This document shows, one piece after another, positions 1 to 64,000 of a DNA stretch of 64,000 nucleotides. Under the pieces are notes generated by a model. The model searched no databases and was not told the DNA's origin. It saw only the letters and a program-made list of their open reading frames with translations. A program made the translations under genes and the position numbers. Position 1 is the first letter of the stretch. Every line of letters starts with the position of its first letter. The DNA is from an uncultured Chloroflexia bacterium (GTDB lineage Bacteria; Chloroflexota; UBA6077; JACCZL01), in the NCBI GenBank assembly GCA_963765765.1, contig CAVXYC010000001.1, forward strand, positions 128,001-192,000, read 5' to 3'.

Positions 1-2
1 GA

Positions 3-1100
3 CTACTTGAGACGGAGAACGTTGTGGACACGGACGGTGTCCTGGAATCCCTTGAGCTCGAGGTCTCCGACGGGCTCCACTTCGATGAGGTCCCGTACCG
101 CGGTGTAGACCGGCTCGCTGATCAGGATCTGCCCATCGCCGGCTATGCTGCACAGGCGGGCCGAGCGATTCGTCACGCTGCCAATTGCGGCGTAATCCCA
201 GCGGCTTTCGAACCCGATCCTTCCGAGCGTGGCGAATCCGTGGTCGATTCCAACCCCGAATCCCAGCTTCCGGCTTCCACCTAGCTTTTCGCGCCACCTC
301 TCGGTGCGCTCTAGCATCTGTTCCTGCATCTTCACCGCCATCGTGACGGCCCGCTCCTGCGGATTGGGCTGCTCGATCGGGTCATTGAAGAAGACCATCA
401 GGCCGTCTCCGGTGAACCGCTCGAGCGTGCCCTCATAGAAGTCGATAAGCTCCCCGAGGACCTTGTGATAATCGTTGAGCACGCCGATAACGTCTTCAGG
501 CTCCGCCCTGGCTGCAAAATCGGTGTACCCGCGCAGGTCGCAAAACACGACCGTAATTGCTCGTCGACGGCTATCCAACAGCGTCTCGTCGCCGGATGTC
601 ATGATGAGCTGAGCAACCTGCGGCGGGAGATAGCGTCGGAGCCGACCGAATCGCTGTAGCTCATCGACTTGTTGTCTCACGCGGGCGTCTAGAGTTCGGT
701 TCAGCTCATCCAATTCATCGTGCAGTGCCTTGATCCGCAGCATCGACCTGACACGGGCCACCAGCGCGTCTGGATCGACCGGCTTCGTAATGTACTCGTC
801 GGCGCCCGCCTCGAGACCGACGACGATATCGGATGATTCCGCCTTGGCGGTGACCATGATGATCGGGATAAACGGGAGTGATTGATCACGCTTCAGCTCG
901 CGGCAGACCTGAATTCCGTCGACTCTTGGCATCATGATGTCCAGCAAGACCACGTCGGGCTGTTCGGCACGAGCTACAGCCAGCGCCTGTTCGCCGTCCC
1001 CGGCTGTTAACACCTCGTAAGCCCGTGCTAATCGGTCGCGTAAGAACATCACCGCGTCGGGATTGTCGTCGACGATGAGTATTCGCGGCGGAGTTCTCAC
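3..1100 (-). CDS. Response regulator receiver fused to class III adenylate/guanylate cyclase
   Basis: N-terminal REC (ILIVDD, VLLDIMMP, YITKP); cyclase motifs VFCDLRGYT, FTGDGLM, GIDHG, NRSARL. Confidence 0.93.
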   Translation of the reverse strand: MRTPPRILIVDDNPDAVMFLRDRLARAYEVLTAGDGEQALAVARAEQPDVVLLDIMMPRVDGIQVCRELKRDQSLPFIPIIMVTAKAESSDIVVGLEAGADEYITKPVDPDALVARVRSMLRIKALHDELDELNRTLDARVRQQVDELQRFGRLRRYLPPQVAQLIMTSGDETLLDSRRRAITVVFCDLRGYTDFAARAEPEDVIGVLNDYHKVLGELIDFYEGTLERFTGDGLMVFFNDPIEQPNPQERAVTMAVKMQEQMLERTERWREKLGGSRKLGFGVGIDHGFATLGRIGFESRWDYAAIGSVTNRSARLCSIAGDGQILISEPVYTAVRDLIEVEPVGDLELKGFQDTVRVHNVLRLK

Positions 1101-1459
1101 GATAGATGCTCCCGAATCTTGGCCAGGAGGGCTGCCGGATCAAATGGCTTCGCCAGATAATCGTCGCAACCGGCCTCCAGCGCATTGCGGTCATCCCCGC
1201 TCCACGCAAAGGAGGTGACGGCGATGATCGGGATGTGGCGGAGTGCCGGGTCGGCTTTCATCCGCCGCGCCGCCTCGTGGCCATTCAGGCGGGGCAGCCA
1301 CAGCTCCATCAGGATAAGGTCGGGTGAGCATGACGCTGCCAGTTGTATGCCCGCTTCTCCATCTCCCGCCTCGATGATCTCGTAGTCCTTCTTCAAGCGG
1401 TCACTCAGGGCCAGGCGGCTGTCTTCCTGGCTATCAACGACCAGAATAACCTTGTTCAT
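1097..1459 (-). CDS. Single-domain response regulator (DivK/CheY-like), atypical
   Basis: REC fold with IIAVTS and YLAKPF; expected phospho-Asp reads Glu (LILME). Confidence 0.88.
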   Translation of the reverse strand: MNKVILVVDSQEDSRLALSDRLKKDYEIIEAGDGEAGIQLAASCSPDLILMELWLPRLNGHEAARRMKADPALRHIPIIAVTSFAWSGDDRNALEAGCDDYLAKPFDPAALLAKIREHLS

Positions 1460-4364
1460 GCTGTTGCCGCCTGCTGGTCGGTCCGGATCGGCAGCGTGAA
1501 CCAGAAGGTAGAGCCTTTCCCCAGGGTCGACTCCACCCAGATCTGGCCACCGTGAAGCTCGATGATTGCCTGAGCGATGTGGAGCCCGAGCCCCGTGCCG
1601 CCCTTCTCGCGCGTGCTCGAGCTGTCCACCTGGTAAAAGGGCTCGAAAATGTCCTTGAGATGAGCTTCGGAAATCCCAGGGCCGGTGTCTCGCACGGAGC
1701 CGGTAAATGTCGCGTCATCGGCCTTTACCTCGACACGAACCTCGCCAGCCTGAGTAAATTTGATCGCGTTGCCGACCAGGTTGCGCACTGCCCGGGTGAT
1801 CATTCGCTCGTCACCGCGTCCGATCGGCAGAGGCTGGAGTGAGGTTTTTAGACTCAGCCCAGTCCCGGCAGCCAGCGGTTCGACGAAGTCTAGTGCGGTC
1901 TGAACGATACCCGGCCACGAGTAGTCCTCTATCTTGAGGTCATATGTGCCGCCTCGATCTTGGTGAGATCAAGGACTTCATTGATTAGACCCATGAGATG
2001 ATGGCTGGCGTTCAGGACCCGCGTCAGTCGGTCAGGAACTTCCTGTTCCGGCACATAACCCTCGAGAACGTTCCGGGTGTGATTCACGATGACGTTCAGT
2101 GGATCTCGCAGCTCATGCGACATGTTGGCCAGGAAACGAGTCTTTCGCTGGCTGGCAATCTTGAGTTCCGCACTCGTATCCTCAAGCTCACCGAACAGAC
2201 GCGCGTTCTGCATCGCCAGCGCTGACTGGCCGGCGAAGGCTTGGAGCAGCTCAGTCACGGCCGGCGGGAAGAGGCCCGGCTGGCGGCGTGCGACGACCAG
2301 GCCTCCGATGACCCGGTTCTCCACGAGTAGCGGGACGGCCAGGAGCGAGCGCATACCGGCCGCGATCAGCTCCTCGCGCAGTCGCCCCGCGTAGCTACCC
2401 GCTTCGGCAATGTCGACGATCTGCACAGCCGCGCGCTCCTGCGCGGCCCGCCCGACCGCCCCTTCTCCCAGACCGATCGGTGCGTCCGCCAGCTTCTCGG
2501 TCAACCCGGGTTGGCTTGTGCTGGTGCTGCGCAGGCGGAACTCCCCGGTCGACTCGTCCAGCTCGTAGATAGCGCCGCCGTCGGCTCCCGAAAGCTGGAC
2601 GGCATGCTCCACAATCGTCGGGAGCACTGCCTCGAAGTCGAGCGTCGAGCTGACTGCTTGGCTGACGTCGCTCAGCCCCCGCAGCTCATGGATCCTCTGC
2701 GCCAGCTCCTCGAACAGGCGGGTCAGCTCGAGGGCGATCACGATTTGATCGGCGAACGTCTCGAGCATACCGATCTGATCGTCGGTGAAGGGCTTGGCCT
2801 GTTCGCGCCCGATGGAGATGACACCGACCGCCTCGCCGTCGCGCTGGATTGGCGTTGACAGCGCGCTGAGATGCCCAATTTCGACGCGCTCGCTCTGCGC
2901 ATACTTCGCCGCACCGCTCGCGGAGAGGTCAGGCTCGTTGATCGTATTGACTTCGGCGGCCGCGCGCCCGGTGATCCAATCCCGGCTGATGGGGCGCCCG
3001 ACACCAACTTCCGGTGCGAACGTGCCGTACCCCGCTACTCGCCTCAGGGCGTCGCCCTTGCGCAGCCAGATCGAGGATCCATCAGCCTCGCACAGGCTTG
3101 CCGCCTTCTCGGCCACCGCCTCTAGCACGGCCTGACGGTCAGACGGCGACCCCGCGATGATGCGTAGCACCTCGCTAATGGCCGTCTGGCGCTTCAGGCT
3201 CTCGTCTCGCTCGCCCAACGCCTCGGTGAGCTCAGCGGTCCGCTCCTTGACCTGCTGCTCGAGTGTGGCGCGTTCCTCCCGAAGCTGGGCGCTCATGCGG
3301 TTGAACTCGGCCGCCAGCGCCTCCAGCTCGTCGCCGGTCTGCAGGTCGATGCGCTGTTCCAGGTCGCCCGCGCCGATCCGAGCTGCGCCCTGCTGCAGGG
3401 CGCGAATCGGTCTGACCATCGCGCGCGCCAGGAGCAGGCTGGCTAGCGCCGATAGGATGAGACCACACAGCAGCAAGATGGCGGTCCGCACCACCGATCC
3501 GTAGAGCGGCGCCAGCGCCTCCTGCTCCGGTTGCTCCGCGATGACCGACCAGCGTAGTGGCTCGATCGTGGCGTGCGCGCTGAGGGCTTCCGGTCGGCAC
3601 GCGTCGCGGGGCAAACCCGGCGCGGCGCCGGGCTCCCGCCCGAGCGCCGCGGCAACCTGCGGGCAGGAGCTGAGATTGAGTCTCTGGTACATCAGGTTGA
3701 TGTCGTGGTGCGCCACGAGCTGGCCCTGTTCGTCGACGACGAACGCGCGGCCGGTCTGGCCGATCTTGATCCGATCGATCACGTCGCGGACGTAGGTGAG
3801 GTTCACCTCGGCTACCGTCACCCCCTGCCGAGCCCCCCGCCCGCGCACCGCGATGGTCATGTACGGCTCGTACCGGTCACGCAGGTACATCGCGCTGAAA
3901 TACGGCTCCGCAGCGGGCCTGACGAACCTGTCATCCCGACTGAAGTCGATACCGCTGTCGACGACATTCATCGTGAGTCGTGAGACGCGGAGTCGTTCGA
4001 TGCCAGCCTCGTCCAGATGGCTCAGCTCGGTGATTGACGGCACGAGCCGCAACAGGCTGAGGTAACCGACGAGACGCTCATGCTCCGCTTCCGAGCCCGC
4101 CAGCGGCACCGGCTGCAGCGCCCATTCGATCTGGCGGTGAATGTCCAGCACGAACTGGTCGATTCGCCCTGCCGCGTCGCTCGCCTCCTGGCGAAGCAGC
4201 TCCCCTCGACTCTCGCGGATCTGCACGTTCGTGAAGTACAGCTCGACTAGGCTGCTCGTCACGAGTGCGCCACTTACCAGCAGGACGATGATCCCGACGT
4301 ACTTCCAGAAGATCTGGGGTGTCCGCCGGCGCGGGCGCCCCGCCTGGCGCTCTCGGGCTAGCAT
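1456..4364 (-). CDS. Sensor histidine kinase (TM-dCache-TM-HAMP-GAF-GAF-HisKA-HATPase); frameshift near 1938
   Basis: H-box FLANMSHELRDPL; N-box NLVGNAIKFT; G-boxes DTGPGI and GGTGLGL; ORFs 1929-4364 and 1456-1803 join with one indel. Confidence 0.92.
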
Positions 4365-5546
4365 CTCGGCATCCCCAGTGGGCCGTCTAGCACCTCGTCA
4401 ACCTGGGCACGCAACGAGCGCGGGATCGTCAGTCCAAGGTCCTGCGCGGTGCGCAGGTTGACGACCAGCTTGAACTGTTGAGCTTTCTCGATCGACAGCT
4501 CGGCCGGCTTGGCACCATTGAAGATTCGATCGACGAGGGCCGCGGCGCGGTGATAGCGCTCGACGAAGTCGGGCCCGTACGCCATTAGTCCGCCGCGATC
4601 GGCGAAGTTAGGCACCCCGTAGATGCTGGGCAGCCGAGCCGCGGCGGCGCAATCCACAATGGTGCTGCTATTAGAGTTGAGAATCGTCGAGGCAAAGGCC
4701 GCCAGCGCCTCGACGCGCTCAAGACGAGCCCGCGCGAAGGCAGTCGGAATCTGGTCCGGAGCGCTGACCCCGAGCGAGACGATCTCGAGACCCAGCCGCT
4801 CGGCCACGGTCTCGGTCTCCTGCCACTCGCCACAGTCGCCGGCGTTAAGCGGGTTCCACAGTATCCCCACGCGGCGGACATCCGGCATGAGCTCCTTGAG
4901 CAGCTCAAGCCGCTTGCCTGCAAGCTCCTTGGCGCCTGACGCCAGGCCGGTGATGTTCCACTCCTTCCCAGTTTCGTCCATCTCCAGCGGCGCCCGCTCG
5001 GGGGCGTTGCAGCGCGGTGAGCGTGTCTCGGGGGACACAGCTTCGTCCCACTCCCCGGGCATGGCCAGACTTCTCACGATTCCGGATCCGACCGGATCGC
5101 TGCCGCTACTCACGATAGGGATGCGCTTCTGGGCAGTGGCCATCTTTGCCTGCTCGCTAGCCTGAGTGCCGAACGCGACGATGACGTCGAAGTCGTCTCG
5201 GACCACCTGCTCGGCTAGGGTCTTCAACGTCTCGGTGTTGCCGTCGGCGAAGTAGCGCTCCACGACGACATCTTCCCCGAATGCAGCCCGCAGCCGGCGC
5301 AGCTCGGCCTCGAACTCAACGAGCTCGGGGGGCGGGATCGTCCGCTCGGGCGTTGTCGAGGTAGGCCACGCGGCGCATCGTGGCCGGTTGCTGGGCCCCA
5401 GGAGGCGAGAACATCGACCTGGTAAACGCTACGCTAAGACCCAGCAGCAGCAGCGCGGTGACGCTAGCCAGCAGGAGCTGACGACCCCGACCACGAAGCG
5501 CTGCCCTCAGCCACTGCATCCCAGGTTCGCCAGCTACGCGGCTCAT
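4358..5546 (-). CDS. ABC_sub_bind-family substrate-binding protein; frameshift near 5330
   Basis: DPVGSGIVRSLA, NITG, KRLELLKELMP, GGLMAYGP, GAKPAELSIE, LVVNLRTAQDLGLTIP; N-terminal TM segment in ORF 5316-5546. Confidence 0.88.
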
Positions 5547-6052
5547 GCCCCGCTCTCCCCGCCTGCCAGCGTCTGCGGAATGACCAATCTGAACCGCCTC
5601 GGTTTCTCGACGGGGAGCTGAGATGGCTTCGCGCCATGGGTGGCCTCGATCGACTGGGTCCCAAAGGCGACAATGGCCTCGAGATCGAGAGCCGCCAGCT
5701 CCTCAGCAAGCTCACCCAGCCTGGAGACGGCGCCCTCCGCGTATCGGTACTCGAACGCGATGGTCTGACCTTCGATGTAGCCGAGCTCACGAAGCTGATC
5801 GCGGAATGCCTCAAGCTCTCCGGGGCGAGAGCCTGGTGAACCGGGATCGAGGTACCCGATCCGCCGGATCCTGGTGGCGACGTCTGTCTGAGGTGGCACT
5901 TGCCCGCCCCGCACGAGCGGCAGAGTCACCAGGCCTATCGCTACGCCGGTAATGCCTCGGAGGAATACACGGCGGCCCTGGGAACGACCGATACGAAGGC
6001 TGGATCCTAAGGCTGAGCTTGCGAGGTGTCCGCCCGTCATACTCGCACTCAC
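5543..6052 (-). CDS. Internally deleted (mini) ABC_sub_bind protein
   Basis: RRVFL leader, RRIGYL, FRDQLRELGYIEGQTIAFEYRYAEG joined directly to the C-terminal GAKPSQLPVEKPRRFRLVI. Confidence 0.75.
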   Translation of the reverse strand: MSASMTGGHLASSALGSSLRIGRSQGRRVFLRGITGVAIGLVTLPLVRGGQVPPQTDVATRIRRIGYLDPGSPGSRPGELEAFRDQLRELGYIEGQTIAFEYRYAEGAVSRLGELAEELAALDLEAIVAFGTQSIEATHGAKPSQLPVEKPRRFRLVIPQTLAGGESGA

Positions 6053-6239
6053 CGTCGAGGCGCTTCTTGGCCGCGGAACGGCAAGGATCCTTTCTGTCGG
6101 CGTCTGCTCCTAGGTCGGCGCCGCGTCCGCACCTACTCTACGACTGCGGATGCCCTGCATGTTATCCCCATGGGGACAGTATTTCTGTCGCTCCTGGAAC
6201 AGAATTGGCGAAATTCTCGACTGGTTGGAGGTGCGCAGG

Positions 6240-6938
6240 TCATTCGTCGGGGAAACTTACCCAGCACTTGAGCGCATCCGGGTCCAGAACAACGATATGG
6301 CGGCCCCGACGGTTAATCGCACCCTCGTCTTCGAAGAATCCGAGCAGCTCGTTCACACGAGGCCGCCGCCCGCCAATCATGCTCGCCAGCTCTTCCTGGG
6401 TGAGCGAGACCTGGATCTCGACCGCACCGTCGGTCAGCTGCCCCTGCGTGTTGGCTAGCTCGAGCAGCTTCCTTGCCAGTCGACCACGGAGGCGAACAAA
6501 CATCAACGCGCTCACGTCTTCGGTGAGCCGACGGATGGTCCGGGCCAGCGCGGAGAGCAGCGCCTCGGCAACGGTTGGCTCACGCCGCAGGAGATCCAGG
6601 AAATCGGCGCGACTCAAAGTGGCCGTCTCGACGTCTTCCAATGCGATGACCGTCGCGGAGCGCGGCCCGCCATCCAGCAACGTCAGCTCGCCGAACATCT
6701 CGCCCGGACCGACGATGGTAAGCACGGCGTCTTCACCGGTCTCGGCTGAAGCCAGGATTTTGAGACGTCCCTGGCGGACCAGGTGGAGCGTTTCGCCTGG
6801 GTCGCCCTGGTGGAAGACCACCTCGTTGCGCCGGTAGCGGCGGCGGCTCAGGCGCGCGGTGAGTGCCCGTCGAGCCTCGTGTGCGAGGCCGTGCAGGATA
6901 GGCGATTCGCGGAAGAGATCCGACTCCGCCTGCTCCAT
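6240..6938 (-). CDS. Crp/Fnr family transcriptional regulator
   Basis: cNMP-binding VFHQGDPG, GEMFGELTLLDGGPRSATV; HTH LTQEELASMIGGRRPRVN. Confidence 0.93.
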   Translation of the reverse strand: MEQAESDLFRESPILHGLAHEARRALTARLSRRRYRRNEVVFHQGDPGETLHLVRQGRLKILASAETGEDAVLTIVGPGEMFGELTLLDGGPRSATVIALEDVETATLSRADFLDLLRREPTVAEALLSALARTIRRLTEDVSALMFVRLRGRLARKLLELANTQGQLTDGAVEIQVSLTQEELASMIGGRRPRVNELLGFFEDEGAINRRGRHIVVLDPDALKCWVSFPDE

Positions 6939-7176
6939 CTCGTCGACAAGTATAACGGCACTCACACTATCCAGGGCCCTGGCTACGAAGCAATCGGGCG
7001 CTTGTCCATTGAACTTCTCCTGCACGTCAGCTGTCCCCAATCGGACAGCGCAATGGTCCCCGGGAGCATGGTCGTAGTCGCCGACTTAGCTCACGCTGTG
7101 GGCATCACAGTCGGACGCACAGCCTGAGCTGATTGATCGACAGGCAGGTGGCCGAAGGATGAAAGGAAGTACGGAA

Positions 7177-8079
7177 ATGGCCTGGAATTTTCTCGAACCG
7201 ATCGCCACGATGCCCGGGCCCCAGTTTCTCCTGCTGTACGGGTGCGTTATCGCCCTGACGCTCGCGCTCTGTCGCTGGGTGGTGCGTCGCCCGGATCTGG
7301 ACCGCGGAGCTGCCGCCACTACCGATTACATCCGAGCCGAATCCATACGAGATCGCGTACCTCCGCGGCGGCGCGAATGAGCTGTCGCGGCTACTCATAT
7401 TCAGCCTGATGGAGCGAGGGTATCTCTCGATTGTCGATCCGAAGAAGCACCAGATTCAGTGGGCGCGGGAGCATCCGGATTCCGCGCGGTTGACCCCCAT
7501 CGAACTTACCATGCTCCGATCGTTTTCGGAGCCTCGTGAAACTCGGGAGGTGTTCCACGGTATTTCAGACCGGATCGAGCTTCACTGCGCGATCTACCGA
7601 GAGCGCCTTGAGGCACATGACCTGCTCGACTGGCGTGACGAACGGCAGGGCCATGTCCGGGGAGTGCGCCTGGCGGGCGCGGCCGTCATCCTGTGCCTGG
7701 GGATCTTCAAGTTGCTGGCCGCGACCGCAGCGGGTCACGCCAACATCGGCTTCCTCATCATCATGGCGGGCATGTCGCTTGTGGTGCTGGCGCAAGTAAC
7801 CAAGTCGGCCTCGCCTCAGTAGCCGAGGACAGGACTACGTGGAACGACTCCGACTGGCGTACGGGAGTCAGCCGTCGGAGAGAGCCACGATGTCTATGAA
7901 CGGGGCGGAGCCAGCGGCGCTGCTCTTCGTCGGCCTCTTCGGCCTGGGGGCGCTCGAGGGAATCAGCCACGAGATCTACGCGGAGCTATTCCCTAATGTG
8001 AGCTCGGGGCGGAGTATGAGCGGGGGAACCGAGGGTTGCGGAGCCCGGGTGTGGCGGCTGTGGCGGCTGTGGTGACTAG
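7177..8079 (+). CDS. TIGR04222-domain membrane protein with Cys/Gly tail (several frameshifts)
   Basis: MPGPQFLLLY, PYEIAYLRGG, further TM segments, C-terminus CGGCGGCGD-stop at 8050-8079. Confidence 0.8.
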
Positions 8080-8929
8080 GGCACCGGAGACGACCTCGGT
8101 TACTGCTACCCGCGCTTGGGGTGTTGGGCTGGGGTATCGCCAACCGTTCCGAGCCGAGCCTCTTCCGTCAACGGCGTGCGGTCGACCTTCTGGAGATCAC
8201 GCTGGATCACTACCTCGACGCGTCGAGCGAGAACGAGCAGGAGCTGAAATTGCTCGCCGAACACTTCACGCTCATCCTCACGGACTCAACCTCTCCCTGG
8301 GCAGCGCCGAAGGGCTCGATGAAGAGTACGTTCAGCGGGTAGCCCGGCTGGTGCGACGGCTGGACCCACCGTGGTGGAGCGAGCACATCGCCTTCACCCG
8401 AGCGGGCGGTCGTGAGATCGGCCACCTTGCCCCACTACCGTACACGCGCGAGGCAGTTGACGTGGTGTGCCAGAACATCGCGGAGCTACGTCGCCACCTC
8501 GACGTGCCCCTCATTCTCGAGAACATCAGCTACACGGTTGACCTGCCCGGTGGGGAGATGACCGAAGCAGAGTTCATCGCGGAAGTGGTGGAACGCGCCG
8601 ATTGTGGGCTGCTGCTCGACGTCATGAACCTGCACGCCAACGCCGTCAATCACGGCTACGATCCCGAGCGATTCCTGGAGCGGATCCCGCTCGAGCGCGT
8701 GGTGCAGTTGCACTTTGTTGGAGGCCACTGGTCTCATGGCGTGATGGTGGACAGCCACTCGCAGGCAACACCCGAGGGAGTGTGGACGTTACTGGAGGCC
8801 GTCCTGTCCCGTGCACCCGTCAAGGGCATGATCCTGGAGCGGGATCAGAACATTCCGCCGTTTCAACAGCTCATCGGTGAGCTAGAGCGTGCGCGGGTTA
8901 TCGGAAGGCGGCACGGACGATGGGCTTAG
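8072..8929 (+). CDS. DUF692 family multinuclear non-heme iron oxidative enzyme (MNIO); compensating frameshifts at about 8160-8280
   Basis: GVGLGYR, HGLNLSLGS, WWSEHIAF, LILENI, LLLDVMNL, QLHFVGG, VDSHS, ILERD. Confidence 0.93.
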   Translation: MTRAPETTSVTATRAWGVGLGYRQPFRAEPLPSTACGRPSGDHAGSLPRRVERERAGAEIARRTLHAHPHGLNLSLGSAEGLDEEYVQRVARLVRRLDPPWWSEHIAFTRAGGREIGHLAPLPYTREAVDVVCQNIAELRRHLDVPLILENISYTVDLPGGEMTEAEFIAEVVERADCGLLLDVMNLHANAVNHGYDPERFLERIPLERVVQLHFVGGHWSHGVMVDSHSQATPEGVWTLLEAVLSRAPVKGMILERDQNIPPFQQLIGELERARVIGRRHGRWA

Positions 8930-9519
8930 CGCGGGTCCAATGGCTGCTCGCCCAGCTTTACACTGACGCAAACCTACGGGAACGCTTCTTCGCCGACACT
9001 CACGCGGTGAGCGAAGAGTACGGGCTTTCGCCTGACGAGGCGAAGCACCTGTGCCAGCTCTCGGCGGCACAGGTCACCTTCTTCGCTGACTCGCTGCGAC
9101 GCAAACGGCTCAACGCTGCCGCGAAATTGCTGCCGCTCTCGGTCTATGCCCTTGGCAAACGCTTTGCTGAGCTTTTCACGGAGTTCGCCGATACATTCGT
9201 GCCGAGTGGCACCAATAAGCAGCGTCAAGACGCCAGAGCATTCGCCAGCTTTATCGAAGGCATCGCGCGGGGCCGTCAGATCGGTCCGCCCTGGGTGCTC
9301 GAGCTGATACGCTACGAGGCCGCGGAGCTGGCCGCGGCAGACCCCACCAGCCACTGCGTCATCCGCTGGTTTCGCGAGCCAATCAGCATGCTGATGCAGC
9401 GATCCGCCGAGGATCTCCAGGCGTGGCACGAACCCTCGCGGCCCACACTGGCGATCTGGTGTCGCCTCTCACCACGCCGTCGACCCTGGCATATCGCCGT
9501 GTCACTCCCTCACTTCTAA
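8920..9519 (+). CDS. DUF692 partner protein (SCO6045/DUF2063-like)
   Basis: Overlaps the MNIO stop; LAQLYTDANLRERF, SLRRKR, LLP, LIRYEAA pattern. Confidence 0.7.
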   Translation: MGLARVQWLLAQLYTDANLRERFFADTHAVSEEYGLSPDEAKHLCQLSAAQVTFFADSLRRKRLNAAAKLLPLSVYALGKRFAELFTEFADTFVPSGTNKQRQDARAFASFIEGIARGRQIGPPWVLELIRYEAAELAAADPTSHCVIRWFREPISMLMQRSAEDLQAWHEPSRPTLAIWCRLSPRRRPWHIAVSLPHF

Positions 9520-9653
9520 AGTCGAAGCCGCTCGGTGTTATGTGTATGTGAGCGCCGGGTTCCTGCTTGGTGTGCGTCTGACGCACCTCTCTGCCGGACG
9601 CCAACCTTTCTGGTTCCAAATTTAAGTCGCACGCAATATTCCTCGAGCCAGCC

Positions 9654-9681
9654 TGTCGATTTGGCGCCTCTCTGTTCGACT
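9654..9681 (+). promoter_or_regulatory. Putative ECF-sigma promoter or operator, TGTCGATT-N13-TTCGACT
   Basis: Same motif recurs upstream of the paralogous DoxX gene at 10399-10425. Confidence 0.5.
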
Positions 9682-9710
9682 TCCTGATAACAACCCGCGG
9701 GGAGGACTCG

Positions 9711-10115
9711 ATGAACAAGGTGCTCTGGACGCTACAGGTGCTACTCGGACTTTTCTACGCGCTCGCCAGCGGTATGCCGAAGCTGGTGTTTCTCGATCAG
9801 CTACCACCGGCCCCGATACCGCTGCCCGTTCCGTTCGTACAGTTTATCGGCGTTTGCGAAGTGCTTGGTGGACTGGGCTTGATCTTGCCCGGCCTCACTC
9901 GCATCCAGCCCGGTCTCACGCCCCTGGCGGCCGCGGGGCTCGTGATCATCACAATTGGAGCCACGGGCTACAACCTTTTAGCTGGAATGCCGGAGAGCGC
10001 AGTGTTCGCGGCGGTCATTGCGCTACTGGTTGCGTTCGTCGGCTACGGTCGTTGGAAGCTGCTACCGCACCGTGCTCGCCCCAGTGTAGGAGAAGCTAGC
10101 GCGTACGCACTCTAG
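9711..10115 (+). CDS. DoxX family membrane protein
   Basis: LWTLQVLLG, SGMPKL, FIGVCEVLGGLGLILP, LTPLAAAGL; GGGAGG RBS. Confidence 0.88.
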   Translation: MNKVLWTLQVLLGLFYALASGMPKLVFLDQLPPAPIPLPVPFVQFIGVCEVLGGLGLILPGLTRIQPGLTPLAAAGLVIITIGATGYNLLAGMPESAVFAAVIALLVAFVGYGRWKLLPHRARPSVGEASAYAL

Positions 10116-10398
10116 CTATGCACAACCTCGCAATAGCCTGCGTCCATTGGACGCAGGCTATTCATTTAGAGATCAAACCAACTGTCTCTGTTTTCCCTAG
10201 CGGGTTAGCCCGGGCGAGCCGCGCAGGTGGGTGGGCCAAACGAGCTGGCCGGCCAGCAAGCACCGGGACCGCCGACATCCTGTCGGCCCGGCCGCCGAGG
10301 CCGTACTTCAGCCGATGCTCCACGCATCACATGAGGAAGTCGCTAGAACGCGGCCGAGGGCCGGGCCGACAGGATGTCGGCGGTCCCTGACTCAGTCT

Positions 10399-10425
10399 TG
10401 TCGATTCAGTCATACCTATTCGACT
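10399..10425 (+). promoter_or_regulatory. Putative ECF-sigma promoter or operator, TGTCGATT-N12-TTCGACT
   Basis: Copy of the motif at 9654-9681. Confidence 0.5.
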
Positions 10426-10458
10426 CACTGATAACACCACGCAGGGAGGAACGGGATC

Positions 10459-10863
10459 ATGAATACGGTACTGTGGGCACTTCAGATATTTCTTGGGCTC
10501 TTCTTCGCGCTGGCCAGCGGCGCACCGAAGCTTTTCCTACCAATCGAAGCTCTTCCGATGCCGATACCGATTGCGCCGGAGGTGCTGAAGCTCATAGGCG
10601 TGCTCGAGGTCCTCGGCGGCTTGGGAATGATTCTTCCTGGACTCACACGGATTCAGCCGGGCCTGGCACCGCTGGCCGCTCTTGGATTGACGCTCGTTGC
10701 GCTCGGTGGCGCGACGTACCAATTCATGGCCGGGCAGCCTGAGAGCGGTGTGTTTGCCATCGTCATCGCGCTGCTGTGCGCGTTCATCGCCTACGGTCGC
10801 TGGCAGCTCGTTCCGCACCGCGGCCGCACATCCGCCAATGGAGCCAGCGCTCGCTCGATCTAG
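10459..10863 (+). CDS. DoxX family membrane protein (paralog of 9711-10115)
   Basis: Same length (134 aa) and clearly similar sequence. Confidence 0.88.
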   Translation: MNTVLWALQIFLGLFFALASGAPKLFLPIEALPMPIPIAPEVLKLIGVLEVLGGLGMILPGLTRIQPGLAPLAALGLTLVALGGATYQFMAGQPESGVFAIVIALLCAFIAYGRWQLVPHRGRTSANGASARSI

Positions 10864-10938
10864 CTACATGCTGAGAACCCGATCATTTGTCGGCGCCTTA
10901 GGGCGCCGACTTCTCATTCCGGCGGTAGTTGAGCGGAT

Positions 10939-11142
10939 CTATTTCGCCGACATAGGGTGAGCCATCGTGGCGGAAATACTGTCGACACGCCGAGCATGAG
11001 TAGTCCGGTCATCGTCCGAGATCGTGCATCCCCCGAGCTCGACCAGGCCGCGTCCGGATTTCTCCAGAAGTCCGGGAGCAGGCATTCCGTAGGCAATACG
11101 CACGAGACGCCCTTTGCAATCAGTACAACGCGGGTTTCGCAT
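10939..11142 (-). CDS. Small Cys-containing (zinc-ribbon-like) hypothetical protein
   Basis: MRNPRCTDCKG, IAYGMP, ELGGC; AAAGGCGGGG upstream; C-terminus may be frameshifted. Confidence 0.55.
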   Translation of the reverse strand: MRNPRCTDCKGRLVRIAYGMPAPGLLEKSGRGLVELGGCTISDDDRTTHARRVDSISATMAHPMSAK

Positions 11143-11204
11143 CGCCCCGCCTTTCTTCAACGAATCCACTGGGCCCATCGCGAATGAGTCTACATCGACC
11201 CCTT

Positions 11205-11230
11205 GATATGTGACCATATAGTCACGTATC
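11205..11230. promoter_or_regulatory. Palindromic operator, likely ArsR autoregulation
   Basis: GATATGTGAC-CATATA-GTCACGTATC (9/10 inverted repeat), 9 bp upstream of the ArsR start. Confidence 0.65.
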
Positions 11231-11239
11231 ATCCAAGAC

Positions 11240-11995
11240 ATGGACAAGGTATTCAGGGCGTTAGCGGATCCTACGCGGCGGAGCCTGCTGGATGAGCTGT
11301 TCAAACAGGACGGCCAGACGCTCAGTGCGCTTCAGCAGCGACTGACCATGACGCGTTTCGGCGTGATGAAACACCTGCGAGTGCTCGAGCAAGCAGGCCT
11401 GGTCACAACGAAGCGGCGTGGTCGCGAGAAGCTTCATTTTCTGAACGTCGTCCCGATTCGGCTGGTTCACGACCGCTGGGTGAGCAAGTACGCTGAGCCC
11501 TGGGCCGCCATGCTCAGCGAGCTCAAGAAAGACATCGAGGAGAACGTGATGGAGAAGGTATTCGAGATCTATATCAAGACCACGCCAGAGCGACTCTGGG
11601 AGGCAATAACCAATACGGACATGCGAGCGAAGTACACATTTGGCATGCGAATCACGTCCGACTGGGCGCCAGGCTCCCGCTACGAGGGGGTGGCAAGTGC
11701 ACCGCCTACGCCTATGGTGGAGGGTGAGAACCTCGAGGTGGATCCGCCGCGACGCCTTGTTCAAAGCTTGCGCGCGCTCTGGAGCGACGATGTGAAGGCG
11801 GAGGGCACGTCACGAGTGACCTGGGACATCACGCCTGTTGGTGATTCGTGTTGTCTGAAAGTGACGCACGATCAGCTTCGCGAGGGCGCCAACGACCAGC
11901 TCTACGGTGGCTGGCCAATGATTCTCTCCGGCTTGAAGACGCTGCTGGAGACCGGAGAGAAGCTCACCACGCCTGGCTCGCTGATGTACACCTAA
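11240..11995 (+). CDS. ArsR/SmtB regulator fused to SRPBCC (AHSA1) domain
   Basis: VFRALADPTRRSLLDEL, KHLRVLEQAGLV; IYIKTTPERLWEAIT, GGWPMILSGLKTLLETG. Confidence 0.92.
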   Translation: MDKVFRALADPTRRSLLDELFKQDGQTLSALQQRLTMTRFGVMKHLRVLEQAGLVTTKRRGREKLHFLNVVPIRLVHDRWVSKYAEPWAAMLSELKKDIEENVMEKVFEIYIKTTPERLWEAITNTDMRAKYTFGMRITSDWAPGSRYEGVASAPPTPMVEGENLEVDPPRRLVQSLRALWSDDVKAEGTSRVTWDITPVGDSCCLKVTHDQLREGANDQLYGGWPMILSGLKTLLETGEKLTTPGSLMYT

Positions 11996-12225
11996 AGTCG
12001 TGCATGGGGCACCGTGCAGCTCCGCCTGCCAGCGGCCGCCGGCGCCCCGTCTTTCCAGCGAAGAGCTACAGAAAAGCCGATTTGCAGCACGCTTCTTGCG
12101 CTCCGGTCGAAGTCGATGTCAGACCGATCACACGTTATTGAACCCGTGCTGGAGCGGTGCGGTCAGTTGTTGATGTGGTCGCGTCGCTGCATGGCGGTCA
12201 TGCGAACAGAGGTTATGGGGAGCAG

Positions 12226-12411
12226 ATGATGCAGTTAGAGATCGGGAGCGAGGAGCGGTCACTGTTGATAGATGTCCTGGACTCCGCCTACCGAAATTTG
12301 AAGGAAGAAATCAACAAGACTGAGACGTATGATTTCAAGAATGAGCTCAAGGGCCGTGAGGCCATTCTCTTGAGCCTTCTCGATCAGCTCAGAGCGTTAT
12401 CGCACACCTAG
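12226..12411 (+). CDS. Small hypothetical coiled-coil protein
   Basis: GGGGAG RBS; amphipathic helical 61-aa ORF. Confidence 0.6.
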   Translation: MMQLEIGSEERSLLIDVLDSAYRNLKEEINKTETYDFKNELKGREAILLSLLDQLRALSHT

Positions 12412-12445
12412 GCTGCTATTCGACGTACTGGCTCGCCGTTTCAAT

Positions 12446-13814
12446 TCACGTCAGCAACACATACGGCGCCTCAAGGATCTCCCGCACTCGTCGCAGGAAG
12501 GCGGCCGCCGGGGCGCCGTCGTTGATGCGATGGTCAAAGGCTAGGCTGAGCGTCATCTGCTCTCGTGGAACAACCGCGTCACCTACAACGGCTGGGCGGC
12601 GGGCGATGGCGCCAACACCAAGAATCGCGGCCTCAGGCGGATTCACGATGGGTGTGAAGCTCTCCACACCGTAGGCGCCGAGATTGGTGATGGTGAACGT
12701 GCCGCCTGTGACGTCGTCGGGACTTATGCGCCCGGACTTTGCCAGGTCTGCAAGTCGGAGAAGATCAGCGGATAACTGGTGGAGCGGTCGCGAGTCAGCC
12801 TGACGCGGCACAACGACTACCAGACCGTCATCCGTCGCCACGGCTACGCCGACATTGATCTCGCTGAGGATCTCTATGGCCGGCGGAGTGCGATCGGTCC
12901 AGCGTGCGTTGAGCGTCGGATGCTCGGCCAGCGCAAGTCCGCATGCTTTGGCAATCATCGCGTCGTACACCAGACGCGCGCCGTAACGCCGCTCGAACTC
13001 GGGGCTGATCTGTGCTTGGAAGCGCACGGCCTCAGCCATGTCCACGGTTGACGTCAACGTCACTCTCGCGACGCTTCTTGCTGACGCGGCCATGCGCTCC
13101 GCGGTGACCCGTCGCACCCGGCCGAGTGGCTCGAGGCGAGCTTCCGAGGCAGTCGCCGCAACTGGGACTGCCTCCGCGGGCGGAGTCATTGTCGGCTCGC
13201 TGCCCACGGCTGCGTTCACATCATCCGCTGTGATTCGGCCGCCGGGGCCCGTTCCGACTATCAATGCCAGGTCAAACGCCATGCTCCTCGGCCAGCTTGC
13301 GCGCCAGTGGCGAAGCCATGATGCGCTCGCTCGGTTGTGACGTTGGAGCGGTCACGGCGGCCGATTTCACATCGCGTTCCACCACTCGACCGCCCGGTCC
13401 AGAGCCCGCGAGTGCGAGCGCGTCAACGCCCAGCTCACGAGCCACCCTTCGGGCTCGTGGAGATGCGAATCGACGCTCGGCAACGGGCGAAACCTTTGCT
13501 ACGGAGACTTGCGGCGACGCTGCTGGAGCGCTGACCGCGGCCGGCGTTGTGGAGGCGGGGGCACTGACTATCTCATCAGCTTCGCCGATGAATCCGATTG
13601 TTCCCCCAACAGCTACCGTCTCTCCAGCCGTCGCGGCGATGGAGAGGAGTACTCCCTCGTATGGCGAGGGGACTTCCAACGCGGCCTTGTCTGTCTCCAC
13701 CACAAGTAGCGCGTCATCCTTCGCTATCGAGTCGCCCTCCTGCTTGAGCCACTCCACTATGGTGCCCTCGTCCATGGTCAGGCCGAGGCTCGGCATGATG
13801 ACGCGTTGTGCCAT
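12446..13814 (-). CDS. 2-oxoacid/acetoin dehydrogenase E2 dihydrolipoamide acyltransferase; frameshift near 13275
   Basis: Lipoyl VETDKA; two peripheral-subunit-binding repeats; catalytic GTFTITNLG and FDHRINDG. Confidence 0.93.
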
Positions 13815-13874
13815 CGTTGTGTCCCAATCTGTCCAATCGGTGTGCTAGACTCGGCTTCCGAGTGTACAGCAGCG

Positions 13875-14984
13875 ATGCGATTTCTGCTCTTCTCGGACCT
13901 GCATCTCGACACTCAGTTCGCCTGGTTGGCAGGGCATCCAGAGTTGGCCGGCCGGCGACGGCAGGCCCTCCGGGACACGCTCGTGCGCATTGCCGACCTG
14001 GCTGTCACTGAGCACGTGGATGCCCTGTTGTGCGGTGGCGATCTGTACGAGCACGATCGCTTCACGCCCGACACTGTAGCCTTCGTTCGCTCCGTCTTTG
14101 CTCGACTGCACCCTTTGCCGATATTCATCGCGCCGGGGAATCACGATTGGCTGGGTCCCGCCAGTCTTTACGCGCAGGCTGATTGGAGCCCGAACGTTCA
14201 CGTGTTCAGCGAGGATCGGTTGACGCCCGTCACCCTGACTGATGGAGTCACTCTGTGGGGAGCGGCGCACCGAGCTCCAGCCAACACCGACGGTTTTCTC
14301 GACGACTTCGCGGTCGACCGAGGCGGCGTTCACCTGGCCCTGTTCCATGGCTCGGAGCAAGGCGCCCTGGGCTTCCAGGAGCAGGGGAAGGCGCCGCACG
14401 CGCCGTTTCGGTTGGAGCAGATTCCCGCGTCGGGTCTGCACCACGCGATGCTTGGCCATTTCCACCGTCCACGGGGAACCGAGTATTCGACCTACCCCGG
14501 CAATCCGGATCCACTGACATTCGGTGAAGAGGGCGTGCGCGGGGCGGTCATCGTTTCCCTTCTGAACAACGGAACCGTGAAGCAGGAAACGCACGACGTG
14601 GGTGCGAGCGAGCTACACAGTCTCAGCGTTGATGTGACTGGATGCGTCAGCGGGCAGGAGGTGCGCGAGCGAATTCGCGAGACCGGCCGAGGCTTGTCCG
14701 GCTTCGTCCAGCTGACGCTGGATGGCGATGTGGATCCCTCGGTGGAGCTACGGAAGTCGCAAGTGAGCGTGGACCAATTACCTGACTGTGTTGTCGTGAT
14801 GCGTGCCGGGGCGCTGAGAACCGCGTATGACGTGGATGCCATCAGTCGCGAGAGTACCGTCCGCGGGCAGTTCGTGCGTGACGTTCTGGCAAGCGCAGAG
14901 CTTGACGAAGCTCGCCGGGCACTCGTGCTCACCACCGGGCTGCGGGCCCTGGATGGTCGGGACGATCTGGACCTGACGACTTGA
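13875..14984 (+). CDS. Mre11/SbcD-like metallophosphoesterase (YhaO-like)
   Basis: FSDLHLD, GGDLYE, PGNHD, LFHGS, LGHFH, YPGNP. Confidence 0.9.
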   Translation: MRFLLFSDLHLDTQFAWLAGHPELAGRRRQALRDTLVRIADLAVTEHVDALLCGGDLYEHDRFTPDTVAFVRSVFARLHPLPIFIAPGNHDWLGPASLYAQADWSPNVHVFSEDRLTPVTLTDGVTLWGAAHRAPANTDGFLDDFAVDRGGVHLALFHGSEQGALGFQEQGKAPHAPFRLEQIPASGLHHAMLGHFHRPRGTEYSTYPGNPDPLTFGEEGVRGAVIVSLLNNGTVKQETHDVGASELHSLSVDVTGCVSGQEVRERIRETGRGLSGFVQLTLDGDVDPSVELRKSQVSVDQLPDCVVVMRAGALRTAYDVDAISRESTVRGQFVRDVLASAELDEARRALVLTTGLRALDGRDDLDLTT

Positions 14985-15041
14985 CGACGGCCGGCTGACA
15001 CGCGTTCTCCTTCATGAGGCTTCCCACGATAAAGGCCGTGC

Positions 15042-17266
15042 ATGCGTTTTGAGTCCGTCGCGGCTTACGCCTTCGGTCCGCTCAAGGATCGGCCAACTTG
15101 TGCTCGCGCCAGGCATGAACGTCATCTGGGGACCGAACGAAGCAGGCAAGTCCTCGTGGCACGCCGCGTTGTACGCCGGGCTCTGCGGGATGCGGCGAGC
15201 GCGAGGGAAGCCCACCAATGAGGACCAGCGCTTTGGCGAACGGCATCGACCCTGGGACGGTTCGAACTGGGACGTGGGCGCGATCATTCAGCTCGAAGAC
15301 GGCCGGCGCATAGAGCTGCGACACGACCTGGCGGGGCGCGTGAGCTCTCGCGCCAGCGACGCCGACCTGGGGCGTGACTGCTCGGACGAGATCATTGCGG
15401 ATGGCGCTCCCGATGGAGCGAGATGGCTCGGCCTGGATCGTCGGTCATTCGTGGCCACGGCATGTGTCCGCCAGGCCGATCTGATGGGCGTTCTCGATGA
15501 CCCTGGCATGCTGCAAGAAGAGCTTCAGCGAGCCGCCGCCACGAGCGGAACGGACGCAACCGCCGCGGCCGCCCTCGCACGGTTGGAGCAATTTAGAGCC
15601 GAGCATGTCGGCCGCGATATCGCCAGCTCCACTCGACCTCTGCGGCGGGCTCAACGTGAGCTGGAGGCGGCGCGGCTTCATGCTGAGGCAGCGCGTCTGG
15701 AGCACGCACGCTACCTGACGCTGGCGGAACAGATCGAGCGACAGGAGCAGGTACTGAAAGCCCTTTCCTCGCGGCTCCAGTCGGCCGAGTGGAATCGGGA
15801 GCAGCAAGAGATTCTGAGGCTCAAGCAACGCCGTGTCGCGGCGATAGAGCTGGCGCGGCGATTTCCGACCGGCCCGCCCTCGATCGACTCCTCAGTCCAC
15901 CTGCTCACGCGGCAAGCGGCCGAGACGCTCGAAGCCTGGCGTCAACGACCAGCCGAGCGAGCACTCGACGGTCCATCGGCCGATGAGCTAAGGCGCACGC
16001 TTGATCAAGTCGCAGCGGAGCAGCCGACTCGGGGGCGACAGTCACCCAATTCATTGAGTCGCCCCGTTCTCGTGCTTGGTGGTGTGTCGCTCGTTCTTGG
16101 ACTCGTCGCTGGAGTCATCGGTCAGACTGTGTTGGCCGTGATTTGCGTTGCGCTAAGCGCAGGAATACTCATCTGGACGGTGATGAATCGAGATTCTGCG
16201 AACATCATGGACGCTCCGATCGGCTCAGACGAGGCATACCGGGGCGCGCTTGAGCGCGAGATTCAGCGTCGCGAGCAAGATGAGCTCGACGCGCGCGCCG
16301 CCGCGGAGCGTAGGGAAGGCTTGCCAAGAAGCTCTTCGAGCCGTTGCCGAGCGATGCGGCGTCACGGGCTCGAGCGACGATGACCTGGCACTCGAGCTTG
16401 ATGGCTGGATTGCGCTGACCCATCGAAAGCTCAGCTCGTTGAGTGACGCTGCCAGAGAGTTTGGAGAGCTGGCCAGGCAACAGGGTGACGGGACGCTCGA
16501 CGAGATCGACGCAGAGCTGCGCGACCGCTTTCAGCGCCTGGAAGCATTGAGTCCTGCGCCCACGGTCGAGGGGGCAGTGAGTCAGCCAGACTCCTCAGTA
16601 GATCAGCTCGCTGATGAGATCGGCGAGACTCAGCGTCGCCTGGCGCTGCTCCAGGGCCAGCGTCTGGAGCTCGGGCAAGCGTTGTCGAGTGTGGCTGAGG
16701 CGGAGGAGCGAAGTCTAGCGGCGGAGATGCAGCTCGCACGAGTCCAAAAGCTCGAATCGGTGTTGACCGATACGCAGCGCTTTCTCACGGCGGCGCAAGA
16801 CCAGGTTCACCGATCGATTGCACCGGTTCTGGCGAGCTCGATTCGCTCTCGGCTCGATCCCATCACGCACGGTCGGTACACCGACGTGCGGGTAGATCCC
16901 GCGTCGCTCGAAGTGCGCGTTCTCGATTCGGACGAGCAGTGGCGAGAGGCGGCGCTCCTCTCGCACGGAACGGCGGAGCAGATCTATCTGCTTCTTCGCG
17001 TAGCGCTGGCGGAGCACCTAACCCGGGCGGGGGAGGTCTGCCCGCTCATCCTGGACGACGTGACCGCCCACTGTGATGACGAGCGCACGCTCACTGTGCT
17101 GGATACCCTCCACGCCATCAGCCGTGAGCGGCAAGTCATTCTCTTCAGCCAGGAATCCCGTGTCCGCCAGTGGGCTGGCGCGAGCCTGGTGAGCGAGCGC
17201 GATCGGCTGGAGATGCTTGGGCAGGTGGATCCGCGCCGCGATGCCCTCACGCCAAGCCTTGGTTAG
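15042..17266 (+). CDS. Rad50/SbcC-like SMC ATPase (YhaN-like); frameshifts near 15092 and 16310
   Basis: Walker A GPNEAGKS, coiled coil with central TM pair, signature LSHGTAEQ, Walker B LILDD. Confidence 0.88.
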
Positions 17267-17882
17267 CAGTGACCCTTTGAATCGTTATGCGGCCGCGACG
17301 GGTCGCGCTAGCCACGTCGACTACCATCAGAGCACGCCCTACCCTGACGAATGCGATTCCGTCTCCGACGATCACGCAAGTCTCTGGGGGCAGCGGCTTC
17401 CTACTACGACAATCACTCCGACGTCGGTATCCTCGATACCAACACCTTCACCGACATCCAACCCGCTGCCGGTATTCGCCTCAGCGACTTCGACCCTCGG
17501 CGAGGGAACCCTGACGGTAGCGCCCGCCATCGCAGCCTCACCAACACCCACGCCAACAATGAGCGGTATGGCCACTTTAGCGGCGGGACTGCCGATACCG
17601 AGCCGGACGCCCAGCCCGACAACCCCGGCCACCGCAACCGCCACACCTACTCAGATGCGCACACCGACGCGAACCGCGGTGTCAACGAGCTCAGCTCACT
17701 CAGCGGTCCGCCGACGACCAGCCAGCAAATGCAAGGATGAGAACTGAAGCGGTTCTCGAATCCGACTTCGGGAACCAGGATGAGTGTGAGCTACGTTGTG
17801 CAGCATGGAGGCCGATAGCCAAGGACGTGCGAGCGAACGACGCCTGTATCAAGCTTAGATCCGAGGGGAACCGGAGAGCTCC

Positions 17883-18809
17883 CTACCACCAGAGCACGTC
17901 ATCGAGCGCACCATCATCCGTCGGCAGCTCGTCGGTTTGCAGAGATGGAGACCCGAGGTATTTCCACCCGGAATCGGCGAACATCACAACGACGTTGCCT
18001 CGCTCCAGCCGCTGTGCCCACTTCAGGGCAGCGTGCATGGCCGCGCCTGAAGACGGGCCCACCATGAGCCCCTCGCGCGCCAGGAGCTCGCGAACCGCGC
18101 GGAAAGCACTGCCGCTGTTCACCAGAATTTTCCCGTCCAGCGCGGCGAGGTCCAGAATGGGCGGCACGTAGCCCTCGGCCATACTTCGTAGCCCCTGAAG
18201 CTGCGCGCCGGGGTGAGGCTCTGCCGCTATGAGCTTGACCGCCGAGTTGTGCCCCTTCAGACGGCGGCCGACACCCATAATGGTCCCGCCGGTTCCCACG
18301 CCGCACACGAACGCATCAACGTTGGGGCAGGCGGCGATAATCTCGACGCCCGTTCTTGCGTAGTGAGCGCCGGGGTTGTCCGCCGAGCCGAACTGATTCA
18401 GCAGATATGCCCCATCCTGTTCTGCGATCTGACGCGCCACGTCGATGGCATTGCGGACTCCGGGCTGACCCGCCACGTGCTCGATGCGCGCACCGTAGGC
18501 AGTCAGCACGCGAATAATGTCTGTAAACGCGGTCTCGGGAACCACGACGCGGACAGGGTGGCCGAACCGTGCCCCGATCATCGCCAGGGCAATTCCGGTA
18601 TTGCCGGTGGTTGCCTCGACGATCTCCTGACCCTCGCGCAACGCTCCCCGTGCTCGAGCCTGCTCCAGCATATGTGCCACGACCCGATCTTTGATCGACC
18701 CGGTCGTGTTCTGGCCCTCGAGTTTGGCGAAGATGCGAACACCCGTCTTCGGCGAGCAATGCGTCAACTCGACGAGCGGGGTGTTTCCGATGAGCGAGAG
18801 TGAATCCAT
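17883..18809 (-). CDS. cysM: PLP-dependent cysteine synthase (CysK/CysM family)
   Basis: IGNTPLV, AKLEGQNTTGSIKDR, EATTGNTGIALA, GVGTGGT, DSGWKYL. Confidence 0.88.
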   Translation of the reverse strand: MDSLSLIGNTPLVELTHCSPKTGVRIFAKLEGQNTTGSIKDRVVAHMLEQARARGALREGQEIVEATTGNTGIALAMIGARFGHPVRVVVPETAFTDIIRVLTAYGARIEHVAGQPGVRNAIDVARQIAEQDGAYLLNQFGSADNPGAHYARTGVEIIAACPNVDAFVCGVGTGGTIMGVGRRLKGHNSAVKLIAAEPHPGAQLQGLRSMAEGYVPPILDLAALDGKILVNSGSAFRAVRELLAREGLMVGPSSGAAMHAALKWAQRLERGNVVVMFADSGWKYLGSPSLQTDELPTDDGALDDVLWW

Positions 18810-19023
18810 GGAGCTCAGTCTAGCTCACGGTCCAAAGCGGTTGCGGTGCCGGGATGGTTTTGCGGAGTACTCTCGGACGCTGATAGACCGTTGTGGGAGA
18901 GTCAGGCCCGATTTTTGCCTGGGCAGTCGCTCCAGTAGCAAGGGAGCTGGGCTCGCGCAGTGATCCGCGAGGGCCCCTCCTTAGACCGGAGCGGCTGGCC
19001 CGCCGGTCGGGGAAGAGGACCCC

Positions 19024-19641
19024 ATGACAAACATCTCGTATGGGCGTGACGAGAACGCGCGGCCCGTTGCGACGCCGGCACACCGGCCATCTCCTGGAAG
19101 CCCGACTTTCAGGAACCTCGCGCTAGGCGGATGCGGAGCTGCTATGGTCGCGTTCATTGCGGCCTGTGCGCCGACCGCCACGGCTCCATCGGCCCCAACG
19201 GCGGTGAGCGCCGCCACCGCGGCTGCATCGCCGGTGGCCACGTTGGTTGCTGCCTCACCTGTGACCACCGTCGCCGCGGCTGCCTCGGCGGCGGCTTCGC
19301 CTGCCGCGGCGGTGGCGGCCGCGTCCCCAGTTCGTATTACCGCCGCTCAGTTGAGTCCCACCGACACGACGATAACGGTTCAGAACGCCGGCAACGCAGT
19401 GGTAGACATGACCGGTTGGCGATTGCGCGTGGGAGGCGCCACGGTCACGCTTCCGGCGAACAGCCGAGTGGCTCCCGGAGAAAGCATTACCATCCACACG
19501 GCGAGCGGGACGAACAGTGGCACAGACGTGTATCTGGGAAGCGACGCGGCGACTCTGCTCAGCGGCCTCCAGCCTGGCGCTACGGTAGCCTTGGTCGACG
19601 CCCAGGGGACAGTGGTAAGCGAATTCGTATTGCCAAGCTAG
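19024..19641 (+). CDS. Lamin-tail-domain lipoprotein with Ala/Ser/Pro-rich linker
   Basis: Lipobox-like IAAC, AASP repeats, ITVQNAGNAVVDMTGWRL, VAPGESITIHTASG. Confidence 0.8.
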   Translation: MTNISYGRDENARPVATPAHRPSPGSPTFRNLALGGCGAAMVAFIAACAPTATAPSAPTAVSAATAAASPVATLVAASPVTTVAAAASAAASPAAAVAAASPVRITAAQLSPTDTTITVQNAGNAVVDMTGWRLRVGGATVTLPANSRVAPGESITIHTASGTNSGTDVYLGSDAATLLSGLQPGATVALVDAQGTVVSEFVLPS

Positions 19642-19839
19642 CGAGCAGGTCGGGAGGCGAGAGCTCAGGTTCTCGCCTCCGGCGATCTCTCTAGTCCTCT
19701 CCGCCGTGGAGACAGCCCGGCGGGTCCCGACTGGAGCGGGATGCCGATGGCGTTCATTGAGGCCGTTGCTGCGTTCGTTGCACCGCCGTACCAGGAGCCT
19801 CGCCGACGCTCCCAAAGGACGGTGAACTGGTTCTGCGGG

Positions 19840-20098
19840 CTACTGCGGCAGGCTCATGGCCTTCTGACTGTCCACTTCGTAGTACTCGTTCTGACTCACG
19901 TCCCCGAGGGTGGACTCGATGAGACCGCGGACCGTCTCGACCGAGTCGGCTTCCCATAGGCAGACTGCCGTGGAACCTTCCCGATTGGGCAGTGTGGAAT
20001 GGATCTGCACACCCTGGGGCAGTGAGGCGGCGGGCCTCCTGCGCGACGGACCAAAACTTCGCGGGGTCTGAAACGGAGTGCTTGACGACCACGTACAT
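19840..20098 (-). CDS. Small hypothetical protein; frameshift near 20030
   Basis: MYVVVKHSVSDPAKFW continues as STAVCLWEADSVETVR...NEYYEVD after one indel. Confidence 0.65.
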
Positions 20099-20272
20099 GG
20101 AGTAATCTCTGGCCAGCTCAGTGCGGCAGAGCTCCCGGAGCCCAGTTGTCCGAGCTTCCGGTGGTACTAGTTTAGTCGGAATGGCCAGACTAGAGTGTAC
20201 GGTGTGTCGAGCTTTCTGCCGGCTGGAGAGGCTTCGGGCGCACCCTCCAGTTCTCGCCCTGATGGAGTGACG

Positions 20273-21009
20273 ATGAGTAGGAACGAAGGGTCTGGCAAGC
20301 CACTCGCCGGCGAGGTGGCACTGGTCACCGGCGGCAGCCGCGGTATCGGCCTCGCGATAGCGGGGAGACTATTGGAGGCCGGCAGCGCCGTGGCGCTGGT
20401 GGCACGCGATGAGGGGCTGTTAGACCAGGTTGCAGCGTCGTTGTCGACGGACGACGGCAGGGTGCTCCCCGTTATGGGCGACGTCACGGATCAATTATCG
20501 ATGGAGTCCGCGGTGGAGCAGACCGTGAATCGTCTGGGCAGCCTAAGCATCGTGGTCAACAATGCGGGCCTCGGGCTCGATGGTCCCCTCGCTGAGCAGG
20601 CGCCCGAGGAGTGGCGTCGGGTGATCGACGTCAACCTGCTCGGTCTCTACTACACGACGCGAGCCGCGCTTCCGGCCGATCCGCACGAGTGGGCGCGGCC
20701 AGATCATCGCCATCTCCTCGGTGAATGGGAGGCCGGGTCGCCCGAATATGACGGCCTATTGTGCCTCTAAGGCGGCGATGGAAGGCTTCATGCGTGCACT
20801 AGCTGCGGAAGTGGAGTCCGAACCGATCCGCTGCACCACCATAGTGCCCGGCAGCACCCTGACCGACTTCGGAGGGCGGACCCGCGACGACCGACTGGCC
20901 AGCGGAGCCAAGTTCCTCGATCCGGAACATGTTGCTCGATGCGGTCGCAAACGTTCTGCTCCAGCCCGAGCGAGCCTGGACACAGGAGCTGGTGCTCTGG
21001 CCTCGCTGA
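20273..21009 (+). CDS. SDR family oxidoreductase (frameshifted)
   Basis: VTGGSRGIG, NNAG, YCASK. Confidence 0.85.
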
Positions 21010-21177
21010 GGTCGATGCAGGCGCTCGACTCAGAGCGACGACTGGCCGAGACCGGTTGTCGCCGACGGTACGACTGGCACGGTACGAGCGCTGCCTGCCC
21101 GAGGCTGCTCCCCCGCTCGGATGGATCCGGTCGTGCCCGCCGAGAGATGACCGGTTCGCACAATACCACCGGCATGG

Positions 21178-22020
21178 CTAGGTCTCCTCGATTGCGAGAG
21201 AGCTCGACAGCTCGCGATACGCATCGGCGTGGGCGAGCATATCCTTGGCCTTCTGCTCAACCGCCTGGACCGCGTCGGCGCCGGCGACCCACCGCAGCGG
21301 AGGGTCGTCCTGGCTTGCGAGTCGGACCAACCCTTTGGCGAGTTTGGTGGGGTCCCCGCCCTGCTTGCCTCTCATTCCGTTCCAGGCGGTGACCGTCTGC
21401 CTGGTACGCTCGGCGTAGTCGTCGATCCAAGGCTCAGCATATTTAGTCGACTCCGGCGTGAGCAGTTGCGTGCGGAAGAAACCCGGCTCGACGAGCATCG
21501 TCCGGATGCCGAATGGCGCGATCTCAGGTGCTAGCGACTCAATCCAGCCCTCTACCGCGAATTTGGAAGCGGAATACGCGGTGCAGAACTCCTGGCCCGC
21601 AATTCTGGCCGTCGACGAGATTGCCACGACGAGACCCGATCGCTGGGCGCGCATGACAGGAAGTACCGCGCGGGTGATGTTGATTGTGCCGAAAAGGTTG
21701 GTCTCAACCTGTGCTCGGAAGTCCTCCGGGGTAATCTCCTCAAAGAAGCCCGCGTGAAAATTGCCGGCGTTGTTCACGAGTACGTCGATGCGGCCAAACC
21801 GTTCGACCGCGGTCTGAACGGCTGCCTCCGCCTCAGCGGCGTTGGTAATATCGAGCTTGACGGCCAGCAGGTCGTCAGTTGCGCCGACGGCCGTCTCGAC
21901 CTTATGTGGGTTCCGCCCCGTCGCGACGACTGCATATCCCGCGGCTAGCGCTGCTCGGGCGATGTCGACGCCCATGCCGCGACCGGCGCCGGTGATGAAC
22001 CAGACCAACTTTTCAGTCAT
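21178..22020 (-). CDS. SDR family oxidoreductase
   Basis: WFITGAGRGMG, NNAG, YSASKF, VEPGFFRT. Confidence 0.92.
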   Translation of the reverse strand: MTEKLVWFITGAGRGMGVDIARAALAAGYAVVATGRNPHKVETAVGATDDLLAVKLDITNAAEAEAAVQTAVERFGRIDVLVNNAGNFHAGFFEEITPEDFRAQVETNLFGTINITRAVLPVMRAQRSGLVVAISSTARIAGQEFCTAYSASKFAVEGWIESLAPEIAPFGIRTMLVEPGFFRTQLLTPESTKYAEPWIDDYAERTRQTVTAWNGMRGKQGGDPTKLAKGLVRLASQDDPPLRWVAGADAVQAVEQKAKDMLAHADAYRELSSSLAIEET

Positions 22021-22190
22021 TTGTGGCGTATCGTTCCCACTGCACCGGGACTCGCGTCAGCCAAGTTCCTACCCTCGATCCGCGTATCTACCATGTCAGG
22101 CAGTTCTCAAGATACGTGCAGGTCAGCTGTCATCTCACCCATGTTCGTTAGTGTCGGGACGGGCTTAGCGGGCGTTGCAGGTAACGGCTG

Positions 22191-22521
22191 TCAACCTCGG
22201 AAAGTAGGCAAGAGTGGCTCTTTTGACGCGTACAAGATCACTTCACCACCGACGGCATCGGGTGGTTCTAGCAGCATATCTGCGAGCCGATTTCTGACAA
22301 AGGTCTTGGCGCTATCGTTTGATGCCAGCGCAGAGTCCCAACTGTCGAATAGACTGAGAGATATAACGATGTTCCCACTCTAGGGGAGATTCGCAATCGA
22401 TTAGGTAGTAGCTCTGGAAGCCCGGATTCTGCTTCAGTAGCGGGACGAATTCGAGCTCGGCTCGCCTACTGACTTGTTGGACCGATTTGACGTTGTGGTA
22501 CTTCCTGATGCTAACAAACAT
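22191..22521 (-). CDS. ABM-like dimeric alpha/beta barrel protein; frameshift near 22385
   Basis: MFVSIRKY...FVPLLKQNPGFQSYYLID...SLSLFDSWDSALASN; GGAGGAG RBS. Confidence 0.65.
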
Positions 22522-22549
22522 TGCACTCCTCCGGATGATCGGCTGAGCT

Positions 22550-23577
22550 CTAGCCCGCCGCATCCATGCCAAAGAGGGATTAGGACAGAGCCGTTCTCGA
22601 CGCGTACGGGATATGGTCTTCAGTGGGACGATGACGGGCGCACCCAGGGCCTTGCCGGTCTTGTAGTTGAAGCGCCCATGGTGCTTGGGGCACTCGATAG
22701 TGTCGCCCCAGACCAGCCCGTCGGCTAGGCAGACGCGCTGGTGCGTACAGTTGCCGGCGGTAGCGAAATACTCGTTCTCGGGACTTCGGTAGATAGCGAA
22801 GCTCTGACCCTCGTGGTGCGAAGCCGGATCACGTCTTGCACCTCGATGTCGCCCGTGGCGCAGGCCCGAACCCACGTCCCCGTCGCGTTCGCTACAGACA
22901 TCGAGAAGACCGCTTTGCCCTCAATAAGCATCGATGCGTAATACGCCAGAAATGCGAAGAGGCCGATGACCCCTATCTGATGCACAAAGAACGCTGGTGT
23001 CGACGTCGCGAAATCCCAGCCGTCTAGGCTCATCTGCATCAGGAGTTTCGACCCGATATCCAACTCCAGCCAACTAAAGACGCCGAAGGCAGCTAGGCCC
23101 GCAGCGAGCAGGCGAAGCACCGTGGTGCGACGGGTGCTCGCCGATGTGATCCCGAGTCTGGTGCTCACCATGGCGCCAACTGTGCGCCATTGCCAACCAA
23201 GATGAATCGCGACGATGACCAAAGCCCAGTACGCGGCAGAAGCGTGAACCTGTCGAGAGGTAAAGTCGCTCCTAATGGGCAGAAAGCTGAATACAGTCTG
23301 TGAAATGATCACGCTGGTGACCACGAGTGTCAGCATGGTGATCAGCAGCGACAGGTGCATCGTCGTTGTGACGACGTTGGGCGCTTCATTAAGCCCCTTC
23401 GGAATTCCACCCCACCAGTGACGATTGAAAATATTATGTGCAATCAGCAGCAGGAAAAATCCAGTGCCGACGATTTCGTGAACAGCGTTGTTCAGCCAGT
23501 AGTAGGCGAGCGCGACCAGCAACAAACCGGCCGCTGTAAGATCGAGCCATAAGCCGAAGAAATGACAGGGGCCTCAC
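22550..23577 (-). CDS. DUF4405 (cytochrome b-like) membrane protein fused to MocE-type Rieske ferredoxin (frameshifts; 3' end approximate)
   Basis: His-bearing TMs (AVHEIVG, IAHNIFN, QVHASAAYW, AIHLG) run in frame into WVRACATGDI; Rieske CTH...CPKH. Confidence 0.72.
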
Positions 23578-24219
23578 GGCATGTAGGCCCGCATTCTGTC
23601 AAGCGTAAACATGAAATCGTTCCTTGCCTGCCCGCCGTGGCACGACATGCAGCGCTCGGAGATCGACGTGCGGCGCACTTGCCAGGTTGGGATCATACTG
23701 CTGATAGTGCCAGTCGCCGTTCCGAACCTCCTCAGAGAAATCAAGGCCCCAATTAACGCCCTTTTCCATCACGAAATAGTCGGTCAAAGCGTTGTTGTTG
23801 AAAATTTCCAACACCAGAACAGTGCCGGCCGGCAGCGGCTGGCCGGCCTTTGCGATGTCGATCGTTTCTCGCAGGGCATAGGCCTGCTCTCCGCCGGATC
23901 CGCGGCGGTAGTCCCCGTACATCACCATCTGGTCAAAATTTGAAGGAAACGTGACGCGGCTGGTTCCGGCCTGAGACCCCTGCGAGGAGCGCTAGGCCGC
24001 CGGGGTCGCTGCCGATGGGGAGAGCCGCCATGGTCGCCACTGATGGGGAATCTGCAACGGTCGCTGCCGAGGGTGAAGCCGCGACAGTCCTTGCCGATGG
24101 GGAAGCCGCAACGGTCGCTGCCCTGGCGCTCCAGTTGGGATACCGCCTGAATTGGAGGAGCAAGCTACGACGACGACCGCGATCGCCGCCACGGTCATCA
24201 ATGCGATTATCTTCTTCAT
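23574..24219 (-). CDS. Cytochrome P460-family lipoprotein (frameshifted)
   Basis: Lipobox VVAC; LPAGTVLVLE, FVMEKG, RNGDWHY; CMSCH heme motif near 23640-23655 followed by DFMFT. Confidence 0.78.
24010..24125 (-). repeat. About 4 imperfect 27-bp tandem repeats encoding an ATVAASPSA linker
   Basis: Repeated units like GCAACGGTCGCTGCCGA..GG inside the P460 gene. Confidence 0.7.
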
Positions 24220-24575
24220 GGTCCCAGTGAGCCTCATTCTCTGTGGGCCTGTGCCGAGTCGCGTCAGGGCACGGCCAAGCGGGCGACAGTCGATTGCGAG
24301 CGAACGCACATCCCCTGTGAGGGACGACACGGCTGGCTGACTCCTGCTGCGATTTCGACTGTCACACCCTTATGTTTCGGCCTGCGCCGGGCGGGCCTCA
24401 TGCCGCTCACCTGGAGAGCGACCGGTGCCATGCGCTGCACATTCGACGCATCTGGCAGCGGCGGCGGGATCCCCCCACGGTGACGAGTGGCAGTGGGGCC
24501 ACGACGCCCCGAGCCAGCTCACTGCGCTGTCCGGTCAAGACAGCGATGGCCGTCTCGCCACTTGACTTGAAGCGG

Positions 24576-25730
24576 TCAGCCGAGCCCGAGGTTGCTCTTG
24601 AAGAACGGAGCCAGCTTTGTGGCGGCCACCGTCGCGCCCTCGCCATCGTAGAGGTCCATATGCGTCGCGCCGGGAGATAATGAAGAAGCTCCTTTTGCGG
24701 TGATGCAGCCTTGTTGATCAATTCCTGGCTGTGCCAGAGCGACCCAGCCTCGCTGCCTGCGATCATCAGGAACGGCTGCGTGATGAAGGTGTCGGCCCCT
24801 TCGAACCCCGTGAATGACGCCAGGGTGCTGATGCTCGTCATCAGCATCTGATTGGTCGAGGTCGGGTAATGGCCACGCGGCGTTAGATAGTAGTCGGCAG
24901 CTTCCTGAAGGTCACGAGGCGCGGTGGTGTCGCCAAAGATTGGGCACGTAGGGGACGTAGACGGGCGCAGCTCCAGCGGCTTCTGCCAAGCGCTGCTGGG
25001 CAACCGCTTCCAACGTCGGGATCATGGCGGATTCCGGCGTGTTGCCTTCCCAGCCTTTCCGGGTTGCGGCCCCCACATCGACCGCGCTGACCGTCGCCAG
25101 CGCCTTGATCCGGCGCTCTGTCATCGACGCCTTTACGGCGATACCGCTGCCGGCGCATGCGCCCAGGGCACCGACGACGTTCAACATCCACATAAGGCAG
25201 CGAGGTCAGGTAATCGACAGCGCTGTAGAAGTCGACGACGCGCTTCATCGGATCATCGACGAAGCGAGGCAAACCGCCACTCGCACCCTGATGGGAGGCG
25301 TCGAAGGCTAAGGTGACGAAGCCTTCTTCGGCAAGTTTCAGCGCGTAGAGGCCGGCCACCTGTTCCTTCACCCCACCGCCCGGGTGAACGACCACGATGG
25401 CGGGATACTTCTGGCGATCGCTGAAGCCCCTCGGCAAATAGACGTTGCCCGACATCGTGACGTCGTTGTTCTGGAACGCGACACCCCGGACGGTGACGTC
25501 ACCGATTTGCGCGGTCATCCCGGCCGGCGCCTGCCACGCGGCGCTCAGGCACTCGCTACCCAGCTACTCGCCGTAGGCTGCTATGAAGCCAACGCGGCTG
25601 ATGCGCCCCCCAACGATGTCCCGACGGCCAACCCTGCCCCAACGATGGCAGTAGTGGCCAAGAATCCGCGGCGACTGATGACCTGGCGATCCCAAGAGCT
25701 CGATGCAATCGCATGCTGACGCTCGTCCAT
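24576..25730 (-). CDS. Alpha/beta hydrolase (YcjY-like) with Tat-type signal; multiple frameshifts
   Basis: SRRGFL leader; HPGGGVKEQ, FDASHQGASGG, GACAGS nucleophile elbow, GATHMDLYD. Confidence 0.85.
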
Positions 25731-25844
25731 GACGTGTCCCTTTCCCGTTGGTGACGTTGCGGTCGCGATCAGAGTTGTCACTTCGTTTGTGTCCATCCTG
25801 TTTTTGCGACCATTCGGTTCGTTGACTCATGATCTCGCACTCTC

Positions 25845-25879
25845 TATCCTGTTACTAGATGTCCAGTTATCCTGGTATT
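25845..25879. promoter_or_regulatory. Direct repeat TATCCTG(T/G)TA in the divergent promoter
   Basis: Copies at 25845 and 25868, between the hydrolase and MmyB-type genes. Confidence 0.45.
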
Positions 25880-26716
25880 GCAACTACCACCCGAGCTGAG
25901 CTCAGCGAATTTCTCAAGAACCGCCGGGGACGAATCGCCCCACTGACAGTTGGCATCAGCAACCGGTCTCGCCGCCGTACACCAGGTTTGCGCAGAGAAG
26001 GAAGTGGCTGATCTCGCATGCGTCGGCCCCACCTGGTACACCTGGCTTGAGCAGGGCCGGGACATTCGCGTCTCGACCGAGGGACTGACGGGTATCGCTT
26101 GGGCTCTGCAATTCGGAACCGGCCGAACGTGCACACCTCTTTCGTCTGGCTGGTCACGCGCCGCCTGCAGCAGACCCAGCTACGGCGGTTTCGATCCCTC
26201 CCCGTCTTCAGCGAATCCTCGATAGCTGGGATCCGTATCCTGCGCTCATCACGGGCCGTCGGCGTGACGTCCTGACCTGGAACCGGTCGGGCGATCTGAT
26301 CAACGGCTATACGCGGCTCCCTACGGAGAAGCGCAACATCCTGCGGTGGTATTTCCTAGTCCCTTCATCACGCCGGCTGATGCTCGATTGGGATCGCGAG
26401 GCGGCGCTGACAGTCGCGGCTTTCCGTGCCGAAGCTGGTGGAGAACTCGTTGAGCCCGGACGATCAGCAGCTCATTACCGAACTGCTCGACCTCAGTCCC
26501 GACTTTGCGGCGATTTGGGCTCGGCAGGACGTGCGAGAGCGCCAGGGCGGATTTAAGCGTCTTCGCCATCCGAAACTCGGCCGTCTCGACATCGAGTCCA
26601 CGTCTCTTCGGGACACCGAAAACCCGTCGTTGCGAATCTTCCTCTACTCCCCTGCCGATGGTAGGAGCGAGGCTAAGCTGCGCGAGGCCGCCGCGGCGCG
26701 TACGGCAAAGCCGTGA
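25878..26716 (+). CDS. MmyB-like XRE transcriptional regulator (frameshifted; start approximate)
   Basis: ELSEFLKNRR, RRRTPGLRREEVA, WYTWLEQGRD, SPDFAAIW, HPKLGRL. Confidence 0.85.
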
Positions 26717-26753
26717 AGCGGAAGTGGACGCGCAACTGACCATTCGGCCTGCT

Positions 26754-26781
26754 AGTTCCGATAACGCCCATTATCGGACCC
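26754..26781. repeat. dif-like symmetric recombination site
   Basis: AGTTCCGATAA-CGCCCA-TTATCGGACCC (11-6-11). Confidence 0.65.
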
Positions 26782-27107
26782 GCCCTTCTGGTTAGACCCA
26801 ACCGGGGATTGTCGGGAATCACCAACGGTCCGGCGTGTTTCTGGTCGTTTCAGACGCCGAGCTCCTCGTCCGTAAGATGCGCGGCAGGGAAAAAGAGCGG
26901 CTGGCCGAAGCGATCGACTCCAAACTGGCCGATGGCTTGCTGTGCCCTCATGTCGCGGCGCGTGGCGAGCATCTCCTTGGGCAGGATCCCTACGGTCGTT
27001 GGTTCGCGCGGCATTCATCGTGCACTTTGAGAACACTGGCGCACCCTTGCATCACGCCGGGTTTGATGCGCCGACGAAATTACTAAGAGGGTAAGTGGAG
27101 GTATCTC

Positions 27108-27596
27108 ATGGCGATGAACATGCTCCAGCAGCTTCTGGGCGGCGGCGAACAGCGGCAGCAGTACGAAGACTTCACACGGCGATATGACCAGGGCGCCCCC
27201 TGGGACGGCATCTCGGACCAGGAAGCACTGGACCGCTATCAGCAGGTGGCGCCCCAGCTTCCTCCGGCGATGTACCAACAGTCGGCTCAGGAAGCCTTCT
27301 CGCGGTTGAGTCCACAGGAGCGCATGCAGCTTGGTCAGTACTTGCAGCAGCAGGCGCGGCAACAGAACGTCCAGGTAGCCGATTTCAACCAGGACGGCAT
27401 AGATGACCGCTTCCAGGATCCGGCCTATCTCGCGCAGGTGACCGGTCGTATGGATCAGCAGCAGCCAGGATTGCTCGGCCAACTGCTTGGAGGCGGCGGA
27501 AGCGGAGGGCAAAGCATGCTCGCGAATCCAATCGCCAAAGCTGCACTGGGTGGTATCGCCGCCATGGCCGTCAAGAACATGATGGGTGGACGATAA
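27108..27596 (+). CDS. Gln-rich hypothetical protein
   Basis: GGAGGT RBS, coherent 162-aa ORF. Confidence 0.8.
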   Translation: MAMNMLQQLLGGGEQRQQYEDFTRRYDQGAPWDGISDQEALDRYQQVAPQLPPAMYQQSAQEAFSRLSPQERMQLGQYLQQQARQQNVQVADFNQDGIDDRFQDPAYLAQVTGRMDQQQPGLLGQLLGGGGSGGQSMLANPIAKAALGGIAAMAVKNMMGGR

Positions 27597-27612
27597 GGAG
27601 GAAGGAGTCACC

Positions 27613-27825
27613 ATGGCTGATATCACCAAGTACGTTGACAAATCCCACGAGCAGAAGGACTTTGCGGAGCTGGCGGATCTGCCAATTGACGCCCTTCAAG
27701 GAGTGAGCAAAGCAGATGCTGAGGCAATCCAGAAGGCCTTCAATGTCAAATCGATCCGCCAGCTCGCCGAGCACAAATTCATCCGAGCAGCTCAGGCGCT
27801 CACCTTCCTGGCCGGAGCCAAGTAG
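27613..27825 (+). CDS. Small conserved hypothetical protein (HhH-like)
   Basis: AAGGAG RBS; LPIDALQGVSKADAE motif. Confidence 0.78.
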   Translation: MADITKYVDKSHEQKDFAELADLPIDALQGVSKADAEAIQKAFNVKSIRQLAEHKFIRAAQALTFLAGAK

Positions 27826-27988
27826 GACTCAGGCGGTCTTTTCGCAGAGGCAAGACACTCGAACGCTAGTGTGAGCATCTGCTAGGCCTGGCTAATAGAA
27901 GGTGGTTCTGACACGGTCTCGAAATTCCGCACGTCTCCTAATGGACATCAGCGTGTTTCCGCCAATCCCGGTTCCGTAGCATTCGCGG

Positions 27989-29236
27989 GTGAGGCTCTTC
28001 ATCAACGCTACGTCATCCCGCACGGGCGGCGGGGTGGCGCACCTGACGTGGCTACTGCACGCCTTGGCGAAGATTGAGTCAGAGCTCGAGATCGTTGTGC
28101 TCACGACCCAGACACCACCGGTCGGACTTCGAGGATTGCCGGTGCGATATCAGGTGCGGCCGCATCCGGCCGATACGTGGCCGCTGCCTCGACGGCTTGT
28201 TTGGGAGGAGACTCGACTTCCGAAGATGATCGAGCGGTGGGGTGCGGACGTGTATCTGTCATTCGGAAGCTTCGGTCTGCTCCGCTGCCCATGCCGCCAG
28301 GTCATGATCTGCGCGCAACCGCTCTACTTCTCTGACAGGTATTACCGAGAGTTCGCGTCCAAGAACCGACTCCTTCGTCTTGAGGAGCTTGGCCGGCGTG
28401 CATTGTTGAAAGCTACCGCTCGGCGGGCGGATCGGATTCTCACCCAGACGGAGGCGATGCGCCAGCAGATCGTAGTCCAGCTCGGTGTCCAGTCCGAGCG
28501 CATCAGCGTGATTCCGCATGGAATTCATGATTCATTTTTTGGTCGGGAGAGCGTGGCACGGTCGGGCAAGATGCCCGACACCACCGACAATGCTGGGCCC
28601 ACACTGGTGTCGGGCATCTTGCCCGACCGTGCCACGCCTGCCTCGGCGAACCATCGGTCTACCGTCCTCTACGTCTCCGTTCACCAGGTCCACAAGGATT
28701 TCGACACGCTGGTCGGCGCGGCGGCATTGCTGCGGGATCGAGGACGGTCCGATGTGCAATTCGCGTTCACCGGCAGCCCGAACGACAACCAGTTTTCGCG
28801 AGCCACGGCTGGGCTCGTGCATGAGCTTAGGCTTGAGGAAGCGGTACACTTCGTTGGCCTCGTGCCCAATGATCAGATCCACTCCCTGTATCGCTCGGCA
28901 GACGTCTTTGCCTTCCCATCCTGGGCTGAAACATTTGGCATTCCATTGGTTGAGGCAATGGCCAGCGGGCTCCCGATTGTCGCGGCGGATATCGCGGTGA
29001 ATCGCGAAGTCGCGGCCGACGCCGCCGTGTACCACGCAGTCTCGGACCCGGATTCGCTCGCTGCACAGATCTCACGAGTGCTTGACGAGCCCGATCTGCG
29101 GAGGACAATTGACCGAGGCAGGTCGAGACAGAAGCCAGCAATTCACCTGGGAACGAGCCGCGCGGCAGACGCTGGCCGCGATAGAGGCAACCGCTCGACG
29201 ATGAGCAACCGCGCACCGAACAACTTCCACCTGTGA
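27989..29236 (+). CDS. Glycosyltransferase family 4 (GT-B); C-terminus likely frameshifted
   Basis: HKDFDTL, FAFPSWAETFGIPLVEAMASGLP. Confidence 0.9.
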   Translation: MRLFINATSSRTGGGVAHLTWLLHALAKIESELEIVVLTTQTPPVGLRGLPVRYQVRPHPADTWPLPRRLVWEETRLPKMIERWGADVYLSFGSFGLLRCPCRQVMICAQPLYFSDRYYREFASKNRLLRLEELGRRALLKATARRADRILTQTEAMRQQIVVQLGVQSERISVIPHGIHDSFFGRESVARSGKMPDTTDNAGPTLVSGILPDRATPASANHRSTVLYVSVHQVHKDFDTLVGAAALLRDRGRSDVQFAFTGSPNDNQFSRATAGLVHELRLEEAVHFVGLVPNDQIHSLYRSADVFAFPSWAETFGIPLVEAMASGLPIVAADIAVNREVAADAAVYHAVSDPDSLAAQISRVLDEPDLRRTIDRGRSRQKPAIHLGTSRAADAGRDRGNRSTMSNRAPNNFHL

Positions 29237-29249
29237 GCATCCACCACGC

Positions 29250-31439
29250 ATGAAACAAGTCACCCAGACCTATCGATCCGGCGAAACACGCGTTGAGGAC
29301 GTGCCCGTACCGCTTTGCCCCGAAGGCGGGGTGCTGGTAGCCAACGCTTTTTCGCTCATCAGCGCCGGGACAGAGCGTACGGTGGTGGAGACGGCCAGCG
29401 AGAGCCTGATCGGCAAGGCCCGCCGACGGCCGGACCTGGTCCGTCAGGTTCTGGACAGGGCTCGCAAGGAAGGCATCGCGCCCACGATCCAGGCAGTGCG
29501 CTCGCGCCTGGATACACCGATCCCGCTGGGCTATAGCTGCGCCGGGACGGTCATTGAAGTCGGCGAAGGCGTGGATGATCTCTCGGTGGGGGATCGAGTT
29601 GCTTGCGCTGGCGCGGGCCATGCGAACCACGCCGAGATCGTGGCCGTGCCCCGGAACCTATGCGTGCGCATCCCCGACGAGGTTGGTCTGGATGACGCCG
29701 CGTTTGTCACAGTCGGTGCCATTGCCCTCCAGGGGCTTCGCGTGGCTGATGTGAAGCTGGGCGAGCGCGTAGTAGTCATCGGGCTCGGCCTCGTTGGTCA
29801 GCTCGCGGTGCAGCTTCTCAACGCCGCTGGCTGCAATGTATTCGGCATCGATCTCGATCCCACCAAAGTGGCCATCGCTCATGAGCACGGCGCCGTGGCG
29901 GGCGCTCCGCGAGAGATGCCAAACCTGGACGACGCGATTCTCGAGTTCACCGGCGGCTACGGCGCGGACGCGGTGATCATCACGGCTGGCACATCGAGTA
30001 ACGATCCCATCGAGCTGGCTGCACATATTTCGCGAGACAAGGGGCGTGTGGTTGTGGTGGGCGCCGTGGGGATGAACGTGCCGAGGCCGCCCTTCTATGA
30101 AAAAGAGCTGGACCTGCGGCTTTCCCGCTCGTACGGACCTGGCCGCTACGATCCTGAGTACGAGGAGCACGGGGTGGACTACCCCATTGGCTACGTTCGC
30201 TGGACCGAGGGACGCAATATGGAGGCGTTTCTCGAAGCAGTGGGCCGTCGGCGGATAAAGACGTCGTCGCTTGTGACACACCGCTTCAGCATCGACGATG
30301 CCAATGACGCCTACGACGTGCTGAGCGGAAAGCGTCCGGAGCCTTCGCTGGCAATCCTCTTATCGTACCCACGCGAGCCGATCTTAGAGCGACGGGTAGC
30401 GGTGGCGAGTGTAAAGACGACGACGCCGTCCAGCGCCGTCGGCATCGGATTCATAGGCGCCGGCAACTTCTCACGCGCAGTCCTGTTCCCAGCGCTCAAG
30501 TCCATACCGGACATCAACCTGGTGGGTGTGGCATCGAATACGGGACTGAGTGCTCGCTCAGCCGCCCAGCAGTTCGGCTTTCACTCCGCCACCAGCGATT
30601 ACCGCCAGCTGCTGGACGATGAGCGTGTCACCGCCGTTGTCATAGCGACGAGGCACGATCTCCACGCGCGCATGGCCATCGAGGCTCTGGATGCGGGAAA
30701 AAGCGTCTTCCTGGAGAAACCGCTGGCGCTCAACCTGGACCAGCTGCGGGCCGTCCTCGCGGCCGATGCCCGCTCGCCGGGGTTGCTGATGGTGGGCTTC
30801 AATCGTCGCTTTGCCCCGTCGATTCAGCGCTTCCGCGAGTTCTTTGGTCGCCGCTCCAGTCCGCTGACCATTGAGTACAGGGTCAATGCCGGACCATTGC
30901 CGCGCAATCATTGGCTCAACGATCCGACCCAGGGGGGCGGTCGAATCATCGGTGAGGTCTGCCACTTTGTGGACACGGTGACCTACCTGGCAGGCTCATC
31001 GCTGGAGCGTATCTACGCGGAGCCACTGGGCGGCGAGCGAGGACCATCGGTACAGAGTGCTCTTGTGAGCCTGCGATATGGCGATGGCTCAGTAGGGTCT
31101 GTCATCTACGCTGCGGAGGGCGATCGAAGTTTTGCCAAAGAGCGCATGGAAGTGATCGGCGCTGGCGCGGTGGCCATCCTGGACGACTTTCGATCTTGGC
31201 AGATCAGTCGAGGAGGCAAGCGTCAACGGGCTGGCGGAGGGCTCCTCGGATCGCAGGACAAGGGTCATGCGGCGGAGCTGGCATCATTTGTACGCGCGGT
31301 TCGTCAAGGCGGACCATGTCCCATTCCGGTGCATGAATCCGCGCTCACCACGCTGGCAACGTTCAAGATCGTGGAGTCGCTCACATTGGGGCGTCCGTTT
31401 GAGCTGAATCCCAGCGACCTCGTGCCCGCCTACGCATGA
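29250..31439 (+). CDS. Bi-domain oxidoreductase (Zn-type dehydrogenase plus Gfo/Idh/MocA)
   Basis: SLISAGTE, GLGLVG, SRSYGPGRYD, GFIGAGNF, EKPLA, VGFNRRF, GEVCHFVD. Confidence 0.92.
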   Translation: MKQVTQTYRSGETRVEDVPVPLCPEGGVLVANAFSLISAGTERTVVETASESLIGKARRRPDLVRQVLDRARKEGIAPTIQAVRSRLDTPIPLGYSCAGTVIEVGEGVDDLSVGDRVACAGAGHANHAEIVAVPRNLCVRIPDEVGLDDAAFVTVGAIALQGLRVADVKLGERVVVIGLGLVGQLAVQLLNAAGCNVFGIDLDPTKVAIAHEHGAVAGAPREMPNLDDAILEFTGGYGADAVIITAGTSSNDPIELAAHISRDKGRVVVVGAVGMNVPRPPFYEKELDLRLSRSYGPGRYDPEYEEHGVDYPIGYVRWTEGRNMEAFLEAVGRRRIKTSSLVTHRFSIDDANDAYDVLSGKRPEPSLAILLSYPREPILERRVAVASVKTTTPSSAVGIGFIGAGNFSRAVLFPALKSIPDINLVGVASNTGLSARSAAQQFGFHSATSDYRQLLDDERVTAVVIATRHDLHARMAIEALDAGKSVFLEKPLALNLDQLRAVLAADARSPGLLMVGFNRRFAPSIQRFREFFGRRSSPLTIEYRVNAGPLPRNHWLNDPTQGGGRIIGEVCHFVDTVTYLAGSSLERIYAEPLGGERGPSVQSALVSLRYGDGSVGSVIYAAEGDRSFAKERMEVIGAGAVAILDDFRSWQISRGGKRQRAGGGLLGSQDKGHAAELASFVRAVRQGGPCPIPVHESALTTLATFKIVESLTLGRPFELNPSDLVPAYA

Positions 31440-33486
31440 GACCCAAGCAGATAGGGCGCTACATCCGAACCGTTCAGCATCTGACGCCGTCGCAGATCGC
31501 GCACCGAGCGCGCCTGCTCGCATTGCGCACGAGCTACTGCCGTCTTCCGCGGTTGACCAGAGCGCGCTATCGGTGGATGGCCGAGGAGTGTCCCGCCACA
31601 TGGTCCGACTGGAAGCTCCTCCCGGGCACAGACGACATCGATCCTGCTTCGGTGACGGAAGCGATTGAGGATGCGCGGAGCATCGCCGCGGGAACGTACC
31701 GGTTTATCAATCGAACCGCGCAGCTTGGACCACGGCCCGCCTGGCGTGATCATGGCCAATCGCAGCTCTGGAGTTACCATCTCCATTACTTCGACTACTT
31801 GCTCTCATTGGGCATCTGGTGGCGGGTGGAGCAAGCTTCAGACGCGCTCGAGACGGCGGCACGCTTGATCGCTGACTGGATCGAGCGAAATGCACCCGCA
31901 CTGGGCGACGGCTGGCATCCGTATCCCGTGGCTGCCAGGCTGAGCAACTGGCTTCAGGGGACTGAGCTGTTCGGGACAGCGTTGCGGAGCCATCCGCTTG
32001 TTGAGCCGCTGCTGCTACGGTCAGTGACTGAGCAGGTGCTGTTCCTTGAACAGAACATCGAATTTGATGTTCTAGGCAACCACTTACTGAAGAACCTGCG
32101 AGCGCTCGTGCATTGCGGCCTAGCCCTCGATCATCCGGAGAGCCAGCGCTGGCGGCACCAGGGCGCACTCTGGACGTTCGATCAGGTTCGGCGCCAGATC
32201 CTCCCCGATGGCGGGCACTACGAGCGCAGCCCTATGTATCAGATCCAGGTCTTCTGGGACCTCCTCGATATCCTGTCGCAGCTGCAGAACGTGGGCATCT
32301 CCGTTCCATCGGACGTCACAGCTCGACTTCAAGGCAATGCTGAATTGGATCGCAGCTATGCGCCATCCAGACGGAGATATTCCGCTGTTCAATGATGCAG
32401 TGCTGGGGGTGGTGGGACCGCCAGACGATGCGCTGGCGGCGGGGGCGAGGTTCTTCGGGGAACCCCATGAGCTTCTCAATTGGCGCGCCCTTGCGCTCCT
32501 GGGCAAGCTCCCTCGCCCCTTGGGCGCGGGTTGGGGTGAGGGTAGACCGATGTCGTCGATCTCGAGTCCCTCACCCCGCCCTCGCCACAAGGGGCGGAGG
32601 GGGCCGCCGTGTCGCTGACGGCTCCAGCTGACATCGCCCTCCCAGACTCCGGCTACTACGTCTTCAGTGGCCCCAATATCTGGCTCGTCGCTGACGCGGG
32701 CGATCCTTGTCCGGATGAGCTGCCGGCGCATGCGCACGCGGACGCGCTTTCGTTTGAGCTGTCGGTCCGCGGACAGAGGATGATCGTGGACGGCGGTGTG
32801 TTCGAATACCAGGCCGGGATGTGGCGGGACTTTATGCGCGGCACGGCCGCTCACAACACGGTCATGGTCGACGGGCAGGATCAGTCAGAGGTCTGGGGCA
32901 GCTTCAGAGTAGGGCGGCGAGCTCGTGTGCATGCCCGATATTGGGCTCAGCACGATGGGGTGCGCGTGCTGGAAGCCGAGCACGATGGCTATCAGGAAAG
33001 CCTGGGAGTTCGACATCGACGCTGGATCGCTCGGATGGAGCAGCGCTTTTTCATTATCTCGGACTTGCTGGAAGGCTCAGGTGAACACGAAGCGCGCGAG
33101 CTTTATCCATCTCCATCCGGATGCCAAGGTGGGCGATGCGTCGCTCTCCGACGACGCACGCCTGATCGGAGCGGCAACGGCGAGGCGGGATTGCTGATCG
33201 CTCCGTTCGGATTCGACGAGCTCGATCACTATGTCGGATGTCTCAGCTCACCCAGGGCGTGGTACGCGCAGGAGCTCGGGCGGAGGTTGCCATCCACAGA
33301 GATCTCGCTTCTGATGCACGGAGTCATTCCACGAATCTCAGGCTACCTGATCCTGCTGGATACACCTACGTCGGTGAGCATCTCGAGCGGCGTCAGCGAC
33401 CCAATGGTGCGTCGATCTGCGGTTTGACGACGCAAGCATTCCAGGTTCATGCCACCGCGGCGGGAGTCCGCGTAGTCCGTCGGTGA
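31436..33486 (+). CDS. Heparinase II/III family protein (several frameshifts)
   Basis: LWSYHLHYFDY, GNHLLKN, PDGGHYERSPMY, HPDGDIPLFND, AHAHADALSFEL, AHNTV. Confidence 0.88.
32508..32602. repeat. Intragenic REP-like inverted repeat (CCCTCACCCC family)
   Basis: CCCTCGCCCCTTGGGCGCGGGTTGGGGTGAGGG ... CCCTCACCCCGCCCTCGCCACAAGGGGCGGAGGGG. Confidence 0.7.
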
Positions 33487-34713
33487 GAATTGCTTACGTC
33501 TCCCATTACTTCGTGCCGGAGATCGCGGCGCCCTCGGTCAGACTCCGAGGCTTTGGACATCACTGGGCGACGAGCGGCCACCAGGTAACAGTGATCACCG
33601 GGTTCCCGAATCACCCGACCGGCGTCATTCCGAAGCGAGTACCGCGGCCGGCTCATGCAAAAAGAGCGCATCAACGGTATCCGCGTCCTGCGCAACTGGC
33701 TTTACGCCACGCCCAATCGCGGCATTGCGCTCAAGACACTCGGGCATCTGTCGTTCATGGTGACGGCAGTCGCTACAGGGCTGCCTCGTCTTGGTCCGGT
33801 GGACGTCGTTATCGCCTCGTCGCCCACGTTCTTCACTGCCATCTCCGCCTGGGTTATCTCTCGCCTACGAGGCGTGCCGATGGTGTTCGAAGTGCGTGAC
33901 CTCTGGCCGGCGGTGTTTGTGGACCTCGGGGTGCTACGGAATCCATTGCTCATCAAGATGCTGGAGGCGACGGAGATGTTTCTCTATCGCCAGTCCGCAG
34001 CGGTGGTTCCGGTGACTGAGGCGTTCCGTCAGACCATTGTGCAGCGCGGCATTCCGGCCGAAAAGGTGCACGTCATTCCGAACGGCGCGGATATCGAGAC
34101 GTATCGTCCGGAGGTCGACGGCCAGCGGATGCGGGAGAAGCTCGGTCTGGGCGACAAATTCGTGGTCAGCTATATGGGCTCGCACGGGATCTCGCACGGC
34201 CTGAGCGCCGTACTGGACGCGGCGGCGATGCACCGGGACCGTACGGACATCCTCTACCTTCTCATTGGTGAGGGCGCGGAGAAGGAGATGCTCCGGGCCA
34301 AGCGAGACAGCCTTGGACTGGTGAACGTTCGCATGCTGCCGCACCAGCCGCCGGAGTCCATGCCGGAGCTCTACGCCGCGAGCGATATCTGCCTCGTTCC
34401 GCTACGTGACGTGCCAATCTTCGAGACGTTCGTCCCGTCCAAGCTCTTCGAGATCCTCGCCATGGGCCGACCCATCATCGGCTCCGTACGCGGCGAAGCC
34501 CGCTCCATCCTGGAACGATCTGGCGGTGCGCTGCTCATTCCCCCTGAAGATCCCGCCGAGCTTGGTGTCAGCCATCGATGCGCTGCGCGATTGACCTCAA
34601 CGTCGAAGTGAAATGGGTCGGTCAGGGCGGGCGTTTCTGGAGGCGAACTATTCGCACGCGGCGCTCGCGGAGAGGTATCTCAGGGTATTGAAGGTTCGTT
34701 CAGGCCGCGGTGA
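33483..34713 (+). CDS. Glycosyltransferase family 4 (WbuB-like); frameshifts near 33635 and 34565
   Basis: YFVPEIAAPS, TGFPNHP, FEVRDLWP, PSKLFEILAMGRP. Confidence 0.9.
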
Positions 34714-35215
34714 TCGAGTTTCCTTCGGCCTATCTCTTGACGTTCTCCACGTATGGGACGCGGTTGCATGGAGATGAGCGAGGTTCGGTCAACCGCGAGC
34801 GGAATGGTTGGGAGGAGCCGATGCTTTCCGCACAACGTGCCCTTCGCTGATTCAGGCCGAGGTAGCTGCGATGAAACAAGAGCCATACGTCGTCGACGAT
34901 CGCCGCCGTGAGTCATCGGCGGAGGCGATTCGGAAGTCGTGCGCAGTTTCGCGGCTGGCGACTCTCGCGTCGAATCTTCGGTCGAATCATGTTCAGTTAG
35001 TAGTGCAGGCGTTCGTGCGTCCCGAGCGAATGTTGGATGACTTCAAATGATGCAAGTCGCAGCATTGCAGAGCAGCTCAGTGAGTTAGCGAAGCAGAATC
35101 GGTGGACTCGACATGGGAGCACACGATATCTCTGGACATCAAAAGCAGTCGAGGCAGCGGTGCGGTACATCATGGTAGACGGAATCAAGGGGCACGGCTC
35201 GATGCGGATATGAGA
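34710..35215 (+). pseudogene. REP-associated tyrosine transposase (RAYT, IS200-like Y1), degenerate
   Basis: Manual translation AYLLTFSTYGTRLHGDERGSV...SNHVQLVV...WTRHGSTRYLW...AAVRYI; frameshifts; HUH motif reads HVQ. Confidence 0.75.
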
Positions 35216-35240
35216 ACACCGGCGAAATTGATCTCTAACA

Positions 35241-35348
35241 CCGACAGAGCCGCATCCCGTAAGGGTGCGGTTCCCTGGCGAGCACCTCCACACGGCGCCG
35301 GGTAATTCTCGAGAGGAACCGCACCCTTACGGGATGCGGCTCTGTCGG
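35241..35348. repeat. REP doublet: perfect 34-bp inverted repeat
   Basis: CCGACAGAGCCGCATCCCGTAAGGGTGCGGTTCC (35241-35274) and its exact reverse complement (35315-35348); each arm is itself a hairpin. Confidence 0.88.
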
Positions 35349-35356
35349 ATCTAGGG

Positions 35357-36239
35357 ATGATCCTCCTCACCGGCGCCACCGGGTTCCTCGGCGAGCGCGT
35401 CGCACGGTACCTCGTTGGGGCGGGGCATGAGGTGCGCTGCTTCGTACGGCCGACTAGCGATCGCTCCATGCTCGCAGGCCTGAATTTGGAATACGCCGTA
35501 GGCGATCTGACCGACGAAGCAGCGCTCGCCGAATCAATGAATGGCTGTGACACGTTGGTGAATGTCGCATCAATCGGCTTCGGGCATGGTCCGGGGATCG
35601 TTCGCGCAGCGGAGCGGGCCGGCGTTAAGCGGGCAATCTTTTTCAGCACTACGGCAATCTTTACAACGCTGCCAGCACAGACTAAAGCCGTGCGGCTGGA
35701 GGCCGAGCAGGCGATCATCAACAGCCCGCTCGATTGGACGATCTTGCGTCCGACAATGATCTACGGCTCGCCACGTGATCGAAATATGTGGCGCCTGATC
35801 AGCTATCTGAAGAGATATCCGTTGATTCCGGTACCAGGTAACGGCGAGAGTTTGCAGCAGCCGGTGTTCGTCGATGACCTGGCTCAGGCAACCGCCGCGG
35901 CATTAGCCACACAGGCGAGCATCGGAAAAGCGCTCAACCTGGCTGGATCTAAACCGCTCAGCTACAACGAGGTGATTGACACGGTGGCAGGCCTGTTGGG
36001 ACAGCGAGTGCTCAAACTACACGTTCCGCTGCGTGTTGCGCTGCTTGGACTTGGAGCGTACAATGCGCTCCGTCGCCGAGCCGCTATTACGATCAGAGCA
36101 GCTCCTCAGATTGAACGAAGACAAGGCGTTCAGTATCCACGAGGCCAGGGCCTGCATCGGGTATGAGCCGCTCACATTCAGTGAGGGCATATCGCGTGAG
36201 CTTCAGGCGCTCCGTCGCACGGCCAGTGTGGCCTCCTAG
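35357..36239 (+). CDS. NAD-dependent epimerase/dehydratase; frameshift near 36095
   Basis: TGATGFLG, WTILRPTMIYG, QPVFVDDLA. Confidence 0.88.
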
Positions 36240-36254
36240 TCTCAGGAATCACTT

Positions 36255-37313
36255 GTGGCTGCTCTGGCGTTTCTCATTGGCGCGGCAGCGTTTTCCTATG
36301 TGGCCGTAGCCCTGGCCAAGCGCTGGGCACTTGCTCACCGGATCATGGACGTTCCCAACGCGCGCAGCTCACATACGCAACCAATGCCTCGTGCTGGCGG
36401 GATGGGCATGGTGGTCACGTTTTGCATAGCCTTCCTTGTTGCGGCCTTCATCACGACAGCGATGCAGGAGACAGTTGGACCGGCTGCCTGGGCCGTCGTT
36501 GGCGGCGGAATTGCTGTGGCGATCGTCGGTCTTGTTGATGACCTTCGACCTCTACCGGGACGGGCTCGTTTCGGAGTCCATCTTCTGGCGGCGATCGTAG
36601 TGGTGACGGCGGGCGCGCGTATCGAATGGATCACGCTGCCATTTGCTGGCAGCACCTCTCTGGGGATCTTCGGAGCCGCGTTGTCGGTGTTGTGGATCGT
36701 CGCCGTGACGAACATCTACAACTTTATGGACGGCATCGATGGCATCGCCGCGGGCGTGGCGGTGATCTCGAGTCTCGGTCTGGCGATTCTCGGGGTGCTC
36801 GGCGGCGATCTGCTTCTAGTTATGCTGGCCTGCGCGCTCGCCGGTAGCGCGCTCGGGTTTCTCGCGCACAACTTCCCGCCCGCCAGCGTGTTCATGGGTG
36901 ATGTCGGCAGCGGATTTCTTGGCTTCTTACTCGCGGGCTTGACGCTTCTGGCCGGATCAACGTCGTCCAACGGTATGTCAGGTTTTGCCGCCGGTGTTGT
37001 GCTTGCTCCGTTCCTTCTGGACGGCACACTGACGCTGATTCGTCGTATCGCCAGGGGCGAGCGCTGGTATGAGGCGCACCGCAGCCACTACTACCAGAGA
37101 CTGGTGATTCTCGGGAACTCACATCGCACGGTTTCGTTGTTGTATTACGGATTGACGCTCCTGGCAGTCCTCGGTGCCGTTGCATATGTCATATTTCCCA
37201 GCCCGATCGGCCTTCTTCTGACGCTCATAAGTGTGGCTCCATTTTTCGTTCTCACAGTTGCCGTCCCTCGTTGGGAATCGCGACGCGCTGGACCTACGCC
37301 GAGCCACAGTTAG
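36255..37313 (+). CDS. Polyprenyl-phosphate HexNAc-1-phosphate transferase (WecA/WbpL, MraY-like)
   Basis: DVPNARSSH, PRAGG, GLVDD, NIYNFMDGIDG, FMGDVGS, AHRSHYYQ. Confidence 0.92.
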   Translation: MAALAFLIGAAAFSYVAVALAKRWALAHRIMDVPNARSSHTQPMPRAGGMGMVVTFCIAFLVAAFITTAMQETVGPAAWAVVGGGIAVAIVGLVDDLRPLPGRARFGVHLLAAIVVVTAGARIEWITLPFAGSTSLGIFGAALSVLWIVAVTNIYNFMDGIDGIAAGVAVISSLGLAILGVLGGDLLLVMLACALAGSALGFLAHNFPPASVFMGDVGSGFLGFLLAGLTLLAGSTSSNGMSGFAAGVVLAPFLLDGTLTLIRRIARGERWYEAHRSHYYQRLVILGNSHRTVSLLYYGLTLLAVLGAVAYVIFPSPIGLLLTLISVAPFFVLTVAVPRWESRRAGPTPSHS

Positions 37314-37356
37314 ATCTGCGCTCGAGCTTCAAGAATCGGTAGAGTTGCAATGATTC

Positions 37357-38667
37357 ATGGCTAACCCCGTTCCATTAGCCTCCCCCACGGACTCACCGAC
37401 CTTGTGCGTGCTGGGTCTGGGTTACATTGGACTGCCAACAGCCAGCATGTTCGCCGTCTCCGGTCTGCAGGTCCTAGGGGTCGATGTAAACCCGCGCGTC
37501 GTGGAGTGGCTGCAGGCAGGGCGCATCCACATCGAGGAGCCAGATCTGCAGACGCTGGTTCAGGCGGCGGTAAATTCGGGACAGCTGCGAATCAGCCTTG
37601 AGGCAGAGCTTGCAGACGCATTCATCATCGCCGTACCAACGCCTATCACTGAGGACCACAAGGCCGACCTGACTTTCGTCAGAAGCGCGGCTGAAACGAT
37701 TCTCCCGCACCTGCGCGAGGGCAACCTGGTGGTTCTGGAATCAACGGTTCCGCCGCGCACTACGCGCGATGTGCTTCAGCCTATCCTGGAGCTATCCGGC
37801 CTGAAGGCCGGTGTGGATTTCGCACTGGCTCACTGTCCCGAGCGCGTACTCCCCGGCAAGATTCTGATCGAGCTCGTGGAGAACGATCGAATCATTGGTG
37901 GACTCACGCCCGGATGTGCTGACCGTGCGACGGAGCTGTACCGGACGTTCGTGCGCGGAGCGCTTCACCAGACCGACGCCACTACGGCCGAGATGGTGAA
38001 GGTCATGGAAAATACATGCCGCGACGTAAACATTGCACTGGCCAACCAGTTTGCCGTGCTGGCTGAAGGATTTGGCGTTGACGCTTGGGAAGCTATAGAT
38101 CTGGCTAACAAGCACCCCCGCGTCCAGGTTCTGCGACCAGGACCCGGGGTTGGCGGACACTGCATAGCGGTCGATCCCTGGTTCCTTATCGAGTCCGCTC
38201 CTGAGCAAGCGCCACTCATCATCGCTGCCCGTAAGCTCAATGAGTCGATGCCGGGCCACGTTGTCGACCTCATCAAGACTCAGTCCCCCAATCCCTCCGA
38301 TGGACCCATCGCGGCCTTCGGCCTGGCATACAAGGGCGATGTGGGTGACGTGCGGGAGAGTCCGTCTGTCGAGGTGGTTCTTGAAGCCATCCGCGCAGGG
38401 TATGAAGTGCGCGCGCACGATCCTCATGTCAAGCATGATGGCGGCGGAGACCTGCCTCCCTGCTTCGACCTCGCCGGGGCGCTTGACGGCGCCCAGGCCC
38501 TGGTGCTGTTGACAGATCACAGCGCATTCCGACGATTAGATCCTCACGAGGCCGGTGAGCTCATGCGCACGAGGCGGCTCATCGATACCCGCAACGCATT
38601 GAACCATGACGCCTGGCGCGCAGCCGGATTCCAGGTCACAACGCTGGGTCGCGGTGCACCGTGCTGA
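37357..38667 (+). CDS. wecC: UDP-N-acetyl-D-mannosamine dehydrogenase
   Basis: GLGYIGLP, AVPTP, ESTVPP, CPERVLPG, PGPGVGGHCIAVDP, DVRESP. Confidence 0.9.
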   Translation: MANPVPLASPTDSPTLCVLGLGYIGLPTASMFAVSGLQVLGVDVNPRVVEWLQAGRIHIEEPDLQTLVQAAVNSGQLRISLEAELADAFIIAVPTPITEDHKADLTFVRSAAETILPHLREGNLVVLESTVPPRTTRDVLQPILELSGLKAGVDFALAHCPERVLPGKILIELVENDRIIGGLTPGCADRATELYRTFVRGALHQTDATTAEMVKVMENTCRDVNIALANQFAVLAEGFGVDAWEAIDLANKHPRVQVLRPGPGVGGHCIAVDPWFLIESAPEQAPLIIAARKLNESMPGHVVDLIKTQSPNPSDGPIAAFGLAYKGDVGDVRESPSVEVVLEAIRAGYEVRAHDPHVKHDGGGDLPPCFDLAGALDGAQALVLLTDHSAFRRLDPHEAGELMRTRRLIDTRNALNHDAWRAAGFQVTTLGRGAPC

Positions 38668-39768
38668 CGGTACTGACCATCTTCGGCACGAGGCCCGAAG
38701 CCATCAAGCTCGCGCCCGTGGTATTGGAGCTGGCGAGATTTCCGTCCGAAGTCTGCTCCGTGGTGTGCATCACCGCGCAGCACCGCGACATGCTTGACCA
38801 GGTACTGCGTATCTTTGAGATCCAGCCGGACCTGGATCTCGACCTCATGACCGAGAACCAGACTCTTCCAGACCTAACTTCGGCAGCTCTTCTGGGCGTC
38901 ACGAGTGTGCTGGAGCAGGTTCAGCCAGACGTTGTGCTTGTCCAGGGAGATACGACGTCCGCGATGGCGGCCGGGCTGGCGGCGTTCTACCGGAAAATTC
39001 CCGTTGGGCATGTGGAAGCGGGACTTCGAACAGGCGATCGTTATCAGCCGTTTCCCGAGGAGATCAATCGGAAGCTGCTCAGCGCCATCGCCACCTACCA
39101 CTTCGCTCCTACAGACGTGGCTCGCGAGTCGCTCTTGCGCGAGGGCATCCCGAGCGATTCGGTGCTCATGACCGGGAAATACCGTGGTGGATGCGCTACA
39201 GACCATCGCCCGGAAGGGTGAAGCTCATAACGGATTGGCTGCACTCGGCGTTGAGCGGCGACTCATTCTTATGACGGCGCACAGACGTGAGAACTTTGGA
39301 GCGCCGCTGGAGAACATCTGCCGCGCCGTATTACGCTTGGTGGAGCAAAACCCCGACGTCGAAATAGCTTACCCGGTGCATCGCAACCCCAACGTACGGG
39401 AGACCGTGGAGCGTATGCTGAGCGGGCAGGAGCGGGTCCATCTCCTCCCGCCACTCGAGTATGACCAGTTCATTCATCTCCTCTCACGCTCCACGCTCGT
39501 GCTGACTGACTCTGGCGGACTGCAGGAAGAAGGCCCGGTGCTGGGCAAGCCAGTCCTGGTCATGAGGGAGATGACCGAACGGCCGGAGGGCGTCGCCGCG
39601 GGCTCGAATCGATTGGTGGGAACAGACGCCGACCCGATCGTCAGCGAGGCTGAGCGACTGCTGCACGATCCCATCGCGTATCAAGCCATGGCCCGCGCCT
39701 CAAATCCCTTCGGCGACGGACACGCCGCCGCGAGAATCGTGGAGTTTTTGAGGGACAGGCGACGATGA
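38661..39768 (+). CDS. wecB: UDP-N-acetylglucosamine 2-epimerase; frameshift near 39178
   Basis: FGTRPEAIK, QGDTT, HVEAGLR, PFPEE, TAHRREN, TDSGGLQEE, NPFGDG. Confidence 0.93.
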
Positions 39769-39774
39769 CCAATC

Positions 39775-39855
39775 GAGTGAAGAGTGAAAAGTTAAAAGTG
39801 AAGAGCGAACAGCCGGCCATAGACGCGAAGCCACCTCACTCTTCACTCTTCAATC
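39775..39855. repeat. Inverted heptamer arrays, (GAGTGAA)x5 and (TTCACTC)x3
   Basis: GAGTGAA GAGTGAA AAGTTAA AAGTGAA GAGCGAA ... CTCACTC TTCACTC TTCAATC. Confidence 0.75.
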
Positions 39856-39867
39856 CCGCGAAGCGGG

Positions 39868-41763
39868 TTGCCTGTGCGCCTGATCAGCGCTGAGGGTTTC
39901 TGGTCGGACGTGCGGCGGCATGCTCCGCTGCTGGTCTTAGATGGCGTCCTCACGGTGTTGGCGTTCTTCGCGGCGCTGGCATTTCGCTTTGATGGCGAGA
40001 TTCCGTTTCGCTGGATCACGCGGTTTGTTCTCTGGTCGCCGTTCCTCGCAATCACGTTCTGCGGCGCCAACGTCTTCTTTGGCATGTATCGGCGGGTCTG
40101 GCGATTCGCCGGGCTCCATGATCTCATTCGACTGTGTTACTCCGTAGCCACGGCTGGGGGCATCGCCTTGCTCTTCTGCCTGGTGCTGACGCCAATTGAC
40201 CGCCGATTGCCGCTGACCGTTGTAATAGTGGGCACCGGGGCGGCGTTTCTTTGCTTCGTCGCGGTGCGACTGTTTCCCAGGATTCGCGAGTCCTACCGAA
40301 CAGGCCGAGAGTGGGGCGAAGCGCCCGGCGTCTTGATCGTAGGGGCCGGCCGAGTTGGTCAGGCACTCGCTCGTGATCTGCTCGTGAATCGAGCCTGGAA
40401 CTACCGGCCGGTGTGCTTTGTAGACGATGAGCCGGGAAATGCTGGCCTGCGGGTCCACGGCATTCCGATCCGCGGGACGCGGACCGACATTCCGGAGCTA
40501 GTGAAAGAGGAGAACATCGATGTCATCGCCATCGCAATGCCCTCCGCTTCGGGTGAGGCGATTCGCGAGCTCATCAGTATCTGTCAGCAGACGGACGCTC
40601 GGATCCTGACGGTTCCCGGCGTGCCGGAGCTACTGCAGCCAGGCGGCGAGGGACGGCAGCTTCTACGTGAAATGACGGTCATGGATTTGCTGGGACGAGA
40701 GGCCGTGGAGATCGATCTGGACGTTTGCGCCGGCTACGTGGCCGGCCGGACCGTACTTGTAACCGGGGCAGCGGGATCGATCGGCTCGGAGCTGGTTCGG
40801 CAGATCCTGCGCCTGGGTCCGTCGAGGCTGCTGATGCTGGATAACAACGAAACCGGCCTCTATGACCTCAACCTTGATCTCAGTCCGGATCGTGGCGAGA
40901 CGGAGCTCGTGAGCATCGTGGCGAATGTCGCCGTTTCCGAGAAGATCGAGGACATTTTTGACCAGTATCGGCCGCATGTGGTGTTTCACGCGGCCGCATA
41001 CAAGCATGTGCCGCTCATGGAGGAGCATCCGGATCAGGCCTTTACGGTCAATGTGCTTGGCACGCGGAACGTCTGTACCATGGCCGCGCGCGTCGGAGCA
41101 GAGCGCCTAGTGCTCATCTCCACCGATAAGGCCGTGAACCCGAACAACGTCATGGGCTTGTCCAAGCGGTTAGCGGAGCTCATCGTGATGTCATTCGCGG
41201 CACAGGGGCATCGCTTTTGTGCCGTACGATTCGGCAATGTCCTCGGCAGTCGCGGCAGCGTGGTTCCGACCTTCCTGCGTCAAATTGAACGGGGCGGCCC
41301 GTTGCAGGTCACGCATCCGGACGTGAAGCGCTTCTTTATGACCGTGAGTGAGGCGGTCAGCCTGGTCATTCAGAGCGGCGCATTTGCTGATTCCGGCTCG
41401 GTTTACCTGCTAGAGATGGGTGCGGAGATGCGCATCGCCGATCTCGCCGAGAACATGGCGCGTCTCAAGGGGCTGCGGGTCGGCAAGGACATCGATATCG
41501 TCTTTACTGGTCTCCGCCCGGGTGAGAAGATGAGCGAAGAGCTCTCGAGCACCGTCGAGTCGGTGGATCCGACCGACCATCGGCACGTGCGCCGAGTCCT
41601 GACGCCCGAGCTGCCATCGCGGACGGCCCTGGAAATCGAGCTGGAGAAGCTTGTCGATGACCACCATGACCTGGATTCGGCCGGCCTCGTGGCACGCATG
41701 TACGCTATCGCTGAGAGGTTCGCTACCAGCGAGCGGGAGCGGTCGCAGATCGCCGGGGCGTAG
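39868..41763 (+). CDS. Nucleoside-diphosphate sugar 4,6-dehydratase (CapD/PglF/WbpM family)
   Basis: N-terminal TMs; TGAAGSIGSEL, FHAAAYKHVP, STDKAV, VRFGNVLGSRGSV, GLRPGEK. Confidence 0.93.
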   Translation: MPVRLISAEGFWSDVRRHAPLLVLDGVLTVLAFFAALAFRFDGEIPFRWITRFVLWSPFLAITFCGANVFFGMYRRVWRFAGLHDLIRLCYSVATAGGIALLFCLVLTPIDRRLPLTVVIVGTGAAFLCFVAVRLFPRIRESYRTGREWGEAPGVLIVGAGRVGQALARDLLVNRAWNYRPVCFVDDEPGNAGLRVHGIPIRGTRTDIPELVKEENIDVIAIAMPSASGEAIRELISICQQTDARILTVPGVPELLQPGGEGRQLLREMTVMDLLGREAVEIDLDVCAGYVAGRTVLVTGAAGSIGSELVRQILRLGPSRLLMLDNNETGLYDLNLDLSPDRGETELVSIVANVAVSEKIEDIFDQYRPHVVFHAAAYKHVPLMEEHPDQAFTVNVLGTRNVCTMAARVGAERLVLISTDKAVNPNNVMGLSKRLAELIVMSFAAQGHRFCAVRFGNVLGSRGSVVPTFLRQIERGGPLQVTHPDVKRFFMTVSEAVSLVIQSGAFADSGSVYLLEMGAEMRIADLAENMARLKGLRVGKDIDIVFTGLRPGEKMSEELSSTVESVDPTDHRHVRRVLTPELPSRTALEIELEKLVDDHHDLDSAGLVARMYAIAERFATSERERSQIAGA

Positions 41764-41772
41764 CAATCACTA

Positions 41773-41874
41773 GACCGCGGGCGTCCCGCCCGTCCTGATG
41801 CGACCGATTTAAGCCGCCGGAGTACGGATCAAAACCTGAGCTACCGGATCGGGATGGACGCGACGCCCGCGGTC
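41773..41874. repeat. REP-like inverted repeat pair between convergent genes
   Basis: GACCGCGGGCGTCCCGCCCGTCC ... GGATGGACGCGACGCCCGCGGTC (20/23 complementary). Confidence 0.7.
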
Positions 41875-41887
41875 CCGGGGAAAACGA

Positions 41888-43363
41888 CTAGATTCGCTGT
41901 TCGCGAGCCGCGGTGCCAGCCGGGACGCTGGCAGGAGCCCCACGGTAAGTGCGCGACCATCCCATGGCGAGCTTCACCACCGCTAGAACGCCCGCTGTCG
42001 CCACCACGTGCATCATCACATCGGTGGGATGGTGGTAGCGCGGAACGAACGCCACGGTGGCCGCAGATGCAAGATAGAAGCTCAACGCCGTGAGCCCGGG
42101 CAGCAGACCCGGGCGCCAGGCGGGGGTCAGCAAGCAGGCAACCATGCCGATGACAAATAGTGTCGGGATGAGCAGTCCGAGGCGTGGACCCTGGTAAATG
42201 TTGACCAGGCGCTCGGCCAGATCAAAGCCGGCTTCTTGCTCGGCGGTGGCCGGGCCAATCAGGTAGTCCAGACGACGCGGCCAGTTGCGTGATTCCCAGA
42301 GCTTCCAGTGGTAGCCGAGCTCGTCCGGAATACCCATCCAGAGCAGCCGAAAGTCGTCGAGGACAAAGCGGACCCAGGTGAGCGGACGATCCTTGATTGC
42401 ATCGATAGCGATATCGCGCATGTAGGAATCCGCCTCGTTTTCACTCATCCGGAATTCTTCCATCAGCCGCGAATGGATCCCAATTCCGGTGACCTCCACC
42501 CAGGGCTTCTCCGCCTTATCGTCGGAGCGATCCTGGATGAATTTCCGCGCTTGCAGTCGTTTCGGATTCGGGTCATTGGGCGGGTTGGCAGGGTCGTAGA
42601 AGACGAAATTGCCGTAGTGGAAGACAGCCGTCTGGGCGATGAGGTTCTGGCCTACGGCACCGGCGACAGTGAATGCGCCATGCACCGCCTTGTTACGCGC
42701 CATCCAAGGAACGATAAGCAGCGCCGCGGCAACACCTGTAAGAATGGTCGCCCGGAGTGTCGGCCGCCATTTTCGAGTATGCAGCAGGACTATTGGCGGC
42801 CCGATAGCCAAAAGCATCTGGGCGTGTGGCCGGTTGAGCGTGGCCAATCCTATGGCAACGCCACTGGCCAGATACGCCCAGTTGGAGTCACGCCGTATAC
42901 CAAGGAGATACAGGAATACGGCAGCGGTGAGCAGAAAGGTGAATGTGGACTCTGTCATCAGGTACTGCTCGTAAATCAGCAGTCCACCTGACAGGGCGGC
43001 CACGAGCCCGCCCACAATTGCCGCGGCTCGTCCTATTGCCAGCTTACCGATTCCGTAGGCGAGCGCCACGGTGCCGAGTCCGATGACGTGCTGAATCGCG
43101 GCTACATTGCGCAGATCCTCGCCGAACGCGCGGCCGATGAGTGCCACGAAGACGGGGAAGAAGGGCGGTCGCTTGAGTGGCAGCGGGAAACCCTCACCCG
43201 TCATCAGCGCATGCGCCGGCACGTAGTACTGTGACGAATCTCCACCGATGAAGACGGGCGCGCGGGGAAAGAACGCGAGGCGCACTGCCGCGGCCACGAC
43301 CAGGATCAGCGTCAGCGCGAGAGCGTCGGGATGGGAGCGGAGCGTCCGAAGCATTGCAGACAT
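41888..43363 (-). CDS. GT-C (family 39/ArnT-like) membrane glycosyltransferase
   Basis: GDSSQY loop, RPPFFP, multiple TMs, MTESTF, VPWMARN, PRYHHP. Confidence 0.82.
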   Translation of the reverse strand: MSAMLRTLRSHPDALALTLILVVAAAVRLAFFPRAPVFIGGDSSQYYVPAHALMTGEGFPLPLKRPPFFPVFVALIGRAFGEDLRNVAAIQHVIGLGTVALAYGIGKLAIGRAAAIVGGLVAALSGGLLIYEQYLMTESTFTFLLTAAVFLYLLGIRRDSNWAYLASGVAIGLATLNRPHAQMLLAIGPPIVLLHTRKWRPTLRATILTGVAAALLIVPWMARNKAVHGAFTVAGAVGQNLIAQTAVFHYGNFVFYDPANPPNDPNPKRLQARKFIQDRSDDKAEKPWVEVTGIGIHSRLMEEFRMSENEADSYMRDIAIDAIKDRPLTWVRFVLDDFRLLWMGIPDELGYHWKLWESRNWPRRLDYLIGPATAEQEAGFDLAERLVNIYQGPRLGLLIPTLFVIGMVACLLTPAWRPGLLPGLTALSFYLASAATVAFVPRYHHPTDVMMHVVATAGVLAVVKLAMGWSRTYRGAPASVPAGTAAREQRI

Positions 43364-43469
43364 AAAACGCGGCGACCCGCTCGGTCACCATACGGAAGCG
43401 GAAAGCGACCTGGCAAGTCGGCACACTCTCTGCCCGGTCTCTCGAACATCGCGCTAAAGGCCGAAAGAC

Positions 43470-44003
43470 ATGTGGGATCGAATCCGGAAATATGGACTAG
43501 GAACGCTGGCCGGATTCCTGGGGCTCAGCTTCGGTGTCGCCGCGGTTGGCGGCAAGATCACCGCGAAATCGGTGAACATCTGGTATCAGACCCTCCAACG
43601 TCCAAGCTGGACGCCGCCGGGCAGGCTATTTGGTCCGGTGTGGACGGTGCTGTACGGTCTGATGTCCGTCTCGGCATGGATGGTAACCAGAGCTGCGAAA
43701 AATCGCTTCGATCTCCGACATCCAGCAAAACTGGCTATCTGCGCCTGGTTCGCGCAGCTTGCGCTCAATCTCGCGTGGTCGGGGGTGTTTTTCGGCGCGC
43801 GACGAATAGGGGCAAGCCTCTATGTCATTGGCGGACTCTGGGCGGCCATTCTGGCCTACATGGTGTGGACCGCTAGAGTCTCACGCGTTGCCGCCTGGCT
43901 CTTTGCACCCTACCTTGCTTGGGTAAGCTTCGCGGCAGCCCTGAATTTCCGAATCTGGCGAATGAACCGCGGGCTCATCTCGCAAGTCACGCGGCGTATC
44001 TAA
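43470..44003 (+). CDS. tspO: TspO/MBR family sensory protein
   Basis: WYQTLQRPSWTPP, FGPVWTVLY, QLALNLAWS, PYLAWVSFAAALN. Confidence 0.92.
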   Translation: MWDRIRKYGLGTLAGFLGLSFGVAAVGGKITAKSVNIWYQTLQRPSWTPPGRLFGPVWTVLYGLMSVSAWMVTRAAKNRFDLRHPAKLAICAWFAQLALNLAWSGVFFGARRIGASLYVIGGLWAAILAYMVWTARVSRVAAWLFAPYLAWVSFAAALNFRIWRMNRGLISQVTRRI

Positions 44004-44006
44004 GCG

Positions 44007-44189
44007 CTAGCACTCGCTACTTCGCTTGAACCGTCCCGCGCCACGCTCTGAAAGTACGTGAAGACTGCCTTCTCGGTCGACACGCTGTGCCTGAGTGTGG
44101 CAATGGGGACATTCCAGCAAATCCAATTCGTTCACACGCAGGCGCTCTTCGGAGCATCGTGGGCAATAGGGCAAGGGGGTTTCTGTCAT
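44007..44189 (-). CDS. Small zinc-ribbon protein
   Basis: CPRC...CPHC; fills the gap between genes. Confidence 0.55.
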   Translation of the reverse strand: MTETPLPYCPRCSEERLRVNELDLLECPHCHTQAQRVDREGSLHVLSERGAGRFKRSSEC

Positions 44190-44284
44190 TTCGGTGTGCA
44201 GCAACAATCTATCGTAATCATATCCTTCGATTTCCCCTGACGGGCTTGACGTTTCGTGCATCCGCTCGCTATGGTCCGCGAGCC

Positions 44285-45019
44285 GTGTGGGAAGGCAAAC
44301 GCGTCTCCGTCATACTGCCCGCATACAACGAGGCAGACAATATCGCCCGGGCTGTCAGCGAATTCATCGGGATCTCGGCCATCGACGAGGTTGTCGTGGT
44401 GGACAACAATTCGCGTGACGGTACGGGACCTCTGGCCGCCGCGGCCGGTGGCCGCGTTGTCGTGGAGACCAAGCAAGGCTACGGTCACGCACTTCGCCGG
44501 GGCATGGCCGAGGCCGTGGGGGATCTTGTCGTACTGGCAGAACCAGACGGAACGTTTGTAGCTCGGGACGTGCTCAAGCTGCTCAGTTACACCGACGAAT
44601 TCGATATGGTGCTGGGCACGCGGACCACGCGTGAGCTGATCTGGAGCCAGGCCAACATGGGCTGGTTCCTGCGGGTCGGCAATGTCGCCGTGGCCAAGAT
44701 GATTCAGGTGCTCTACGGAGGCCCGTCGCTGTCTGACTGCGGCTGCACGTTTCGACTGATTCATCGCGAGGCACTCGCGAAAATTTACGATGATCTCACG
44801 GTAGGAGGCTCGCACTTTCTACCTGAGATGGTCATCCTGGGACTGCGCCGGGGACTCCGAGTCATTGAGATTCCCGTGAATTACCGGGGCCGCGTCGGCG
44901 AGTCAAAAATCACAGGGTCTCCCATGACGGCCATGAAAGTCGGCCTGCGAATGATTGGCCTGATCACGGAGTATCGATGGCATACGCTGCGCCGCATGGC
45001 TCGCCGATCGCCGCGTTAG
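44285..45019 (+). CDS. Glycosyltransferase family 2 (polyprenol-phosphate glycosyltransferase-like)
   Basis: VILPAYNE, VDNNSRDGT, QGYG, EPDGT, RGRVGESKI. Confidence 0.9.
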   Translation: MWEGKRVSVILPAYNEADNIARAVSEFIGISAIDEVVVVDNNSRDGTGPLAAAAGGRVVVETKQGYGHALRRGMAEAVGDLVVLAEPDGTFVARDVLKLLSYTDEFDMVLGTRTTRELIWSQANMGWFLRVGNVAVAKMIQVLYGGPSLSDCGCTFRLIHREALAKIYDDLTVGGSHFLPEMVILGLRRGLRVIEIPVNYRGRVGESKITGSPMTAMKVGLRMIGLITEYRWHTLRRMARRSPR

Positions 45020-46723
45020 GGCGGCGACCCGCTGTAGCCGCGTCGGTCGGTGTCTTAGGCGCGCTAGCCATTGTCGCTTTCGGCCTTTTTGTGGGCCGGG
45101 AGATCGGGCGACCGTTTCTCTACGACGAAGTGAACTTTACTTTCGGCGCCGAGGCCGTGGCGCGAACTGGGATTCCGTTCGCTAACGCCGGCTGACATGA
45201 GCGACCGCTACGATTTCGGTCAGCGTGAGCAATGGGCGCTGTGGCATCCGCCACTCTATCTCTACGCGTTGGGGCTCTGGTACAAGCTGTTGGGTGTGTC
45301 GGAGTTGGTGGGCCGTGGCTTCGGGGTCGTCTGCACAATCATCTCGGCGTTGTTGATCGGGTACATCGGACGTAGAGTTGCCTCACCCACTGCGTCCGCC
45401 CTCACTGGATTACTGGCCTTCGCCCTATTCCTGCTCAGCCCTCTCACTGTCCAGAGCGCACTTATTCTGGATATTGACGGAACGGTCCTACTGCTGTTCG
45501 TGACGCTGCTGACGGCGCTTTATATACGTCACGTGCAGGAGCCGGCACGTTGGGACATCCCGGTGCTGACCCTGGTCTTCGCTCTGGCGCTCTGGGCCAA
45601 GATGACTACTCCTCTGGGCCTGCTATTCGCGATGGTGGGTTATCGGACGCTCGAGCGACGCCCACTGATTGGACTTCGGGAGGCCGCCATCGTGGGATTG
45701 GGAGGAGCCGCGCTCTTTGTCTCAACCTACGCTGTAGTCTTCATAGCTCTGCGAATGCCCATGGACCTCCCGTTCGCCACCCTTTGGCAAGAATTCATGG
45801 ACGCCTCGGAGAGCACCCGGCAGTGGCGCGAGTCGTTCGAAACATTCATATCTGCCGTCTCGCCGGTAGCCTGGTGGATCTCACCAGCGCTGCTGGTCTT
45901 GAGTTTGGCCGCGCTGATCCAGCGCGGCCGCGATTTCCTCGAGACCCGGCAGCCGCACGTGATAGATGTAGTGCTCATCCTCGCGGCAGGCATCTACGCG
46001 GTCTATCTCATCAAGTTGGCCGGCCTATTTCCGAAGTACCACATCACCGCGCTCCCGTTTATCTGCCTGGCCGCTGCCTGGCTGGTGGGTCGAGTCGTCG
46101 GACAGGTCCGACTCAGGGACGCTTTGGCGTGGGCGCTGGTGCTCATCCTGATGACGGCCTACTACTGGCGCGTTCCCGTGGAGTGGTTCCGCGAAGGATT
46201 TGGTTCGCTAGATACGCTCCTGGTGATCCGCCCGCTGATGCTCCTGGTGCTGGCATTTGGGCTCGCGGCCGTCATTGCCGGCGGACCGTTCAGTCGACAT
46301 CTCGCTATGGTGACGGCTTTGCTCGTATTTGGCTGGTCGCTGGGTATGGGATGGAGACAGTCTCGGGTCGACTTTTCCACGAACTATTGGTACGGCACGC
46401 ACGGCCAACGGGAAGCGGCCGCGTTTGTCGATACGCTAATCGCCCCCGATGAGTTCTGGGGCGGCGCAAAAGAAGTGGCCTATTACGCGCGGAATCAACA
46501 GTACATCGATCAGGACACCCTCCAGTACTGGATCGAGCACTACGGCGGCGGGCTCCAACAGCCCATCAATGGACACATGCCGCGCGTGCTCGCCGTCTGG
46601 ACGGGCCATTCATACGTTTCCTGGGTGTTCCATGTGGCTATCGAGAAGGAGTTCGAGACGGTCGGAGAGTTTGGAACGTACACCGTCTTGGTCCGAAGAC
46701 CAGCCCTTAGCGCGGGAGCCTAG
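44977..46723 (+). CDS. GT-C (family 39/ArnT-like) membrane glycosyltransferase; frameshift near 45193
   Basis: YDE loop, WHPPLY, many TMs; ORFs 44977-45195 and 45197-46723 join with one indel. Confidence 0.82.
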
Positions 46724-46797
46724 ACTCGTCGCTTGCCGCTGACCGAGTGGAATGACAGAATGGCCCCACGTGCAGCGATTCCCTGGAGTATCAATTC

Positions 46798-46998
46798 ATG
46801 GCCAATTTTTATGATCTGTCCCCGGACGACGCGCGCAGGTTGGCGAATCTTGCGGGTCAGACGTGGGATGACGCCACAGTAGCGCGGCTGCTTCCGCAGA
46901 TAAGGGGCGTGCTAAACGCGGGCAAGCGGATCTACGATCTGGATCTGGGCACCACTGAGCTGGCGGTCAGCTTTGAGCTGGCAGAGTCTGAGCGATGA
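46798..46998 (+). CDS. Small GatC/AtzG-like amidase partner
   Basis: ATGA overlap with the amidase; ARRLANLAG helix. Confidence 0.6.
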   Translation: MANFYDLSPDDARRLANLAGQTWDDATVARLLPQIRGVLNAGKRIYDLDLGTTELAVSFELAESER

Positions 46999-48392
46999 GT
47001 GACGCACTCTGCCGTGAATCGATCGCGGCGCTTGCGCCGCGTATTGAGCGGCGCGACATCTCCCCAACCGAGCTTACGCAGGCCACGTTGGAGCGGATCG
47101 AGCGACTGAATCCGAAGTTGAACGCGTTCCTGACCGTAACCGCCGAGCACGCGTTGGAACAGGCCCGCGGGGCGGAGGCCGAGATCGCTGCGGGAAACTA
47201 TCGTGGACCGATGCACGGAATTCCGATCTCGCTCAAGGACCTCTACCTCACAAAGGGTATCCGCACAACCGGTGGCTCGAAGATCCTGGGCGACTGGATT
47301 CCGGACATCGATTCAGCGGTAGGCGAGCGGCTGCGCGACGCCGGCGCGATTATGGTCGGCAAGAACCACATGCACGAGTTCGCTTTCGGAACCACCAATC
47401 TGAGTCCGCACTACGGTCCAGCGCTCAACCCCTGGGATCAAGGTCGAGTGACCGGCGGCTCTAGCGGTGGTACAGCAGTGGCGGTGGCCACCGGCATGAG
47501 CCAGATGAGCATGGGCTCTGACACCGGGGGGTCCATTCGCATGCCAGCTTCGTTTTGTGGCGTCTCTGGAATTAAGGCGACTTATGGCCGCGTAAGCAAA
47601 TATGGCGCTCTTCCATTGGCCTGGTCTATGGATCACACCGGACCATTAGCTCGGTCCGCCGAGGACCTTGCGATCGTGCTCAATGCTATCGCCGGGTACG
47701 ACCCACGCGATCCGACGACCGTGGAGCGCCCGGTTCCCGATTTTCGATCGAAGCTGAACCAGGGCGTTTCAGGACTTCGCCTCGGCGTCATTCAGGAATA
47801 CATGGATAACACCGTGGACGCGGAGTCGGCCAGCGTGACCCGAGCCGCAATTGCTGAGCTAGAGAAGCTAGGCGCTCAAGTAGAAGATGTGTCGTTCCAG
47901 GATGTCACAGGTTTCCTGGGCGCCGCGACCACGATCCTGCACGCTGAGGGCGCGGCATACCATGCCAAGTGGTTGATGGAACGGCCGCAGGACTACAGCC
48001 CAGCGGTGCTAGAACGTCTCCAGGTGGGCTCCGTGCTGCCTGCCATCGACTACGTCAATGCCCAGAGGGCCCGCCGCATCATTGTGGATCGCGCGCTTGG
48101 CATCATGGGCAGGTTCGACGCCCTCGTGTGCACAACAATGCCGGTTCTGCCGCCGTTGCTCGAAGAGGGGAGTCGTCCCGAGATCCACGGCAATCTTGCG
48201 CGTCACACGCGCCTCTTCAACCTGTTGGGATTCCCAACGGCGTCGTATCCGTGTGGATTCAGTGCCACCGGACTGCCCATCGGACTCCAGGTCGCCGGTC
48301 GACCCTGGGATGAAGCCACGGTCCTGTGCATCGGCCATGCCTACCAGCAGGCCACGAATTGGCACAATCGTTGGCCGGCGGTGGCGAACTAA
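46995..48392 (+). CDS. Amidase signature family protein
   Basis: SLKD, GGSSGG, GSDTGGSIRMPA, GLPIGLQ. Confidence 0.93.
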   Translation: MSDALCRESIAALAPRIERRDISPTELTQATLERIERLNPKLNAFLTVTAEHALEQARGAEAEIAAGNYRGPMHGIPISLKDLYLTKGIRTTGGSKILGDWIPDIDSAVGERLRDAGAIMVGKNHMHEFAFGTTNLSPHYGPALNPWDQGRVTGGSSGGTAVAVATGMSQMSMGSDTGGSIRMPASFCGVSGIKATYGRVSKYGALPLAWSMDHTGPLARSAEDLAIVLNAIAGYDPRDPTTVERPVPDFRSKLNQGVSGLRLGVIQEYMDNTVDAESASVTRAAIAELEKLGAQVEDVSFQDVTGFLGAATTILHAEGAAYHAKWLMERPQDYSPAVLERLQVGSVLPAIDYVNAQRARRIIVDRALGIMGRFDALVCTTMPVLPPLLEEGSRPEIHGNLARHTRLFNLLGFPTASYPCGFSATGLPIGLQVAGRPWDEATVLCIGHAYQQATNWHNRWPAVAN

Positions 48393-48444
48393 TGCGTTGC
48401 CTTGAACGAAGGTGCGCGGCTGGCCGACAGGTGGGAAGCCGCGT

Positions 48445-49239
48445 ATGACCGGCAAACATCAGATTTTTCAGGTTGACGCGTTCACGGATCGGGTGTTTGC
48501 CGGCAATCCTGCCGCGGTCTGTTTACCGGCGGAGTCGCGTGATGCCGAATGGATGCATGCGCTCGCGCGCGAGCTGAATCAATCCTCCACCACGTTTATC
48601 GAGGAGCGGGGAGATGTGTTCGGCATCCGCTGGTTCACACGACGCGAGGAGCTCGTGCTAAATGGGACCGGTACCCTGTGTTCAGCCCATGTTCTATGGG
48701 AGACTGGACGGGTCCCGCGGGACCAGGAAGTGAAATACGAGTCGCAAAGTGGTCCCCTAGCAGCCCGCTGGGACGACGGCTGGATTGAGATGGATTTTCC
48801 GGCCGGGACCGTAACAGCAGTGGACCCGCCAAAGGGGTTGATCGATGGATTGGGGGCGACGCCCACGCTCGTGGTGCGGAGCAACCGAAACGTCATCGCG
48901 TTATTCGAGAATGAGGGCGAGGTGCGTGCTCTGGAGCCCGACTACCCGCTGCTCGCGACGATTGATACGCGGGGAATCATCGCGACCGCCGCGGATGCCG
49001 ACTCGAAATTTGACTTCATCTCGCGATACTTCGGCCCCGCCGGCGGGATTGGCGAAGACCCGGTGAATGGCTCGTCACATGCCGAGCTCGGCCCCTTCTG
49101 GGGCGCTCGGCTGGGTCGCGATGTGCTTCTGGCGCAACAGGCGTCACCGCGTGGTGGGCTCCTACGAATTCGACCTGAGGGTGATCGCGTCTGGATCGCC
49201 GGTAAAGCCGTCACCGTGGCTCGGGGCGAGCTGGCGTAG
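48445..49239 (+). CDS. PhzF family isomerase
   Basis: QVDAFT, GNPAAV, SRYFGP, EDPVNGS; the first catalytic motif reads LNG where family members usually have LCG. Confidence 0.88.
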   Translation: MTGKHQIFQVDAFTDRVFAGNPAAVCLPAESRDAEWMHALARELNQSSTTFIEERGDVFGIRWFTRREELVLNGTGTLCSAHVLWETGRVPRDQEVKYESQSGPLAARWDDGWIEMDFPAGTVTAVDPPKGLIDGLGATPTLVVRSNRNVIALFENEGEVRALEPDYPLLATIDTRGIIATAADADSKFDFISRYFGPAGGIGEDPVNGSSHAELGPFWGARLGRDVLLAQQASPRGGLLRIRPEGDRVWIAGKAVTVARGELA

Positions 49240-49262
49240 GATCAGACGACTTCGCCACATCC

Positions 49263-50264
49263 ATGGTCTCAGCGGTCAGCGTCGCCATCACGGTCAAGAA
49301 CGAGGCCGCGTCAATCGAGACGTTGCTTCACTCGCTGGGACGGCAGACGCGCCCTCCGGACGAGATCGTCATTGTGGATGGCGGGTCTACTGACGGAACG
49401 CTTGGAATTATCGAGGCGGCGGGTCCGCCCGTACGCGCGATCTCAGCACCAGACTCAAATATCTCCGAGGGACGCAACATTGCCATCCGCGCCGCCCGAT
49501 ACAACGTCATTCTCGTCACGGACGCTGGAGTCTCGTTACCCGACGTCTGGGTAGAGACGCTGACGGACGCCTTCGCGGGTGACGAATCACTGGCGATGGT
49601 AGGCGGATTTTTCGAGTCAGCGCCTCAGTCGGTGTTTGAGTGGGCGCTCGGTGCCACCACACTCCCACGGGAGAACGAGGTTGATCCGACTACCTTCATG
49701 CCGTCGCATCGCTCCGTGGCGTTTCGCCGCTCCGTCTGGCAGTCGCTCGGCGGGTATCCGGAGTGGCTGGACTACTGTGAAGACCTGCTGTTCGACATGC
49801 GAGCTCGGGCGGAGGGATTCCGTGTTAGCTTCGAGCCCCGTGCGACGGTGGCTTTTCGCCCGCGATCCACACTGAGAGCCTTTGCACTTCAGTACTTCCG
49901 GTACGCTCGCGGCGATGGCAAGGCGCGCATTCTTCTAAAGCGACACATCGTACGGTATGGGGTCTACGGCTGGGCGACGATTGCTTCTGGGATTGTCCTG
50001 AGATACCCGAGATTGCGCGCAGTTATTCTCGGAGCCGCGGCGCTATTTGTCGGGATGTACTGTCGGCGTCCATGGGCTCGACTTCTGGCAACCCGAGGGG
50101 GTCACTCAACGATGGAGCTCGTTAAGGCCGTCACGCTCGTACCCGTGCTGCGGCTGACCGGTGACTTCGCCAAAATGGCGGGGTTCCCTACGGGCTTAGC
50201 ATGGGCTTTTCGAGTCGGAAAAAGCCGGATCAGCCCCACGAATGACTCTTTGACTAACGGGTAG
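49263..50264 (+). CDS. Glycosyltransferase family 2
   Basis: ITVKNE, VDGGSTDGT, GRN, TDAG, EDLLF. Confidence 0.9.
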   Translation: MVSAVSVAITVKNEAASIETLLHSLGRQTRPPDEIVIVDGGSTDGTLGIIEAAGPPVRAISAPDSNISEGRNIAIRAARYNVILVTDAGVSLPDVWVETLTDAFAGDESLAMVGGFFESAPQSVFEWALGATTLPRENEVDPTTFMPSHRSVAFRRSVWQSLGGYPEWLDYCEDLLFDMRARAEGFRVSFEPRATVAFRPRSTLRAFALQYFRYARGDGKARILLKRHIVRYGVYGWATIASGIVLRYPRLRAVILGAAALFVGMYCRRPWARLLATRGGHSTMELVKAVTLVPVLRLTGDFAKMAGFPTGLAWAFRVGKSRISPTNDSLTNG

Positions 50265-51324
50265 ACGTATCGGCGCTGACCTTCTGGAGATGCTTGACAC
50301 CCGCGGCCATGAGCTCCAGTGAATCCTGCATGGCTCCCATCTCGGCATCGGCCAGCAGCGAGGAGGCGCTCACCTCCACATTCCCCACCAGACCCAGGCA
50401 GCTAGTGGCGCCATATGTACGCCCATCCAGCTCGCCCGCGCGCATGGCACACAGGACCGGATACGCATAGCCATCCGGGCGCGCGAGCTGTGACCCTCGC
50501 TCAGCCGCGCGAGCCGGGGCCTCTTCGAACGAAGATTGGGCTTGCACCTCACTTGGGTAGACGATGAACGTAATCCGATTTTCCGCACCCGGCCCATCAA
50601 CCTGGAGATCGATCTCGCCAACTGCCCCGTGTGCAAAGCCTCGGTCGCTGATGGGCGAGCGAATGATATTTCCGGAACTGAACCCCGTCGGCAGCTCATC
50701 TGAGAGGAATGGGGTGCGAAACAGTGCATCCGCGAGCGCGGGCGCGCCGTTGGATGCTCGAAATTTCTCGTACTTTGCGAGTGCCACGTTATTGAGATTG
50801 ATTGCCGATTGGATGGACGTCCCGGGTGCGGCTCCCTCGACAAGGGTGAACCAGATCAAATTGTCGCGTACACGCCCCGCGCCGAAGACTAACCGTTCCA
50901 GGCCATCGACATCGGCTTGACCTATGAGCTGGACGTCGGTGGCGTTGTTCTGACCCCCGGGGAAGATGCCAACGTTTTGATCGCCGATGATTTGATCGCG
51001 CACTTGACGAAAGTAGCCGACGGGAGGTATTGGCTGATCGATACGTATCACTTGCTGCCAGATCCGAACGGGGCCACCCGCAAGGTGCTCAGGAGATGGG
51101 TCTGTTCGCATAGCAATGGTGTAGCTCGGACCGACGTTCTCGATGAGTTGCTCTCGGGTCAGACCAGGCTCGATCTCAAATCCGTCCGGAACGTCGCCGA
51201 GGTCTAACGCGGTTTCCTGAGGAAGCATGCTTGGGACCTGCGCCTGAGCTGACCAGGGCATGAGCGCCGTAGAGAAGATGACAGCGAGGGCCACCATGAC
51301 GCTAATAGACGATGGCGAAGTCAT
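50254..51324 (-). CDS. Hypothetical secreted protein
   Basis: Signal peptide ending AQA; GGAG RBS; long clean ORF. Confidence 0.7.
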   Translation of the reverse strand: MTSPSSISVMVALAVIFSTALMPWSAQAQVPSMLPQETALDLGDVPDGFEIEPGLTREQLIENVGPSYTIAMRTDPSPEHLAGGPVRIWQQVIRIDQPIPPVGYFRQVRDQIIGDQNVGIFPGGQNNATDVQLIGQADVDGLERLVFGAGRVRDNLIWFTLVEGAAPGTSIQSAINLNNVALAKYEKFRASNGAPALADALFRTPFLSDELPTGFSSGNIIRSPISDRGFAHGAVGEIDLQVDGPGAENRITFIVYPSEVQAQSSFEEAPARAAERGSQLARPDGYAYPVLCAMRAGELDGRTYGATSCLGLVGNVEVSASSLLADAEMGAMQDSLELMAAGVKHLQKVSADTSTR

Positions 51325-52239
51325 GAGGTGCTCCAGGACGCTGTTCGAGCTTTAGATTTGACGGTTGCCCAGTGTATCAGAACGCGCCCAGCGCCCTGAG
51401 CTGGCAAGCGTCCGAAACGCGCCAGAATCTCAGAGGGTTATCTCATGTGTGGGCGTCAATAGGGAGAAACCAGATCAAACGGCCTCGCAATAGGTCAAGC
51501 GACTCGCGGCGTGCCCGTGCTATGACTGATGATCACTGCACTGGTGGCGCTCAACCCATCCTCGTAACGGCGCCAGAGCTTCCAGGTTCGGCCTGCCCGA
51601 GTCCTACGAATCGACTCCCAGCGTCGATTCTCGACCACGGGAAGCATCCATAGACGCCTAGCCATTCCTTGTCGGCCAAATACCTCTCGACCTATCTATT
51701 GTTCGTCAATGACCTCTGTATCAAAATTCACATCACTAACACTTTATAGGGGACAGCAATACTTTTACTTCCTTCGCCGCCAATGTTTATTAGATCTTCT
51801 TGCCAGATATCTTTCCACTTGATTATTGAAGTCATTTTAGTCCTAGGTGGTGATTCGATAGTTAGTGCATCTGTTCGAGAAATCTCGGTAAGCCCTCCCG
51901 GAACAGGGGCGAAGTGTACGCGCTATCGTAATATTCGAAAAGTGGGTCGAAGGCGGACCGCCTATTGGAGGCGATCCCAACACGCTTGACTGCCGCGTCC
52001 TAAAAGATCGCACTCGCCGTGGTGCGCCCGCGCGGACGTCGGTTCTGGCGACAACGTTCGGTCTGACCTTGCTAGATATCCAGATACCTATGCCGTCTCT
52101 TAACGTTCGATTTTGGGCCTGCCACGCGATCACCCCGTCGCTGATCGGCACAAGGCGGAGCGCGTCTTATAAGCGTCTCGCAATTAACATCTCGGTGCCG
52201 ACCGCGTCTGATGAGTATTGAGACGGGCCAGCCTGACGT

Positions 52240-52267
52240 GTGAGCGCTAAGCCGGATTATCGAACGG
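52240..52267. repeat. dif-like site (degenerate), tandem with the IS-interrupted site
   Basis: GTGAGCGCTAA-GCCGGA-TTATCGAACGG. Confidence 0.45.
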
Positions 52268-52286
52268 GCAGTTCCTATAACCGGGG

Positions 52287-54031
52287 AGCCTGTTGAAAAA
52301 CGCGGGCATGGAGATCAAAAGCGCTGCCCTCGTCGGTGCGGCAGATCGTCTTCACGCGATGCTCAGACACGGGAAGGCGACCCTTGGAGTGGCTGGGGCG
52401 GTGGTCGGTGGGCGGACGGCCCCTCCGGCGCCCCACCCGGCCCTGGCCGCCGCCCCCAGCCAGCCCTTCGGAGCAGTCGCTTCAGGTTCTGGCCAGCCGC
52501 GACCACGAGCGCCTCGACGTGACCTGCCAGAGTCCGCGAAGCCGGAACGGCTCAGCCCGTGCCAGTCTTTGGCTTCGCCGAACAGCGGCTCAACCCAGAC
52601 CTTCCGCTTGGCCATGGCCTTCTCGTAGGCAGCCGTCTGGTGGTAGGCGTGCACACGCTCGAGGTACTCGGCGTACAAGGACCTCTGGACCTGGCGTCCC
52701 TGGCTGCCCTCGGTGCAGGCAGCCTTGAGCGGGCACGCCTGGCAGGTGGCGGCCTCAGCGCGGTAGACGACGACACCTTCGGTGTACTTGGCCGTCCGAC
52801 GTCGCAGCACCTGGCCTTCGGGGCAGCGGTACTCGTCGCGGTCCGAATCGTAGGTGAAGTGCGAGGCGCCATAGAACGGCGTCCGCTGGTCGAAGTCCGA
52901 CAGCGGAACGTAGGCGTAGATCTTCTGATCCTGGACCTCGACGATGTTCTCGACGGTCCCGTAGGTCGTGTCGCCGGTCACCTGGTCGGGGCGGATCCGC
53001 CAGCGGAAGCAGGCGCGCCAAAGCATGTCCAGGAATGGCTGGTTCTCCATCACGTCGGCCGGGGTCACCAGGACCTCGAGGATGATGCGGGCCTTGCCCC
53101 CATCAACGACGTAGTGGTCGTGGTACCCGAAGGAGAGTCCGCCTTTCTTGAGCGCCATCAGGGCGGCATCAGGATCGGTGGCGCTCGCCTCGAAATCAGA
53201 GCGGCGCCGATAGCCGTCTCGGATGATGGTCCGATCGGGTGCCCCGTTGCGGGCTAGCTAGTCGTGCCGCTCGCCATTGGTTTGAGCGAGCTGCTCTCGC
53301 TCGGCTTCCGTGATCGGGACCGGCAGGTCGATCGGCTGGCTCCCGTCTTCCTCCGGACTCGACTCATCGGGACCGTCACCGGTAAACAGCTCACCGAGGT
53401 GCGCCTCGACCGCAAAGCGCGGGGCGATCGAGTCAAGCGATGCATTACCCGGCACTTGCGTGGCATCGACGTACAGCTCTTTGCCCCAGACCAGCCCAGC
53501 CTCGCGGCACTGCTCGACGATCACTGCGAAGAAGCGGCGAAAGATGGCCAGGCCGTAGCGCTGTCGAATCCTGGAGAGGCTGGAGTGATCGGGCAGCGCC
53601 TCGTCCAAGGCGTACCCAAGGTACCAGCGGTGGGCGAGATGGAGGCTCGCGATCTCAATCAGGTGCCGCTCCGAGCGGATCCCCTCGAAGAACATGATCA
53701 ACTGGAGCTTGAAGAAGATGCTGGGGTCGATGCTCGGCCGCCCAGATCTCTTATACGTGCTACGGACCAGGTCGCGGACGAACGTCAGATCAAGCTCTGA
53801 CTCCAGAAGACGGTAGAAATGGTGAACGGGAACCAGCGCGTCCAGCGCTGCCAGCACCGGTTGGTCCACCCGGCGCACCTTGGCCGGGCCGAGCATGAAG
53901 AAAGAATCCAGTCTAGGGTCGGACGGCGGCCCCGACCGGCACGGGGCCGATCACGGCTCGCCACCCGGGCAATGATTTGCTTAGAACCGTACCAGCCGAC
54001 AGTGACGTGGCGTCGACTTTTTCAACAGGCT
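52287..54031 (-). mobile_element. IS1182-family insertion sequence
   Basis: Terminal IR AGCCTGTTGAAAAA / TTTTTCAACAGGCT (extends to 15 bp); flanking CGGGG direct repeats. Confidence 0.88.
52352..53896 (-). pseudogene. IS1182-family DDE transposase with in-frame TAG at 53258-53260 and frameshift near 52540
   Basis: GRPSIDP, GIRSER, PDHSSLSR, VDAT, TDPDA, GDTTYG, YRCPEG, VEPLFGEAK. Confidence 0.88.
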
Positions 54032-54051
54032 CGGGGGTTATCGGAACTTGG

Positions 54052-54080
54052 TTGACGTGCTTGGGAGTGCGGCGCATAGT
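54052..54080 (+). promoter_or_regulatory. Sigma70-like promoter, probably leaderless
   Basis: TTGACG-17 bp-CATAGT, 9 bp before the ATG at 54090. Confidence 0.5.
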
Positions 54081-54089
54081 ACGGGTACC

Positions 54090-55088
54090 ATGGATCGGCC
54101 CACCCGTCGCGCATTCCTGCGAGGCACTCTGGCCGCGGCGGCGGCTGGCTTGCTGTCCGGCTGCGGGCTGGTAGCGCCACGGTCTCAGCAGGCAGTTCGG
54201 ACACCTCGCATCGGCTACCTGTGGTCCGGCGCACAGGAATGGGCCGACGCTTTCCGCGAGGGCCTGGCAGAGCTGGGTTACGTTGAGGGCAGCACGGTCA
54301 CCGTGGAGTGGCGACCGGCCGATGGACAGGTCGATCGCTTCCCCGGGCTGGCCGCCGAGTTCGTGAGCATGCCGGTCGACGTGATCGTGGCCTCCGGGAT
54401 CAGCCCTATCCGGGCCGCGATGCGCGCCACCAGCACCATCCCGATTGTGATGGTGCAGACGGCCGACCCGGTGGCGGACGGTTTTGTGGCCAGTCTGGCA
54501 CGGCCGGGAGGAAACATCACCGGACAGACCAGCATCGCCCGCGAGCTGATTGGCAAGCGGTTGGAAGTCCTGAGGCAGGCACTCCCGTCCGTGTCACGGG
54601 TGGGCGTTATCTGGAACCCCGACCCCGATATCAACCACGCCGGCCAGGTGCGGGATGCGGAGGCCACGGCCGGCGCACTGGGGATGACGCTGGTGTCGCT
54701 GGAGGCGCAGGAGACCGCCGCCATGGAGGGCGCATTCGAGCGAGCGGTGCATGAGCGGGTCGATGCGCTGACCCTGGTGGACAATGTCGTGCTGACGAGC
54801 AATCCGGCGCGTGTCGGCGGGCTGGCACTGGCGCATCGGTTGCCAATGACGTCGACCGGTCAATATGTGACGGCCGGCGGATTGATCGGCTACGGGCCAA
54901 ATCGTCCCGCCCAGGAGCGGCGCGCCGCCACCTACGTCGACAAGATCCTGAAGGGCGCCAATCCCGCGGAACTCCCCGTTGAGCGGCCGGAGAAATTTGA
55001 CCTGGTGATCAATCTCAAGACCGCGCAGGCGCTGGGTCTGACGATTCCACAGTCGGTCCTGGCCGAGGCGACCGAGATCATCCAGTAA
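54090..55088 (+). CDS. ABC_sub_bind-family substrate-binding lipoprotein
   Basis: RRAFL plus LSGC; PRIGYL, DPVADGFVASLARPGGNITG, LVINLKTAQALGLTIPQS. Confidence 0.93.
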   Translation: MDRPTRRAFLRGTLAAAAAGLLSGCGLVAPRSQQAVRTPRIGYLWSGAQEWADAFREGLAELGYVEGSTVTVEWRPADGQVDRFPGLAAEFVSMPVDVIVASGISPIRAAMRATSTIPIVMVQTADPVADGFVASLARPGGNITGQTSIARELIGKRLEVLRQALPSVSRVGVIWNPDPDINHAGQVRDAEATAGALGMTLVSLEAQETAAMEGAFERAVHERVDALTLVDNVVLTSNPARVGGLALAHRLPMTSTGQYVTAGGLIGYGPNRPAQERRAATYVDKILKGANPAELPVERPEKFDLVINLKTAQALGLTIPQSVLAEATEIIQ

Positions 55089-55138
55089 CCCCACGAGTCT
55101 TTCTTCTACATCTCTTCGCTCATTCAGCTAGGTTGTCT

Positions 55139-55166
55139 CGGTCCGATAATGGGGGTTATCGGCACC
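55139..55166. repeat. dif-like symmetric recombination site
   Basis: CGGTCCGATAA-TGGGGG-TTATCGGCACC. Confidence 0.65.
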
Positions 55167-55355
55167 TGTTTGAAAAGGCGGAGCGTGTCTCAGTGGAGCA
55201 GGTTGTCTACCGAATGACGTGACCCTGTGGGCGACGACCGGTGGCTGAACCAGGGTGGGCCGCTACTCACCCGGTTGGTGTCTTGGCACATCGCCAATTG
55301 AGTGCTAGATTGCGCCGGAGTGCGCGATGACGCGCCCGAAACGAGAGGGAGCGCC

Positions 55356-56022
55356 ATGGACCCGTTGACCGTCCTCATGACCGCCCTTGGTGTGGTGCGA
55401 CCCTGCTCAAACCGGCGGCGGATAAAGCCGTCGCTGATGGCTACGACGCCCTCAAGACGCTCATCGTTCGCAAGTTCGGGAAGCGCGACCCGGCGCTCGA
55501 CTCGGTGCTCAGCCACCATGCGCAAGACCCGGAAGGGTGGAGACACCCGACCGAGCAACTGCTGGCTGGCGTGGGCGCTGATCGTGATCAGGAGGTGCTC
55601 GATCGCGCCACGGAGCTGATTCGGCGAGCCGAGACCACGAGGCCAGGTATCTCTCCGGGCTGATCGGACAGATCAACGCCCAGGGCGGGAGGGTCGTGGT
55701 GACCCACGCGGACCGAGGGGGCTATGCCGCCGGGCGCGACATCATCATCGGGGGACGGGTCGGGCAGGAACTCCTGCGGATACCGGGGTTGGTGAAAGCA
55801 CTGCTCGTCTTCGGCACGGTGCTGGCCATCATCGGCTTCGCGATCATCGGCGCCGGGGTGCTGTCGTGGATCGCGGCATTACCGAAGCTCGGGCCCAGTT
55901 CCCCGCCGCCCCAGTTCCCACCACCGGGGGTGATGACCGGGGCTCCGATCTTCTTCTCAGGGATCGTCCTGCTCGTCCTGACGGGACTGGCCTATGTCCT
56001 CACTCGACGGCCAGGCGACTGA
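55356..56022 (+). CDS. Bell-like helical domain, putative amyloid motif and two TM helices (frameshifted)
   Basis: MDPLTVLMTALG...AVADGYDALKTLIVRKF...GADRDQEVLDRA; GLIGQINAQGG...GGYAAGRDIII; two hydrophobic helices. Confidence 0.6.
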
Positions 56023-56025
56023 CGG

Positions 56026-57158
56026 TTAGCCACCGAGTGCGGCTTCCATGCGGGTCGCGCTTTCTCGGCGAGCCTGTTCCAGAATGTGGCCGTAAATGTC
56101 CAGGGTCGTCTGACTGCGATCATGACCAAGCTGCTCCATAACCTCCCGCACGCTGGCGCCCATGGCGAACTGGAACGTGGCGCACGTGTGGCGCAGGTTG
56201 TGGAATGGAGTCCTCTGGATTCCCGCCTTCGCCAATGCGGCCTGAAAGCGGTGCGTCACGTTGGAGCGGTCCAATGGTGTGCCGGCCGCGGACGTGAAGA
56301 CGAGCCCAGCGGATTCCAGTGATCGGGTCGACCGGCCAAGAGATGGTCCTCCCTCTGCTTGGCTCGCTGCGCGTACAGGGCGTCCAACGCGGGTCCTGGC
56401 AGCGCCAGGTTTCGACGCGACCGGCGTGTTTTTGGTTCGACCAGTTGGTATTCCCCGCTGACCTTCTGAAGTTGCTTGCGTACGCGAAGCTCCTTCTGAT
56501 CCAGGTCCACATCTGCCCAACGAAGTCCTAGAACCTCCCCCTGGCGGAGTCCCAGGGCTAGCGCCACGGTGAACAACGCTTCGAGCGGATTCTGTTGGAT
56601 GGATTGCAGAAAAACTTTCGCTTCCTCGAGCGACAGAGGACGGCGCTCGACAGGCTCGTGCTTCGGCCCGTCGACAAGCGCAGCCACATTGCGTCCGACA
56701 ATTCCCCACTTCACCGCTCTACCGAGCGCGATACGTAGCACCGACAGAATGTATCGGACTGACGTGACGGACAGGCCCTCCGCCGACTTTGCCTTCAAGA
56801 GTCGCTGGATCGCCGACGGTTCCAGGCTTGAAAGGCGCGCACGACCAAGGCTCGGGCTGATGTGTAGCTTTACGGTGGCCGCGTAGCTCTCGTAGGTGCG
56901 TGGCCGGACGGACGGTTTCACATGGTTCTCAAGCCAGTCTGTGAGGAATTGATCGAGAGTCAGTCGCTCTGGTGGGACAGGCAATCCCTTCTGCAGGTCG
57001 CGTTTCAATGTATTGAGCCGAGAAATCAGATCGCGTTGCTCGCGGGCATAGAACGACTTCGTCCGACCGTTCAAAAGGGATACCCGAGCTTCCCAACGTC
57101 CGTCGGGGCGAAGGCGAATCATGCCCTCATGATTTGCGCGTCGCTTCATACCCGCCAT
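56026..57158 (-). CDS. Tyrosine recombinase/integrase; frameshift near 56320
   Basis: RANHEGMIRLRPDGRWEA, GLRQGEVLGLRW, PKT, FHNLRHT, LGH, TLDIYGH. Confidence 0.93.
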
Positions 57159-57225
57159 CTTTAGCTCCTGAGTGCTGTCCGAGATTTACTAGTTCGGTAC
57201 ACAGAACGGCATTTCATTGACCGCG

Positions 57226-57468
57226 TCATGTGACGTTTCCCCATTCCCGGCGCTCCAAACCTCTCACGCGGCAACCAGCAATGTCGAACGCGGGAGACGC
57301 GAGTCGGCCATTTACACATCCTCCTCCGTCAGCCTCGCGGCGAGTCTCCGCATACAGATACTTGCGTTGGCGCTTTCCGTCTTTCCAACCGAGGTCGAGG
57401 ACTGCGACCCAACGCCCATCTTGCCGCGGGTGAATCGAACCCTCACCGTGCCCTCGTCGACTAGTCAC
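57226..57468 (-). pseudogene. Truncated integrase N-terminal (arm-binding) fragment
   Basis: RRGHGEGSIHPRQDGRWVAVLDLG...RKYLYAETRREA, after which homology ends. Confidence 0.75.
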
Positions 57469-57659
57469 TATCCCGCCTCCTCCGCTCGCTGCTCACGCTT
57501 GCGCCGCTGATACGCCCCCACGCGGCAGGCGTTCCCGCAGTAGATCTTCTTCGTAGTTCCCTCAATTGGAACCCCGCAAATGACGCACGCGCTCGTCACC
57601 CTTCGACGGTATGCTGCGAGGGCACGAGCTGCCTGCGCAGCCCCATCATCTTTGCCCAA
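57468..57659 (-). CDS. Small Cys4 zinc-finger protein
   Basis: CVICG...YCGNACRVGAYQRR; AGGAGG RBS. Confidence 0.7.
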   Translation of the reverse strand: MGKDDGAAQAARALAAYRRRVTSACVICGVPIEGTTKKIYCGNACRVGAYQRRKREQRAEEAG

Positions 57660-57896
57660 ATGAGTACCTCCTGAAACATTATAAGCTAATAATGTCGTTC
57701 GACTGCCCTGCCAGAGATGTGCGGCCTAGCGATCTCGAAAGGTGGGTTTGGGACGGTCCGGCGATCTTGACCATGTGGACTGGCAAGGTCGAATACAGGC
57801 TGATCGACCTATTCGCGGCAAACAGCGAGCCGATTTGCTCCCGCAATTCACTTGAGGATGTAATAACGACCGCGTTGTCAGACGATGGCTACATAA

Positions 57897-57978
57897 CACC
57901 GTCCACAGCGTCCAGAGCGTCCAGGCCACAACCCCTGCCGTTGAAATACTGGACGCTATGGACGGTGTGGACGCTCTG
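57897..57978. repeat. Inverted arrays of 9-bp repeats (CGTCCA core, 3+3)
   Basis: CCGTCCACA GCGTCCAGA GCGTCCAGG ... CTGGACGCT ATGGACGGT GTGGACGCT. Confidence 0.75.
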
Positions 57979-58157
57979 CGGGGCCCTGTTTGGAGGACGA
58001 CTCGGAATTGTCCGCGATGGGGCTGCCCGTTCGCTGGTCATGATCGCGGCGACCATCGGGCTCTCTCACTCGTCCTCCATGGCGTACAAACTGCAACTGC
58101 GAGCGTCACGAGTCATCCTTGGAGATCGAGCCCTCCCCGTGGCCGCGGCGGGTCATG

Positions 58158-58427
58158 CTAGTCCCGAACCCACAAATAGAATCCGGTGCGCACGGGCATT
58201 CGCTCCACCGTCATCCCGGCCGCTCGAAGCTGATCAGCCAGCGTTGTCAGGACGTCGGCCTTCGATGAGTCAGAGGTCTCTTCCGCTGGGAACGAGCCCT
58301 GTGGTGGTGGACGAAGTCGAATCGTCCATCCCCCTCCACCATTCGCCTCCAGATCGTAAAGACCGGCGTTCCCGCCAGCCTTCATTACAGCATTGACCTG
58401 TGCGCGTAGATCGGATGAAGTAGTCAT
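58158..58427 (-). CDS. Hypothetical protein
   Basis: 89-aa ORF in the integrase-linked region. Confidence 0.5.
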   Translation of the reverse strand: MTTSSDLRAQVNAVMKAGGNAGLYDLEANGGGGWTIRLRPPPQGSFPAEETSDSSKADVLTTLADQLRAAGMTVERMPVRTGFYLWVRD

Positions 58428-58519
58428 GCTCGAGCCCCGCTTTCAGTCTGAGAAGATGGAGTCCTGGATCACGCGTGAGTGCGATTGCTCTAAAACCGGC
58501 GAGACGAAAGACTCTCACC

Positions 58520-58933
58520 TCAGCCGTCGATGAATTCATCCACGGCCGTAAATCTCTCCCAATTCTCAGTTCTTGCAAGATGAATCAGCGTGGAGGTGAT
58601 GGCTTCGACCAGCTTTGGCCCTGGTTCCAGGACATCCAGGTAGACGGGCTCATCGTGCATTTTGTGGATGAAGATCTCGCCGCTTTGCGGATACACGGCG
58701 ATCGTGAGCGATCGGGGCATGCCGTCCCCTTGCCACACGACGTGCCAGCCTCGAGAGCTTTCGTGAGTATCTGGCCTCATGCTCATAAGTGCCAGATGAT
58801 CGTTCGATAGAGCCACGGCCTCCTCGAGGATCTGCTGGATCGCAAGAATCAGATCGTCGGCTTTCTCCTGTCGCTCGTCTGCCTTTTCGCGAGAATTTCT
58901 GATTTCTGCTTTGAGGTCATCAGTCCAGGGCAT
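58520..58933 (-). CDS. Hypothetical protein
   Basis: AGGTGG RBS; globular-looking 137-aa ORF. Confidence 0.6.
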   Translation of the reverse strand: MPWTDDLKAEIRNSREKADERQEKADDLILAIQQILEEAVALSNDHLALMSMRPDTHESSRGWHVVWQGDGMPRSLTIAVYPQSGEIFIHKMHDEPVYLDVLEPGPKLVEAITSTLIHLARTENWERFTAVDEFIDG

Positions 58934-59019
58934 TTGTCACACCACCTAACCCGTCTATCACCAGCAGCGGCCGCCGAGATGAGCGAAGGGAAGGTCGCTC
59001 GTAGGTCGGGTTCATGCGA

Positions 59020-59874
59020 TTAGCCGGATGACGATGATCGCCCTGCTAACTGCCGGCCGCGCTCAAGCGCGGCGTAGCTTCTCGGAGCGGCCGCGACGAT
59101 CATTCTGAAGCCCTCTTCGAGGCGTTGCTCGACGTCATTGACATCGGCGATGGTGCAGCATGGGACGCGGGCATCCTGGCAGGCGTGAAGAATCGCCTGA
59201 ATGGCCGCTTCTACCTCTGGATGTTTGCCCTGACCGGCGTGGCCCAGGTCGACCGATAGATCGCCGGAGCCTGCCCAGATGGCGCTCAAGCCTCTGACCT
59301 CCTTCAAGATTGCTGGTAGATTCTTAACGCCTTCCTTGTCCTCAACGATGGCCATGCAGAAGATCTCGCCTTGCAGACCGTACGGCCACAGCTCGGCGGC
59401 GGCGTAATACTCTTGGATATTGAGGCCCCAGTAACGCGAGGCGTGGCGCGGAAACCAGCCTCTCTGGCCATGATCGGCCTCGCCGGGTCTCGGATAGCGC
59501 ACCGCGGCCACCAGCGCCCGGGCTTGCTCGACAGTCGATAGATGCGGCTGGACAACCCCGTAGACGCCGCAGTCCAGCGTCTGCTTGATAACCCACTGGT
59601 TCATCTCACCCGCGTTCGGCGGCACCCGCACGAGTGGTACGACAGCCGGCGCAATCGAACCGCTCTTCGCAATACGCGCCCGATTCAACAGATGCTGGAG
59701 CGTGGACCTCAGATTGGGGAAATCGAAATCGAGGTGCTCCATGTCAAAGATGACGAAGTCGTTGTCCGACTCCGCTATGGCCATCGCATCATCCAGCGCG
59801 CCATTGGGCGCGGTCAGACCGAACGCGGGCTTGCCCGACTCCAGCAGGCCAATCAATGAGTTGAGCCGAGCCAT
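59020..59874 (-). CDS. HpcH/HpaI aldolase family protein
   Basis: FDMEH, PLVRVP, TLDCGVYGVVQP, IVEDKEG, GSGDLS. Confidence 0.9.
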   Translation of the reverse strand: MARLNSLIGLLESGKPAFGLTAPNGALDDAMAIAESDNDFVIFDMEHLDFDFPNLRSTLQHLLNRARIAKSGSIAPAVVPLVRVPPNAGEMNQWVIKQTLDCGVYGVVQPHLSTVEQARALVAAVRYPRPGEADHGQRGWFPRHASRYWGLNIQEYYAAAELWPYGLQGEIFCMAIVEDKEGVKNLPAILKEVRGLSAIWAGSGDLSVDLGHAGQGKHPEVEAAIQAILHACQDARVPCCTIADVNDVEQRLEEGFRMIVAAAPRSYAALERGRQLAGRSSSSG

Positions 59875-59978
59875 GGTCAACTCCAAATGCGGTGGGTTGC
59901 TGCGCGTAGAGTAGCACCGATCAGGTGACCTGCGAACGACGAGAGCGCCGGCGTCTCCCGATCTTGACCGCGGTCGTC

Positions 59979-61183
59979 TTACCGGAAGAAGAATCGCTCG
60001 AACATCTCCACATACTCGTTGTTGCGTTGAATCTGATCATCGGTACGACGCTGCGGATTGATCTCGCCAATGCTTGGGTAGCCGGCGGGCGGAGGGAGAT
60101 AGGCCAGGGCGGCGTGTGACTGAATGTGCTGCACCACTCCGCGCTGCCCATCCTCTGAGACAAGCCAGCTCACCCATAGCTTGGCAGCGTCCTCACCGGC
60201 GCGTCCTTTAACACGCCTACGTTTAATTCCACAGCGGTTGAGCCGCCATCACGCATCCACTCCACTTTTACGGGAGCGATCGCCTGCATATCGAGCAGCT
60301 CGCTGGTGATCCCGATCGGGAAATACATCGCGTATTCACCGCGAGCTATCTGCTGGGACACCGTGCCGCCTACCTCGCGAGACCAGGTCGGCTCCTGGTC
60401 TTTGAATTTGTCCAAGTACTCCTGGCCGAGCTGGTGGTAATTGATCGTGAAGTACTCCAGGCCGGTCCCACCCATCCGTGGATCGCTCACCAGCATCTTC
60501 CCCTTGCCCTTCCAGAACGGGTCCAACACGTCCTGACGCGTGCGCGGGATCTTGTTCTCAGGGACGAGGCTCGTGTTCAAAATCATCCCGAATACGTTGG
60601 TGCTATAGGGCCACCGGGTCTTGCCCGCGGACAAGGGCACGGGCGGCAGATCAGCAACGTTTGCTGGCCCTTCCCATTCCAGTAGATGACCGGCCTGCTC
60701 GATTGTCGTCATGGAGGTTGCGCCTGCGCTGGCGACGCTCGCGATGCGACGGCTGGCGGTGCCTTCCGCCGCCAGGCGCTGGATCATCTCCGGTGTGCGG
60801 AGCTGCACGCGCTCCACCTCGATGCCAGGGAAGGCCTTCTGAAACTGCTCGATGAGCGGATCAGCCTCCACCCCGAACGTCGCGTAATGGGTCACCTTTG
60901 TCTGACCCGACGTGAGCGCCTTCTGATAGTACTCAGCGAGTTTGGCAGCGACCACCGCGGCACTCGATGAGGTCGGGGCGGACGACTTGGGCTCGGCGGC
61001 TATGGCCGCGGAGGGGGCCGCTGTCACTGCGGGTGGGGCCGCTGTCGCCGCCGGCTGCGCCGTAGACGGCGCGATTGTCGGTGGCGGTGCAGCCAGCGGG
61101 GCGCACGCGGCGATGGTCAACGCGAGGATGATTCCGATGACAGGAAGCGAGCTGCGGCGCATGGAGAAAGGCATGGCAGCCAC
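59979..61183 (-). CDS. Extracellular solute-binding lipoprotein (Fe3+/polyamine-type); frameshift near 60195
   Basis: Lipobox IAAC, A/P-rich linker, FQKAFPGIEVE, NTSLV, ARGEY, then AAKLWVSWLVSEDGQ. Confidence 0.85.
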
Positions 61184-61626
61184 CCTTCACCCAGTGGACG
61201 TGTGGCGCGTCCTTCACATCGAAAAGCGCCGCGGCTCAGGGCCATCTCCCGAGCCCAACGCGTGCCCCACACGTAGCACCAGATACGCGACCTAGCGTAG
61301 TGCAGCCATGCGCACCTGTAAAGCTGTCCTAGGAAGTGTAAGTGTTCAGACTTGAGGGGATGAGTTTGTGACACGGCTGTGAGGTGCGGGCGAGTCACGC
61401 GGCCGTCACAGCCCGGTAGCGTGCGGCCATGATGCGCACGTGATCGACTTCACCGCTCATCCAGCAATTACGAGGCGAGGTGTGCGTAAGCAGGCCCTTC
61501 TGCTGGCGCGCGCCCCTGCAACAAGCCGTTTCGCCCAGCCGCGGTATCCGCAGCGGCCCGCCGGACCACCGAGACCTTCAAGCGTGCTGTGGCCGATCGC
61601 GACGTAGCGCTCGAGCCGCCTCATGG

Positions 61627-62499
61627 CTACTCGCAGAATCGTGGGACGCGGAAGACGAGCTCCTCGTCACCGATTTCGCGGCACAGGGTGTGGAGCTCGC
61701 TTCGCCGAGCACCTCGCCATTCGAGGTCCTCGAGGCTCTCGGCGAGCGGGACGTCGCGCCGGAGCGTCGCGAGCGTCTTATAGAGCGCCGCGTCGTCACG
61801 TCGCTCTCTCAAACTGGCAGCCAGCGCCGCGCCGCCTCGGACATTCACGTCCCATCGAGTCGGGTCGTCGGGGATGTCTTCGATCCGACCAAACCGACCG
61901 AGCACCGCGGACGCTGCTTTCTCGCCCCACCGCGGGATGCCGGGAAAGCCATCGGCCGAGTCGCCGACGAGAGCGAGCCAGTCCGGGATCGAACCCGGCG
62001 GCACACCGAACTTCTCGTTCACCTGCTTTTCGTCCATTAGGAGACGACGCATGCGATCGAAACGGACCACGCGCTGGTCGACGACGCACTGAGCAAGATC
62101 CTTGTCAGGGGTGCAGATCAGAATCTGTTCCACCTCGGGAATCGACGAGAAGCGCGCCGCGGCGGTGGCGAGAGCGTCGTCCGCTTCGAACTCGATCATT
62201 GACCACGTAGTGATTCCGAGTGCGCGCGACGCGCGTTCGGCGAGAGGAAATTGCGAGAGCAAGTCGTCCGGGATGCCCGCGCCGGTCTTGTACCCATCAA
62301 ACAGGTCGTTGCGGAACGACTCGATGACGTGGTCGAACGCGATGGCGACGTGACTGACTCCGTCCTCGCGCAGGAGCGAGAGCAGGGACCGAAGAATGCC
62401 GCGCGTCGCTCCTATTTCTCGATCGCCAACCTGGGCCTTGGGAGCTCCGAAGAAGGACCGAAACAACTCGTACGTGCCATCGACGAGATGGACCTTCAT
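61627..62499 (-). CDS. Stand-alone 5'-3' exonuclease / flap endonuclease
   Basis: HLVDGTYELFR, FRNDLFDGYK, EADD, DKDLAQ, LVGDSADGFPGI. Confidence 0.92.
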   Translation of the reverse strand: MKVHLVDGTYELFRSFFGAPKAQVGDREIGATRGILRSLLSLLREDGVSHVAIAFDHVIESFRNDLFDGYKTGAGIPDDLLSQFPLAERASRALGITTWSMIEFEADDALATAAARFSSIPEVEQILICTPDKDLAQCVVDQRVVRFDRMRRLLMDEKQVNEKFGVPPGSIPDWLALVGDSADGFPGIPRWGEKAASAVLGRFGRIEDIPDDPTRWDVNVRGGAALAASLRERRDDAALYKTLATLRRDVPLAESLEDLEWRGARRSELHTLCREIGDEELVFRVPRFCE

Positions 62500-62858
62500 C
62501 TGGTTGACTCGGTCAGCGTCTTCATGCCGAGATGAGCGTCCGCGATGCGCAACTCGTGCATCTGGTGCGCTTTCGGGGAAGGCGCGGCCACGAGATCCTG
62601 GTGCGTCCGGTGATCGTCGGCGGTGACTTGAATGCGGAATGATCTCGGCATACTGCGAGCATCCACCCCTCCGTCACTGGGTCACACCGATCGTTCTCGC
62701 CCGTACCAATGCAACCTTCCAGACCTCGTGTCACTGACTACCAGGCTGCGGATCAACGCTGGAGATGTTCGAGCCACTGCTCCCGCAGGATAACTGCGAC
62801 CCGTTTAGCAGTCGCCCCAATCCGACTGATTGAACGTGTAACTCACGGCCACAGCATA

Positions 62859-63119
62859 GACAGTGACGACGCCCATCTTAAACGGAATCCCTGCCCTCGG
62901 CTTATCACCGGGCAATCTCCGCATGCGGTCTCGCCAAAAGATGAACCAAGCGAACGGACGCCTTCAGGCCGCTCGGAAGGTCAGTGTGAAACGGAAAGGA
63001 ATGGAGGCGTTCGGCAACTCATTGTTATTGTTTTCCTAATAGTTATGCCGATGCATATTGCCCGGTGATAAACCGGCGGCACTCACTGAACTTCCATTCC
63101 GGGTAACCGTTTCGCTGTC
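62859..63119 (+). ncRNA. Candidate structured non-coding RNA (family unassigned)
   Basis: Nested stems 62899-62916/63057-63074, 62957-62966/63002-63011 and 62859-62866/63112-63119 within about 950 bp lacking a credible gene. Confidence 0.4.
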
Positions 63120-63210
63120 ATCACGCCGGGCCGACCCTCGTTCTCAGCTGGCGACCGAGCTTGGGATCAGACGGTGCGTCATTGTCAAGTCTGCAGGGGG
63201 GACCCAAATT

Positions 63211-63336
63211 GGTTCCGATAACCGTGTTCAAACTAACTCATCTGGGAACGTGACAATAGGAAACACGCTCGAGTGACCGTGGCAGCTGGTACTGGGAATC
63301 GGGGTTATCGGACCCTGTTTCAAAGCGCGGAGCGTG
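63211..63336. repeat. Two dif-like half-sites and a 36-bp repeat of 55152-55187
   Basis: GGTTCCGATAA at 63211; GGGGTTATCGGACCCTGTTTCAAAGCGCGGAGCGTG at 63301-63336 (31/36 identical to 55152-55187). Confidence 0.6.
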
Positions 63337-63453
63337 CGCCGGGAGGGGCGTGAGAGATCCTTTCTGGATCGGCTCCGTTGCCTGGCCGATCGCCACCGCG
63401 GTGGGGGACTGGTTCGATTGCGGGCTCAAGCCGCCAGTTCTATACTGGCGGCC

Positions 63454-64000
63454 ATGGACCCGTGGAGTCGTCGAGACTTCCTGCGCGCTAGCCTTGGCCT
63501 CACCGGCCTCGGCCTGCTCGCCGGCTGCGCGGCCTTGCCGGCGCCAGGTCAAGGGACGGCGAGGATGCCGCGCATCGGCTTCCTGCTCGTCGGCACCCGC
63601 GAAGGTCGGGCGGACCTGATCGAGGACTTCCTCCGGGGGCTGCGCGAGCACGGCTACGAGGATGGAAGGAACATCGGCATTGAATACCGCTTCTCGGATA
63701 CCGTCGACAATCGGCTGTCGGAGCTCGCGACCGAGCTGGTCGACCTGCAGCTCGATCTCATCCTGACGATAGGCACCCCGGCGAGCCGCGCCGCCAAGGA
63801 GGCCACCGGCACCATCCCCATCCTTGCCGCCTCGGTCTCTGACCCGGTCGGGAGCGGCCTGGTCGCCAGTCTCGCGCGGCCGGGCGGGAACGTTACCAGT
63901 TTGAGCAACTCGGGCAATGACACCGACATGAAGCGCATGGAGCGGCTCAAGGAGGTGGTCCCCGCGGCCTCCCGCGTCGCCGTCCTCGGGGGCCAAAGCA
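63454..64000 (+). CDS. ABC_sub_bind-family substrate-binding lipoprotein (partial, runs off the window)
   Basis: MDPWSRRDFL...LLAGC, PRIGFL, GLREHGYEDGRNIGIEYR, DPVGSGLVASLARPGGNVT; TATACT 7 bp upstream of the ATG. Confidence 0.92.
   Translation, partial: MDPWSRRDFLRASLGLTGLGLLAGCAALPAPGQGTARMPRIGFLLVGTREGRADLIEDFLRGLREHGYEDGRNIGIEYRFSDTVDNRLSELATELVDLQLDLILTIGTPASRAAKEATGTIPILAASVSDPVGSGLVASLARPGGNVTSLSNSGNDTDMKRMERLKEVVPAASRVAVLGGQS

What the first reader, a model, noticed from the sequence alone, without database searches (positions are those of the whole stretch)
26754..63336. Family of symmetric dif-like sites delimiting gene modules: candidate chromosomal Xer-type cassette system
Seen: intergenic 11-6-11 sites with TAA-N6-TTA cores at 26754-26781 (AGTTCCGATAA CGCCCA TTATCGGACCC), 52240-52267, 52270-52280/54038-54048 (split by the IS) and 55139-55166 (CGGTCCGATAA TGGGGG TTATCGGCACC), plus half-sites at 63211 and 63305. 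They sit at edges of accessory blocks. Established: XerCD dif sites have this geometry, and pdif sites flank mobile modules on Acinetobacter plasmids. Unusual here: both arms are CCGATAA-type, with no TTATGT XerD-type arm, and there are several copies in chromosome-like DNA. Inference: a single tyrosine recombinase captures or shuffles modules at these sites.
Basis: partly seen in the sequence, partly recalled or inferred. Interest (0 to 1): 0.82.

Follow-up and report, generated by a model that had tools for sequence, protein, structure and literature searches.

The report
Co-oriented dif-like palindromes bounding gene modules
An uncultured soil bacterium carries about 45 copies of a 28-base palindrome shaped like a chromosome-resolution (dif) site, lined up in the same direction between genes, which most likely marks where a Xer-type recombinase swaps gene modules, though this is not proven.

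Summary
The motif is real. Exact CCGATAA-N6-TTATCGG sites lie at window 26758 and 55143. A third site is split by an IS1182-type insertion sequence (52286-54032). The site at 52240 is degenerate, and 63211/63305 belong to a roughly 300-nt composite element.

Genome-wide, exact arms occur only with spacers of 5, 6 or 7 bases (2, 14 and 3 copies). A profile finds 33 strong and 46 total sites, 31 of the 33 strong ones intergenic. The spacer is conserved and asymmetric (TGGGGG), and one arm is better conserved than the other.

All 28 neighbouring site pairs in 11 clusters point the same way, whatever the gene strand. Sites separate single genes or operons. About half flank an expanded family of PF04392 binding-protein genes.

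Four 1.25-kb paralogous units become alike exactly inside the spacer. Two metagenome contigs of related strains lose synteny at sites. Three tyrosine-recombinase genes lie 0.15-1.3 kb from sites, and one is Xer-like.

Best reading (about 0.45): recombination sites of a Xer-family recombinase that build module arrays. It resembles Acinetobacter dif modules but has palindromic XerC-type arms and direct orientation.

Rivals are a REP-like hairpin, an operator, or IS-derived ends. No recombination product was seen.

The parts
26754..26781 (.). Full palindromic site AGTTCCGATAA-CGCCCA-TTATCGGACCC. The spacer is C-rich on the + strand, so it is in '-' orientation. It lies between convergent ORFs.
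52240..52267 (.). Degenerate site. The right arm TTATCGAAC is good; the left arm GCGCTAA is poor. It lies directly beside the split site.
52270..52285 (.). Left half of a site split by the IS (AGTTCCTATAACCGGG).
52286..54032 (-). IS1182/IS5-type insertion sequence. It has perfect 15-nt terminal repeats GAGCCTGTTGAAAAA. The transposase is in two ORFs (DUF772; DDE_Tnp_1_6). It is a single copy in the assembly.
54033..54048 (.). Right half of the split site (GGGGGTTATCGGAACT). With the left half it implies a 7-nt spacer and a GGG duplication.
54090..55088 (+). PF04392 ABC substrate-binding protein gene with a twin-arginine type N-terminus. It is one of 67 PF04392 matches in the genome.
55139..55166 (.). 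Full site CGGTCCGATAA-TGGGGG-TTATCGGCACC ('+' orientation), 50 nt after the binding-protein stop codon.
55148..55187 (+). 40-nt direct repeat (spacer end, right arm and leader CCTGTTTGAAAAGGCGGAGCGTG). It is 85% identical to 63297-63336. The two copies bracket an 8.1-kb segment that holds the integrase.
   Evidence: (family D2)
56026..57158 (-). Phage-type tyrosine integrase read in two frames (apparent frameshift between 56310 and 56438). It lies 0.9 kb from the 55139 site.
63040..63315 (+). Composite repeat of about 300 nt (9 copies in the genome). It contains conserved blocks, the wide palindrome GGTTCCGATAACC-N-CATCTGGGAAC (63211-63249), and a hybrid site CTGGGAA-TCGGGG-TTATCGGACCC (63292-63315).
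63297..63336 (+). Second copy of the 40-nt direct repeat. It starts a 1.25-kb site-to-site binding-protein unit that has three paralogous copies.
63454..64000 (+). Start of a second PF04392 binding-protein gene (it runs off the window).

Best explanation
The 28-bp element (c)GTTCCGATAA-TGGGGG-TTATCGGAAC(g) is most likely the core recombination site of a Xer-family tyrosine recombinase. Two recombinase monomers would bind the two CCGATAA-type arms, and strands would be exchanged across the 6-bp asymmetric spacer, which gives the site a direction. A circular DNA carrying one site that inserts at a resident site leaves the insert flanked by two sites in direct orientation. Repeated insertion would build the observed co-oriented arrays of single genes and operons. 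Many of these modules are copies of an expanded PF04392 binding-protein family.

Shown: the site anatomy, spacer constraint, co-orientation, module boundaries inside the spacer, strain differences at sites, and nearby recombinase genes.

Inferred: that a recombinase binds and cuts here, which recombinase it is, and whether the system is still active. The Xer-like gene at C30:93976-94931 is the best candidate. The host Xer at C29:41097 is an alternative.
For: (1) Geometry. Exact arms occur only with spacers of 5, 6 or 7 bases (2, 14 and 3 copies) and never with spacers 0-4 or 8-12. The inner arms ATAA/TTAT and the CCGATAA half equal the XerC side of the predicted actinobacterial dif site (PMC3025954).

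(2) Asymmetry. The spacer is conserved and asymmetric (T 21, then G 23, 20, 20, 21 and 18, each of 24). The right arm is better conserved than the left. The dif-module literature makes spacer identity the condition for crossover (PMC13141974 passages).

(3) Orientation. All 28 of 28 neighbouring site pairs in 11 multi-site clusters are co-oriented; with strong sites only it is 17 of 17. This holds although gene strands are mixed. Orientation agrees with the GC-skew sign in only 10 of 18 clusters.

(4) Modules. Sites separate unrelated single genes or operons. In the C23 array these include a binding-protein gene, phosphofructokinase and a SnoaL-like gene. In C7 there are methyltransferases and another binding-protein gene. 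One C27 site lies beside cytochrome bd genes (subunit II by Pfam). C7 also holds an arsenic-type cluster.

(5) Paralogues. Four 1.25-kb binding-protein units are 83-85% alike from the last Gs of the spacer onward. Their left arms and upstream DNA differ. Ends of paralogous matches fall within 10 bp of a site 34 times out of 721, against a random mean of 10.0 and a maximum of 20 in 1000 trials.

(6) Strains. Metagenome contig L045 joins homologues of C27:88.4-89.3 kb and C27:45.65-46.0 kb, which lie 42 kb apart in this genome. The join is one gene plus one site, and homology starts at the site. L048 shares a site plus the wide palindrome but has different genes beside it.

(7) Recombinases. Tyrosine-recombinase genes lie 0.15-1.3 kb from sites at C30, C1 and C20. 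The C30 gene scores best against the XerC, XerA and XerD models and keeps the R, K, HxxR, H and Y motifs. Close homologues were found in 2 of 38 genomes of the order. One is G029, which also holds several site-like palindromes: 8 matches (6 forward, 2 reverse; one palindromic place can count on both strands) against 1 for the reversed control.
Against: No excision circle, deletion or inversion junction was seen. The only read data available were short soil-metagenome contigs that do not bridge the sites.

All three site-proximal recombinase genes read as frameshifted or truncated in this assembly. This may be real decay or sequencing error.

No recombinase gene lies near 8 of the 11 multi-site clusters, for example C23, C7 and C27.

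About half of the strong sites adjoin one gene family, so co-duplication with that family explains part of the pattern.

Only binding-protein units show site-to-site homology. A duplicated AurF-like gene is not bounded by sites.

One G000/G001 synteny break is 1.2 kb from a site, and its partner has no site.

The same-genus genome G001 has the recombinase orthologue (87%) but no clear site family.

Spacers of 5 and 7 bases exist.
Confidence: 0.45

Rival explanations
1. REP/BIME-like extragenic palindrome. In this reading it is a species-specific hairpin-forming repeat at gene ends that stabilises or ends transcripts, or binds a nucleoid protein. It would have spread by an unknown route, with rearrangements and IS insertions occurring at it secondarily.
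For: 31 of 33 strong sites are intergenic, many lie 6-60 nt after a stop codon, and 11 of 33 lie between convergent genes. The family is expanded in one genome only. Sites are embedded in other conserved motifs, mosaic-like. Single-strand folding gives a hairpin (-5.8 and -7.0 kcal/mol, z -3.0 and -3.3). An IS of a family reported to target inverted-repeat structures sits in one site (PMC5678879). By my own reading of the sequences, several arm changes are C-to-T and would keep G-U pairs.
Against: Co-orientation of 28 of 28 neighbouring pairs regardless of gene strand is not expected for a hairpin element. The three Y1-transposase loci have no such palindromes beside them. Copy number is low (about 46) and strongly clustered. 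The hairpin is weak and lacks a T-run. The conserved 6-nt loop and the fixed spacer length are not explained.
Confidence: 0.25
2. Operator of a dimeric transcription factor that controls a subfamily of PF04392 binding-protein genes. The wide palindrome and the N6 palindrome would be two operators in a shared roughly 300-nt upstream region.
For: It is a palindrome with repeated half-sites in a conserved upstream region. A TTGTCA-type box lies before several binding-protein genes, and the leader CCTGTTTCAAAACGCGGAGCG follows the right arm.
Against: 11 of 33 strong sites lie between convergent genes, and many lie at 3' ends of unrelated genes. The binding-protein arrays of relatives, and several arrays in this genome, have no such palindrome. 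Co-orientation and strain breakpoints are not explained.
Confidence: 0.08
3. The half-site is the tip of the terminal inverted repeat of the IS1182-type element, and the palindromes are minimal end-to-end derivatives (tiny MITEs) or scars of that IS.
For: All three IS ends seen (both ends of the window IS and a solo end at C10:138640) have TTCC(G/T)ATAAC plus 4 nt directly outside GAGCCTGTTGAAAA. A soil contig of a related IS copy starts to match at 52272, which includes the half-site (record 13). The related IS in G007 has GGGTTATCAGGAACT 45 nt beyond its end. The binding-protein leader resembles the IS end.
Against: The IS is single-copy here while the sites number about 46. A 28-bp element with 6 bp between its ends is an unlikely transposase substrate (inference). 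The arrangement is equally explained by insertion into the spacer with a GGG duplication. That fits the reported preference of IS1272, an IS1182-family member, for inverted-repeat targets with 9-12-bp arms and 4-6-bp loops (PMC5678879).
Confidence: 0.1

Closest known systems
Acinetobacter dif modules (pdif sites on Rep_3 plasmids; chromosomal dif module islands)
   Same: Both have many 28-bp 11-6-11 dif-like sites away from the terminus that bound small gene modules arranged in linear multi-module arrays. Crossovers are centred on the spacer, and one arm is more variable than the other. Insertion sequences are found at fixed positions by the sites. Sources: PMC13141974 passages; PMC12907356 abstract; PMC10132070 abstract.
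   Different: Here both arms are of the XerC (CCGATAA) type, and no XerD-type arm exists in the assembly. Neighbouring sites are in direct, not alternating, orientation. The host is an uncultured soil bacterium with about 62% G+C. The modules carry no resistance genes, and about half carry one paralogous binding-protein family. No experimental recombination has been shown.
Integron cassette arrays (IntI, attI, attC)
   Same: Both have co-oriented arrays of mostly single-gene units, each followed by an imperfect palindrome close to the stop codon. One array starts next to a divergently placed Xer-related recombinase gene (C30). Array content is hypervariable between strains.
   Different: There is no integron integrase; the best TIGR02249 score is 49.5 bits against a cut-off of 265. 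The site is a 28-bp double-strand-type palindrome without the R''-L''/L'-R' layout or GTTRRRY core (layout and core recalled from knowledge). Gene strands are mixed. Arrays lie at 11 or more loci.
Single-recombinase Xer systems with near-palindromic dif sites (XerS/difSL, XerH/difH, archaeal XerA)
   Same: Both have a palindromic ATAA-N6-TTAT type core that one recombinase could serve. In this genome a recombinase gene lies next to a site (C30). XerS being genetically linked to its dif-like motif is stated in the abstract start of PMC2731167 (listing). The rest is recalled.
   Different: Those sites are single-copy and resolve chromosome dimers. Here there are about 46 copies in clusters.
REP/BIME elements with RAYT transposases
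   Same: Both are species-specific extragenic palindromes at gene ends with mosaic flanking motifs, and both are targets of insertion sequences.
   Different: There is no RAYT association. Copy number is low, clusters are strictly co-oriented, and the spacer is conserved.

Membership tests
Xer/dif-type core recombination site | Two roughly 11-bp arms around a 6-8-bp central region, with inner arm ends ATAA/TTAT | tested here: met
   Spacers of 5, 6 or 7 bases only (2, 14 and 3 copies), and consensus GTTCCGATAA-TGGGGG-TTATCGGAAC. Compared with dif sequences printed in PMC3025954.
Xer/dif-type core recombination site | Distinct XerC and XerD arms (XerD arm TTATGTnAA) | tested here: not met
   Both arms are CCGATAA-type. 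There is no ATAA-N6-TTATGT anywhere in the assembly.
Xer/dif-type core recombination site | Single copy at the replication terminus, resolving chromosome dimers | tested here: not met
   33 strong and 46 total sites in 18 places on 12 contigs.
Xer/dif-type core recombination site | Bound and cleaved by a Xer recombinase | not testable with these tools
   Only proximity is available: a Xer-like gene lies 150 nt from the site at C30:95081.
Acinetobacter-type dif modules | Modules bounded by dif-like sites, with the same module found in different contexts | tested here: met
   A site-to-site binding-protein unit occurs at C1:191292-192543, C23:452363-453595 and C23:457688-458933, and partly at C27:46161-47306, with differing flanks.
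Acinetobacter-type dif modules | Neighbouring sites alternate in orientation (C and D modules) | tested here: not met
   28 of 28 neighbouring pairs are co-oriented. The rule is taken from PMC13141974.
Acinetobacter-type dif modules | Crossover centred on the spacer between sites with (near-)identical spacers | tested here: inconclusive
   Homology of four units begins at the last Gs of the spacer. No recombinant junction was observed directly.
Integron | Integron integrase IntI | tested here: not met
   Best TIGR02249 score is 49.5 bits against a cut-off of 265.
Integron | Co-oriented array of cassettes, each ending in a recombination site | tested here: met
   The C23 array has 8 sites in 6.6 kb, and C7 has 4 sites in 5 kb, with one gene between most sites.
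Integron | attC layout (R''-L''...L'-R', core GTTRRRY) and cassette genes on one strand | tested here: not met
   The arms read GTTCCGA, not GTTRRRY (direct reading; the motif is recalled from knowledge). Gene strands are mixed.
REP elements with RAYT | RAYT (Y1 transposase) gene flanked by the repeats | tested here: not met
   Three PF01797 loci were found, and none has the palindrome within 1.5 kb.
REP elements with RAYT | Extragenic palindromes | tested here: met
   31 of 33 strong sites are intergenic by crude gene calls.
Transcription-factor operator | Position upstream of the controlled genes | tested here: not met
   11 of 33 strong sites lie between convergent genes, and many lie 6-60 nt after stop codons.
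IS1182/IS5-type insertion sequence (the element at 52286-54032) | DUF772 plus DDE_Tnp_1_6 transposase and terminal inverted repeats | tested here: met
   PF05598 at 6.6e-17 and PF13751 at 3.4e-13. Terminal repeats. The transposase is split into two ORFs.

The most novel reading that the evidence does not exclude
A chromosomal cassette platform run by a single Xer-family recombinase on palindromic XerC/XerC-type sites. Circular modules would be captured in one orientation at many loci. The main cargo would be an expanded, mosaic family of exported PF04392 binding proteins, so the system would diversify the cell's substrate-binding or surface repertoire. That would make it an integron-like function evolved independently from the dif/Xer machinery in an uncultured soil lineage.
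Probability: 0.25. Interest if true: 0.8.

Novelty: new variant of a known kind. Interest (0 to 1): 0.62.

Why it matters
dif-like module systems are so far documented almost only in Acinetobacter. There the sites have distinct XerC and XerD arms and alternate in orientation, and the way modules move is still unclear.

A second, unrelated lineage with about 46 sites would show that Xer-type sites have been recruited more than once as a general platform for gene shuffling. These sites have two XerC-type arms, a conserved directional spacer and strictly direct orientation.

It would also give a simpler one-arm-type substrate for testing how such modules move.

Finally, it bears on how large paralogous families of binding proteins expand and decay in soil bacteria.

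Tried and rejected
Public reads. The best runs held only 0.05-0.14 of the sampled words, and all were short contigs of soil metagenomes. No joint fell at a site, so nothing can be said about circles or inversions.

Replication-strand polarity as the cause of co-orientation. Orientation agrees with the GC-skew sign in only 10 of 18 clusters, so I rejected it.

An order-wide single-copy dif site of this sequence. The 12-base core was found in 2 of 38 other genomes only, so I rejected it.

Rfam and tRNA scans of the window found nothing.

A half-site before an RBS on contigs C4, C5 and C11 turned out to be the end of a coding frame (LFR-stop) on three near-identical contigs.

A second att-like repeat on the far side of the C20 and C30 recombinase genes was not found.

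The duplicated AurF-like gene (C7:41788 and C1:100769) is not site-bounded, and the C1:100996 match is probably chance.

The G002 palindrome lies between two IS elements beside an IS-truncated recombinase and is uninformative.

The array flanks of C23 and C7 lie on different contigs in the fragmented G001 assembly, so 'empty sites' could not be shown.

The 20-base site was sought in one genome per species. There were 8 records with one match each in unrelated taxa, and no second genome with a family.

Supplementary files of papers were not consulted.


Full report
OBSERVATION. The window is G000:C1:128001-192000.

Exact CCGATAA-N6-TTATCGG occurs at 26758-26777 and 55143-55162. With up to 3 mismatches there are 6 matches against 1.38 expected, and 0 of 100 shuffles reach 6. 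The 8-mer TCCGATAA occurs 8 times against 1.19 expected.

The 52240-52267 site has a good right arm and a degenerate left arm. The half-sites at 52270 and 54038 flank an insertion sequence. The half-site at 63211 is the left arm of a wider palindrome, and 63305 is the right arm of a hybrid site with a variant left arm.

THE FAMILY. In the 6.49-Mb, 33-contig genome, exact arms occur with spacers of 5, 6 or 7 bases only (2, 14 and 3 copies) and never with spacers 0-4 or 8-12.

A 22-base pattern with at most 1 mismatch finds 24 sites, against 0 for the reversed control. It finds 1 each in 2 of 30 relatives and none in the same-genus genome G001. A looser 12-base core finds 16 sites here and hits in 2 of 38 other genomes of the order.

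A profile built from 24 sites gives the consensus GTTCCGATAA-TGGGGG-TTATCGGAACG. The spacer is conserved and asymmetric, and the right arm is better conserved than the left. The profile finds 33 places at E below 0.01 and 46 at E below 0.5.

By crude gene calls, 31 of the 33 strong sites are intergenic. Of the 33 strong sites, 11 lie between convergent genes, and many lie 6-60 nt after a stop codon.

CONTEXT. The gene after the split site (54090-55088) and the gene starting at 63454 are PF04392 ABC substrate-binding proteins. The genome has 67 PF04392 matches, many of them fragments, often in tandem. Three relatives of the same family have 13-22 matches.

About half of the strong sites adjoin such genes. 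However, several binding-protein arrays here and those of relatives carry no such palindrome.

Other sites separate unrelated genes:
- phosphofructokinase, a SnoaL-like gene and small ORFs in an 8-site, 6.6-kb array on C23;
- methyltransferases and a binding-protein gene in a 4-site array on C7;
- an arsenic-type cluster;
- cytochrome bd genes (subunit II by Pfam) beside a C27 site.

In the window, the 25 kb between 26758 and 52270 is a polysaccharide-synthesis cluster.

THE IS. Positions 52286-54032 hold a DUF772 plus DDE_Tnp_1_6 transposase in two ORFs, with perfect 15-nt terminal repeats. It is single-copy here, and relatives occur in 4 of 38 other genomes of the order.

The flanks read TTCCTATAACCGGG | IS | GGGGGTTATCGGAAC. 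That is a site with a 7-nt spacer and a GGG duplication. Alternatively, the half-sites are the outer part of a 31-nt inverted repeat.

IS1272, an IS1182-family member, is reported to insert at inverted-repeat structures with 9-12-bp arms and 4-6-bp loops downstream of genes (PMC5678879; abstract, section 22 and passages read). IS of another family sit 5 bp from pdif sites in Acinetobacter (PMC10132070, abstract). I therefore read the IS as having landed in a site. The rival reading is kept.

WHAT SPEAKS FOR RECOMBINATION SITES. First, the geometry and the arms. The predicted actinobacterial dif site is CACGCCGATAA-TGCACA-TTATGTCAAGT (PMC3025954), so both arms here are of its XerC-side type. 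No TTATGT arm is present in the assembly.

Second, orientation. In all 11 clusters with two or more sites, every neighbouring pair points the same way. That is 28 of 28 pairs, or 17 of 17 with strong sites only. This holds although gene strands are mixed. Orientation matches the local GC-skew sign in only 10 of 18 places.

Third, boundaries. Four 1.25-kb binding-protein units (C1:191292-192543, which starts at window 63292; two on C23; one on C27) are 83-85% alike from the last Gs of the spacer and the right arm onward. Their left arms and upstream DNA differ. Ends of paralogous matches fall within 10 bp of a site 34 times out of 721, against a random mean of 10.0 and a maximum of 20.

Fourth, strains. 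Two metagenome contigs with the exact site come from relatives. L045 joins homologues of C27:88.4-89.3 kb and C27:45.65-46.0 kb through one acetyltransferase-like gene and one site. In this genome 42 kb with 7 co-oriented sites lie between them, and the homology starts at the site. L048 shares a site plus the wide palindrome but has other genes beside it.

Fifth, recombinases. A phage-type integrase lies 0.9 kb from the 55139 site, and its homologue on C20 lies 1.3 kb from a site. A Xer-like gene on C30 starts 150 nt from a site. The C30 protein keeps the catalytic R, K, HxxR, H and Y motifs, and differs from its G001 orthologue by one frameshift. Close homologues occur in 2 of 38 genomes of the order. 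These are G001 (87%) and G029 (69%). G029 also has several site-like palindromes: 8 matches (6 forward, 2 reverse; one palindromic place can count on both strands) against 1 for the reversed control.

WHAT SPEAKS AGAINST. No recombination product was seen, and the read data were uninformative.

All site-proximal recombinase genes read as broken. Many other genes are split too, for example the heparinase, the epimerase and the transposase. The contigs are long, so sequencing errors are possible but unproven.

Most clusters have no recombinase nearby. Only binding-protein units show site-to-site homology.

Against G001, the polysaccharide cluster is conserved. The left break is at about 27974, which is 1.2 kb from the site, and its partner near C1:214.4 kb has no site.

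G001 has the recombinase orthologue but only one degenerate site, 1.4 kb from that gene.

RIVALS. A REP-like hairpin fits the intergenic 3' positions and the species specificity. Folding gives weak hairpins. This reading does not explain co-orientation, and the Y1-transposase loci are unlinked.

An operator fits the conserved roughly 300-nt upstream composite with repeated half-sites. It does not fit sites between convergent genes.

IS-derived ends remain possible.

COMPARISON. The nearest known system is the Acinetobacter dif-module system, now also described on chromosomes (PMC12907356 abstract; PMC13141974 passages).

The shared features are multiple dif-like sites, modules in linear arrays and crossovers at the spacer. 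The differences are two XerC-type arms, direct rather than alternating orientation, a distant host, and cargo dominated by one paralogous family.

It is not an integron, since there is no IntI and no attC layout. It is not a dimer-resolution site either, because it has many copies.

VERDICT. The best reading is a Xer-type recombination-site family that builds co-oriented module arrays (confidence about 0.45). That would be a new variant of a known kind.

Noticed in passing
window 28551-28637: An 87-nt element made of two perfectly complementary 33-nt arms lies inside the open frame of a glycosyltransferase gene (27989-29236). Its 21-nt core has 6 copies in this genome and dozens in the same-genus genome G001, often at contig ends. 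It looks like a separate palindromic mobile repeat that may insert in frame.
   Followed up: partly
G000:C10:278147-278170, beside the recombinase gene at C10:277064-277972: A different dif-like sequence, GGTTACGATAA-TGCTAA-TTATATCTACC, lies about 175 nt upstream of a 372-aa tyrosine recombinase gene. It could be a recombinase/site pair or an attachment site.
   Followed up: no
window 31436-33427 and 38661-39768: The heparinase II/III-like gene is read as two ORFs (N-terminal and C-terminal domains). The UDP-GlcNAc 2-epimerase also looks split between a 186-aa Pfam-matched ORF and an overlapping adjacent ORF that I did not annotate. Together with the split transposase, integrases and many binding-protein fragments, this suggests either widespread decay or indel errors in the assembly.
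   Followed up: partly
window 35231-35358: A 44-nt inverted repeat (91% complementary, 40 nt apart) lies in the gap before the gene starting at 35357.
   Followed up: no
window 10265-10387: A perfect 29-nt inverted repeat with a 65-nt loop.
   Followed up: no
window 24023-24122: Three 27-nt tandem units (67-78% alike) lie within a minus-strand ORF region.
   Followed up: no
G000 contigs C4, C5 and C11: Three contigs share near-identical stretches, seen around C4:24546, C5:26178 and C11:72887. This fits strain mixture or collapsed repeats in this metagenome-type assembly (contamination estimate 6.85%).
   Followed up: no
G000:C30:95100-97550: The binding-protein genes here are a mosaic of pieces. 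Each piece is 84-97% alike to a different paralogue on C1, C17 and C27, which suggests recombination among family members.
   Followed up: partly
G000:C23:468615-469078: Two tandem copies of the roughly 240-nt upstream part of the composite repeat that precedes the site at window 63292.
   Followed up: partly
G000:C27:69048-69320: An N-terminal Xer-like domain fragment, with no catalytic domain found, lies inside the 42-kb stretch that is absent from the related strain contig L045.
   Followed up: no
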